Notes: generated by a model from the letters alone, not told the origin. A stretch of DNA of 64,000 nucleotides from Carcharhinus amblyrhynchos (GCA_965287045.1 OZ336880.1:6572001-6636000); one strand, 5' to 3'; numbered from the stretch's first letter, positions 1 to 64,000 are shown. Translations and numbers: made by a program.

Positions 1-71
1 TTTTGGTTGTTCAGAGCTGCCTCCAAATCTACCTGCAAAACAGTCTAGATAAGTGAGCAAATGTGAACAGT

Positions 72-610
72 TAAGAACATAAGAACATAAGAAATAGGAG
101 CAGGAGTAGACCATCTAGCCCTTCAAGCCTGCCCTGCCATTCAATAAGATCATGGCTGATCTGAAGTGGCTCAGTTCCACTTTCCCGCTTTCTCCCCATA
201 ACCCTTAATTCCATTGCCTACCAAAAACCTATCTACCCGTGTCTTAAATATATTGAGCAAGGTAGCCTCCACCGCTTCAACGGGCAGAGAATTCCAGAGA
301 TTCACCGCCCTTTGAGTGAAGAATTTCCTCCTCAACTCTGTTCTAAACTGCTCCCCCCTTATCTTAAGGCTGTGTGCTCTAGTCCTGCTGTCCTTTCTAA
401 GCAGGAAGAATCTCTCTACCTCTACCCTATCCAAGCCTTTCATTATCTTATATGTCTCTATAAGATCCCCCACTCATGCTTCTAAATGCCAACGAGTACA
501 GACCCAGTCTATTCAGCCTCTCTTCATAGTCCAACCCCCTCATCTCTGGTATCAGCCTAGTGAACGTCCTCTGCACTCCCTCCAAGGCCAAAATATCCTA
601 TTTTAAATTA
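72..610 (-). mobile_element. 5'-truncated CR1 LINE 3' end, relatively young
   Basis: ORF 171..473 GDLIETYKIMKGLDRV...FFTQRAVNLWNSLP is the CR1 ORF2 C-terminus; (TTCTTATG)n-type tail at 72-92. Confidence 0.92.
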
Positions 611-1144
611 GGTTTCTTTGCCTTTTTGTAAAGTGTGAATACATCTCAAATTAAATGATAGCTTCGGAATCAAAAGGACAGGCTGCAGTACAGAATTACA
701 TTGACAGTTTCCATTATAATTGAGAAATTATAATTATAAAAGAAAAAACAATTCACTCAGTTGTTGGGATCTGGGACACTAGGAAGTCAACTCCACAAAT
801 AATTTTAAACTTTGAGCAGGAGGAATTCACAGATTCATAGACAAAAAGTTGATCATACACCATTTTTAGTTTAAAATGCTCATTCTTACATTCAAATCCC
901 TCACAGCCTCACCTCTCCATACCTCAGTCTCCCCTAGCACCACCACTCTCAGATATCTGCAGGTGTTCTAAATCTGGCTTCTTAAGCATTACTAATTTTA
1001 ATTCCTCCACTTGGAAAGGTCACAGACTTGAAACGGTAACTCTGTTCCTTTCTACATAGACGTATCCAGAATTGCTGAGTATTGCCTGCCTTTTCTGATT
1101 TTATACAATATAAATTTGTTGGGATGCAGGATTTTTTTTAATAT

Positions 1145-1520
1145 ATATTCCTTCATGCAACCTGGTTGTCGCTGGCTGGCTCAACATTTATTGCCCATCC
1201 CCAGTCGTCCTTGGAAGGCAGTTGAAATTCAATCACATTGCTGTGGCACTGGAATCACATCTAGGCCAGACAAGGTAAGGACAGCAGTTTTCATTCCTAA
1301 AGGACATTAGTGATAGCAGATTTCCTTCCAAAAGGACATTAGTGAACCAGATTAGTTTATTGGACAAACAACAATGGTCATCAGTGGATTCTTAATTCCA
1401 GATATATTTTATTGGATTCAAATTTTACTATCCGCTGTGACAGGACTTGAACCCGGGTCCCCAGAACACTGAGTTTCTGGATTAATAGTTTAGCAAGAAT
1501 ATCACTAGGCCATTGCTCCC
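1145..1520 (-). mobile_element. tRNA-derived SINE sharing its 3' tail with the LINE family at 58020-59440
   Basis: Head GGGAGCAATGGCCTAGTG (A box) and GGTTCAAGTCC (B box); tail gggatgggcaataaatg; related copies at about 4100, 18325, 34760 and 40790. Confidence 0.75.
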
Positions 1521-1946
1521 GCATAGTTTAAGCTTGACTGCTCTTATGAAGACACAGCATAGGCAAGACAACACAAATGGTCTGAAGTGCTGCGTGCTTC
1601 TATGATTCCATGAAACGTGGAAACAGTAAAACTGTACATACTTACAAAAGTCTATGTTAAACAAATAGATCGAAGATCTGTTTTAAAAGGTAAAAAAGGT
1701 AGCATCAAATGTCAAAGTTGAAGAAGGCATTCATACATCAGCATATTTAGAGGCTTCTTTTAACATGCTTCTTATTCACCATTTCTAGGAGAAAAACTGT
1801 GTATTGGATAACTGGATTAAAAGCTTCTCCAGACTCAGTGTGGCTAAATATTTAACACAGTTAACAGATGGGACACAAGAGAATTTGTTAACCTAATACT
1901 TTTGTCAGGTCTGGGACCAAAGTAGCACAACTGTAAGTTTACCAAC

Positions 1947-2442
1947 CTTACGAATTTCCTCCAGTTCTGCAGCCATGGCTTTAAATTTTTCCACATGAAT
2001 GGCAGCTAATTCCTTTCGGATCGTCTCTTGTGCATTACTCAGCTCAGCTTCATGATCAGCTTTCAGCTGATTTACTTCCCTAGTTAGATTCCCAGCGCTC
2101 TCTCTCTTAATTGTGTCTAAATCCCTCTCGTAGGTTTTCACTACCTCCTGCAGCTTGTGAATCTCTGTCTGGTATTTACATGCTGCATCTTCTAGATCTG
2201 CTGAGTGTTTCAGTTTTAAAGTTTCCAGCGTAGCCAACTTCCCTTTCTCTAAAGCTTCCATTTCAGCTTGATGCTTGGTGCACAACTCAGCTTTCAGATT
2301 CTCTACTTGATTTAGGTGGTTTTCCATTTGATGTTTTCTTTGGCTTTCTAACTCCTCTGCGTGTCTTCGCTTCAATTCCTGTAGAAGGGTCTCCTGTTCA
2401 GACATAAAATTGTCCATCATCTGTCTGTGCTCTTCCATGAAC
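1947..2442 (-). CDS. PCNT: PCNT exon (496 bp, 2-0): (R)FMEEHRQMM...LEEIRK
   Basis: Acceptor cttcttag, donor AAG|gttggt. Confidence 0.9.
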
Positions 2443-3441
2443 CTAAGAAGTTAATGAATGTAAAAGCAAAATGGATTTTTATAATATTTTTAACTAGCAA
2501 AGCATTCACTTCAATATTTTAGATGAATATTTTAACTCCATTATCACATATTTTGAAAGGAAGCACAAAAGACACAGGACATCACAATAAAGATGGTCTT
2601 GGGTTGACAAGTGCAACAAAGACCATGGCTGCTATTTGAAATGAAGTTATGTGTTTTACCTTCTCGAGGTTGAGAGTAAAGAACAAAAACTACATGGGAA
2701 GAGGTGAAATGAATTGGGTAGCATGTCAGTTAGGCAAAACAGTATACTGTACAATCTATTGAAGGATTGGACTTGCTTGGCTGTGACTTGCTTTTCTCAT
2801 TCTATGTGCAGGCAATGAACACTTTGTAAATGCAATTAGTACACTGCTAGGCCCTGGAAACACAGCAATTATGTTGTGTGTAAGAGGAAGGTTGGCAGCG
2901 ATGGAATGGCTGATTATAGAGGGGGATCTACAACTGCCAGCTTTCTGCATGTGCACAAAGTGAAAATTATTCCATAATGTCTTGAGAACATCCAACAACA
3001 GAATGATGCTTTGACGTGTTAAAACTAAAACTCTTAATTACCAAGGTTTATGGAGACAGTTATCTGTATTTTAAAGTTCTACTGCCCTGGTTTGCTCCAA
3101 GAGGATAAAACCAGTTAGAGTACAGACCAAATCAAAGTAAATTACATGTGTCACCATGAAAAGCTGATTTGATGATATAAGTGGTCTTTTCTCCTTGCAT
3201 ATTTCATGCTTTGGCATTCACTGAACCACCAGTGCATCTTGAATCCAATTAATTGATGTAAAATAAATCTATGTTACCTACTGTTTCTCAGGCTCCACAG
3301 GCAAATTAGCAATGAGTGCACTGAAACTTAGGGAATTCTGTACACTCTAACAGCCAGCTGTATAACTTGTAATAGAGCACAGACCATTCTCCTAATACAT
3401 AGCACCATCTCTTCCACATACCATGCACAGGTACTACTAAC

Positions 3442-3926
3442 CTGTTCTGTGCCTCCAGGTGTTTCATAGCTGATTGCTCCTGTGCATTAACTTGATGTTT
3501 CTCAAAGTCCTCCACCATCAGAGACTTGGCCATGGCAAGTTCAGCATCAAATTGTGCTTGGATTTTCTGGCGTATCGCTGCAATTTCCGGTAATTGCTCA
3601 TTCGCAAGACTATCCTGGAGCTGCTGCAGGTGGTTTTTTCCTTCCTTTAGTTGCAATTCAAGTTTAGAAATTGTGGCACGCTGTTCTTCTTGAATTTTAT
3701 TCATTTCTCCATTTCTCTGGTCAAACTCCTGCTTCAAAGCTTGTCTCTCCTCCTCAAACTCACTGCTAAGCCGCTTGTGTAAAGCTGAGATGTTCTCTTC
3801 ATGGCTGGCTTCTAACTCCTCTCTTAAAATCTTCAACTTACACTCTCTCTCATTTGCACACTCCTGCATTTTGGCTTCAAATGCTTCCCTGTTGGCCTGA
3901 AGTTTGCGATTTGTTTCTTCCAGTAA
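3442..3926 (-). CDS. PCNT: PCNT exon (485 bp, 0-2): LLEETNRKLQ...LEAQN
   Basis: Acceptor aaacccag (weak pyrimidine tract), donor AG|gttagt. Confidence 0.85.
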
Positions 3927-4099
3927 CTGGGTTTCATTCATTAAACATAAAAAATGACAAAATTAATTTTCTATTTGCGAGGAGGAGGGTTAAATCAAAT
4001 ACACTCAACCTTCACAAACAGTTGTAGCACCATTAATGTGAATAACAAAACCGTAAAAGTTATAGCACAGGAGCCACCATTCGGCTCACCAAGTAATTC

Positions 4100-4450
4100 A
4101 GGGGTACATGGTGACATAGTGGTCATTGGACTAGTAATCCAGAAGCCCAAACTAATGCCCGGGAATATGGACTCAAATCTGAGCACAAAAAAAAAATCAA
4201 AGAATAAAAATCTGGAATTGAAATCTAATCTCATGAAAATAACATGATTGTTGTAAAAATCCATCTGATTTACTAATGCCTTTTAGGGGAGGAAATCTTA
4301 CATTCTTACTTGATCTGACATTTATGGATTCCGAATTCACAGTAATGCGGTTGACTCTTAATTGCCCTCTGGAATGGTCCAACTCGCAGCTCAGTTCAAC
4401 GACAATTAAGGATGGCCTTTTGTTTTGTCAATGAAAGAATTAAAAAAAAA
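4100..4450 (+). mobile_element. tRNA-derived SINE, same family as 1145-1520
   Basis: ggactagtaatccag head, gcggttgactcttaattgccctctg body, A-rich tail. Confidence 0.7.
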
Positions 4451-5187
4451 GCTGTGCCAGCTCTCTGAAAGAGCAACTCAGCCACTCTCACTACCCATTC
4501 TTTCCTACAGGCTTCAGGTATTTATCCAATTCCCTTTTCAAAGCCATTGCAGCAGCTAGGCATTCTTGATCCCGACTACTCACTATCATCTGGTTCTCAA
4601 CCTGTCCAACAACAGGAAGTTTCTCCCTATTTACCATGTCTAAACTGGTCATGATTTTGAAAGCCTCAACATTCTCTTCTCAAATGGAGAACAACCACAA
4701 CTTTTCCAAATCTAACCATTTAATTGAAGTGGTGATATTCTTCTGAATCATTTTTTCACTGTCTGAATTTCTGGCGATAGGCTGTCAGAAATATTCATTA
4801 CAAGAACTGACTCCAATAAATACCTCAACTACGCTTCTTACTATTTACTTTTAATGTTTCAGAACCCTTGCTTGGATTTTACTGATGTCTTTTTAGGCCA
4901 ATATTTGTAAGTTTATCTCAGGATAGGGTTATTACATAGAGAGTAATGAAAAATTACCTGGCGCAATCTGGTGGTGTTAGCTGACTGAATGAGGGAAATA
5001 TTTACTTGAGCTCAGATCTTGGAGTTTGAAATTTAGGATGCAAAGCTGTCCTAAAGCTACGTTCCTGCATGAGATGCTTGCACATCCTAATTATATGTGT
5101 AGTTTGAACCTCTCAGGAAAAACAAGCTCAGATAAACACAACTTTTAATTTATAATAAAAGGGAGAAGGGAGGAAACTAAAATTTAC

Positions 5188-5429
5188 CTGGTTCATTTCT
5201 AGTTTGCTTCTTTCTGTTAACTGTTCAGTAAGGTCCACTATGGCTGTGGCGTGGTCTCTCTTCAAACATTCAATCTCTTCCTGCAGACTAACAACTTTTC
5301 TTCTTTCAGAGTCAAATGCAGCTTCTTTTGCTGCCTTTGTCTCCTCTAACTTTCGGACACTCTCTTCCATGGCCACCTCTACCTCCCGGGCAGTTTGTTG
5401 TGCACACTGGAGTCGTAACTTGGTAATCT
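5188..5429 (-). CDS. PCNT: PCNT exon (242 bp, 1-0): (E)ITKLRLQCAQQTAREVE...LEMNQ
   Basis: Acceptor ttattttgtag, donor CAG|gtaaat. Confidence 0.9.
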
Positions 5430-5790
5430 CTACAAAATAAATTTTATGCATTTTAAAGAATTGCTTCCCAAAAGAAAAACATACACATTCTTAATTAAAA
5501 GAAACATCCGATCAAACAGAAATCTGAAGATTAGACAATCAGAAGTATACACCCTTATGTAACAATTGAGAATTGTTATATATTTAAAATGTTTATGTCA
5601 AGAACTTGCTGCATTTCAAAACAAAGAAAACTTTATTACAAGGGAAGAAATTTGATGGAATCCAGTGTTTACAGGGGCAGTGAGTGCAGCATGTACAAGC
5701 AGTTGTTTAAACAAATGACTTGTCGAGCGTCCTGTTCACTGCACTGACCTTGGTTTCAAAATGATGTCGTTATGGTTTTTGATTTTATAC

Positions 5791-5992
5791 CTTTAAGATG
5801 CTCTTCCGAGAGTCGAGCTTGTAATTGGTCTAACTCTAGAACATGCTCTGCCTTCTGCTCTTCACTCTCTGCCAAAAATCTCTGTGACAATTCTCTTTCT
5901 ATCTTCTGCAGGTCCTCTTTGTGTATCAAAGAAGTGGCTTTCTCCTGTTTGTGTTTCTCCTCTAATTGTAGTCTAAGTATTTTTATTTCTTC
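5791..5992 (-). CDS. PCNT: PCNT exon (202 bp, 0-1): EEIKILRLQLEEKH...EEHLK
   Basis: Acceptor tactttcag, donor G|gtataa. Confidence 0.9.
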
Positions 5993-6129
5993 CTGAAAGT
6001 AACACAGAAACATGATCATAATCTGTTTATATAAATTATGTTAACCAGCTTTATGTAGCTTTGTCTTTGAACCTGGTTTGTCTCAAGAGGAAAACACTTA
6101 AAATTCTGCATTCAACATTTTATTTCCAA

Positions 6130-6920
6130 CCATACATCAAACTCTTGACACCCCACTTACTAAATAATTTACCCATCTCAATTTTCAATTGACCATTTGG
6201 TGATGAGGGAGCAGCGTGTGCGTGTGTGTGGTTTAACTCTTCAACATCATGTTTCTCAGGGGTTCCACCAATACTCTTGGAAGTCAAAAGGGTTCCATGG
6301 TCAAAAAGGTTTGGGAACCCTGCTCTGATCAGTTTGCCACAAGTCCGAAGTGGATAACTTCACACAGTGAGTAAAATTGGCAAGTGGAATTTAGCACTCT
6401 ATTGATGTCCCATGCAACTTTTTGCCCTCATGTATACCAATTGCTGTGCCATTTAGAAAATTTATATGTGCCACTTTTACTTCTTAACCCAAGGCTTTTA
6501 GAATCTGATGAAAAGCCGCAAATCTCTGGGGAATATCACTGCCATCCTGTCAACTAGAGTACAAATCAATTATTTTTATTCATTGTTTCCTATTCATACC
6601 CTATCCAAGTCTGCAGGTTGCATCCAATTTCATGTGCTCTAATTCTTGTGAAGGCCGCTTACATGAAACTTTATCAAATGCCTGTCGAAAGTCCACGTTG
6701 AACACTCATGTTACTATAATGTTTGTTACCTCGCCAAACTTTTCAGCTACGTTTGCTGGACTTGATTTATGTTTTCCAAATCCATGCTGGCTCCTTTTGA
6801 ACAGCTAATTGTCCAAATTCCTTTAGTCATCTTATCCTAAACAATACTTTCTAGTAACAAACTCACAACTTACATTTGTGTAATAGGCTCACTAGTTCCT
6901 CATTTTTCTTTTACCCGTGA
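6130..6920 (-). mobile_element. Decayed CR1 fragments, with a hAT/Charlie-like MITE end at about 6255-6322
   Basis: ttatcaaatgcctgtcgaaagtcca is antisense of the RT D-F-x-K-A-F-D-K motif; aaaaaggtttgggaaccctg resembles a hAT terminus. Confidence 0.55.
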
Positions 6921-7386
6921 ATACTGGAAGGAATACTGTACAAGGATCCTCCAACAATTGGCTACACTAGCTAGGAATGCAAAGGGAAAGGAATGTATAA
7001 AAACTGCTCTTTCCCAATATGTTATCTAACAAAGTTATTAATTTCAAGATGACACCAGCAGATGAAATATGCTGGATTTCACAAGTACACTTTAAACTGC
7101 GTTGCAGCTGGATTAAATTCTAAGAAAAACGATGCACAATGCTACCTAAATAAAAACTTCTTTTCATTCAGGTGAAAGTTAATTATCCAAAACATTAACT
7201 GCCACACTCTCCACAAATGCTGCCAGTCTGCTCAGCAATTCCAACGTTTTCCATTTTTGCTCTGTTCCATTTCCTCCCCTCCACCCCATTAGCTTTGATA
7301 CAAGTCATGAACCAAAAGGTAACATCTCTACCTTTGAATAATAAGACAAGATATAGAAGGGTTAAGCGGGGCTAGGCTTACACAGA

Positions 7387-7418
7387 GGGGGGGGGGGGGG
7401 GGCGGGGGGGGGGGGGGG
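7387..7418 (+). repeat. Poly-G tract G16-C-G15
   Basis: Read directly. Confidence 0.95.
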
Positions 7419-7424
7419 TGATTT

Positions 7425-8030
7425 AGATAGAAGAGGCCATTTAACTTCTAAAACCTGTTTCATCATTTAATGAGATCTTGGCCAATCTACATCTCAACTC
7501 CATCCATCTGCTTTGGCTCCATTTCCTCTTATATCCTTGTCTAGCAAAAACTTTTTGACCTTAGAATTGAAAATATTAATTGAACTAACAAGTGATTTTT
7601 GTGGGAGAATTACAAACTTCCACCACACTTTGTGTGAAGAAGTGTCCCAGTTGCTAATTTTCTAAGTGACCTGATTCTGAATTTAAGGTTGGCTGTCTTC
7701 TCCAAGACCAGCAAAATTTTTCTTCAGCTACCCTATCAACTCCTTTCAATAATCCTAAAAAAAAGTTCACCCCAAAAGCTCCAATATTCTATGCAACAAA
7801 GCCAATACAATTGTAATCTCTCCTCATTAACTAACTGTGGGCCTGGCATTAACATCCTGATGAATCTGGACTGCACTCCAGGGTCAAGATTTCTGAAGGT
7901 TAAGTGCCCAGATCTGTGAACAGTATTTAAAATGTAGTCAAACTAGGACTTTGAATAATTACAGCATGTTTTTTTCCCCTCCTGAATTCTAGATCTCTAG
8001 TTGTAAAGGCCATCATTCGTTTAGCCTCAA
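7425..8030 (-). mobile_element. Decayed CR1 3' fragment
   Basis: agaagaggccatttaac...catttaatgagatcttggc resembles the tail at 100-160. Confidence 0.65.
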
Positions 8031-9344
8031 TATAAAAGCAATATTTCGCAGCTGAAAACATGAAATTAAAAACCGTAAAAGCTGGAAATACTCAGATCAG
8101 GCAGCATCTGTGGATAGAGAAATAAGGTTAACAGGGCATTTGTGAGACCACACCTGGAGTACTATGTATAGTATTGGTCTCCTTATTTATCCAAGGATAT
8201 AAATGCATTAGAAACAGTTCAAGGTGTACTAAACCACTGTTCCTTTACTTGGTACTCTCTTAAAACATGTTCTATCTTCAGCTTTCTCTAGTTCTGACAG
8301 AAGGTCATTGACCTGAAACATCTTATTGAATGGCTTTGCATGTGGTAAAGTTCACTCATCTATAACTGCCTTGTATCAAAACAGCCTGTTAAGACTCTCA
8401 GTCAACATTTTGGTGTAAAGAATTGCCATTTTGACTGAGGTCGCAGACATTTGTGAAATATTGTTATAACATAAGCCATCAATTTCAAAATAACGGGAGG
8501 ACACTTCAGTGGGAAATAAAAACTAACTTCAGGGAAACTAACAACTCAACCACTTGTATAGTCATTCACCTCAAGTGCTTAAGTAATAGAAATGTACATT
8601 GGAAATCTTCATGCCATGTTTATCAGTAAGCAATGCAAAAAATATGATTGCATCACAGATCATCAGCATGCAATTGCCAAGGAAATTCAAATATGAAGAG
8701 TCAACTACTGTACTGTATGATCGAGAATACCAAAGGAAGGATATACTGGCCAAAAAGCGAACAGAACTAAGATGAGAGCCGTGAAAGCCCACGCTACCAA
8801 TGACATGACTGGTGCATGCTCATACTCGCCAAAGACATCAGTATATACATTAAATTATACTATAACAACTATAACACTGTAACACAAGTATTGATAAATT
8901 TCTATGTACCAGAACATCAAGGGCTTTTGGGATAGTGCAGGAAGATAGCGTTGAGGTAGAAAATCAGCTATGATCCAGTTAAATGGTGGAGCAAGCTTGA
9001 GGGGCTGAATGGACTACTTTTGTGCCTAGGTTCCCAACATATTTAGGAATGCTGTCAGTGTACAACAAAACACCACTTTAGTGTGCTATGCAGTGATGGA
9101 AAGTAGGCAAGATTCACCATACAACATATCCAAGCATTTCAGACATTTAAGGAAGCCTAGTACAAGGGCAGGGCACTCCTCCCAATACACAAGCTTACAT
9201 CAACTAAGAGCAAATCAAGCAGTAAACCTTACTTGACGGTTCAGCTGCTCAATGCACTAAATAGGGGGCCATCAGGGAGCTTTCCAACAATTGCTTGGAA
9301 AAAAACACATCATCATGTTTCCTTATAGAACCATTGCAAGTTAC

Positions 9345-9444
9345 CTTGTATTGCTCCAGCTTTTGTGCCAACTCCTCTACAATCTGAATCCGGTGCTGGA
9401 AGTAATTCTTCTCGGTGAGATCAGTAAATGACAGCATAGACAGA
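9345..9444 (-). CDS. PCNT: PCNT exon (100 bp, 2-0): (S)LSMLSFTDLTEK...LEQYK
   Basis: Acceptor ttttattcttaccag, donor AAG|gtaact. Confidence 0.88.
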
Positions 9445-9559
9445 CTGGTAAGAATAAAAATTTTAAAACTTTAAAAGTACAGCATGGATACATTCTATTA
9501 AATTATAGCACACATTTTCTCATACCAAGAATAAAAGTTAATAAAACCTTCAGAAAGCT

Positions 9560-10090
9560 TGCAATTATATAGGCCTTTGGAAAGGCCGCACCTGGAATAC
9601 TCTGCACGTTTTTAGTCTCCTTACCCACGGAAGGATATATTTGCCTTCGAGGGGATGCACTGGAGGTTCACTAGATGGATTCCTGGATTCAGACAGCAAT
9701 CCAAATGAGACAAGACTGAGTAAAGTGGGTCTATGTTCTCTGGAGTTTCAAAGAACATTTTGTTAGAATGAAAAAATATTTAGGTTCAACGGGGAAGAAG
9801 CTAGGATGCCTTTTCACCTGGTTCAAAAATCCAGAACTAGGGTAATGATCTCAGGACAAGAGGTTAACCATTTCAGCAGATACAAAGAAATGACTTCATT
9901 CTTGAGGATTGCAAATCCTCAGAATATTCTATTCCAGAGAGCTGTGGATGCTAAATCAATGAGTACATTCAACATTGAGATCATCAGACTTTTGGGCTCT
10001 TAAGGATCATTATGGGGATAGGACAAAAAAGTAGATGATGAAGGAGCTACGATCATATTGAATGGAGGAAGTTGTTCAAAGTGTGATATA
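9560..10090 (+). mobile_element. Decayed CR1 3' fragment
   Basis: aggccgcacctggaatac encodes RPHLEY; CR1-type 3' UTR follows. Confidence 0.75.
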
Positions 10091-10469
10091 GAAAACTCCT
10101 GTTTTACTTTTACTTTAAAGCCCACCAAAAAAAGCAACAAGTACATTAACATGAAGTTCACACAAACTATACCAAGAACTCTAAACTTCACAGTATGGAG
10201 TGTTGCAAGCCAGTTTACTGAATGATACAGCAGAACTATCCAATTAATCCCACTTCTCAGACTCTACCACCAGCATTGTATTTCTTTCCCCTTAAAATAC
10301 ATATCCATTTTTTGTTCCAATGTTACTGTAATACCAAATCGGTTTTCACTACTCCTTCAGGCAGTACATTCCAGGTCACAGCAACTTTTCGCATAAAGAA
10401 ATGTTGCCTAATGTAGCCGCTGCTCCATTTGCAAATCACATCCACCTCCTCTGGTCTCCACTCCTCATG

Positions 10470-10625
10470 TTGTGGAGATGCCAGCATTGGACTGGGATAA
10501 ACATAGTAAGAAGTCTCACAACACCAGGTTAAAATCCAACAGGTTTATTTGGTGGCAAAAGCCACTAGCTTTCGGAGCGCTGCCCGTTTGTCAGGTGAGT
10601 GGGAGTTCTATTCGCAAGCAGGGAT
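10470..10625 (-). mobile_element. Penelope-like element terminal repeat (pLTR) with degenerate hammerhead motif
   Basis: agtaagaagtctcacaacaccaggttaaaatccaacaggtttatttgg; minus strand CAC-CTGACAA..GCTCC-GAAA-GCTA-GTG; related copies at 15495, 16101, 39335 and 44950. Confidence 0.7.
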
Positions 10626-12208
10626 ACACTCTCTGATACACCGGTGTACACAGTGCTCCCAAGAACTCCCAAAGGCAACCAGGCTTCAGACCTTTTTCTC
10701 TATGACTTCCATAACCCTAATCCAACTCATCTGGCAGTGGAAACAATTCTTATTTAGTCTATCAAAACCCATCATGATTTTGAACACCTCTATCAAACCT
10801 GTATTCATATTGGAAGAGGACATGCAAGTATAGAAAGCGGGGAGGAGAACTGCAAAATAATTAAACAGATTAGCATTGAGAGGGAGAAGGTCTTAGTGGT
10901 TTTAAGGAGAAAGTAATGAGTTGCTGTTGATGTAGTCTACATGGACTCAATAAGGCTTTTAACAAGGATTCCGCACGGGAGACAGATCAACAAGGTAAGA
11001 GCCCAGGGGATCTAGGGCAATTTGGCAAATTGGATCAATAAATCATTGCAGACAAGGAATCCTCCTATATTTATACACAAGGCCTGGACCATCCATCCAC
11101 TTGGTTGTCAAGGATATTGCCCACAATTAATCCTCAATGCTTCTTCTGAGTGTCCCCATGGTATGAAAACCTTTTCTGTCCTTCTTTCCTCAGGCTGACG
11201 CAACAAAATCTGAAGCACCTGATGCCGAATGAAGTGCAAGAAAATTCCATGCCCAAGGCCTCTCTGATACACTGCTGCACACAGTAGCTCTCACAAATGC
11301 TGCCAAGCCCAAGTTGCACCCAATAAGCTGCTCCCAAAAACTCCCAATGGCGACCAGGCTGTTTTCTCCATGACTTCCATAACCCTAATCCAATGTACAA
11401 GAGCACAGCTCATGTGAACATCAAGCCATAATTCCATCCCCCACGATGCACCAGATTCTAATGACCCTCCCAAGAATTACCAAAGCCCAATTTCAAGTGC
11501 CCAACAGGTAGTGATCCTATCAATAAAATGTGTGGCACATAGAGGAATATAAAACAAGTACCAGCCAGATGCAAATTATAACTCAGCTACCAACTAAAAA
11601 TGGCTCACAAAAAAACTATTCAGGAAGAAGCAAACGAGTGACATTAGTCAAACACAGAACCAGTGTTTACCCTCCAAACAAACACTGAAGAAACAATAAG
11701 ATCACAATTCTCTTTTTGGAAATCAGTTCAGCAACCAAGATTTTTCCTCAGTTAGCTGACCATACACATAAAATCAAATAATTTGCAAAACAAAAATTCA
11801 ACTTAAAAGTTACTAAATCCCTGTTGGAAACATGAAAGTAAAAACAACCCACTATCACCTCCTCAAGGCTTAACCTCTAAAGAAAGCCTTGGCCACAGTT
11901 TTGCTCAGACTGCTGTCTATACTCCTATAACAGCGGTTTTCTGATCTCATGGTGTCTGAAGATCAATAAGAAGGAAGAGTCCCCTATTGTGCATTTGTAC
12001 GACACACCATCTGCAAACACATTACTCTGACTGATAAGTACTGGGATAAATTGACTGAGAGTGGAAAAAGTGCTATAGGCAGCTTTTTCTTGTTAAATTC
12101 ATGGAAAATGAGGTGATACTTAAATTAAGGGTAGAGTCTTAAAAGAATCACATTGGAAATAGCATGAACTAAGAGAAAGTTTAAAACTATTTTGATGTTC
12201 TATATCAC

Positions 12209-12476
12209 CTTGGTTCTACTGTCTGGTTCAGACTGAGCTCAGATTCAGGACCAAGCGGCAGCCTAACATCTTCCTGGAGACGCTGTTCTAGTTGGGCAAC
12301 TTCCGCACTGTTTTTCTCTTGCATGTCTTTCAGTTTCTCTTCAAAGTAGCTCTTTAGTTGTTCCAGCTCACAAATATGTTGCTTCTGTAATTGCTCCCGC
12401 TGTTCAGCAAGTTCCTGCTTTAGATGCTCCACATCTTCAACTCGAGAGGTACAGGCCAGCAAATGTTCCTTGAATT
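12209..12476 (-). CDS. PCNT: PCNT exon (268 bp, 1-2): (E)FKEHLLACTSRVEDV...TVEP
   Basis: Acceptor ttcccttcag, donor AG|gtgata. Confidence 0.92.
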
Positions 12477-14030
12477 CTGAAGGGAAATTATAAAAATATA
12501 TTATCGAGAATCATTTCAGATAAACATTAGCACTGTATCAGTATAAATAAACTGTCCCAAAAGAGCTCCCTATTGACTTGTCCTAGTTGTATTGGAATGA
12601 AAATGAAGCCCAAAGACAGGTCTTACTGGTAGCGTACAACTGCTCTACTTTTCTGAAGCAACATTACATTTACTGCTCGTACTACTAGTTACACTGCAAC
12701 TTTGCATGTAAAAACAAAAGCACAAAGTTTGCATTTAGCTTCCAAATAAAGCCACCCAAAATTCATGACATTTGTCATGCTTATTGTGAGGCTGCCTTCT
12801 TAACTGCACTGTTCAAGTGAAGATTTACAGGTGCCCCTTTCAAATGTTTCTCATCTTCAAACGTTTAGTTTCCCTGTTGGATCAAACTGCAGAAATCACT
12901 CTCTCTCCAGTTCTTGCCAAAAACATTCTTCGATAATAAACCAAAGCAATAAGTGCCGGATGGAAATCAAACAATCAAGTTCAATTCGATCCACATAATA
13001 TACTTCCAGCAATGGGAACTCTGACTGATTCTTTCCTCTCTACCAGCAGGACACCAGTCAATAGTAGCATCCACAATAGCCCATAGCAAAGGTCAACTCA
13101 TACTCAGATTGAGAACCAAATTGCTTTCCTACAGCATGCCATCGGGGGTAGAAATTTCCTTCAAATATAAGTGACAGAACAGGAAATGCAGAAAGGATAC
13201 AAAGCCAAAAGAAAAGCAATTCTAAAAGATGTATCACCAGAATGGAGCATGCCCAGATGAATTGGCTAACAGGAGAACACATGAGTGAGAAAACTAAAAC
13301 TGATGCTTAAAGATAGTACAATGAGAGGAAGAGAAAAAGGGGTGCAAGGTAAGAATAACACACATCCAATCCCACAATGGAATCTCTAATAAAACATAGG
13401 CATAACAAGAACAATTGAACTGTCAAAAATTTATGTAGCGATAATTAGGGAGTACTGATCATAATTACCAAACTCCTGAGACAGTAATTACTTGTCAATC
13501 TCAAGAAGACTCCTTACAATGAAACTGAAATATATACAGTACAAGAGCAGGAAGCTCATAAAAACCAAGACAACCTGACATTGCATCTTGCCAGATGCTT
13601 AAAGTCATTTTTCTTTTTGATCTTCACGTAACTACTTGCCCTCCCCTCACCCCATAATCAAGCACATGGTTGCATGTGCACTTTTCTAGTGCATGGAAGA
13701 TGCAATGATTATTGAATCTGGAGGCATTCCAAGTGAATTGAAAGATGCAAAATCCCTCAGCCTTTAAGGACTCTTAATAGTTGTGATCTCTTAGGTTAGG
13801 GACAATACCATCAAGTCTAGTTTAGTATTGTACGGCGCAGGATGAGAAACTTCACAATTTGCAAACAGATAATTCTTTGAAAGATACACAACATAAATTC
13901 ATTTCCAGTGTATTGTCAAAGATATTTGCCATTGCATCCAACTGAATGCATACTGTAATATTACTGCATTTTTAATTTGAAACGTTTGTCTCAAGTGCTC
14001 TTACTGAAACAAACAACACACAAGATTTAC

Positions 14031-14142
14031 CACTAAGCTCTTCATGATTGGTCCTCGATCTTTCTAGCTGTGACCAAAGGTGGACAATCTCTTGCTCAGA
14101 ACGCAATTTAAATTCATCATAGGTCGCCTGCAATTTTTCCAT
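14031..14142 (-). CDS. PCNT: PCNT exon (112 bp, 0-1): MEKLQATYDEFK...LWSQLERSRTNHEELS
   Basis: Acceptor ttttatttgacag, donor G|gtaaat; matches human ENLQASYEDLK...LWSQLDSARTSRQELS. Confidence 0.92.
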
Positions 14143-15039
14143 CTGTCAAATAAAAACAAGGCACAGTATGTCTCAGCGGAGTCTGAATCATACACTTACA
14201 GCCTCTTATTACAGACCCACTGCGAGGAAAACCAGTCCCTAAGTTACTAATACTAAGGAATTTGCTCCCATATATATAAGCAGGGTGGATTTCACAGCAC
14301 GAGAGATTCACACAATAGCAAGTAAACAGTTAATTTACATTTGTGATTCCTGGGTTTCACCAATGATGGGAAAAGACCTAGGAAGAGAGGAAAACTAGTT
14401 TCCAAAAAGATGGTGACCATGTTTGTATTTAATATTGAGAGTAAAACAATCTGTGGAGATATTGGTAAAAATCAACCATTTAAGCAAATGCAGACTCCTC
14501 CAAGATGTCAGGGCTACTTCAATTACTTGACAATGCAATTATCACTGAGGCTGTTCATTTGCCCACTGCAGCTATATAAATTTGAACTGAAAGGGCTCAA
14601 ATAACATGACCTTAAGGTCAAACATAATAATTCCAGAACAAATGCAGAAAATCAAATTGTCATGGTTGAGCTATGAAGGCTGGAGAGAAGAGACATGTTG
14701 AAAAAGCACCAACTCCTCTACTCTACCACCTCCAACTCTTCAACAATATCAGTATGACACTGGAATCATGTCGGTCCACAAAACGCTCCAGTCTGATCCC
14801 ATGGTTACAAGGCCAATAGCCACTTGGGGGAGAAACAAAACACAGAATTTTTGCTAGCACGATAAGAAAAATCAAAGGCAACATGCTATATTAAGCTTCA
14901 AAACTTCATCTGGTTGGGAATGCCTCACCTGGAACTATTTCAGAAAAATCATCTGAAATGGCTTCTCTTCCTACATCAGTACTTTTAAAAATCTCCTACA
15001 AATATAATCTTGGTCCACCATTTTGCCATGTTTCAAAAA

Positions 15040-15635
15040 CAGGTCAGGTTTTACTTGATAATATTCAGTTCAACTTTGATGCCACTTCTCTCAGTCCACT
15101 GGTCGCAGTTGGCATCATTATCTGCCTGGGCTCATCGCCACGTAGCACTTGCCCAGGCCCATTACCTTGGGAACAATCCGCTTCCAATGTGCTCTGTGAT
15201 CTCACCATACACCATCTGCAAACTTGAGCTTATCCAGAACGCTGATGTGTGGGGCTCATCAATCCTACGCTCACTACCTCAGCCCCCCAGTCAGACAGTG
15301 CTTTGTTTTTAAAATTATTATGCGTGTTTAAGAATCCCTTTAGCTCAGCAATTGCCTCCCCAAATCTCTCCATGTTTATGCCTCTTCACCTTTAAGAAGG
15401 TCCTTGAAACCAACTTCTTTGACCAAGCTTTTGGTTACTTCCTTTAATATCTCCTTACATGGCTTGATGTTAAATTATGTTTGTTAACACCCTTTGATCA
15501 GGTGAGTAGCCTGAAGAAGGAACAGCTCTCCGAAAGCTCATGATGCCAAATAAACCCACTGGACTTTAACCTGGTGTTGTGAAACTTCTTACTATGCACA
15601 ATGACAATAAAGTGCAATATAAGTGCAAGCTTTTA
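15040..15635 (+). mobile_element. Decayed L2-type LINE 3' fragment interrupted by a 108-bp copied segment
   Basis: cttgaaaccaacttctttgaccaagcttttggt...atataagtgcaagc L2-type tail. Confidence 0.6.
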
Positions 15636-15775
15636 TGCAATACCCATGGGAGGACCTGGCTTGCTGTCTGGTGATATCTGAAAATGAATACTGAGGTACG
15701 TAGAAAAGGAGGTATCACAAGCCATGCGCCAAAGTTAAAACAAGGTTGCCAAACACATTAATAAATTCTACTCAC

Positions 15776-15909
15776 TGCTGCACAATGCTCCTTCTCTTTT
15801 TCATTAAGTTCCTTCATCAGCTCCTGCTTCTGTTGGCATTCCAATTGAATCTGTTCCTGAAGTTTTGCCACATTGGACTGGTGGAGATTCCCTAAGTTCT
15901 GACGCTCAT
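15776..15909 (-). CDS. PCNT: PCNT exon (134 bp, 1-0): (N)ERQNLGNLHQSNVAKLQEQ...EHCAA
   Basis: Acceptor ttctgttatag, donor GCA|gtgagt. Confidence 0.88.
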
Positions 15910-16100
15910 CTATAACAGAACAAGATCATGGAAATTTCACTCCATTATTTTCTGAACACTTATATGGCTTCATAAGCATTTGGAAATTAAAAAGTAAATC
16001 ACATTGATAAAGGATCCATCAGGTTTGGAGCTGGACACATAGGAGCACGTTGTGATGAGTAGTGATGCTCACTTTCTAACTGCACATTTTAAGCCATGAG

Positions 16101-16275
16101 GTGGAGATGCCAGCATTGGACTGGGGTAGGCACAATAAGAAGTCTCACACTACCAGGCTAAAGTACCTGATCAGGTGAGTAGCCTGAAGAAGGAACAGCT
16201 CTCCAAAAGCTCATGATCCCAAATAAACCCACTGGACTTTAACCTGGTGTTGTGAGACTTCTTACTATGCACAAT
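16101..16275. mobile_element. Short Penelope-like remnant with inverted pLTR arms
   Basis: 16130-16167 gcacaataagaagtctcacactaccaggctaaagtacc is approximately the reverse complement of 16234-16270 ggactttaacctggtgttgtgagacttcttactatgc. Confidence 0.7.
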
Positions 16276-17277
16276 TTAGGAATGCACGGTGACAATGCTG
16301 TTACTCAAAACGGAAGTTGCTCTATCCTTAAGAACCATCATTACTTGGATGACGACAAAATAAACAACTATATGACTATTACAATAGATGCAGTAGAAAA
16401 TGAAAAAAAACTAGCTGCAGGTTACATGAAGCGAATAAATAAGTTAGACGACTCAGTCTGCTCACTGTAATAAATTTTTTGGACTTTCATTCAAAGTAAA
16501 CAATATACAAGCGAATAGGTGCAAGCAGCAAACAGTAGGAAAAGAAGTGAATCCCAATTGCATTCCACAGATAACAATTCTACACTCAGAAGACGACTTT
16601 AGAAGAGAGTGCTTGATAAAGAATACCACTACTTTAGTCCACATCTTTATTGAGAAAATTGGGTAAAAAAAATCAAAACTCATCAAAAAACATGGGAGCA
16701 AAGCCAAGAAAAGGCTAAAATCAAATAGATTTAGTTAGCTAATGTCAATCTTCCGCTGTAAAAGCATGCACATTTGGACAGATTGAAGAAAGGGAGGAGT
16801 GCAGAGCTCTGGAGGTCCTAGCTCAGAGGAATGACAATGTGCCCGGTTTCAACAAAAGGATGAAAGGAGGAAGAAAGAAGAAACCTGGGGAAGAAAGACT
16901 TGGATTTCTTTGTTAGCAACACATCAGTTTTAAACAGAATCAAATATAAATACAGCCAAAAATGTTGTGATTTTCTACTTCATGTACAGTAATAGTCATT
17001 TAGTTGTTTACTTTGTAGTTATCCAAGTAATGATGGTTCTGAAGAATGGAACATGTTCCATTTTGGGTAACAGCATTGTCATTGTGCATTAAATTCTATG
17101 CATCATCTAAACAGGTTTCTAAAATACCTGTTTGCTGAAAGCTGGTCAATTATCCACCCCAATACATAAGTTAAGATGCAGAAAATTATCTTTTGATATT
17201 TTAATGACAAAATCTCAGTATTATTCAAGTAGACAGAATAACTGAACTATTTTTCTGTATTATATTACTTTGAGACA

Positions 17278-17650
17278 TACAGATGCCTCAGAAGAATCCT
17301 TAGGATACACTGGCCGAATACCATCAATAATGTTCGGCTATGGGAGGAGACAAAACAAGAGCCAATGATCTTCCAAATCAAAAAAGTGAAAGTGGAATCA
17401 GACGGGCGATACTTTGAGAAACGGCTTTGAGAAAGCCGTGGAACAACATGATGTGGCAAGCTCTCACACAAAACCTGCAGGGAAAGAGAATGCAAGACTA
17501 ACCAAGAAACATATGAGGTGAGATACAGAAAAGGAGGTGAGAGCCAAGGGCTATACATGGCAACAACTAGAGAGTTTGGCCCAGAACAGGATTAGATGGA
17601 GAGAATTTGTCCATGGCCTATAATCTGTCAAGGGGTGAAAAGGTTAAGAA
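17278..17650 (+). mobile_element. RTE-clade LINE 3' fragment
   Basis: Translates with frameshifts as RCLRRILRIHWPNTINNVRLWEETKQEP...GYTWQQLESLAQNRIRWREFVHGL*, a typical RTE C-terminus. Confidence 0.8.
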
Positions 17651-18324
17651 GCATCACACTCATTCCATAATCACAATGTCATCCCAAAACAAATCTCTGA
17701 TTTATCAGTTGGGAACTTGGAAATACCTTTAACTATTTATCAAGAAAAACTTTTCCACTTGAACAGTTAATTATATACACACTTCCTGCCAACAATTAGA
17801 TTGCCTCCCTTCAGTAAAGTCTCAGTGATCTACACAGACTCAAACACACCTACGTATACACCTCTGGGCATATAGCTGATGCCTTTCCCTTGTGCCCACT
17901 CACCAACAGGTGATAATGGCAGTCAAAAGAGCCAAATAGCTTGGTTCTGTCATTTGTCAATCGGCTATAATTTATTGCATTGGAACATTTGAAAGTCAGA
18001 GTGATTACAGCACAGAAGGGGACAAAATCAAGTCCATGCCAGCCGTCTGTAGGGCAATTCACTCAAGTTTCATTCTCCCACTTCATCTCCGTAAGTGACC
18101 TCCCAATTTCATTTTGAAATCATTGACCATCTCCACTTCTACCATTTTCATGGCAAGTTCCAGGTGATTATCACTTGCTATGTAAAACCTCCTTCTTCAC
18201 ATTCTTCAAGCATCTCTTACCCAAACCCTTAAATCTGTGCCCCCTAGTCTTGCAACATCAGTTAATGGGAACAGTTTTTCCTTGTCTACGTTATCCAAAT
18301 CTGTCACAATAGTGTATGCTTAAT

Positions 18325-18665
18325 GATAGTGATGTACAAGTAATGGACCAGTAATAGAAAGCCAAAGGAGCTGTGTTCCAATCGCACCACAGTAGCTGGT
18401 GAAATTTAATAAATCTGGAAAATAAAGCTAATCTTCGCAATGATGACCATAAAACTATTGCCGACTGTTATAAAAACCCATCTGATTCATTGATAACTTT
18501 CAGGGAAGAAAATCTGTTGTCCTTATCTGGTCTGGCCTACATATGACTCCAAACCCACAGCTTAACTGCCCTCTGAAATGTTTTAGCAAGCCACTGAAGG
18601 GAAATTAGGGATGGACAACAAATATTGGCCTTGCAGCAACACCCACATCCCATGATAGGATAAAA
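18325..18665 (+). mobile_element. tRNA-derived SINE (1145 family) nested in a minus-strand CR1 fragment (about 18060-18860)
   Basis: cccatctgattcattgataactttcagggaagaaaatctg...attagggatggacaacaaatattggcc. Confidence 0.7.
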
Positions 18666-18899
18666 TAAGAATCTCCATCAAATTCCCCCTCAATCTTCTT
18701 TGCAGAACAACTCAAGCTTCTCCAACTTCACTATGAAGCTCAATTCCCTCATTTCTGGAACCATTCTATAAAACTCTGCAGCTTTCAAGGACCTTTGCAT
18801 CCTTGCTAAAATGTTGTGACCAGAACTAGATGCAATACAACCAGAGTTTTATAAAGATTCTGCATATTTTTAAAAAATAGCAAGGAAATCAAATGTCAG

Positions 18900-21265
18900 A
18901 AAGTGGGAGAAAATTAAATAATCTATTTGGTTGGGGGGGTTGAGAACAATGAAGGAGTTACTGCACTACTTGATATATTTTGTGGACCAAAATATAGGAA
19001 AGAGATAGTGGAGCAGATTGTCAAGAAATTACTGAAAGGTAAATGAACTGCGGAGTAGACTTTAATGTTCAATGCAACAATTAAAGTGTTAAGGACAGGG
19101 AAATTTATAAAAGTATGTTCGAGAGAATTTTCTTGATAACATGTTTCCTACTCAACAAGGAAGCAGGCTTTACTGAATCTAGTCCTGGGGAATGCAGTGG
19201 ATCAAATGGAGAATGTCATAGTCAGGGAGCACCCCAGAAATAGTGATCATATCATTGAGCAATTTAGATTAGTTGTAGAGCTGAATAAAAGAGAAATCTA
19301 GAATAAAAATACAAAACTGAAGGAGGGCTAATTAAGGAGAAATCTGGCCCAGTAAACTGGAGTCGAAGACGAATCTGCAGAATTGTAACACAATACAGCA
19401 CAGCTTTTAAAGTAATGGACATTCCTACAAAGGAGAAAGGGAGTGCAACAAAAGTCAGAGTCAGCTGGATGAATGATTTAAAAAGCAGTATGCAGCAGAA
19501 AAAAAAGGGAGCAATGACATAGAGAAGTAAAAAAGGAAAGTGGGGGGAAGAGACAATAAGGAAACACATTTTATTCCCTTTTATGTTAGCTTTTAAAGGT
19601 CTTCTGTGAGGAGAACACCAAAAAGAGGGATGAAGATGGAGATCTATTTTAGAAATATTAATTGAGTACTTAGCATGTGTTTACCAAGGAAGAGGACTTG
19701 GTCAAAAATATAGAAAACACGGAGGATGCTGGAATACTGGACGTGATTAAAAATAAAGAGGTGCTGGAAAGGCTACTTAAAATGGGCAAGTCATTTCCTC
19801 CAGGTGGGATATCATCCTGGCTTACTGAAGGAAGCAAGCATAGAAATTATCGAAGGTACCGGTCACAATCTTCCGACAATTCCAATTTTCCAATCTGGAT
19901 AGATTAATACCGAAGAATTAGTGAATTGCAAATATTAAATCCTTGTTCAAAACGGGAGAAGGATAGACCTAACAATTAGCCAGTTTAGCATTAGTACTGG
20001 GAAAACTTTTAGGAATAACAATTAATTAGGCAAGGGAGTGTGGCAACTACGGGAATTTCACAATAACTTAATTGCAGTAAGCCTTACTTGTGACTAATAA
20101 ATAAACTTTACTTTTACTTTAACAGCCACATGGACTAGCATAACTAAAGAAAGGGCATGGATTATAAACAGCAAATCACGTCTGACCAGTTTGACCAAGT
20201 TCTTTTGATGAAGTAAGAGGGTGAGTGAGGACAATGCACTTGAAGTTGGATATACGGACTTCCAAAAGATGTCTGATAAAATACCACAAATGTTTGTTAG
20301 CAAACTTGACACCCTTGTGATAATAAAGGGCAGTCACAGCTAGATAAAAAATGGCAAAAGAATAACAGTGAGTTGTGACTGGTTCTCAGACACGCAACTT
20401 CAATGTTGGGGTAGTGCACACAACTTCAAAGTTTGCCAATGACAGAAAGTTTGGAGGTCTAGTAAACAATGAAAAAGACAGTTAAAAAACTTCATGAGGC
20501 ATATAGAATGAAAGGAAAGACGGCAGGTGCAATTCAGCATAAATTCACTGTGGTAGAGAAAAGGAGGAGAGATGATTGAAACTCAAATGTACAATTTTAA
20601 AGGGGATACACGAATATTGGCAAGACTTGGCCATGTCTGTGCACAAATGTTTGATGGAGGCAGAACACATTAATGAAGTATTTGGGGATCCTAGGATTTA
20701 CAATTTGAGGCATGGAGTACCGGAAGTTATGCTGCTCCTAACATTAAATAAGAATTTGGCCCCAGCTAGAGCATTGTGTCCAATTTGAGGCACCACACTT
20801 CAGGAAGCATGTGAAGGCTTTGGCGAAGGTGCAGAGGGATTTACAAGGATTCCAAAAATGAGGGATTTTAGTTCTGTGAAGGAACTGGAGTTATTCTCCT
20901 CAAAGCAGAGGAAACCAAGAGGAGATTTGGCAGATACTTTTACTTAATTTATCTAAATTTCCTAATTTTAAAAATGTTTCCAATGGTTGAAGAATTAATA
21001 AGCAAAGGGCAGAATTTTTGTCATGCTAACAACAAAAACTATAAAAAATTATGGCACTAGGGGAAACATTTTTACGGTTTGGATTTGGGATGCACTTCCT
21101 GCTAGGGAAGCAGATAGATTCTATAGGAGCACTCCAAAAAGAATTCAACAAATAGTTGAAGAAAAAGCAGAGATACGGGGAAAATAACTGCAGGGTCTTT
21201 GAAAGAGCCACCACAGACTCATTAGGCCAACAGGCTGCTCCTATGCTGTACTATAATACGATGAT
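18900..21265 (+). mobile_element. Long, highly decayed CR1 ORF2 (endonuclease through RT and 3' UTR)
   Basis: Remnants of S-D-H, C-x-F-T-K-E, D-F-Q-K-x-x-D-K and K-F-A-N-D motifs; CR1 tail at about 21220-21265. Confidence 0.75.
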
Positions 21266-21435
21266 TCCCTAATGATTCAGTTCTTGCACAGTTCCTTACA
21301 ATAACAAGCTTGCACATAGAATATTCAGCACAGAAACAGGTTATTCTGCCCAAAAGGTTCATACTGATGTTTCTGCCCCATTTGAGCTTCCTCCCATCCA
21401 TCCTCATCTAACTTATCAGCATGATTTACTCTTAC

Positions 21436-21610
21436 TTTTCTCAGTTGCTTGGCGTTCCTCTATTTCATTATGGATTGCTCCAAGCTCATTCTGTAGCTTC
21501 TCCACCTTTCTGCCCCATTCATCCAGCTCGGCTTGATGCTGTGCAGACATGGCCTGTTCCTGCTTCTCAAAGCGCTGCCTGCACTCTTCCTCCCATTCCT
21601 TTTGCATGTT
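21436..21610 (-). CDS. PCNT: PCNT exon (175 bp, 0-1): NMQKEWEEEC...QATEK
   Basis: Acceptor actttaacag, donor A|gtaaga. Confidence 0.9.
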
Positions 21611-21774
21611 CTGTTAAAGTAAAACAAGTTGATGTTCACCATTATGCCACACTAATAAATGCACTGTACAAAATGCAAGTTAACGTTAAGAATCTGGGTA
21701 TGTTTTGCTATAAGGGCAATATCAATAAAAACATTTCTGACACCAAGTCATAGGAGGAACTATCAGTTCAGATG

Positions 21775-22255
21775 TGCAAAAGTTTGGTCAAGGTTTTAGA
21801 GAGCATTTTGAAGTAGAAAAGACAGAAATAGAGAAGGAAAAGATTTAAAGTGGGAATTCTGGAATTTGGGTAGCTGAAAGCAAAGCTACCAATGGTGGAG
21901 CGATTAAAATCAGGGATGCACAAGAGGCCAGGAGTGCAGAGATCCCAAGGTTGCAGGGCTGGAGGGAAGTAAGAAATACGGAGAGGCAAGGGGTTTGAAA
22001 ACAATGAGTGGCATTTTAAAATTGAGGTGTTGTCACAGCAGCAGCCAGCGCAGCTCAAGAAAGCACAGGGATGATAGGTGAATGAGGTTTGGCAAAAGCT
22101 AAGATACAGGCTGCAGAGATTTTTATGCTGGTCTATGTAGGATGGAAGATGAGAGACTTGGCAGAACAATAGTAGAATAACTGAGTCTGGAGGCAGCAAA
22201 GGCATGGATGAAGGTGATAGCAGCAGCTAAGGTCTGTTGAGTCATGTTATGGAAA
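21775..22255 (-). mobile_element. L2-type LINE fragment
   Basis: aaaagtttggtcaaggtttta..., ccaatggtggagcgattaaaatcagggatgcacaagaggccag; same family at 27385 and 46160. Confidence 0.65.
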
Positions 22256-22744
22256 TAAGAGCAACTTCAGTCCCTACATGGATACAGAAACCCTATTGCT
22301 CAGTTTAAAAGTTTTCAGTAGTATTAATAAGCAATAGAGAACACTGACAAATCCTTTAATTAATAACAGACACATGGACAATGCAGTAGGCACACTGCCG
22401 CATTTAACAAAACTCTTCAGTTTAATCACATAGGGGTTAAATAACTAGATTTAGAAACAAGGACACATTTTGAACAAGTGAATCTACTTTTAAATCAAAA
22501 CCAAATGCAATAATTCAAAAGCAGGCTAATTATGTTGTGAGAAGATCCATTAAACAACCCAAATATCAGGTAAATGTTATTTGGAAGTCTTTTTTTTACA
22601 ATACTGCACTTTAAAATTCCTGTCTAACATTACACAAGGACAATTGGTGTGCAACATCATGCATAATAAAAATTAAAATTTTTGAACTGATTTCATTTAT
22701 TTAGGTTTTATTTTACCTCTCTTTGATTTGTCTGATATCCAATT

Positions 22745-23140
22745 ATCTCATTCCCAGAGTATTGCTGCGAGTTCCTCAGGATAGTGTCCTAAACCCAAAC
22801 ATCTTCAGCATCTTCATCTTAAAGGCTGAAGCTGGGATGCTAACTGATGATTGGATAACATTGAATACCATTTGCAACACCTCAGATACTGAAGTCATCA
22901 GTGCCCACATTCATTAAGATTGGACAACATTCAGGCTTGAGCTGATAATGTTCATAGGCAATGGCCATCTCCGACAAGAGAAAATCCAACCATACGCCCT
23001 TGACATTTAATGGCATTACCGTCACCAAATTCCACAGTAACAACATTTTGGGGATTACCATTGACCAAAAGTTGGGAGATCTGCAGCAAGTAGTTCACCT
23101 CCTGCTTCCCCAAAGTTTGTCCACCACCTATGAAGCACAA
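22745..23140 (+). mobile_element. RT fragment of a second CR1/L2-group LINE family
   Basis: VPQDSVLNPNIFS...GMLTDD, decayed from GVPQGSVLGP...FADD. Confidence 0.75.
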
Positions 23141-23141
23141 G

Positions 23142-23710
23142 TCATAGAATCATAAACACCTACAGTGCAGAAGGAGGCCATTCAGCCCATCAATTCTGCA
23201 TTGACAACAATCCTACCCAGGCCCTATCCAGTCACCCTACATATTTACCCTGTTAATCCCTTTAAACTACACATGTTATTAAATGTCAAGGGCAGATGGT
23301 TGGATTTTCTCTTGTTGGAGATGGTCATTGCCCATGAGCGTTATCAGCCCAAGCCTGAATGTTGTCCAAATCTTAATGAATGTGAGCACTGACTGATTCA
23401 GTATCTGAGGTGTTGCAAATGGTACTAAACATTGACCAATCATCAGTTAGCATCCCAGCTTCAGCCTTTAAGATGAAGATGCTGAACATGTTTGGATTTA
23501 GGACATACTCTGAGGAACTCACAGGACACTAAGGGACAATATAGCATAACCAACCTAACCCACACATCTTTGGAGCGTGGGAGGAAGCCAAAGCAGACAT
23601 GGGGAGAATGTGCAAACTCCACCCAGACAGTGACCCAAGCCGAGAATCGAACGTAGATCCCTGGAGCTGAGAGAGAGCAGTGCTAATCACGGTGCCACTG
23701 TGTCACCCTC
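23142..23710 (-). mobile_element. HE1-like V-SINE split by an inverted insertion at 23278-23520
   Basis: Tail catagaatcata...cagaaggaggccattcagccc; V-domain ggggagaatgtgcaaactcc; tRNA head at about 23640-23710. Confidence 0.85.
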
Positions 23711-23789
23711 ATTTTGGATGCCAAACCAAAACAAACATCATCGCAGCAACTACTTAAAGTATCAATATTCAAAATTCTAGGAAATAAAG

Positions 23790-24290
23790 ACCTCAGTCAC
23801 TCAATTCTCCCCTTACAGATCAATCCTTTCATTCCAGGAATCAATCCAGAGGACTTTCATTGAACTCTGCTTCCAAAGTAAGTACATCCTGCCTTAGGAA
23901 CAAGACCAAAGCCATAAACAGTTTTCCAGTTGTGGTCTCGCCAAGCCCCTATATGATATGATTCTTCACTGCAAATTCCAATCCCTTTTAAAGGCTTACA
24001 TACCATTTACCTACCTAATTATTTCTTGTACCTGCATGTCAACTTTCATTTGTGCACATGGTAACTCAGGTCACTCTGAATACCAACATTTCCCAGTATC
24101 ACATTATTTAATAAATCTTGCTTTGCTATTTTTCTTACCAAAGTGAATAATTTCATGCTTCCCACATTGTATTCCACCTGTCTTGGTTTGGCCCACTCGC
24201 TCAACCTATCCACATCCTCTGAATCCCCTTCTCAGGGTACTTCTCCATCTAACTTTGTATTGTCAGCAAATGTAGATACATTACACATCT
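23790..24290 (-). mobile_element. Decayed CR1 fragment
   Basis: ctttgtattgtcagcaaatgt is antisense of F-A-D-N-T-K. Confidence 0.65.
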
Positions 24291-24329
24291 TCTAATCCTA
24301 GCCAACCACCTCTGAAGTGCAAACATAGA

Positions 24330-24650
24330 ATGAGCTTTGTACAAGATCAAGGTGGTCAGAGCATGATGGAATATTTTGCACTTACCTGATGTGGGTTGTT
24401 CCAACAACACTCAGGAAGCTCAACATCCTCCAGGATGAAGCAGCTCACTTAATTAGCACTCCCTTCACCAGCTTCAACATTCACTCTCTCCATCAACTGA
24501 GTGGTAGCATGTGGACCATACCAAAGATGCACTGCAGCAACTCAGCAACCTTCTTTAATAGAACCTTTCAAACCACAACCTCTACCATTGAGGAGGGCAA
24601 AGCAGCACGCAAACAACACAGCCTGCAAATTCCCATTCAAGTCACATTTC
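24330..24650 (+). mobile_element. 3' fragment of second LINE family
   Basis: aagctcaacatcctccagg...aagatgcactgcagcaactca, as at 59030-59170. Confidence 0.7.
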
Positions 24651-24998
24651 CATCTCTACTGTTTTATTTGATACATTTGCAAATATAATTTATAGCATAG
24701 AAACAGGCCATTTGGACCAGTCAGTCCATACCACCGTTGAATCTCTGCTCAAACTCCCCCCCATCTTTCTTATTTAATGATTAACTTAACTTATGGCAAC
24801 AACCAGAATGAATGAAGGCAAACTGAATGGAACTTCATGCTTTTTCATGTATCAGTTCTAAATTGAAATGATCGAATTTTGATCAAACCTCAGGTGATGG
24901 TCTAATGACTTTTGTTTCAGCGTACCATTGAGACAGACGTTACTTAGTTGCCGAAGAATAAACCTTTCCCAAAATTTAAATAAACGCCATTCTCATAC

Positions 24999-25078
24999 TT
25001 GCAGTTTCTTTGTTTCCTCTGCTACCGCTGTGGCCTTCAAAAGAGCAGCATCTTCTTGCAATGCCTTCCTCAGATCCT
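24999..25078 (-). CDS. PCNT: PCNT exon (80 bp, 1-0): (E)DLRKALQEDAALLK...KKLQ
   Basis: Acceptor ttttgtttccag, donor CAA|gtatga; phases bridge both neighbours. Confidence 0.85.
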
Positions 25079-25169
25079 CTGGAAACAAAAGCATGGTCAT
25101 GGAATGTCAGCTCACCTGCTACGGCTTCCTGCTCTCCCTTCAATTCTATAACGACTTAATGCAAGAGTC

Positions 25170-25575
25170 GCAGCTTAAGGGTGGCATTTTACCTGTGGGT
25201 CTGAAGGTCCCCAGCTCAAGTCTCACTCCAGAGACTTAAACCAGGCTGACACTTTAGTGCAGTACTAAAGAATGGCACTGACAGAGGTGCCACCTTTTTG
25301 GAGCCTCTTAGGTGAACACAAAGGATCTGAAGATTATTTGGCAAGAAGCAGTGGAGTTATTGACTATGACACAGCCAATATATAATCCACAACTAACATC
25401 ATTAAAACAGATTACTCATACATTATCACCCTGCTGTTTGCGGAATCCTGCTGTGCACGGAATTAGTTGCTTAACTGTTTCATAATTACAACACTGAATT
25501 CACTTCAAAAGTACTTTGAAGTGCTATGGGATGTCTTGAGGTCCTGAAGTATGCTACACAGATGCAAGTCTTTCC
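25170..25575 (+). mobile_element. Deu-domain SINE (SacSINE1/AmnSINE1-like)
   Basis: aacatcattaaaacagatta...cattatcaccctgctgtttgcggaatcctgctgtgcac...cacttcaaaagtactt...atgcaagtctttc matches the recalled Deu core and tail. Confidence 0.8.
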
Positions 25576-27384
25576 TTTTACTTCCCATCCATGTTTTGCC
25601 AACATGAAGGCCGACCACTTTCAAAATGAGGGAATTTGATCTCTACAGGAAATTGTGGATAAGAGTTTAAAATCCAATTCCTGACAGAATTGTTTCAACA
25701 AATTGGGATGATGTGGCATCCATCACATTTAAGTATCAAAGATTTTATGAAAACAACTGAGTACCAGCAATCACAAATGAACTACTGCATTCTGCACAGA
25801 AAGTCTTTGGTAGAGGTTGAGGCAGATATGCTAACCAACAGCAGAGATATTTAGTTTGTTTTGATACACATGAAATATTGCATGGATTAATTTGGGAAGG
25901 CTAACCTAACAATCTGGGGAACATTCTCAGTGCTCAGTTTAGATGCTCAGCTTAAAGTTCCAGCATGTGGCTTATTTACCTTGTATGTTCATGCTGGTTT
26001 CCACTTGCACTCAGACACATGTAGAAGTCACACAGAAATAAATGACTCTGCCCACATCAACATGCTTGCTCCATGTCAGTAAACGTAAAGATTCCCCAAT
26101 CACATTTACCTGCCTTGTTCCTCTGTCCCTTTTTTTAATCCACCTATCATATCTCAATTTGAATGTTGGCATAATTGTTGCGTCTAACACTAATTAAGCC
26201 AACAGCAACACAAGTCTTTATTTGAAGATCTTCCTCCTCCCCTCTGTTCTAAATTTCTTCTTTAATCTTATATTCATGACAGTTCAATTCTTGGTCCCTC
26301 AAATCAGTGGGAACAGCATGCTTCTATCCATTCAGTGACATCACATCACCCCATTACTGTATTTGCAATTTTCTAACACCAAGCCCCAACTTTACCAGAC
26401 CTTTTTCCCTACATTTCCTAATGATAAAGAGCATACCAGTGAATACCAGTTAAAGCCAAAAATTTCAGTTCACTGAAAATCACGTATTCTATAGTACTTA
26501 CCTAGTGCTCATCGCCAAATAATCACTAACTCCTGAATCTCACCATATTCCCACTTTAGAATAAAGATTTCTAACTGAGTTATCAGCTCACTCGATGGTG
26601 TGCTCTCCACCATTACCAAACAATATAAAACAGCATTGCTGTATAGCTTACATGCTTATCGTGCAAATAATATCCTAGCCTGGTATTTCTCTGGAGGATT
26701 GTTACCCAACAGCAGAACTGTAATTTCTTAAGAAACACAACCACCCACACAGACCCGATACATTAACAGATGTTCTCTCTGTGTGTGCTAACCAGTGTCT
26801 GGGGATTTTGTCAACAAGCAGTCAATAAGGAGGTATAAAGGAAGTTCAGCTGAGGGAATTCAAATGATGTAAAACATGGTTCCTGGATTTACACACAGCA
26901 TTTTAGTAAAGAACATGTATAACATTACCTATCTGAAATAGGAATTTGAGACATGAGCACAGTACATGGCTTCTTTGGAACTGACCAAGATAGGTCACAG
27001 TCCTATAATAAGGAAGTCATTTCAAAATTATAAATGGGATAGGTAAAACCTGTTTCAACTTAAGGGAGGGCTCAAAGTTAGGAGAACTGATTTTAAAATG
27101 GGTATATCTGGCAGAACTATTTTCCAGAGTGTTACACACATGTAATACATTGTAAAGACCAATTTAACAAACAGACATTTGATGAGCTTTGGGAAAAGGG
27201 AACAAGGATTGGGGAAAAATTTTGACATGAGCCAAAAATAAACATATTTGTTTGGTGAAACTTCTTTTGGTGTGAAGCGATGTTTTTCATTATTCAAGAG
27301 TTCATTGACCAGCATCCAACAATGATAACCCACCACTTAAAGGAAACAAACTGATCTTTCCTTTAAAACTTTAAAGTCATCTGA

Positions 27385-28150
27385 ACAACTTGTATTTACA
27401 TAGCACCTTCTCTCGAAGTGCATTGGAGGAGGGCAATCAAACAAAAATTGCTAAAGAACCAAGAAAGGAGATATTAGGATGGGTGACTGAAAGATTGGTT
27501 GAACAGGTAGGTTTTGAATGTCCTGGAGGAGCAGAGAAGACGTTTACGGAAGGAACTGTAGAGTTTAGGGCCTCGATAGTTGAGGCAAGGCCAACAATGG
27601 TGAAGCCAAGGATATCAGGGGTACATAAGTGGAATTTTGGTGTTGGGGGAGGGGTGATGTCAAAACCATAGAGGATCTGAACATGCCACTTAAAATCAAG
27701 ATGTTGATGGACCAGGAAACAATGCCAGCCAGGGGGCACAGAGGTCATCGATGAATTGAACTTAGCATGAGCTAATATATAAATAGCAGAAATTTGAATA
27801 AATTTATGGAGGATGGAAGATGTGCTACAGGTCAAACAGGTGAGCAATGGAATTGTTGAGTCTAATGGCAATAAAAGCATGGATGAGAGTTTCAGCCGCA
27901 GGTAAGTTTGTGGTAAGGACAGAAATGGATAACTTTATAAAGAAGCGGACATTAGCAAACTTTGTGATGCAGGCAGAAGTCACAAGTTCAGTTCAGGGTC
28001 AAATACAACACCAAGGCTGCAACAGTCTGGTTCAATTAGAGACAGTGACTAGGGACAAGAGTTTATGGCAGGGGCCAGAGACAATGATTTTAGTTTTCTC
28101 AATATTTAACTTTTGGACATGTTGGCTCATCTTGGTCTTGATATTTTCTC
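27385..28150 (-). mobile_element. L2-type LINE 3' fragment
   Basis: acaacttgtatttacatagcacctt is the antisense L2 tail. Confidence 0.7.
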
Positions 28151-28405
28151 ATTTGACAGGAATTTAATTTGACACATGAGAAAACAAATCTAGCAAGTAT
28201 TTACTCTCAAGACCAGGGGTATGACAATTTTTCCAAGGAACAAGCTCACTGTTTCTTTCATTTTGGTGAATTAAGAAAATATATGTAAAATTAATAAATA
28301 TTGATAGTATTTTTTAAACAAATGTAGCATTTTCATGAAATATCTACAATGATACATAGTTTGCAAATCTGGAACACAATCTGAGCGCACTACAGGATAC
28401 TCTAC

Positions 28406-28661
28406 CCATTTCCTGTTGGTGTTTCTCCAGAGTTTGCTCCATCTGCTGTTGACTTTGTTCCCTAATGCACTCCAATTCTATGTGCTGTCGGTTCTGCAGC
28501 ACTGCCACCTCCTGGCGTCGTTTATCATTCAGCACCTCCTGCAGCTCAGCCAGAGACGACTCCTTCTCACGCTGTAGGTTAGACTGCATAAGTTCAAGTT
28601 GAGCCCTGTGCATATTGTTCAGGCTCAGGCGTAGGGATTCTAACTCCAGTTGGTGGTCCTT
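28406..28661 (-). CDS. PCNT: PCNT exon (256 bp, 0-1): KDHQLELESLRLSLNNMH...HQQEM
   Basis: Acceptor gactacag, donor G|gtagag; strong PCNT signature. Confidence 0.92.
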
Positions 28662-28799
28662 CTGTAGTCAAACCATAAATTGAGTGTCAGATTATGAGTT
28701 TAAGGTTCTGAAGAATGTTCTACTTGAAACTGCAATAACTAAGTTTTAAGTAGAATGTCTCCAATGTAAATAACAGAAGATCTGAACTCAAAAATGGTG

Positions 28800-28975
28800 A
28801 GGCAAGAGCGACTGTCTTTGCCATCAAGGCAGCATTTGACCAAATGCCACATCAAGGAGCCTGAGCAAAATTCGAGTCAACAGCAATGAGGGGAATACTT
28901 TCCACTGGTTGCAATCATACCTAGCATAAAGGAAGATGGTGATGGTTGGAAGAGGCCAATTATCTCAGGCTTGGA
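28800..28975 (+). mobile_element. RT fragment of second LINE family
   Basis: atcaaggcagcatttgaccaa encodes IKAAFDQ. Confidence 0.7.
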
Positions 28976-29029
28976 TCATCTTCCTTTCACTACTATAGGC
29001 CTATATATTTTCAGTTTTCTTTGAATTTA

Positions 29030-29920
29030 TTCTTTAATGGGATGTGGATGTCACCAGCTAAGCCAGCATTCACTGCCCAACACTAATGTCCCTTGAGAAG
29101 GTGGTGGAAAATCACTTGAACCACTGCAGACCACGGACAGCTGTTAGGCAGGGAGTCCCAGGAACAACGAAAGAATGTCAATATTGTCCCAGTTCAGGAT
29201 GGTGTGTGGCTTAGACGAGATCTTGCAAATGACAGTATCCCTATGTATCTGTTGTGGTATGTGGAAGAGGTTGTGGGGTTTAGAGGTACAGGCGAAAAAG
29301 CCTTGGTGAGCTGCTGCAGTGCATCTAGAAGGTACACACTGCTGCCGGTAATGTTGAAAGTGATGGATGGGGTGCCAGCCTATCCCGGATGAGTTTCTTG
29401 AGTGTTGTTACAGCTGCACCCATCCAGGGAAGCGGAGAGCATTCCATCACATTCCTGATTTGTGCCTTGTCGATGGCTTTGGGGAGTAGGATTCTTAGCT
29501 TCTGATCTGCTCGTGTAGCCACAGTATTTGTGTTGATGGTCCAGTTCAGTTTCTGGTCAATGGTAACCCCCAGGATTTTGATAATGGGGGCATCATTGAT
29601 GGTAATTGAATGTCATGGGTGATGGTGAGATTCTCTTGCTGGAGATGGTCATTATTTGGCACTTGTGTGAAACAAATGTTACCTACCACCAAGCTTGAAC
29701 TTTGTACAGGTCTTGCAGCATACCTCCCGACTTCTGACCTGATGATGGATGGAGGGAAGGTTAATGATGAAGCAGCAGCTGAAGATGGTTGGGCCTAGGA
29801 TATTACACTGAGGGACTCCTGCAATGGTGTTCTGGGACTGAGATGATACGATTGACCACCAATAACTAACACCATCTTCCTTTGTGCTCGGTATGACTTC
29901 AACCAGTGAAAAGCTTTCAC
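29030..29920 (-). mobile_element. 3' part of second LINE family
   Basis: AGVPQCNILGPTIFSC in ORF 29679..30305; tail gggatgtggatgtcaccagctaagccagcatt. Confidence 0.8.
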
Positions 29921-30014
29921 TACTACTTCTCACGGAACGAGCACACAAGCTGAAAGCCAGATAAAAAATATGCATAATGTCAGTAATCAGCTGACATTCA
30001 CAGCAATATCTAAC

Positions 30015-30191
30015 CTGCATTTGAAGCCGAATTTGATATATCTCTGCTTCATGTGCTGATTCCATCTGTGTCTGGATATCATTAAACAGATCCTGCTGTT
30101 CCTGTGTCAATTCTACTCGCTGTTGCTCTACTTCCTCTTTATGTTTCGTAATCAGTGTACATATCTCTCTATCGTGCTCCCTTTCATGAAC
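30015..30191 (-). CDS. PCNT: PCNT exon (177 bp, 0-0): VHEREHDREI...IRLQMQ
   Basis: Acceptor ctcacttacag, donor CAG|gttaga. Confidence 0.9.
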
Positions 30192-30284
30192 CTGTAAGTG
30201 AGGTTGACAAATGTCCATAAATAATAAAAACTCTTCCAATGTGATATTCTGCTGCAAAAAATATTTGTAGATGCAGTCGAGCTT

Positions 30285-30470
30285 TCCCAGTGTCCAGGCC
30301 AACATTTGTTAACCCCCATGAGAACAAATTAAATTGGGTCATTCATCTCATTACTGTTGGTTGAACATCAGTCTGTATCAATTGCCTACCATATTTACCC
30401 ACAAAGCAAAAATGATCATACTTCAAATGTAATTAACTGGTTGTCACAGTCGTGGAATATACTGAGGACA
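30285..30470 (+). mobile_element. Decayed Deu-domain SINE fragment
   Basis: ccagtgtccaggccaacattt...ggtcattcatctcattactgtt...acttcaaatgtaatt. Confidence 0.55.
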
Positions 30471-30498
30471 AAATGTTCTGCATCCAATTGCTAGATCT

Positions 30499-30673
30499 TT
30501 GGTAGTGACTTTTAAGGGGGCGCCTTGACAAATACATGAATAGGATGGGAATAGAGGGACATGGTCCTTGGAAGAGTAGGGGCTTTTAGTTAAGTTGGGT
30601 TGCATGGTCAGTGCAGGCTTGGGGGGCCAAAGGGCCTGTTCCTGTGCTGTAATTTTCTTTGTTTGTTCTTTGT
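30499..30673 (+). mobile_element. Short young CR1 3' end with apparent 7-bp target-site duplication
   Basis: gggccaaagggcctgttcctgtgctgtaa plus (ttctttg)n tail; tagatct at 30492-30498 and 30674-30680. Confidence 0.75.
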
Positions 30674-31419
30674 TAGATCTCAGCTCTATATAGAACGAAT
30701 ATTGTTGTGCATCTTTCTTTGAATACAAAGTAATCAATTTCAACTATCTTCAGTGGCGCTTGAGAGCTGTTGCCCTTAAGCCACATTTCAAAGCCAATTG
30801 AGCAATTGAATATTATCCTCAATGGCCTTCAAATCCTCTATGCTGCTAAAGGATAAATGCTTTCCCTTATGCATATATTTTTATTTGCCCTCATTGTTGA
30901 GCTATGGTTTCAAGCAACAACATAACAGAGTAAGATTTCCCTCAATTGAGAAAGTACCCTGTGGTATTCACAAGTAATGAAGTATATTCACCATAAAGTC
31001 TTCTTCTGAATTACATAATAAAATTACATCAGAACTGCTGTACTGGGTGGAGGCGGCAACATGTGCATTTTAAATAGGTTTCAAATATTCATATTTATCT
31101 TTCGAATTGGACAGTCAGGATTTTTCAATTTACTTGGAGCGTAAAGTGGCTACACTTCCATTTTGCTCTTTTGGTTATTTTTAGTTTCCATAGCAATGAT
31201 TTAACAATTGGAGTTCCTTCTTATGGCCTGCTGAGTTTTCAATTATGCAATAAGTCCTCTCCAAGAACACCACGGAAGAGTATGGATTAGAACATTTTTT
31301 CTATCTCACAGTGGATCTCTATCTTGCATCAATAGACCGATGTTCATGCAAAATGATCAAGGAGGCTCACTCCCAATTAAGTTTTTCCAAACTTTCAACT
31401 TAATTTTTAAAGGCTTAAG

Positions 31420-31620
31420 TAAAAGTAAAATGCTGCAGATGCTGGAATCTGAAGCAAAAACAGAGAATGTTGTAAAACTCAGCAGATCTGGCAGCATCTG
31501 TAGGAAGAGAAAACAGAATTAACACTTCAAGTTTGTATGACTTTTTCAGAGCTGAAGAAAGGGTGAAGTGTGTTGGAATTTCATACTATATAAGAGGGGC
31601 TGGAACAGTGTTAATCAATA
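31420..31620 (-). mobile_element. Penelope-like terminal repeat remnant, second family
   Basis: gctgcagatgctggaatctgaagcaaaaacagagaatg...actcagcagatctggcagcatctg; related copies at about 1010-1105, 7170-7260, 8035-8130 and 56200-56290. Confidence 0.6.
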
Positions 31621-32014
31621 ATTAGTGGGAGTTAGGAGAGATTGCAACAATTATGTAGCAAAGCTTAAGAAAAAGCGATAGATGGCAGGGGAGGGGAAGG
31701 TTTGCATTGGAATAAAAGACGTTTGTGATATATATAAAAAATGTTCAGATAGAGGAGAAGTCTTAAACACTTAGCTTCAGCATCTAACACTGTAAATGTT
31801 AACATTTTTGAATGTTGATCAAAGTGAGATGGTGCTAGTTAGAAGAAAGCTCCGCTTAAATATAGTTGCTCAGCTTCCTTTTTTGACCATAAAATAACTT
31901 GAGAGTCCACATCAAAACTATAAAATAAGAAAAGTTAAATTGGATACGCTTTCGATGTCTGAGGCTATGATGTATTAATATCACCAATCATGAGCTGACT
32001 GCAAGAGTACTTGC

Positions 32015-32107
32015 CCGTTTAATTAATCCAATTTGTTTTCTCCTTTCATCATCCTGTTTCTGTTGCAAGTCAAACGCTTTCTTCATTTCTACATTCAACT
32101 CATCTAA
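32015..32107 (-). CDS. PCNT: PCNT exon (93 bp, 0-0): LDELNVEMKK...IGLIKR, with GC donor
   Basis: Acceptor ttcttttcag; in-frame donor CGG|gcaagt. Confidence 0.8.
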
Positions 32108-32654
32108 CTGAAAAGAACGCAAATTCACAGTACAACAATTAGGCATGTGTCTAAAGAAAATCATTTTGAATTAGTCAATCAACATTTTAATTATTTCCAC
32201 ACTTCCCTTAATTCCAAAATATTTCTGTTTCCAATATCTTGAAAAGATAAATGTCTGTATTACAACCTTGAGGATTCAATATTAGTACCACCAAAGGTAC
32301 AGTGGAAGAAAGTCATATCTGACACTTCCACTAAATGTCAAGAAAGTGAGGAAATGCATAAAAGACCCGTTTTCATGAGAAAATGACAGGACTTTTCTCT
32401 GGATCCTTAGTCTCTAGAACAAAACAAAGACACTGTCCATGAAACAGAATAATTAGTAGGGAAACATTAAGAAGTCTTCAAGATCCTAGCCTTTCAAATT
32501 CAGTTGATCAAAGATCACCTTAGAAAGTCTGTTTCAGATCAGGATGCAGGTTTATGCGTGGTAGCATAGCAGTTAAATTTCTGAACTAATAACCCAGACA
32601 TCCAAGTACGTGAGATTACCTCCCGCCACAGTGTCTGAGGAATTTGAATCCAGT

Positions 32655-33790
32655 CCCATAAGAATATAAGAGTTGCAGATGGCCATTTGGGCCTGGAAGC
32701 CTCCTCTGCCATTCAACAAGATTGTGGCTGATCTACCACAACCCTACCTTCCCATTGTTCCTTTGTACCCAAAAAATTATCAACCTATGTCTTGAACATA
32801 CTCAATGCTTCCACAACTCTGCAGCATAGGGAATTCAAAAGACTTACTACCCTCAAGTGAAGAAATTTCTCATCTTGGTCCTAAATCATCGACCCGTTTA
32901 TTCCGAGGCTTAGGATCCGATGTTTTTGATTCCTCACTCAGCAGTCAACTTATCAAGACCCTTCAGAATTTTATATTTCAATTACATCACATCTGATTCT
33001 TCTAAACTGCAGGCAATATGTGCTTGGAATACTCAATCTCCCTTCACAGGACAATCTTGTCATCTAAGGAACTAGTCTAGTGAACCTTCACTGTACACTC
33101 CCCCTTGGAAAATTATGTCCTTCCTTAAGTAATGAAACCAAAGTGCCACACTGCTGCCTCACCAATGCCCCATGTAAGTATAGCAAGATTTCTTTACTTA
33201 CATAGAGAATCCATTTATAATAAAAGTTAACATATAATTTGCTTTTCTAATTGTTTGCTGTCCCTGCATGTTAAGAGTCCAATTTCTGTACAGTGACCCA
33301 CTTGGCTCTTTGCATATCTACATTCCCCCCTCCCTCACCATTCAAAAACAAATTTTTATATATTTTTTCCCTACCACAATCGATGAGTGAACAATTCACA
33401 TTGTATTCCATTTGCAACTTCTTGCCTCCCCAATTGATTTGCATTCTTATTGCAGCCTCTACATACTCCTCACCACTTACTTCCCCACCTACTTCTTGTA
33501 TCGGCAGCAAATTTAGATACATTACACATAGTTTCTTAATTTAAATCATTGATAAAGGTTGTCAAAAACATAGGGCCAAGTACTGAGGCCCAACCACTAA
33601 TTACAGCATGTCAACCTGAAAATATCCCATTTATTCCTATTCTGTTTTGCCTATTAACCAATTCTCTATGTTAATATATTAACCTCAATCTCAATTCTAA
33701 TTTTGTCTAATAATCTCTCACGTGGTATCTTATTAAATACTTCTAGAAAATTCAAATACACTACACCCACTTCCTCTACCATATTCAGCT
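32655..33790 (-). mobile_element. Decayed CR1 inserted in a tRNA-SINE (head about 32560-32655, body about 33810-34010)
   Basis: cataagaatataagag tail; RT remnants in ORF 33271..33522 (LQMEYNV). Confidence 0.75.
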
Positions 33791-34759
33791 TACAAGTAAC
33801 ATTCTGATTTGCCAGTTCAATGTTAATTAAATAAATCTGAATAAAAAGCTAGTGTAATTAATGAAGGCAATGAAATTACTGTATTGTTGTAAACACCCAT
33901 CTAGTTCATTAATAATATCCTTTAGGACAGGAAATCTGCCACTTTTATCTACATGTGACTCCAACAATGTGTTTGACTAACAGCCTCTGAAATAACCTAG
34001 CAAGCCAATTGTATCAAACTGATATGTAAAAGTCTAATAATAAAACCAACCTGATTTCCTGGCGTTCTTCCAGTCCTATAAACATAGAAGCATGGCAAAT
34101 AGAAACACAGGTAGGCCATTCAGCCCCTCGTGCCTGTTCCACCATTCATTTTGAACATGGTTGATCAACAAGTTCTGTATCCTGATTTCGCCTCTCCCCA
34201 CCCCTAGGGGAGAAGCACTTGACAACAAAAATCACCATCAATCCAGATAATCCCACAAAGTTCTCCTTACTCAAAACTGGACCTCTGCCAAAACTGAGAA
34301 GGTTGGCTCACACACAAATCAAGCCATACTCTGACAGTCATACTCAAAATCTTACCACCCAGGCCCTGCCATCACCCTTCCAAAATGTGGACTAATCTAT
34401 TAGAGTTGGTGTGTTAGTATTAGTTGGGAGGGTGAGTTTTTGGAAGCTCTCAAAATTGATTTTGGTGCTATAAAGTCTCAGGGCATTAGATCAAACATGG
34501 GCAAGGAAAGCCTCCTTCTGATAACCATTTACCATCTTTCTTCAGATGATGAATCAGTATTCTTCCATATTAATTATTTGCAAGCTCTGAGGGTAGCAAG
34601 GGACAGAATGCATGTTTGGCAGGGAACGCCACTGTCCATTACCAAGATTTACTCAACAGATCTAATGGGCAATTCCTGAAGGGACACAGCTGGGACTGGC
34701 TGCTGGCAAAATCCAAAATGAGGAAAAGACCTGGCAAATGGTTACTAGGCCATTTCAGA

Positions 34760-35035
34760 TGGCAGTTAAAAGTCAATCAATTCAATATGGGTTCAGAGTC
34801 ACAAAAGGTCAGACCAGCTTAAGTTGGCAAATTTACTTTCTAGAAGAGTGAAACAGATGGATTTTTACAAAAATCTGTTAATTTCATGATCAGCATTACT
34901 GATGCTGGCTTTTCAATTCCAGATTAATTAATTTAAATTTTCAGCTGCCATGGCGAGATTTGAACTTATGCCTTCAGATCATTTGTCTGGCCTGTGGATG
35001 ACTGATTCAGCAACATTACAACACAACAATGCCAC
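34760..35035 (-). mobile_element. tRNA-derived SINE (1145 family)
   Basis: ggcagttaaaagtcaatc...gctgccatggcgagatttgaac. Confidence 0.65.
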
Positions 35036-35188
35036 CAGATCAGTGCTTCGGTGATATCAGTGTTGGTTTGTACAACAAAGGACTTGGATCAAAATGAGAT
35101 CCTGAATGGGTGATACATCAGTAGACATAGTGGCACATTTCTTGTGGTTGGAGCCAGTACTTAAAAAAATTGGCTTGAACCATAGGAA

Positions 35189-35473
35189 GGCTGCACAGTG
35201 GCAGAGTGCTGTCTCATAGCACCAGGGACCTGGGTTTGATTCCCAGCTTGGGTCAGTGTGTGTAGAGTTTGCACATTCTCCCAGTGTCCGCATACATTTC
35301 CTCCCATACTCCAAAGATGTGCGGATTAGGTGGATTGGCCATGCTAAATTGCCCCTTAATGGGAGATAAATAGCTAGAGTAAATGCACGGGAATATGGCC
35401 TAGGTGGGATTGTGGTTGGTGCAGCTTCAATGGGCCGAATGGTTTCCTGCTCTACTGTTAGATTCTATGATTC
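35189..35473 (+). mobile_element. HE1-like V-SINE
   Basis: tRNA head cagggacctgggtttgattccc; V-domain gagtttgcacattctccc...ttggccatgctaaattgcccctt; CR1-like tail gattctatgattc. Confidence 0.88.
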
Positions 35474-36070
35474 CAGATCTAGCACATGAACTTGATACTA
35501 GCCAGAATTGTATGGTATCCATTCAAAGCCACTCTTAAATGGTTTCCAGTGGTGCGCTGGTGAAGTGTGTGAATGCTAAAACTTGGTTCTAGGATCAGAG
35601 CTTCTGAGAAGCAGAGTGCTTCTGAGAATTTGCTGCATATTTCAGAATAGAATTCCCAGAATTGGTGGTGAGGTCAAAATTGGTCTCAGGCTCCAAATTC
35701 AGGCAAAAGCCCAATATGTTCAAGGGAAACAAATAATGGTGATTGATGCAGCACTTCCTGGCTTACAGGTCGCAAATTTAACAAAGTGCAAGCAATATTA
35801 GGGTCACATTGAAGAAACTTGGAGCAACAAAAGGAAAAAAACAGGATTAATATAGTCCCAACAACCAACATTCTCCTGTTGAATGGGAGCACAGAATTAA
35901 GTGCATTGTATATTTTGCACATTGAGCATAATTTATATTATACCATCCTACTGCCTATGTTATGCACTATCCTTCCTCATTAGATGTAAAGATCAAACTC
36001 ATGAGAAATTATCAAAATTCGTTTAAGGTCATCAAATACTTGTCATATGTTAGAGCAAAATCTCAAATAC

Positions 36071-38260
36071 CTCCTTCTGATGCTGCATTTTCAAGTTCAT
36101 CACATCAGAACGCCACAATTCTTCCACTTTGCGCTGTTCTTCTTCATAATGGCTGGTCACTTCTATCCGAGCTTGTTGCACAGCACAGCAAAGCTTCTCT
36201 TCCTGTTGCTGAAGGATAGCTTGAACTTTCTCATTGTGACTTTGTTCTAGTTGCTGTTGAGCCTCTCTTAGGTTGCTGACCTCCAGCTTCAGAGCAGAAT
36301 GTTCCTGAAGGTGTTGAGCCTTTTGCTCTTCCATGACTGTCTCTAGTTTCTGCAGTTCAGACTCCTTTCTCTTCAACTCACTGCCCAAAACTAAAATCTC
36401 AGATTGCTTTGTACATTCTAGATCTTGCAGTCTGTTCTTCAAATCTGTATGGTCTTTCCTCAAGCAATTATTTTCAGCTTTGATTTTATCAAGTACTTCT
36501 TCAATCCCAGAAAGATCCTGAGCATTTGACAATAGTTTACTTTCAAGCTCAATCTTCCCTTCAGTTAGTTGATTCACACATTCTTCACTTTCTCTCAACA
36601 GTGACTTAAGTTCTTCAAGTTCTTTGCGCAGAGATGAATCCTGCATGGTTTTCTGCCCAAGGACTTCAGACATCGTTTGATTTTTAGCTTTCTGGGCCTC
36701 AAGCTGATCCTGCAGCTGATCCCGTTGGCTCTGCAGTGCAGCAAGCTGACGACCAAATAAGGCTTGAACTTCACTGGTGACTGAATCTGCGGCCAGCTTT
36801 TGTTCTTGAACACCTTTGACTAACTGTTCTTGTTCTCGCAGTTGTGTCAGCAACAACTGCTTCTCCTCCTTTAAATCCTGCACCATCCCCTTTAACATAT
36901 CTATGTCAATTTCTTTGTCTTTTCTCACTTCTTCCTTTGCAATAACCAGAGTAGAAATCATGCTAATTTGTTCGGGTTGAGTTTCCAGGGAATTTCTTTT
37001 GCTCTCAAGAATCAATCCCTTGATTTTCTCTTCACAATGTAACCGCTCAGTACTTTCTTCTTCCAATTGTAAATGCAGGCTTGATAGCTCCTCTGTGTTG
37101 GCTTTCCACTTCTGGACAGCTTCCTGTGTTTGGCTGGCTGAATTCTTTGCTTCCACGTGCAACTTCAACTCTAACTCTCTTTGCTGCAGCTGCTTTGTTA
37201 GCTCTGCGCACCGCTCACTCAAAATGATCTTTTCTTGATCCATTGCTTCCAAGTTCTCATTGATATCATTTTGATGCACTTCACCAAGCAAGTTTCTTTT
37301 CAGACTTTCCAATTCCTTTCGAAGTACTTCAGTTTTTAGATTGTGCTGTATTTCAAGGTCTTCCTTAAGTTTGGACAATTCTGTTTCATGACTGAACATC
37401 ATTTTGGTTTTAAGTTGTTCAAGCTCTACTTCCTGAGATTCAGCAAGTCGACCAAGCACTTCATCCTTCTCCCTCTCCATCATCTCCAATTTGATACTGT
37501 AGTTTGTGATTTCATGCTCATGCCGGAGTCTCATTTCCTTACTGACTTCCTTCTCTTGGGCTAAGGATGCATTGAGCTCCTGAATTTCATGATTTAAATG
37601 TTCTTTTTCAGATTTGTATAGCTTTATTTGTTCTTCCAGATCTTGAACCAAATGTCTATATTTCTCCTGTTCCTGCTGAGACACTGTCATCTTTTCTACT
37701 TTTTGGTGAAGTTTCTCTTGCTCAAGTCTGGACTCTTGCAGCTTCTTATTGAGATCCATGTTCACTGCATTTAAAACTTGCACTTGTTCACAAGAATGGT
37801 TTTGACCCTGATTTTGCAAACAGTCAACTGCAACATTTAAATTAATTTCCTTTGTTTGCTCACCCAGCTGCTGCATTGTTTGGACAGGCCCCTGACTGTG
37901 ACTTGCCCCTAGATCAACCCCCAGCTGTTCCACATACAATGGAGTATCCTTTTGACTAAATTGTTCCTGCACGTCCTCTGCACCATCCTTTTGTTCTTCA
38001 ATTTCTTCTAGAGCCTGCTGATCCCTTTGTTCTATGGTGCATTCAATGTTACCATTTAATTCAGCAATTTCTTGGCTCCTGAGAGACAGCGAGTGCTGTA
38101 GCTGTGCCATGGTAGTGCTTTTATGGTCTAATAGTTCTTTTAATTCTTTAATGGTTTCATCCTTTTCTTCTATCCACTGATTTAATTGTAGCATGGTATT
38201 TTCCGTAATCTTCTGTTGTTCAACTATCTGAGTAAGACAGCTTTCCTTATCTTTTGCATT
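36071..38260 (-). CDS. PCNT: PCNT giant exon (2190 bp, 730 aa, 0-0): NAKDKESC...MQHQKE
   Basis: ORF 36050..38266; acceptor at T-tract ...ttttgaag, donor GAG|gtattt; E/Q/K/L-rich heptads. Confidence 0.92.
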
Positions 38261-38519
38261 CTTCAAAAAAAAAGAAAAATTCTTGGAGAACTATGTAGAT
38301 TGAAAATTGAAAACGCAATGTGTCTAATTTGTGCGCATTTTATAAACATATCCTGTGAACGCTGCTTTGCAAAATCCAACTCTGCTGTTCAAAAAAGGGA
38401 GCAAGAAAAATGGGAAGCTACAGGTGATTTAGCTTGGTATCAGGGAAAGTGCCAGAATCTCATATTGGGAAGTCTCAACAATTCACTTTAAAAAAATCAT
38501 AGTCTCATCAGACAGACAC

Positions 38520-39735
38520 AACATAGTTTTATGAAATAAAAATCATTTTTGACAAATGAGGATATAATCAGTAAGGTAGTGTAGATAAACAGGAACCAAT
38601 AAATGTAATATACGTAGATTTCCAAAAGTCATTCAATGAAGTGCCAAGGAAAAGGGTTCATAGGGTTGGATGTAATATATTGGCATGGAAAGAGCATTGG
38701 TTAACAGACATGAAGCAGAGAACTAGGAATAAACAGGGCATTTTCACATAAGTAAATTTGCAAACTTAAATCATATTAATGAATTAGACAAAACAGAGGG
38801 TAACATATTGAAGTTTGCTAATGATACAAAGCTCAATGGGAAACTAAGCTGTGAGGTTGACAGAAAGAGATCTAACCAGGTTAACTGAGTGGACAACAAA
38901 GATGGCAGAAGAAGAAGAATATGAGGACCTTTGAGAGCAAGAAAAGCAGAATATTTTTAAAAGATATGAAACATCTAAATGTTGACGTTCAGAATATCTC
39001 GTACAAGGGCACACAGAGATTTAGCATGCTGGTACAGCAAGCAATTAGGAAAGCAAATGGCAAGTATATCTATATGCAAGAGGATTTGAGAACAAAAACA
39101 AGGAAGTCTTGCTACAATTGTACAGAACTTTGGTGAAAACACAACTAGAATACGGTTCAGTTGTGGTTCCCATAACTTAAGGGAGGATATATTTGCATTG
39201 TAGGCAGCACAGCCATGGCTCACATGATTGGGGTTAGAGCGTTCAAATGATGCTGAATAATTGGGCCTATACACACTGGAATTTAAAAGATCGAAAGATG
39301 ATCTCACAAAAACGTACAATATTCTGAAAGGGCTTGCACAATAAGAAGTCGCAGGTTAAAATCCAACAGGTTTATTTGGCAGCACAAGCTTTTGGAATCT
39401 CACTCCTTCTTCAGATGAGTGAGGAGTTGTGTTCACAAACAGAGCATACATTGACACATACTGAAAAGGCTTCACACATTAGATGCTGAGAGGTTGTACT
39501 GCCTGGCTTGGGAACTCCAGAACACAGGGCCACAGTCTCAGGATACTGCTAATTCAGCACTGAAAATAATAGGGAAAAATCTTTTCACTCAAGGGGGTTG
39601 CAAATCTTTGGAATTCTCTACTCCAGACAATTGCAGATGCTCTATTGTTGAATATATGATGGACAGATTTCCCAGGGAATCAGGAGTGGGCTGCAAAATA
39701 GATTCAAGGCCGATAATCATCATGGTTGTACTGAA
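38520..39735 (+). mobile_element. Decayed CR1 ORF2/3' UTR with a Penelope pLTR insertion at about 39335-39460, followed by an antisense CR1 piece at about 39740-39885
   Basis: gatttccaaaagtcattcaat, aagtttgctaatgatacaaag RT motifs; ORF 39589..39852 RTLEGVQKRLTRLFPGMKGLPYEDRL. Confidence 0.75.
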
Positions 39736-40182
39736 CCAGATTAACCTGTCCTCATAAGGCAACCCCTTCATACCAGGAAACAACCTAGTCAACCTTTTCT
39801 GAACTCCTTCCAAAGTTCGCATATCCCTCCTAAAGTAGATCCAAAACTCCATACATTAATCTAAGTGTGGTCTCATCAATGTTTGCAAATAGTTTTTGAA
39901 CCTTCATATTCTTTTTTTATTACATGAAACATTTTATAACATGAAAACCACGCTGCACATTGTACTCCTAATGTCTGACCAAAGTTCTAGCCGAGTTTGC
40001 TTCTAGCAGTGGACCGCAATCCTTCATTTGCTTTTATTAAAAAAAGGATATCTTGTTGCATTTCCTGGAAAAGTTCCCGATATCTAAACTATGTAAATAA
40101 GGCATGCTTGGAGATAGAAAAATGTAGAAACACAGGATATTCAGAGAATTAATCACTGCAACAAATTCAGCCATTTGCTCAC

Positions 40183-40347
40183 TTGTTCGGAATATTCTAG
40201 TTGGGCTTCTAGATCACGCGCTCGTTGTTCAAGTGTCTCCACGTGTTCACTCTGGTCTTTCAGGTTCTGCTGGAACAGAGAGATTTGTTGCTGGGCCTGA
40301 AGGAGTTCCATAAATCCAGGACTTTTGTTTTTCAGAATGTCACTTGC
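40183..40347 (-). CDS. PCNT: PCNT exon (165 bp, 0-0): ASDILKNKSPGFMELLQAQQQI...EYSEQ
   Basis: Acceptor gacttacag, donor CAA|gtgagc; absent from ORF track; resembles AKAP9 ASETLRN...DLLQAKQQI. Confidence 0.88.
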
Positions 40348-40784
40348 CTGTAAGTCAATATTACATTTGAAAATTAATCATGAAAACATTTCTTCAACAG
40401 AAATTACTAAAGGCAGACTTATCAATTAATTCATTTCCATAATTGTATAACAGCCAGGTGGTAAAGTTAATCAAGCTTTACAATGCGCTCACAAAAGCCT
40501 CATTCATCTAAATGTTTTCTGCTCCTGCAAATAGAGAAGGGGGACCAATCCAAAAGTCTGAAACATTAGATTTTTGGTATGCTAATGCCATTAGTTCGAT
40601 TGGTAACACCAAAATACACCAAGTCCAGTGACAGAAACCACAGGAGTTTTTAAATTGGATCTTCCAAATTGCTTTCAATTTCTAGAGCTCTATTTACTAA
40701 ATTCAGTATACTGTAACCAGACACAAGATGGAGCAGTTATTTTGAACACACTTTTACCTGTAACCAGTTCATACCATGTTATTT

Positions 40785-40960
40785 TTCTTGGGACATAGAC
40801 GTCACTGGCTGGCCTGTATTTATTGCCAATCCCTAGTTGCACTTGGAGGGCAGTTGACAGTCAACCACATTGCTGTGACTCTGCAGTCACAATAGGCCTG
40901 ACCAGGTAAGGATGGCAATTTTCCTTCCTTGAGGGACATTAGTGAACCAGTTAGGTTTTG
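40785..40960 (-). mobile_element. tRNA-SINE (1145 family) 3' half
   Basis: tttattgccaatccctagttgc...gggacattagtgaaccag. Confidence 0.7.
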
Positions 40961-41619
40961 ATGTGTTGATCTTGGGCTGTCCCAATACATTATGATGTGT
41001 TGGTCCCAAGCCATAAATAGACCAAATCAGTGTCTAGTTATTCCTCAAACTCTTTTATAAAAGAGAGTGATTGTAATTATCTGAGATTCCCCTACATAAA
41101 AATCCATCAGTCTCAGCCTTGAAAATCTCAAATGACCGAGAGTTGTAGATCCCATTGTTCTGATTTTCATTTCTAACTAGCCTACCTTTAACTTTGTGTT
41201 TGTGCTCCCTTATTTGCCCACCAGAAAAGACAGGTTCACCGCATCTGTCCCATCAATTCCTTTTATGGTGTTAAAATCTCAATAAGATCACAATTTGCCT
41301 TTCAAAGCTCAAGGGATACAAGTTTATGTAACCTGCTCTGAGAATATTAACACTAGTCTCATTTTGGTGCTTGTGCATTATACTCCTCCAAAAGTAAATA
41401 TTTTTCCTGAGTGGTGGTGTGCTCAAAATGGAATACATTACTCCAGGTGGGATATGACCAAGGCTCTGTACAACTCAGCTGTAATTTCTTCATTTTTGTA
41501 TTCTAACCCTCTTGGAGATAAAGTTCCACTTTCTATTAGCCTTTGTCAGCCACTTTTTGTTCACCAGCTTTCAGTAATGTGCTTTTGCACAGCTTCCAAT
41601 ATTTAAAAAAACAGCACTA

Positions 41620-44200
41620 TGAGGGAAGATTTGGCCAAGTTGGATTGGGAAACATTAAAACAAGATATGGAAGTATAGACATTTAAAACACCAAGATTAG
41701 TGAAAGTAAAAAAGTGGTCCATTAGAGACAAGAGACGGGCAAAATTATTTTAGACAAGATGGAAATGACACACAAATATTTCATTAGTCTTTTACCAAGA
41801 CGACAGATATAATGGGGAACTGAGGCTCCAGTGAAAATGACAAACTTAAAATAAACCAGTATAAGCAATGTAATAGCACCACAAAATAAATGGAACTAAG
41901 TTGCCAACTTCATGATCTGCATCCTAATATTTTAAGAGAGCAACAATTGCAGAGATAGTGGATTATCTTTCTGAATTCCTTAGATTCTACAACATTGCCG
42001 AGGATTAGAGGGTAGCAAAAGTAGCAAACATTTCCTCCTTTCTGAAATAGTGAGGTTAAGAGAAAATGGGAAGCAATAGGCCAGTTAGCTTATCAGTAGA
42101 AAGCAAATTGCTAGAACCTGTTGTGACGTTAGTGTTCCATTTAAGTCATGATCTCTGCAGCTCACAGCCTTAAGTGATGTCATTGATGGGAGGAGAAAGA
42201 GAAAAAAAACTGCTGATCACATGACAAGGACTGTTTTTAGTTTCATTTTGGCTGAAAGAAACATAGGTAAAAGAAGTCTCTCTCTCTCTTTTTATTTTGA
42301 AAGTTTTACCAGTTAGCTGGAAGTACATCTTGTTTGCTACCTTGCAGTAAAGAATCTATGTTTTGAGGACTATAAGCTGCTTTGAGTTTAAGATAAGTTA
42401 AAATCAGCATTCAATTGGAATTGCATTCCAATAAAGTCAGCATTAGCCTGTACAGTGATAAACCTGTTTAAAAGGGTGTTGTTTACTGGATTTAGGCTTT
42501 AATTGGAACACCTTAAAGATATTCTTTAAGAGTTACACATTATAGTGGTTGTTTTGTTTCTTGTTTGTAATTGATAAAAGTTCTTGTTAATTTTACTATA
42601 CATGTTAATTAATATTTTAAAATAAACTTTGTTGAATAAAAGCTCCCCAATTGGATCATTTCAATGCACCTGAAAGGAAAGATCTCATGCTTATCCTAGC
42701 CAAATTCTAGCAAAACTTATGGTTCAGGCAGGCTTCATAAAACAGTTGGAAGTTTCTAGCCTGAGCCATAATGCCATTATGAGAGCATTTAGAAAATCAT
42801 AACATGATTAATCAGAGTCAGCAGTGAATTCTGAGAGGGAATATAGGTTTCACAAATGTTAGAGTTTTGAAATTCTAAGCAACTGGGTAAGATAAGGGGG
42901 AGCCAATGGATATCATGCACTTGAATTATCAAAAATATTTAAATGTGTCACACAAGACGTTATTGTACACATTAAGGTTCGTGGGATAAAGGTAAATATA
43001 CACGGATTGAGGATTGGTTAATGTGCCAGTTGTAATAGTACATGGAGCTCTGTCACCTTGCTTAATGCAAAGTGGTGCCCCTGAAGCGATATAGCCATCT
43101 CTCTCTCTTTTGGCCTCCAACAGAGAAGATACCAACCCATGATCCCTCATGGAAGACGACTAGTTACTGAATGAACAAAAAAACTATAAAGGCCATTCAG
43201 CCAATCGAGTAGGTACCAACTCTCCAAAAGAACATCCCACCCAGGCCCTCCCTCTCCACTCTATCCCCATAAACCCACGTATTTACCATGCTAATCCACC
43301 TAACCGGTACATGAACAAACAGGACATTTTTGTATTGGTGGGCGTTAACTAGCAAGGTATCACAACGGTCAGTACTGATGCAGTGAACTCTTTACCATCT
43401 ATATTAACAACTTACATAAGGGGGCAAAGTGCAACATATCTAAATCTGCTGGCAGCACGAAGTGGGAAAACACGCAGTAAGGAGTTGCAAACAGGCTGCA
43501 GAGAATACAGATCCGATTGGGTGAATGGGCAAGAACATTGCAAATGGAATACAATACGGTTAAGTGTGAAGTCATCTATTTTGGTAGACAAAAACAAAAG
43601 CAGAATATTTTTAAATGTTGAAAGATTGGAAATTAATGCATTAAGAGGAACCTGGGTATCTTTGTACAACAGTCACAGGAAACAACATGCAGGCACAGCA
43701 AGCAATTAGGAGAGCAAATAATCTCTAATTGTTACAGAAGAATTAGAGTATAATCTTACTATAGGGTGTACAGATCATCAGCTAAGTTATGCTGAAGTAC
43801 TGTATCATTTTGATTTTACCCAAGACATTAAACACCGAGTCAGATTTGAACATTGTACTCCCTCTGAGTAAAATTCATTAGGCTGGTTCCTGGATGAGAT
43901 AATCGTTCTACAAAGGAGAGATGGAGCAGGCCATGTCTAAATTTCTGGGAAATTAGAAGAATCAAAGAGGATCTAATTCAAACTTACAAAATTCTGAAGG
44001 TGTTTGACAGCATGGATGCAGAGGAAATGTTTTCCCTGACCACAGTATTCAAACAATGTCAGAATAAGTGATCTGTCATTTAGGTCTCATAGGAGGGAGA
44101 CATCTGAAGGAGTAGTTAATCCTTTTAATTCTCTAACCCAAAGAGCTGTGGATACTCAAGTGTCAAAAGATTAAATGGCTGACATCAACTCTTATTATGT
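41620..44200 (+). mobile_element. Long decayed CR1 with nested insertions
   Basis: RT remnants (ORF 43383..43709); aaaacttacaaaattctgaagg-type C-terminal motif near 43980. Confidence 0.7.
42119..42772 (+). mobile_element. Probable solo LTR (Gypsy-type) inserted in CR1
   Basis: Starts TGTTGTG and ends ...ccataat, an imperfect tgttatg/cataaca terminal pair; AATAAA at 42621 and 42635; interrupts otherwise contiguous CR1 sequence. Confidence 0.6.
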
Positions 44201-44399
44201 TGTTATCAAATAAAACATTCCAATTTGTTGCTGTTTCCAATTTCTCAATACGGTCTGTGTCATCACCCAAAAACACATGTGTTTTACATATATACTAATG
44301 CCATCTAGATGTACCATCTCTTTCTATGGTCAAAAATTTCCTTTAATTAAGAAAACCAAACTTTTGCCCTCCCAGGTCTATGAAGTTGAAACAAATTGC

Positions 44400-45130
44400 T
44401 CACAACTTTGGCATCTTAGTTGACCCCAAGCTTTACCTCCAATAGCATTCCCTCCCCATCAACAAGACTGCCTACTGCAACTCCTGAAATAACTACCCAT
44501 CTCCACCCTGCCTCAGCCCTCATCCATGCATGTTATTTTCAAACTATTCCAGTGCTCTCCCGGCCAGTCTCCACCTTCTACATTGCATAAATTTCAGCTC
44601 ACACAAAGCTCCACTGCACCAAGTTCTGTTCATACATCACCCGTATTTACTGGGGTCTTGAGTTTCTGAGCCAGCAATGTAAAATTATCATCCAGGTGAT
44701 CAAATTTGTTCATCGTTTATGTACTTTCCTCCATCTCTACAAACTTTTGAGAATTCTTCCATTCTTCAATTCGGGCCTCTTTAGATCTATGATCAACAAT
44801 CAGCATTTCATGCAGTAAAGCATCCCAAGATGCTTCATAGGAGTGATTATCAGACAGCATTTGGCACCAATCTGCTAGGACAGCACATCAGAAACTTAGC
44901 TAAATAGGTAGGTTTCCTTTACCCCTTCACTGCCTGTTGTTATGAACTGGTTGGACTTTAACCTGGTGTTGTGAGACATCTTGCTGTGTTTCCTTAGCTA
45001 TCAGGACCTGAAATTTTGGAATTTCCTTCCTAAATCTGTATGCTGCTTAAAACATCATTTAAAACCTAACAATAGCCTTTGAGCACCACCTCAGGAAACT
45101 TTTACTACGCACAGAAATATCTTGCTGATG
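44400..45130 (+). mobile_element. Decayed L2-type fragments
   Basis: ctattccagtgctctcccggccagtctcc...aagttctgttcatacatcaccc is the complement of the 27385 family. Confidence 0.55.
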
Positions 45131-45650
45131 GCAATGCAAATCAATATTACACCAAATAATCCACATGCAATCATCAATGCAGCATCAAAACTTAAAAATA
45201 AATCCTTTTAGATTGTTACATTGATATAAGTACCATGCAGGTTTCCTATGAGACAGATGTTAGTTTGATTGCTTCATAAGAGAAATATATATCATGACAT
45301 GAACATGTAAACAATGACGAACTACGTTAAAATTTAGTACACAAAATCGATCCTAAATCTCAAGAATCACTGATGTGAACAAGCAAAATATTCACAACGA
45401 AGTAGAACTGTTCTTCTAAAGTTTCAACAGAACAAAATGAATTTTACAATACATTCAAATAATGAAGGATCAAATAGAGAAACGTTTGATGCTAATCTTG
45501 GACATCCAAAGCAGAACACTGTCCTGCTCCTTAGTAAATGATAACAGTAAAAAGTTCTGCATTAGTAGCAAAGACAAGCAGCAGTCAACTTCATATATTA
45601 ATTGCAAGTAAAAAGTGTTGGAATTAAGTGGAATATCTCTTAAGTAATAC

Positions 45651-45800
45651 CTGTTGCAACTGATGCTGTAAAGACTGAATCTGATCAGTTAACTCCAAAG
45701 CCTCCTGTTGGACCTCATCTCTGTTCCGAATAACCTGCTGCAGGTTATCAGTCAGCTGGCTAATAATATCATTCCTCTTCTGTATGGCCATCTCTAACTC
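45651..45800 (-). CDS. PCNT: PCNT exon (150 bp, 0-0): ELEMAIQKRNDIISQLTDNLQQ...HQLQQ
   Basis: Acceptor gtctcatcag, donor CAG|gtatta; resembles AKAP9 EFEAAIKQRDGIITQLTANLQQ. Confidence 0.9.
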
Positions 45801-46159
45801 CTGATGAGACCAGAGCAAAGTGAAAATGCTTACTTCAAGTTTATTAGAAATATGTCAATTTTACTCAGTTAAATTTTTTAATTTGAGGATGTCAAATAAT
45901 GACTGCCACAGAATGTTTTAATCCTTGCACAAGAGCCCCCACCACCCTCATCTCTATAACCCCTCCAGCTCTCTAACTTTCCAAGAACCTAGCATCCCAT
46001 CAGCACTGCCCTCCTGTAACTTCTCAAGCCTCATCACTGAAAAGATATATCTTCAGCTTTCTAGGTATAAAAGCTCTGGAATTCCCTGACCTGGTATTTC
46101 TCTCCACCTTTAAAACTCTCAACACTAAGTTTATTGTCACCCTTCAAGCAACTAGTATT

Positions 46160-46465
46160 CATACTGTGCTTTCAACATCATAAAATGTCCTAAGGAATTT
46201 CACAAGAGCATTATAAAGCATAATCAGACACAGAATCACAGAAGTATTAGGGTAGATGGCCAAACTTTGGTCAAAAATGTCGATTTTAAGGACCAACTTA
46301 AAAGAGAGGTAGAGGCAGAGAGGTACTGGACTAGAAGCTCCAGGTTCAAGCTCAACGTCAGGACTCGTTGGCTCAATGGGCTGATAATCAGTTCAGAAAT
46401 CCTCCACCAATTCCCCCACTATTTCCTAAAGGTTAAAAACCAGCATGGGTACGAAGATATACAAG

Positions 46466-46498
<33 letters not shown>

Positions 46499-47290
46499 TT
46501 GAGCTGAAGGCATAACCACCAATGATGGAATGATTGAAATTGAAGATGAATATCAGGCTAGAATTATATGAATGCAGATATCTGAGAACTGGGAGCTGGA
46601 GAAGATTGGGGGAAAATCAGGAGGGGCAAGGCAGTGGAGGGATTCAAAAAAGGATGAGAAATTAAATAAAATCAAGGTGTTGCCTAACCGGGAGCCAGTG
46701 TAGATCAGTCAGGTGTGATAGAGAACAGAAACTGGTGCAAGGTAAGGACCAGGTAGCAAAGTTTTTCGGAGACCAGTTAGCAGTGCATTAAATAGTCAAA
46801 ATTGGAGGTAATAAGAGCAAGAATACATATTCAACAACAGATGAGCCAGGACCGGACAAAGCCTGGTTATGTTACAAAGATAAAAGTAGGCATATATGCA
46901 CTCACAAGCTCAGCGTCAAATAAGACACAATGCAGCAAATACACAAGTTTAACCTCAGGCTGTTACCTGGGAAAGGGATGGAGTTATGTTTAAGGAGTAG
47001 GGATCAAAAACAATGGCTTCATTATTGCCAATACTAAATTGGAAGAAATTTTTGATCACCTGGTTCTGAATATTAATCAAGCAATCCGATAATTTAGCAA
47101 TGCTGGAAAAATTGCAAGGGACAATGCAGAGGAAGAGCGAAATGCCATAAACATACATGCAAAAGCTAAGAGTGCTTTCACATGATGTCACTAAGACAGC
47201 ATGTAGATGAGAATGAGGTTCCATGGACAGATCCATAGGGAATACCAGAGGCAATGGTGTGGCAGCAGGAAGAGAAGCAATTGAAATGAT
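46160..47290 (-). mobile_element. L2-type LINE fragment
   Basis: ccaaactttggtcaaaaatgtcgattttaagg; gggagccagtgtagatcag. Confidence 0.65.
46472..46498 (+). repeat. (AG)n microsatellite
   Basis: Read directly. Confidence 0.9.
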
Positions 47291-47819
47291 AGGCAGGCTA
47301 CAATTAGATGTCCTAGGCTCAACCATCTTCACCTGTTTGACCGATGACCTTCCCTCCATCATAAAATCATATTAGCACAGTACAGTACTCATACCTAGCT
47401 AACTGAAAACTGAATATTTTCATAAACTGCCATGCACCAATTTAAATTGTTAAATGATTAAGGTAATTTATTGGGACAATTTCCCTTGGTGCTGAACACC
47501 AAACCTTTTATCACTGCACAGGTTGATCTTTTCCCATGTGAGCTACCCTTGACACCATCCATCCCAGCTTAGCCCATCTACCTGGTTCAATCCTACCTGA
47601 ACTGTCTGACCCACTAGAACTACTAATCAGCCACAGACTCTAACAAAGTGGATAAGCCTCAACAGTGCTACACTGCAGAGGCAATATTCAAACATTTTCA
47701 CTTGATTTCATGCATCACTTAATAATTGAATTAAGGTTCCATTCTTTTGCCAGAAATGAGCAAGATCTGAAATTTGGCACAGGTTCATGCCCAAGATTAC
47801 CATTTGAGACACTGTACCT

Positions 47820-48680
47820 ATGTTCTATACCATTCACAACTCCTCACATACTGAAGCAGTCCATGTCTGTAAGCAGCAAGACTTGGACAACATTCAAGTT
47901 TGGGCTGCTAAATGACGAATAACATTCAAGTCACACATATTTCAGGCAATGACTATCTTCAACAATAGAGAACATAACCACCCTTGGCATTCACAATATT
48001 ACCCTTGCTGATTCCCAACATCAATAACTTGGAATTTACCTTTGAACAGAAACTGAACTGGATCAATGATACAAATACTGTGGCTTCAAGAGGCACAGCA
48101 GCAAGTAATCTCACCTTCAACTCTCCAAATCCTGTCCATTATCTACAAGGCACAAGTCAGGGGAAGCATGATGGGTCACTTTCCAATTGCCTGGATGATT
48201 TCAGTTTCAACAAACTCAAGAAGGTCAACATAATTCCAGATAAAAGCAGCCTATTAATTAGCACTGCATCTATTAGCTTAAACTTCACTCCTTCACCACC
48301 GAAGCACGATGGCAGCAGTATGTACCATCTACAAGATGCACTGTGGCAATTTACCAAGACTCCTCCAACAGTGCCTTCCAAACCCATCACTTCTTTCACA
48401 TAGAAGGAGAAGGGCAGCAGATGTACAGCAACACCACCACCTGCAAGTTCCCTTCCAAGCCACATACCATGCTGACTTGGAACTATATTTGGCCCGCTGT
48501 TCTTTCACTGTCATTGGACCAAGTTCCATTAACTCTCTTCACTAACAGCAATGTAGGTGTACCTACACCACATGGACTGCAGAGGTTTAAGTCAGTTCAC
48601 TGTCACCTTCTGATGGGAAATTAAGAGTGGGCAACAAATGCTTTGGCAACCATGCTTGCATCCCATGAAAGAACAAAGAG
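47820..48680 (+). mobile_element. 3' part of second LINE family
   Basis: AAVCTIYKMHCGNLPRLLQQCLPNP, nearly the same as ORF 58993..59202; tail gggcaacaaatgc...catcccatgaaagaa. Confidence 0.8.
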
Positions 48681-49285
48681 AATGGACCCCGAGTAACGCA
48701 GTTCCAACCACCTAGGCAATAGTGCAGAGGCGTGAGGGGAAGATAATGAGGTCAACCAAGCCAAAAGTGGCAGACTAATTGAGAAAGACGAGGAGATTGT
48801 TTCTCTCTTTTTGAGAGAGGTAAAACAGAGCATCTTTTCTGATTTCCATGAGCCATTTCAGTATTGTGGCAGGAATGGAAACATGATCGAAGATATCTAA
48901 ATATGGAATTCTGAGAAAGATAAGCACCGAATTGGGAAGCAACATCACATTCAAGTAGAGGAAAAGGAAACAGGTTGATAGGATGGTCAACAGTTGTCTT
49001 ATCTGAAGAAAGGGATGATGATGGCAGATTTAAACAAAGGAGGTACAGCACTTGAATAGTGAATAATATTGGTTAACATGGGGACCAGGAAGGAAAGTGG
49101 GCTGGTCAGCAGTTTAAAGCACAAGGTGGGTCTTTTACACAATGAGGTGAGAGGGCATGACAGGAGATAGGCGATAACCTAGAGTAACTTGTGGGTTCTG
49201 GGCTCCAGCAAGAAGAAACTTCACTCTGGTAGGTTAGTGGAAGGGAGGAAGGCAGCAGAGGGAACTAGTTGATCTTCGTGACATA

Positions 49286-49898
49286 GGGCCCGATTTTACA
49301 ATCGCATTCTGCCCATTTTCGGGTGCAAAAACTTGGTAAAGTTGGGCATGAGGCGAGTAGCGCAATCCGCACCCACCTCTGCACCGGTTCCCCCCTTACC
49401 AAGACCCGAAAAAGGCCATGATCAGGATCACGCCCAGAACAGTATGCAGTTGCAAGTCGCTGAAAAGGAAATACAAGATTCTTCAAAAATAATTTTGACA
49501 CCACAGAGTTAGAGTTTTGGACAGATTTTCAAACTTGAGGATTGGGGGGAAAATCTAACTGAAACTTACAGAATACTGAGAGGTCCAGATAGAGTGGATG
49601 TGGAGAGGATGTTTCCACTAGTGGGAGAGACTAGAACTCGAGGGCACAACCTCAGAATGAAGGGACCCTCCTTTAAAAGGGCATGACGGCCATATTTAAA
49701 TTGCCTTAGTGGGCTGCACTCCCAACTTTACAGGCACCTCCCCCCTTTACCATCATGTACGCTCATCTGGAATCGGTGCGAAACAGACATGCTCTATACA
49801 AGTCCAATTCAGGTGTTCCATCAGTGAGGGTTAGATCTGAAACACTCCCAGTTTCAAGTCCGCCCAGCACTTAGAATCAAAATGATAAAATATGGCCC
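49286..49898. mobile_element. Non-autonomous DNA transposon (PIF/Harbinger-like MITE) carrying a copied 239-bp insert
   Basis: Imperfect TIRs gggcccgattttac / gataaaatatggccc; CpG-rich relative to its flanks. Confidence 0.65.
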
Positions 49899-51244
49899 AC
49901 AGAGTCCAAGAGCCCCTTGCAACTATTGCTGCTTCTCAACATCCTATTCTTTGACTGAGGTCAATTTTTGCTTGGACTCTGCATGTTGAAATTGATCCAA
50001 CACGATTTCAGGCAATTACCAGTAAGCAACCAAAAGTAAAAGGCAAGGATAACCATGTTGGTTACCCAGAATCTTGCCCTCAGAAATTAGTGTACATTAT
50101 GTCTGTTTTATACCAAATAACATGCAAAGCACATACCAATTTCTATCCTGGTGTATCCAAATCAATTTTGCTGGATTAACACACATCATGTACCAAGATA
50201 TTGAATCAGCTCCATCAGGAGCTCAGGTTTGACGCCCTTGATCTACAGGTCAGATACAAGTGGTCATGTAACCTATTGCTGGCTAATGGAATTTAGCCCA
50301 ATGTAATTAGACAGGTTTTGCCTCCTGTTATGATTACAAGTTAGAATAATTACAAATAGGCTAATCCACTCAAGTTCAAATCTATAACAGTTTGAAAGCA
50401 TCAGTGCTTCAACTCAATTTATTGACTCTCAAGCCTTCCTACAAACTCACTTCAGAACCTTTCGATGGAGCGAGGAAGAAAAGTTTGCATATGTTACACG
50501 GGTATATGTGCCCAAACAAAAAAGGTAGACCTCATAGAAGGTACAGAAAAGATTTACTGTAATGGTACAAGGACTCCAGTTATGTGGAGAGACAACAGAA
50601 GGTGGCATTGGTCTCCTGCCAGAGAGAAAGTTAAGAAGATATGTAATAGAGGCGTTTAAAATTTCAAAGTACTGTGATGACAGTAACATGAAACATTTTC
50701 CACTGCTAGGAGAGTCAGTACCAGAGAAAACATAGTACATATATAAACATCAGTGAATTATGAGGATCTGAAATACTTGCTTGAAAGTGTGATAGAAGCA
50801 TGACCAATGGCTATTTTTGAAGTGGAAAGAAAAAGATTTGTGTTACAACACTGGGCAAAGGGTTAATTGGATAGCTCTTTCCAAGAAGCAAGATAGCTAA
50901 ATTGCCATCTTGTGCTCTGTGATTTTGGCCAGGTTATTATTTTGCCATGGATACAAAACAAAAATGTCAAACAATAACTAAAAATTCTGCACATAACTGA
51001 AATCTTGTTTGAAGTCTTGGGTAGAACACTGAAATATACATTTCTTATATATTTCTCTAGGTACAATTTGCTATAAAGCCTTATGAATCGTCAATATTAT
51101 AGAAATTCTAGTATGCAGTTGCAAGTCACTCAAAAGGAAATACAAGATTCTTCAAAAATAATTTTGACACTAGGATTAGAGTTTTGGACAGATTTTCACC
51201 ATTGAGTTGAAAAGGATTGGGGTTTGGGGGGTGGGGGAGGGGGG

Positions 51245-51622
51245 TGGGAATCTAACTGAAACTTACAGAATACAGAGGCCTAGATAGACTGGATGTGGAA
51301 AGGATGTTTCCACTAGTGGGAGAGACTAGAACTCGAGGGCACAACCTCAGAGTGAAGGGACCCTCTTTTAAAAGTGAGACGAGGAGGAATTTCTTCAGCC
51401 AGAGAGTGGTGAATCTGTGGAACTCATTGCCACAGAGGGCTGTGGAGACCAGGTCATTGAGTGTCTTTGAGACAGAGGTATAGGATCTTGATCAATAAGG
51501 GGATCAAGGGTTACAGGAGAAGACAGGAGAATGGGGATGAGTCTCATATCAGCCACGATTGAATTGCAGAGTAGACTCAATGGGCTGACTGGCCTAATTC
51601 TGCTCCTATATCTCATGGTTCT
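51245..51622 (+). mobile_element. 5'-truncated CR1 3' end, relatively young
   Basis: ORF 51295..51483 ERMFPLVGETRTRGHNLRVKG...FFSQRVVNLWNSLP. Confidence 0.9.
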
Positions 51623-51659
51623 AACTCCAAAGGACCATATTTTTGGATTAATATTTTAG

Positions 51660-51963
51660 TGTCAGAGGGACTGATGCAAAAGGGACATCCTTTTCCAGTA
51701 GATATGTTAACTTGCCCTCTCAGGTGGGCATAAAAGATCATGTGACACATAATTCAGCCGGAGAAAAGTTTGACTGGTATCAATATCCCTTAAGCAACAA
51801 CACTAAAATAGACTGCCTGGTCATTATCACATCACTGTGAACCTTACTGTGCACAAATTGGCTGGGGCGCTTTCAACATTGCAATAAGGCTAAGCTCCAA
51901 AAAGGGGCCATAATGGAGTGTCACAGGAGTTGTGAAAGACACTTTATGAATGCAAGTATTTCT
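51660..51963 (+). mobile_element. Deu-domain SINE fragment
   Basis: tgccctctcaggtgggcataaaagatc...ctggtcattatcacat...ctgtgcacaaattggctg. Confidence 0.75.
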
Positions 51964-53184
51964 TAAATATTATGAAAGTGATGTAACAATTAACAATGCT
52001 TAGTGTGTACGGTATTTCTTCAACCACTGGTCCAATGTTGAACTGTGTTTGGGTAAAACTTTCAAGCCCATGAAGTTAATGGTCTTGATGCCAAACTATG
52101 GTATACCTACAGGCTCATAGAACAGAAGTGAAATATAATACTGGAAGATATAGACACTTGCAATAGAACTCAGCAAGAATAGCAATTTTATTGAAAACTG
52201 CCAATCTCCAGTTTAACAGAAGTAGGCTATCAACCAATGTGCAGTTGGCAATTTTGGTCATTTAAATGTAGGTTATCTGTTTCAAAATTAGTCAAATTTA
52301 ACCTGGGCCTGCCTGGTATCCTGAATCTCAGATAAAGGGAGGCAGGGATTGCTGGATCCTGGAGCTAGTGCCTTTTCATTTACCTATGGATATCAACTGA
52401 CTTCCCTCATGCATCACTGCACCCACTTCATTGATCCTTCCAATCCCTGCTCCCCAAAGTCTCCAACTTCGCCCACCAGTGACCATCCTTAATCTCTTCT
52501 GGTGCTCTGCCCAGCTACATCCTGATGCAGAAGGCCTATTAACCCCACCGACTATTAGGCAGGCTGCACTCAAGAAACAGATAAAAAATGTTAATCAAGT
52601 CCTGCTGTTAAATTCAGCAGGATCCTTTCTACCCTACCTCAAATTAGCCCTCACTGCCTCTAAGTTAATCATCAGCCCCACAGGCCCAAAGCCACCTTTC
52701 TCACCCAAGCATACTACACTGTAGCAATGAGATAGATTTATTTCAAAAAATACTTCGGGTTTAACATAACCAGTTTGAAACATGGTAAAGGCAAAGAGTG
52801 GAGGAAAAATAAAATACTTCAGAAATTCATTGCAAAATACTATACATAATAAGCAAGATCGATCAAAAATTAGGCATGAAAAATACAATTAATGCATCTC
52901 TTCAAGATTCTCTCTTCATCTGACCCCCAATCAAGAAGCCAAACATTCAGTACATGGCAGTTGGAAACAATGAATTTGTATGAGTTATTGTGCTTTAAAA
53001 AAAAAATTATGGGGAAGATTAGATTAAAACACTGGTCATTCTTGGAGACCTAATGATGAAACCAAGTCACTCTCAAGAAAATAAAAATCTCTTTTCTAAA
53101 AAGCCAAAAGTTTACAGAATAACTGGAAAAATTTTAAAATGTCACGCTCCAAGATATTAAAAGTGCACAAGATTAAGTAAAAAG

Positions 53185-54230
53185 GGGATAGCCATTCAGC
53201 CCCAAGACTGTTCGTCTATTCAACGAGAACATTATATACTTCATGATCTAGCTCCATATATACGTCTTTGTTCCACACCCCTCAAACATCTTTGATTTAA
53301 ACAACTATCCAATTCTATTTGAAGTGTAACAATTTACCAATCACCACCTGACATGTACAGGATAGAGTTCCAAACTTCTAATTTCACTCTGAAAGGTCTG
53401 GCTCTATTTTCTAAGGTAATGCCTCATTAGGAAGAACCTCTTTCCTTTGGTTGGTGAGTCGAGAAACATTCCTTCCTCTTAATATCTTGAAAACTTCGAT
53501 CAAATTACCATGGCCAGTATACCCTTTTTTCAGGCGTAGTCGAACAGGAATTTGTATAGCAGGCTTCTATCCTTTTGTTTTCTGGTTCTCGAGATATAAA
53601 GTCAAGCATTCCATTAGTCTTTCTGATTATTTTCTGTACCTGTTTATGGTACTTTAGTGATCTATATACTGGATATCGAAGTTCTTTATACCCCCATTAT
53701 TTCTAACTTTTCAGTATTTACTTGTTCTACAAAAAAGTGGGTGACCTCATATTTGCTTATATTAAGAGGTTTTGCCATAATCTTGTTCATTCATTCACTT
53801 TATCTATCGATATGTCTGCAATCAAGTACCGCTTACAATACTGCCCGTCTTGATGACATTGACAAATTTGGACATGTGGCTTTCTATCCTAAGTCTGTAA
53901 TAAAGACTGAACAGTTAAGATCCCAACATAGATCTTTGCAGGTCACGCTTATTACATTATAGCACTTAGCCATTATCATTATGCTGTTTCCTGCTGCTCA
54001 GCCAATTTCCTAACCAGTTCAATAATTCATCTTTAGTCCATAATTTTTAACTTTTGTTAACAGTCTCTTATGTAGGATATCTGGAAGTCCAAATGAGTAA
54101 CATGCATGGACAATTCCCCTAACCACTACTTTGGCTACATCTTCAAAAAGAAGAATTCATAAGGTATGACCTATCTTTCATGTGGTTGTCTGAAAATTTG
54201 TCTCTCTTTAGTGCTATTAATTTCTCTGTT
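53185..54230 (-). mobile_element. Highly decayed CR1
   Basis: gccattcagccc tail; ctggaagtccaaat antisense RT motif. Confidence 0.55.
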
Positions 54231-54824
54231 ATATTAATAATTGAGATGTGATGAGAGAGATATCACCTGGCACAACAAAACCACACCGAAAAAAATGAAA
54301 CAGACTGGAACCATGGTGTATTAGGGCTCTGTTGCTGCCCTCAAAACCCACTCCTGATCACTATTAAATAGGAAATCTCTATGCATAAATGTCAGGCAAA
54401 GGCAGAATTAGATGCATTGGCCTCCAAGCAGCCTACCAACACTCTAAAGAAGAAGAAATTTTGACTTCAGCAAGGTACTAGAAGGCAACCACTGTTCATA
54501 GAACTATAAATTGCCATGACTCAGCATGTGTAAAATATCAGAGTTTTTTTTAATTAAAAAGTTAATCACCAGACAGGTTCCCTTAGAGCCAAGAATTTAT
54601 TTTGCACCCAGAATTTTCTTCAAGAGCTCAATTTTTGAGCTGTGTAATCAGGTGCCAAATCCAATTGTCAGGATATGCCAAAGTAGAAGATGTGAGACTC
54701 TAAGTTGCATGGCAAGTGATGATTGTATTGTTGAATTGAAACTCATTTCTGTTGCAGGACAGAATTTCAAAAAGCATAAAAATGATTTAATCAGATGTTT
54801 GAATTGAGTATTTTTCGTCCATAC

Positions 54825-55007
54825 TTGTTGCATTTGCTCACTCTCCTGGTAAGTGGTCAGTTGATCCTGGAGATCTTCCACCTGAGCACTGAGATGTTCC
54901 AAAGCCATTTCTTTGCCTTGCAACTGATCTTCAAGCTGGATTATTTTTAACTGGCAGACCTGAAGCTCCGTTTGGGCAAACCCTGTACTGTTATTCACCT
55001 CTTCCGC
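54825..55007 (-). CDS. PCNT: PCNT exon (183 bp, 0-0): AEEVNNSTGF...ESEQMQQ
   Basis: Acceptor tcttttccag, donor CAA|gtatgg; coiled-coil; within ORF 54648..54998. Confidence 0.85.
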
Positions 55008-55922
55008 CTGGAAAAGATAATTTCAAGTGAAGGTCTTTCCTTTTGCTTTTATTTGATTTTAAATGATGTAATTAAGTACACAACTGAGGAAATGAAAAGA
55101 GGGTCAGATACAAATACAGAGCCAACATACCATAGGAATTGCATTGCTTCCAAAACGGCAATCAATCCTATCAAAAGTAACCAATTCAGAGAGCATAATC
55201 ATAAAATTACCTAGATAACGCAACCTTAAATTATAGGCAGACTGACACAAAGAAGGAAGAGCATTGAGCCAGGGTGCCAACTATCAATGATACGTTTTGA
55301 AAAGTGTACATTAGTGGATGTCAAGTTAGCTTTCCATTAAGTTGTTTTTTTACCACCCTCCACCATCATAGCATGACAACATTTTGATTCGCATAAAGAA
55401 TGGACACTTGATAAAAGCATGGGAAGGTTGCCTATTAGTCTAATCTTCAGAGAATGGATAGAAAATTGGAGAATGGAGGAGGAATGGAGTGAAACATGAA
55501 ACATAACATACAGAAAGCAAAGAAATAGGGATTCCCATGGGTGCATAAATCAAATACCATTATTGGGTTCTTGGATGATTTTGGTATATAGTTAACATCA
55601 AGCAAAATCAGATCTCACTTGTGAATTTACAAATGTTTGTGTGGGCACATCAGTGTACAGAATGCAATCTAGGTATAAAGGAATACAAGAGGAACTTTTG
55701 CAGCAAAATACTGCATCTGATTACATTGAAACATCATTTCACAAAACAAATTATTTGTAGTATGTGACTTGAAGAGGCAAATACAAAGCAATACTGCAGG
55801 AAGAACGTGGATCTGCGTTTCAAAGATTCTAGTTATAAAACTAAGTCCTGAATGCAGCAGCCAAAATGGCAAAGATGCCCTGAATCATACAGAAAAATTT
55901 GGAATTTAGATCAACAGCTCAC

Positions 55923-55973
55923 CTCAACTGCGAGGTCCTCCACTGTACTTGTGCTCGACAGTTCACCATCAGC
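55923..55973 (-). CDS. PCNT: PCNT small exon (51 bp, phase 0-0): ADGELSSTSTVEDLAVE
   Basis: Acceptor ctttgctttcctcag, donor GAG|gtgagc, open frame; no homology support recalled. Confidence 0.7.
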
Positions 55974-56968
55974 CTGAGGAAAGCAAAGGTGAGGGCAATA
56001 AAGATAACATACAGGAAAATCAAAGTTAACAATTTGTAATAAGTCACCGTTTGATGTTTTTAGACAACATAGAGGTTGCACTCAGATCTCAACATCTCAA
56101 ATTAATCATCACAACTTGTTTTGATAAAAAGGAATCGCGAGGAAAAAAAAGCAGAGTTTAAAATATTTTTAAAAAAAACAAAATTCAAGAAGAGCAATAG
56201 CAATCACTGTAAACTCAGCAGGTCAGTCCACACCAAATGAAGGAATGGGTAATTATGGGTTTCAGACATATAGGCCTTCATCTAGATGGAGACAAGATGA
56301 TGAACAGGAATGTGAATAGAAACAAAAAGTGCGGAGGGGCGGCACCCATGAGGAACTAAAACTGTTTAAAGAAGTACGAGGAGATGGAAATATCTGGCTG
56401 ATCTTTCTCCTCCCCAAGAAAACATAGGGACTCAGTTTTAACTTCTCAGCCAAAAGATGGCACCTCTAACACACAGCACTTGGAATCCAAAACTTGAGAT
56501 TGAGGTGGGGGAGCTACCAACAGAAACATGGCTGATGCCAAGAGAAGACGCAAGACTCCTCATTTTTCAACTCCCCAGCCATGTTAAGTAACTCACGTGA
56601 GCCTGAACTCACTGCAAGGTTTCAGGATGGGTGAAATCAGCAATTTGACCAAATTGCTCTTCAGCTGCTGTCCACTTGATGCACTTGCCACTGAAATGTG
56701 GCCAGGTATTGTAGCAGGGAGTTGACTTAATGGCTGCAATTTGGGTGTGAGTCACTTGCCCTGTATAAAAGTAGACAGGTTTTCCATCTGCGCAGAATGA
56801 CAGCACAATATGGCAACAAGGAAGCCCAAGGAAATTCAGTGTAGAGGGGAAAGGAGATGCTGCTTTATATACCAGTTACTGAAAGCTGAAAAAAAAAATT
56901 GAGTGTTCAAGGCTTTAATAAGACGAGCAGGCAGATTGCTTGGTGAATTTTTAAGATTTTACCCTGTA

Positions 56969-57290
56969 GGGCAGTGTGGTGGCACAGTGGTTAGCACTGC
57001 TGCCTCACAGTACCAGGGACTAGGATTTGATTCCCGGCTTGGGTGACTGTCTGTGTGGAGTTTGCACATTCTCCAGATTTACTCCAGGTGTCCGTTTTCC
57101 TCCCGCAGTCCAAAGGTGCGTGGATAAGGTTGATTGGCCAAGCTAAATTGTCTTTTAGTGTCGGGGGATGAGGGAGGTGATTAGGACTGTAAATGTGTGC
57201 AGTTATGGGTTGGGACATGGGTGGGATTGTTGTTGGTGCAGGATTGATAGGCCCGAATGGCCTCCTTCTGTACTGTAGATTCTATGGTCT
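56969..57290 (+). mobile_element. HE1-like V-SINE
   Basis: ggtggcacagtggttagcactgctgcctcacag head; V-domain; ccgaatggcctccttctgtactgtagattctatg tail. Confidence 0.9.
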
Positions 57291-58019
57291 ATATGAAGAC
57301 AGTAACTTAAAATCAGTACTGGGATGATACAAGTATTACACTAAATTTATAGTCCTACTAATTACATTATTTCATATAACAACAGATATTAGTTGTGATA
57401 TTTCTTAACTTGAAACCTAACTAGTTAAATAATACACAATAAAAATGGTAGGGCAGATGATGTGTTGCAGCTATAGCCTGTGGGATCTATTGAACATCAG
57501 GTTGATTCTCGGCAACTGCAGCTCGAGGGACCTCAAGCTCAGAGTTGATGAAAGTTAACTGGACATTTTATTCCAAGAGTCAGTCACACTGCTTGGTTAG
57601 GTTCATTTGGTTCATGGACAGGGACAGTTTGGGTCTGATTAAGAATGAGGCAGACATGGGGACCCATGCAATGGCAGAGGTTTAGTCCTTGCAACTGTCC
57701 AACAATTTGAGGTTCTTGCAACCTGTGTGTCGGGCAGATGAGTTTACTAGCAAACACGGTCACAGTAGAGAAAATGGCTTTAAACCAACAGAAAGGGTTT
57801 GAGGTCAAGAGACTTTGAAATCCAAACATAAAAAGTTGAGGCAATGGGAAAGTAAGTATCTCCACATGGATAAAGATCAGCTGAATGGAACAGAAAGAGA
57901 GTTTAACAGTAATAGTGAATCAGGAAGTAAGGTACATATTGGAAATAAGAAAAGGTTTTAAGTCATTTTATCTGAATGGGCAAAACATGAAGGGCACTGG
58001 GATACTGCAAAGGCTATTT

Positions 58020-59440
58020 TGGTCCTGATAACATTCCAGCAATAGTACTGAAAATTTGTATTCTGGAACTAGTCACACCCCTAGCCAAGCTGTTCCACTT
58101 GGAAACAACACTTGGTATCTATCTCGACAATGTGAAGAATTGCCCAGCTATGCTCTGTGCACAAAAAGCAGAATAAATCGAGCCAATTAATGCCCCATTA
58201 GACTACTCTCAATCGGCAAAGTAATGGAAGTGGTCATCAACAGTGCTATCAAACAGAAATCAAACGAGCAATAACCTGCTCCCTAATCCTGAGTTTGGTT
58301 TTCACCAGGTCCACTCAGCTCCTAACCTCATTACAGTCTTGGACCAAAAGTGGACAAAAGAGCTGAAATTCTGGAGTCGGGGGGAGTGACTATCCTGGAC
58401 ATCTGGGCAGTATTTGATCAAGTGTGGCATCAAGGAACCCTGCGAAACTCAACTCAATGGGAATCAGAGGAAAAACACATCATTGGCTGGAGGTATATCT
58501 AGCAGAGATGGTTGTGGTTATTGGAGGTCATTCATCTTAGCCCTGAGACAACACTGCAGGAGACCCTCAGGGTAGTGTCCATGGCCCAATCATCTTCAAC
58601 TACTTAAATTACCTTCCTTCGATCACAGGGACAGACATGGGGATGTCCACAGATAATTGCAAGATGTTCAGCACCATTCTTCACTCCTCAGCAGCAGTTC
58701 ATGTCCAAAAGCAGCCAAACTTGGACATTATTCAAGCTTGGGCTGATAAGCTGCAAGTAACATTCATGCCACAAAAGTGCCAGGCAATGGCCTTTGCCAA
58801 CAAGACAGAATCCAACCAAGTCTTAACATTCAATGGCATCACCAATGCTGAATCCTCCACTATCAACAACCTGGGGAAACTGAACTGGACCAGCCATGTA
58901 AATATTATGGCTACAAAAGCTAGAGATGCTGAGAAATCTTCAAACTTCCTGACTCCCCAAGCCTGCACAACATTTATAAGGCTCAAGCCAGAGTGGAAAT
59001 AGCCTGGATAAGTGCAATTCCAACACACGAAAAGCTTGACATCATCCAGGCCAAAGGAGACAGCTTGATTGGCATCCCATCCACCACCTTCAACATTCAC
59101 TTCCTTTACCACTGTTGCATGTTGGCAGCAGTGTGTACCATCTACAAGATGCACTGCAGCAACTTACCAAGGCCCCTTCAACAGCAGCATCCAAACCCTT
59201 GACATAAACCAACTGGAAGGAGCTGGGCGGGTGATGCAGGAGATCATCTCCAGCTGCAAACTGCCCTCCAATTCACACACTATCCACACTTGGACTATAT
59301 CATTACTTTTCACAGTGGCTGGGTCAAAAACCTGGAACTCCCTTCCTAACAGCACTGTGGGCATTCCAACAGCATACGAACTGCAGCTGCTCATGAAGGC
59401 AGTGCACCACAACCTTCACAAGGGCAATAAATGATGGTGA
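58020..59440 (+). mobile_element. 5'-truncated LINE of the second CR1/L2-group family (RT through 3' UTR), frameshifted
   Basis: Decayed L-D-I-x-A-x-F-D-Q-V-W-H-Q-G, P-Q-G-S-V-x-G-P and G-M-S-T-D-N-C (from FADDC) motifs; tail aagggcaataaatg. Confidence 0.85.
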
Positions 59441-59711
59441 ATAAAGAAAATACTTTTATTCGGTAACGATATCATCAATACAATTCAAAGGGAACACAAA
59501 TTATTCAAAACAGAATAAAGCTTTGAGGTGCAGATCAGCAATGATTTGAGAATGGCAAAAAAAATTTAAGGATCCTACACCTGTTCCTACTTGCCAAGTT
59601 CATTCCCTCAGCTGTTTAGCCCTGGAGAAGTGGTATCTGAGTCACTTTGGCTTCTATCAATCACCTTTGAGTGTTTGAGGATTTCTATAGTGATCACTTT
59701 TCCAGGAATCA

Positions 59712-60009
59712 AAGTTATTTATTTATTAGTAATAAGCAGGCTTACAAGGAAGTTACTGTGAATATCCTCTAGTCATCACATTTCAGCGCCTGTTCAGGTA
59801 CACTGAGGGAGAATTTAGCATGGCCAATGCACCTAACCAGCACATCTTTCAGACTGCTGGTTTCGGGAGGAAACCAGAGCACCCGGACGAAACCCACATA
59901 GACACGGGGAGAATGTGCAAACTCCACAGACACAGACAGTGACCCAAGGTGGGAATTGAGCCCAGGTCCCTGGCACTGTGAGGCAGCAGTGCTAACCATT
60001 GTGCTGCCC
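59712..60009 (-). mobile_element. V-SINE with HE1-type head/core and a different 3' tail
   Basis: ggggagaatgtgcaaactccacag...gaggcagcagtgctaacca; tail gcgcctgttcaggtacactgagggagaatttagc and (attt)n. Confidence 0.85.
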
Positions 60010-60930
60010 AATTGGGATTAACTTTTTGAAAGTTTAAATTTTACAGCAATGTGGATTCTGTAACTACGTAGCTGACAAGGTACAAATGTTTTCCTCCTGC
60101 TCTGTGTGCTGGACAGCAATGGATCTTTCACAGCAAGGCAAACCTTGGACTTCATGAACCTCAGATGGTGAATGACAGGAACCAAGATGATTTATATTTC
60201 ACTTCCTCACGGCTGAACAACTGTACTAATGAACTCGGCTTGATATATCTTTATATCTATGGAAAGGCAAATCTAATTTGTATAGCACTGTTACTCTATT
60301 GCAATATAAATTACTTTGTCAGGTACATAAAAATAATAAAAATAGAAATCATCTATTAATCCCGAACAGAATGGCTGGGATTCTTGCTACACAGTTTTTA
60401 AAAAGTCACATTAATTTTAAGGGTCTCAGTAAGTTAGCAAACAACAAATAAAGCAAAACTCTTTCAAGTACATACCAACAATTAAATTTCATTTTACAAA
60501 GTTGGATGGGGGTGGGATAGGGAAAGAGGGGTGATGCTGAAAGAAATAGTGCAAAATGTTAGCTGTGGAATCATTGCTCTACCACATCGCAGGACATATG
60601 GAACATTTTAATTGGCAACTTTTATTGCGAATGCTATGGAAACCTCATCAGCTCACCAATTTGTACTAAACATCGAGTTATTGCAGTTCTGAAAACTGAA
60701 GCAGTTTATATTAGATCTGCGTCCAAAAGCTTATTAACATCACCTACCATGGTATCATTAAATACATTATGCAATAATATTACAATTTTATGATTTTTAT
60801 TTGCAACTTTGAAGCATTTAGTATTAATATTTTGTAGGATTATGCAGCCTACCCCAACAATTTATCTACTTTATTTTGAAGCTGGCTCACTCCTTCGCAT
60901 CCTTAAATGTAACTTGTGTGTGTGATTTAC

Positions 60931-61080
60931 CTCCTGTTCCACAATAGTCCCATCCTTTTCAGCTAATGAGTGCTCTTCCAGCGGAAGGTCATTCTGATGG
61001 AAAACCTGGCTCTTCCTCTTCTTCTTTTTCGTCGAATCCGAACGGTCACCTTTTGCTTTTTGTTGTCGGTAGTGAGCAAG
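60931..61080 (-). CDS. PCNT: PCNT exon, probably exon 2 (150 bp, phase 0-0): LAHYRQQKAKGD...IVEQE
   Basis: Acceptor ttttctctgcag, donor GAG|gtaaat; conserved PCNT/AKAP9 N-terminal motif. Confidence 0.9.
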
Positions 61081-62176
61081 CTGCAGAGAAAAGTGAAGGA
61101 GAGGTAGAAAGAGAGATAAGTGAGGAATAGATAACATGACCACAGCACCAGCATGCTGAGATGATATTGTACAATGACCACACATAGAGATGTTGAAGAT
61201 CAGTAAGACAGTAAAGGCAAGGCTGCACAGGCTTTCAATATATGGGATAAATAAATCAAAATTTGAATTGTTTCAAAAAGCTTTGCTTTTTGCTATTAAC
61301 ATATTTCTTTTAATAGGACTCTTCTCTGACCCTGTACACAAATCTGTGGAATAGACTTGACTAAGAACATTACAGAAATGCTTGTCTCAGGTTGATATGT
61401 ATTACTATGCCTCCTGCTCACAAGCCTTAGTTTATCACTTTTACACCATAAGTGATGAGGATTTTTTTTGCCTAAGAGTAGCCCTGCAATTGATGGCTTG
61501 GTAACTGTAGTCCTCCTCTGCTTGTTAAGCAGCTTACAACAGATTAGAGCTTTGGCACACAAACCCTTACATTCAGATACAGTGAAGCTGCAATATATAA
61601 TCTAACCAATGGATACAGAAGAAACTGGAGGTGGATGTGTATAAGAAAAGAAACCCCAGAACAATCCACTGAGATAATCTAATCATTGAAGGTCACCTCA
61701 GAAATTGTGACAATTAGGAGAGCACTATCTTTCCTGGCCTTTCCAGAGAACTAAATTGATATTCCCATTGTGTGAACGCCTCAAAATTAGACAGCAGAAA
61801 CAGTAATTTAATAGAATCTTGTCTCCTCTGATAATGACTGCAGCTTAGTGAATAAAGCAGGAATACAGTTTGATTAATACCCAGTTTAACAGAATTTGCT
61901 CAATGCCTGGGAACAAATGAAGCATTTATATCTGACACTTCATCTAATAGCAAGTTCCAACAAAATTATAACCAACAGGTACCAATGAATGATGGAAAGA
62001 TACAATGCAAAAAACCTTCAGCACTTTAACTAAATGCACTTTGCTACTGGGCCAAGCAGGCAAAGAAACTTCAATTCTTGGTCTGGGCTAATTATCCAAT
62101 CTTCGCTGGTACAGCACAGAAGGCACAGCAATTAGCCTTCCTCAGCTCTTTTTGACAAGAGTAGGGTGATAGCGAC

Positions 62177-63935
62177 CATAAGAAACAGGAGTAGGCCATT
62201 AAGTCCCTCAAACCTGCTCTGCCATTCAATAGGACGATGGCTGATCTAACATTCCTCATGTCCACTTTCCTGCCCTTTCCTCATAACCCTTGATTCGCTT
62301 GCTGATCAAGAATTAATCTACCTCAGCCTCAAATAAACACAATGACTCTACCTCCATAGCCCTATGGCATGGGATTCCAAAGACTCACAACCTTCAGAGA
62401 AGAAATTCCTCCTCATCTCAGTATTAATAAATTGGCGCACCTTTACTCTAAGATTCTCCCACGAGAGGAAGCATCCTCTCGGCATTTGCCTGGTCAAGTC
62501 CTTTAAGAATCACATATGTTTCACCTCTCATTGTTCTAAATTCCAATGAGTAGAGTCCCAATCTATTTAATTTTTCCTCATAAAACAGTCCCTCCATACC
62601 AGGGATCATCTCAGTGGCTCTTCTCTGAACTATTTCGAATGAAATAATATCATTCCATAAACAAAGGGACAAAAATTGCTCTCAATCCTTTAGCTGTGAT
62701 GTCACCAGTACTTTATATGGTTGCAGCAACACTTCCCTACCCTTATACGCCAACCCCTTGAAATAAGAGTCAACATTCCATTAGCCTTCCTGATTACCTG
62801 TTGTACCAGCTTTGTTTTTCATGCACTAGTACCCCCCAAATCCATCTGTGTGGCAGCTTTCTGCAGTTTTTCTCCATTTAAATTGTACTCTTTTTGTTCC
62901 CAAATTGAACAACTTCACATTCTACTCCATTTGACAACTTTTTGACCACTTATTTAACCTATCAATATCACTTTGTAATATCAATATCAATATCACTGTT
63001 GGCATCCCTCTCGCAACTTATCCGCCCACCTACTGTGTTGTCTGCAAATTTAGCAACAGTACATTTGCTTCCTTCCTCCGAGTCATTAACATACATTATA
63101 AACAGTTGTGGACCAAGCATTGACCTCTGGAGCCATGCAGATCCGCTTGATTAAGTTATGATTTTCCAAATGTGCTGCTATTTCTTCCTTAATAATCGAT
63201 TCCAACATTTTTCCAACAATAGGTGTTAGACTAATTGGCCTTCAAGGTACTAGGTTTTGCCTCCCTCGCTTTTTGAATAGAGATGTCTCCAACCCTGTGG
63301 TGGTTCTCCAGAATCCAAGGATTTTTGGAAAATTACAACCAATTCATCCACTATCTCTGTAGCTATTTCTTTTAGGTTCCTAGAATGTAAGCCATCAGGT
63401 CTAGGGGACTTATCTGCCATTAGTTTCATTAGTTTGTATAATACTACTTTTCTAGGTGATGATAGTGATACTTAGTTCCTCCCTCATATTCTTTAGTATT
63501 AATGGGAGTTCGAAGTATCTTCCACCATAAAGACTGATGCAAAACATCAGTTTAATTCCTCTGCCATTTCCTTGTTTCCAATAACTATAGCCCTCAGATT
63601 CATTTTCTTAGTTTGCCCTCAGTTTATTTTCTATCATTTTAGTTTTCCTTTGCTGGATTCTGAATTTATCCTAGTCTTCAGGGCTATCAATGACTTTTGC
63701 CTCTTTATGTGCTTTTTCTTTCAACTTAACACTCTCCTTAACTTACTTGGTTAGCCATGGTTTAATCTTCTCTTAGAATCTTTCCTCCTTACTGGGATAT
63801 ATTTTTGTTGAGAGTCACGAACTATCTCCTTAAAATGTCCGCCATTGCTTGCTTACTGTCTTTCCAGCTAATCTATCCACCCAGTCCACTTTAGCGAACT
63901 CTATCCTCATTTCGTTATAATTCCCTTGATTTAAG
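62177..63935 (-). mobile_element. Long decayed CR1 ORF2/3' UTR
   Basis: ORF 62448..62672 VQRRATEMIPGMEGLFYEEKLNRLGLYSLEFR; tail cataagaaacaggagtaggccatt. Confidence 0.88.
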
Positions 63936-64000
63936 TAGACTATGGAAAGAAGTGGAAAGAAGAAAAATATTCAATCAAGCCTCCTGATCACAATGCACAA

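Follow-up and report, generated by a model that had tools for sequence, protein, structure and literature searches.

What is a block of exons resembling AKAP9 doing at the front of a pericentrin gene? The question is raised by a 64,000-nt stretch of Carcharhinus amblyrhynchos DNA (the window; GCA_965287045.1 OZ336880.1:6572001-6636000), for which a preliminary description had proposed a pericentrin (PCNT) that keeps an architecture older than the PCNT/AKAP9 duplication. A component of the pericentriolar material, pericentrin brings in CDK5RAP2 and gamma-tubulin complexes. Very probably, the locus encodes a long-form PCNT whose AKAP9-collinear exons 3-8 were inherited from a common ancestor, were deleted in placental mammals and would lengthen the coiled-coil arm when included, without anchoring it at the Golgi. 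This reading builds on direct results for exon structure, the splicing of exons 5-10 in a relative, orthology, collinearity with AKAP9, the presence of the block in cyclostomes and in non-placental PCNT and its absence from placental protein records.

The exons and the stretches of interest within them are arranged as follows, with positions counted in the window unless a contig is given:

PCNT exon 1, G000:C11:6661837-6661790, minus strand: 48 nt, outside the window
PCNT exon 2, 61080-60931, minus strand: 150 nt, 50 codons; basic N-terminal motif, also found in AKAP9 exon 2 and in placental PCNT
PCNT exon 3, 55973-55923, minus strand: 51 nt, 17 codons; matched by position to a 45-nt AKAP9 exon, with similarity no higher than that of shuffles
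PCNT exon 4, 55007-54825, minus strand: 183 nt, 61 codons, coiled-coil-like; weak match to a 171-nt AKAP9 exon (z 3.0, not specific)
PCNT exon 5, 45800-45651, minus strand: 150 nt, 50 codons; 52% identity to the shark's own AKAP9
PCNT exon 6, 40347-40183, minus strand: 165 nt, 55 codons; its homologue is the following AKAP9 exon (z 7.8)
PCNT exon 7, 38260-36071, minus strand: 2190 nt, 730 codons, phase 0 at both ends; its counterpart is a 2625-nt AKAP9 exon
HEHEITNY motif, inside exon 7, 37337..37522, minus strand: 67% identity to the shark's own AKAP9
PCNT-specific conserved stretch, inside exon 7, 36602..36898, minus strand: 8-20% identity to AKAP9
PCNT exon 8, 32107-32015, minus strand: 93 nt, 31 codons; GC donor, backed by spliced contigs
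PCNT exon 9, 30191-30015, minus strand: 177 nt, 59 codons
PCNT exon 10 (KDHQLEL exon), 28661-28406, minus strand: in all PCNT examined; 36% identity to the AKAP9 exon after its big exon
Ten further PCNT exons, within 1952..25078, minus strand: ends approximate

All splice sites are sound, and exons 2-9 supply 1053 stop-free codons in the window ahead of the KDHQLEL exon, which reproduces from splice-checked exons the exact count given earlier; counting exon 1, that exon begins at residue 1070. Exons 3-8 add 944 residues (about 950). The block as first drawn (30015-55007) took in exons 4-9 and left out exons 1-3, which lie upstream. The four shark peptides quoted at that stage are present in the sequence, and their AKAP9 counterparts occur in gibbon P0005, one residue off the quotation. 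A Pfam scan of 12 exon frames returned sub-cut-off coiled-coil matches only, and the same scan of four full-length relatives returned PACT alone.

A single transcript connects the AKAP9-like block and the KDHQLEL exon, as the original one-gene reading implied: contig 14 of run X2, a 13,892-nt spliced sequence from a relative, spans exons 5-10 at contiguous record coordinates (633-3666). Among the runs listed with these exons, none is on record as RNA. Run X1 reads through exon-intron borders, and the splicing evidence leaves it out. Because the introns up to exon 9 are all phase 0, exons can be removed here without a frameshift; exons 2-9 are all phase 0-0 and, as is typical of cassette exons, combine equal flanking phases with lengths that are multiples of three. 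Exon 7 is likely to be such a cassette. In the annotated white shark isoform X8, exon 6 is joined to exon 8 and exon 7 is absent, and in annotated isoform pairs of wallaby, devil and crocodile the differing blocks end at these exon borders. The case for skipping draws on these predicted annotations together with the break points in run X13, whose contigs stop at 40183 and 30191, as expected of a branch; no skipping junction was readable in the contig joints table, which is swamped by high-copy repeats.

The gene is pericentrin in its long form, and AKAP9 is excluded. In a tree of the protein body (1436 kept columns, exon 10 onward), it falls with 13 PCNT sequences, apart from 8 AKAP9 sequences, at a bootstrap of 100, and the white shark ‘pericentrin’ matches it in 48 stretches at 61-98% identity. 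PCNT runs about 100 kb past the window, where an unbroken exon series links the window to a PACT domain on the same strand (PF10495, over cut-off; G000:C11:6481559-6481786). MCM3AP adjoins it, ending 4.6 kb before the PCNT start codon (MCM3AP_GANP match at C11:6.666-6.683 Mb), and a DUF4587 match, which we take to represent C21orf58, lies 100 kb upstream (C11:6.764 Mb); these neighbours fit the human 21q22.3 cluster, MCM3AP, C21orf58 and DIP2A. The PCNT contig also holds a DMAP_binding match, 12 Mb distant. The second PACT gene, AKAP9, lies with a complete, separate N-terminus on C2 beside KRIT1 (NUDIX_5, 102.66-102.68 Mb), the usual neighbourhood of AKAP9 being that of KRIT1 and CYP51A1; PCNT does not lie beside this KRIT1. 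The downstream exons were thus correctly assigned to PCNT, with neither AKAP9 grouping nor AKAP9 synteny; the KDHQLEL exon, put forward as clearly PCNT, does belong there but has an AKAP9 counterpart too (z 12.2). That the gene is instead AKAP9, or that an AKAP9 5′ end has been joined to a PCNT 3′ end in a chimera or by misassembly, is virtually inconceivable: some database records with the same architecture are named AKAP9 (P0017, P0051, P0105, P0362), but the idea is already refuted by the PACT gene at KRIT1, the spliced contigs connecting both blocks, the body tree and the MCM3AP neighbour, and, moreover, the layout recurs in catshark, sawshark, coelacanth, gar and zebrafish and the exon 5-6 and HEHEITNY trees set the gene apart from AKAP9.

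Compared exon by exon with the shark's own AKAP9, the N-terminus gives a diagonal for exons 1, 2, 5, 6, 7 and 10 (z 5.8-15.6 over 40 shuffles), with values of 15.2 for exon 5, 7.8 for exon 6, 15.6 for exon 7 and 12.2 for exon 10; exons 4 (z 3.0) and 3 (z 0.7) match weakly and are paired mainly by position. The shuffle scores and the exon order bear out the AKAP9 homology that had been proposed for the extra exons. Both N-termini also have phase 0 introns and the exon-1/2, exon-5/6, QVQVLN-type and HEHEITNY motifs in common. AKAP9 (also AKAP450 or CG-NAP) differs in lying on another contig, in being without the PCNT-specific stretch of exon 7 and in keeping an AK1B motif, common to it and lamprey, that is eroded in shark PCNT. 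Identity to AKAP9 is 16% in the first third of exon 7 and 12-17% in its final two thirds. For the small extra AKAP9 exon of gibbon, the shark locus yielded no convincing match, the best score being 26.

The block is not peculiar to this gene. A profile search, with profiles built from rows partly inside the counted set, detected exon 5 and/or exon 7 in 111 of 118 non-placental PCNT records. Carriers include marsupials and the curated zebrafish Pcnt, in keeping with the earlier expectation that the block might be annotated outside mammals, and conservation of exon 5 extends over the PCNT of fish, birds, reptiles and marsupials and to lamprey and hagfish. The block is absent from all 121 placental PCNT protein records, in each of which the KDHQLEL-exon motif starts at residue 239 or before, the preliminary figure for human PCNT being roughly 240; profiles of exons 3-8 match none of 117 placental N-termini, and exon 9 appears in degenerate form in 81 of them. 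The placental sample consists of protein records, not DNA, and covers bats, horses, rhinos, carnivores, rodents, colugo and primates other than human; what is said of non-placentals applies to fish, reptile, bird and marsupial records. The loss first attributed to mammals is therefore placental: marsupials keep the exons, and placental records lack them save for the degenerate exon 9. Judged from these records, the long form is the ordinary state of non-placental PCNT and the shark is not special; since it is ordinary in fish, birds and marsupials, the short placental version is likely to be the derived one.

The closest known proteins are other long non-placental pericentrins, namely those of zebrafish (NP_001333219, 4245 aa), coelacanth (XP_064419566, 4598 aa), sawshark and catshark (GCB63285; exon 7 82% identical to that of this shark), which have the same N-terminal segment order, the exon-10 motif at residue ~1015-1200 and a C-terminal PACT domain. 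HEHEITNY is near AKAP9 in sharks but eroded in bony vertebrates, whereas coelacanth and birds retain more of a neighbouring motif that is eroded in sharks. Placental pericentrin/kendrin (squirrel monkey P0124, bat P0122, horse P0199) is orthologous and has exons 1-2, the degenerate exon 9, exon 10 onward and PACT in common with the shark protein, but is without exons 3-8, its exon-10 motif lying at residue 239 or before rather than at 1070. Long pericentrins being annotated already, including the curated zebrafish record, the sequence as such is not new. The AKAP9 homology and ancestry of the long head and its placental deletion were unreported in the literature searched; work on chicken DT40 pericentrin outside it may describe the long avian form. 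If our reading is right, zebrafish and chicken Pcnt hold roughly 150-950 N-terminal residues without a human equivalent, which calls for caution in transferring fish or bird results to human MOPD II.

How old is the block? The exon-5 and HEHEITNY motifs are present in lamprey P0277 and hagfish P0298, and windows along the lamprey protein are AKAP9-like and PCNT-like by turns. Because the block is collinear with the shark's own AKAP9 and its motifs recur in lamprey and hagfish, it is likely to be ancestral and older than the duplication, which upholds the pre-duplication architecture originally suggested. The sea lamprey PACT protein annotated as ‘AKAP9’ (XP_032816498, 4167 aa), a database name that does not fix orthology, has the exon-5/6 and HEHEITNY motifs with PCNT-type stretches further down and also retains AKAP9 motifs gone from shark PCNT; it appears to preserve the more complete ancestral combination. 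The ancestor would then have been longer, with PCNT and AKAP9 each shedding different parts, and PCNT would have inherited the ancestral block until its later removal in placental mammals. Being skippable, phase-0 exons may have given rise to short isoforms first and to a fixed placental loss later. A profile search of 1.84 billion representatives yielded 59 proteins, and among the 12 of known source there was no invertebrate outgroup; P0299 and P0301 were judged to be chance coiled-coil matches. According to one preprint, conservation of the PCNT N-terminus is poor and there are signs of clade-specific insertions (bioRxiv 2020.05.08.084749), and exon 7 is in large part very divergent between clades. 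Independent insertions into a short ancestral PCNT are nonetheless highly improbable as the source of the long N-termini, given that the motif order is identical in sharks, ray-finned fish, coelacanth, birds, marsupials, AKAP9 and lamprey and that losing the block once, on the placental stem, is a far more economical account.

The HEHEITNY motif deserves separate consideration. Across its 66 residues, the PCNT of three sharks matches AKAP9 at 67-71% identity, compared to 12-42% in bony-vertebrate PCNT, and shark PCNT and lamprey agree at 40 of 70 residues; the PCNT-specific stretch of exon 7 shows 60-68% identity in non-teleost fish, coelacanth and long bird proteins. The HEHEITNY disparity between sharks and bony vertebrates might arise if the cartilaginous-fish lineage had acquired the motif from AKAP9 by gene conversion or exon capture. 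A topology forcing shark PCNT and shark AKAP9 together was not rejected at 0.05 (p-AU 0.054), and identical codons number 24 of 43 against 18.4 expected (z 1.8). We consider this scenario improbable all the same: the synonymous excess is not significant, the best tree, built without the misaligned rows of the white shark short isoform, seriema and possum, keeps all eight PCNT rows on one side (support 96/93), shark PCNT is equally near shark AKAP9 (67%) and gibbon AKAP9 (67%), and the motif is nearly intact in lamprey, so that retention suffices as an explanation. Recent gene conversion found no support in the tree, the AU test or codon identity. With the exon-7 profile, a PDB sequence search returned a single weak coiled-coil match (JIP3, E 0.007), beyond which this motif, conserved from lamprey to primates, has no relative of solved structure; the literature searched named no binding partner for it. 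HEHEITNY may mediate binding or pairing, with selection still acting on it in sharks and in AKAP9.

The preliminary description had further suggested that the block might anchor PCNT at the Golgi via GM130. For human AKAP450, fragment AK1 comprises residues 1-1029 and the GM130-binding fragment AK1B residues 159-463; in the available part of that study, the GM130 contact is placed no more finely than AK1B, and GM130, p150glued and microtubule binding are demonstrated for human AKAP450 only (PMC3105543). With human numbering estimated by a +8 offset from gibbon P0005, exon 5 falls within AK1B and HEHEITNY outside it. By this approximate numbering, shark PCNT keeps the first third of the AK1B homology (exons 5-6), and the distal conserved motif, at which lamprey and 11 AKAP9 sequences are identical in 30-39 of 72 residues (scores 158-209), is eroded, scoring 70 and aligning elsewhere. 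Golgi anchoring by the shark block is thus weakly supported at best, HEHEITNY, the motif kept best, being outside the GM130-binding fragment and the AKAP9/lamprey motif inside it being eroded.

One may accept the shared history and still hold that the block has remained AKAP9-like, the long isoform binding GM130 as a second Golgi microtubule-organising anchor in non-placentals that is switched by exon skipping. Exon 5, inside AK1B, is conserved at 30-54% identity to AKAP9 in the PCNT of sharks, fish, birds, reptiles and marsupials, and over exons 5-6 shark PCNT matches lamprey at 41 of 85 residues, no worse than AKAP9 matches lamprey (33-43 of 85). A further preprint implicates fly Plp in microtubule-organising centre activity at Golgi outposts (bioRxiv 866574), and the trait may be ancestral. 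Set against the low score of the second AK1B motif and the 16% identity of the first third of exon 7, this alternative appears unlikely but not negligible.

We favour the long-form PCNT with an optional arm, in which exons 3-8 would lengthen the coiled-coil arm of the centrosome scaffold rather than anchor it at the Golgi. Work on the human and fly proteins has the PACT domain docking on the centriole and the N-terminus facing outward; the C-terminal PACT of the shark protein would place its long head in the same orientation. HEHEITNY would most plausibly serve the dynactin/microtubule-binding or a dimerising activity of AKAP450 1-1029 outside 159-463. It is conceivable, though doubtful, that non-placentals splice two pericentrins, a long one able to use the Golgi or dynactin partners of AKAP9 and short, centrosome-only forms, and that placentals fixed the shortest; the division of labour between a centrosomal PCNT and a Golgi AKAP9 would then be a placental novelty, completed >300 million years after the duplication. 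The natural series of lamprey, shark, bony fish, bird, marsupial and placental proteins can be exploited to map the residues of the AKAP9 N-terminus that bind Golgi and dynactin partners.

The gene in the window is PCNT, and AKAP9 is a separate gene on another contig, C2. A tree of 22 rows, made from 1436 retained columns out of 5541 and starting at exon 10, places it among 12 annotated pericentrins and separates it from 8 AKAP9 proteins with a bootstrap of 100; the lamprey row and one of the AKAP9 rows were trimmed a little too early, the only effect being extra unaligned columns. The 2.9 Gb genome holds two PACT genes, one on the window contig (C11) and one on C2, and the exon-7 motif likewise occurs twice, once on each contig. 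The C2 PACT has KRIT1 exons 80 kb away. In G000:C11:6661837-6682592, MCM3AP is on PCNT's strand with its 3′ end ~4.6 kb ahead of the PCNT start codon, and a DUF4587 gene lies 100 kb upstream of PCNT on the same strand. These neighbourhoods were compared with the human gene orders; the human head-to-head C21orf58–PCNT order differs from the same-strand order of the shark. The PACT match of PCNT (L003, G000:C11:6481559-6481786) crosses one TGA, probably intron read-through because the white shark alignment puts an exon border there.

A single minus-strand gene spans the window (G000:C11:6572001-6636000, G+C 39%), and its nearest proteins are from sharks, with 82% identity to catshark P0001 across the largest open frame. 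Exons 1–9 come from splice-site inspection together with a joined model:

Exons of PCNT ahead of the KDHQLEL exon (exon 10)
48 nt, outside the window, minus strand: exon 1
61080-60931, minus strand: exon 2
55973-55923, minus strand: exon 3
55007-54825, minus strand: exon 4
45800-45651, minus strand: exon 5
40347-40183, minus strand: exon 6
38260-36071, minus strand: exon 7
32107-32015, minus strand: exon 8 (GC donor)
30191-30015, minus strand: exon 9

Exons 2–9 have AG acceptors throughout and GT donors except in exon 8, and each of them is phase 0-0. The KDHQLEL exon starts at residue 1070, and the preceding in-window exons amount to 1053 stop-free codons, exactly the count in the preliminary description. 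The exon 8 donor (window 32015) reads GCAAGT; this GC-AG intron is used in spliced contigs of two runs and marks the end of the block that some isoforms skip. Very high-copy intron repeats occupy 34801-35391, 30073-30663, 38938-39528, 40711-41301 and 44848-45438 (contig depth, when summed, reaches 58,000), and window frames 174-473, 51256-51480 and 62451-63471 resemble CR1-type LINE fragments by eye.

Contigs spliced at this locus come from three sequencing runs; among the runs listed, none is recorded as RNA. Contig 14 of run X2 (13,892 nt) spans exons 5 (record positions 633-783), 6 (784-947), 7 (948-3140), 8 (3141-3234), 9 (3235-3410) and 10 (3411-3666) contiguously, so the refuting condition set in the preliminary description, that the two blocks share no transcript, does not hold. 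Its length is compatible with a protein of ~4,340 residues (rough model), and at ~96% identity in exon 7 it derives from a relative. Run X13 shows 13 differences in exon 7 and joins exons 5-6, 7-8 and 9-10 in three contigs, with breaks at 40183 and 30191. In run X3 the joined pairs are 6-7 and 9-10. The architecture is real and spliced, and long pericentrin is already in public annotations.

The AKAP9 gene on C2 begins with exons of 48, 246, 45, 171, 156, 198 and 2625 nt, all phase 0, followed by an exon matching PCNT exon 10. The exon-by-exon score matrix (40 shuffles each) is diagonal, with z of 10.6, 5.8, 0.7, 3.0, 15.2, 7.8 and 15.6 for PCNT exons 1–7 and 12.2 for exon 10; this comparison gave no clear counterpart of exons 8 and 9 in the C2 gene. 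Identity is uneven (exon 5, 52%; exon 6, 20%; start of exon 7, 16%; HEHEITNY motif, 67%; remaining exon 7, 12–17%). The 5′ part of AKAP9 exon 2 and its acceptor also occur as a tandem copy ~620 nt ahead of the genuine exon (200 nt, 83.5% identical; G000:C2:102952017-102952216 and 102951393-102951589).

Non-placental pericentrin normally has the long head. Among the best 120 of 407 proteins, 118 are non-placental (records rather than species, many of them isoforms), and 111 of these have at least one of two segments, exon 5 and the PCNT-specific portion of exon 7; five of the other seven are without a normal N-terminus. Both parts occur in 48/57 ray-finned fish, 1/1 coelacanth, 3/41 bird and 7/13 marsupial records, and exon 5 without exon 7 in 36/41 bird records. 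In the curated zebrafish NP_001333219, exon 10 lies at residue 1015, bearing out the earlier suggestion that the block may already be annotated. In placentals, the exon-10 motif appears by residue 239 in 121 of 121 records (the best 120 of 662 plus one from the 120 proteins above). Of the 117 with >60 residues ahead of it, 114 matched the exon 2 profile, 81 that of exon 9 and none those of exons 3–8 (shuffled controls, 0–2). The proposed loss in mammals therefore holds for placentals and not for marsupials, which keep the block; this places it in the placental lineage after its divergence from marsupials, in a sample without afrotherians, xenarthrans, monotremes, amphibians and human. In squirrel monkey P0124 (residues ~110-195), the end of an N-terminal repeat resembles the end of marsupial exon 8, so the repeat in primates could be a remnant of that exon that has since expanded; the exon-8 profile gave no match to this stretch.

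Predicted isoforms vary in the same region. White shark X8 passes directly from exon 6 to exon 8, wallaby X18 and X19 are without residues 226-1058 and 176-1058 of X1, respectively, and Tasmanian devil and crocodile pairs show similar block differences, the borders in these last three species being exon junctions. Together with the all-phase-0 exons, this suggests a telescoping N-terminus, and dropping phase-0 exons would be an easy way of arriving at the short placental form. A 169-ortholog alignment describes the PCNT N-terminus as poorly conserved, with clade-specific insertions (bioRxiv 2020.05.08.084749). In literature mostly outside subscription journals, we found no paper on AKAP9 homology of this N-terminus or its placental loss; what the analysis adds is the direction of evolutionary change, the modular exons and a single motif preserved to an unusual degree.

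A profile built from the two shark paralogs matched 59 representatives, mostly AKAP9-like by score. Two are from cyclostomes, sea lamprey P0277 and hagfish P0298; in each of them the exon-5 and HEHEITNY motifs are present, which upholds the ancestral reading of the block; no invertebrate ortholog was identified among the 59 (source known for 12). Lamprey 100-residue windows favour AKAP9 at 401-600 and 801-1000 and PCNT at 2001-2100, 2501-2600 and 3301-3400, an alternation that fits a longer ancestor from which PCNT and AKAP9 would have lost different pieces.

Identity of the HEHEITNY motif to AKAP9 is 67–71% for three sharks, 42% for coelacanth PCNT and 12–35% for ray-finned fish, bird and marsupial PCNT. 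In the motif's tree all 8 PCNT rows group together (support 96/93), a topology constrained to join shark PCNT and shark AKAP9 has a p-AU of 0.054, and synonymous identity does not significantly exceed the codon-usage expectation (z 1.8). Retention under selection is the simpler reading, and old gene conversion an improbable one.

The preliminary description also raised Golgi anchoring. According to Hurtado et al. (PMC3105543), AKAP450 159-463 mediates GM130 binding and Golgi targeting, p150glued and microtubule binding map to 1-1029 and not to 159-463, and both fragments dimerise. In gibbon AKAP9, numbered an estimated ~8 below human, exon 5 starts at 187, a lamprey-common motif lies at 376-444, the QVQVLN-type motif at 480 and HEHEITNY at 581, which puts two of the four matches first cited beyond the GM130 fragment. 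Within that fragment, shark PCNT has an eroded 376-444 motif, which scores 70 and aligns out of place, vs 158–209 for AKAP9; retained GM130 anchoring seems unlikely. The block would rather lengthen the scaffold arm and contribute one patch that is conserved. PCNT of human RPE-1 cells does not normally bind Golgi membranes and reaches them only via AKAP450 once centrioles are lost (bioRxiv 153304).

Long pericentrin records P0017, P0051, P0105 and P0362 carry the names AKAP9 or AKAP9-like, and hagfish P0298 is named a leucine-rich repeat protein; automatic naming was probably misled by the head that PCNT and AKAP9 share.
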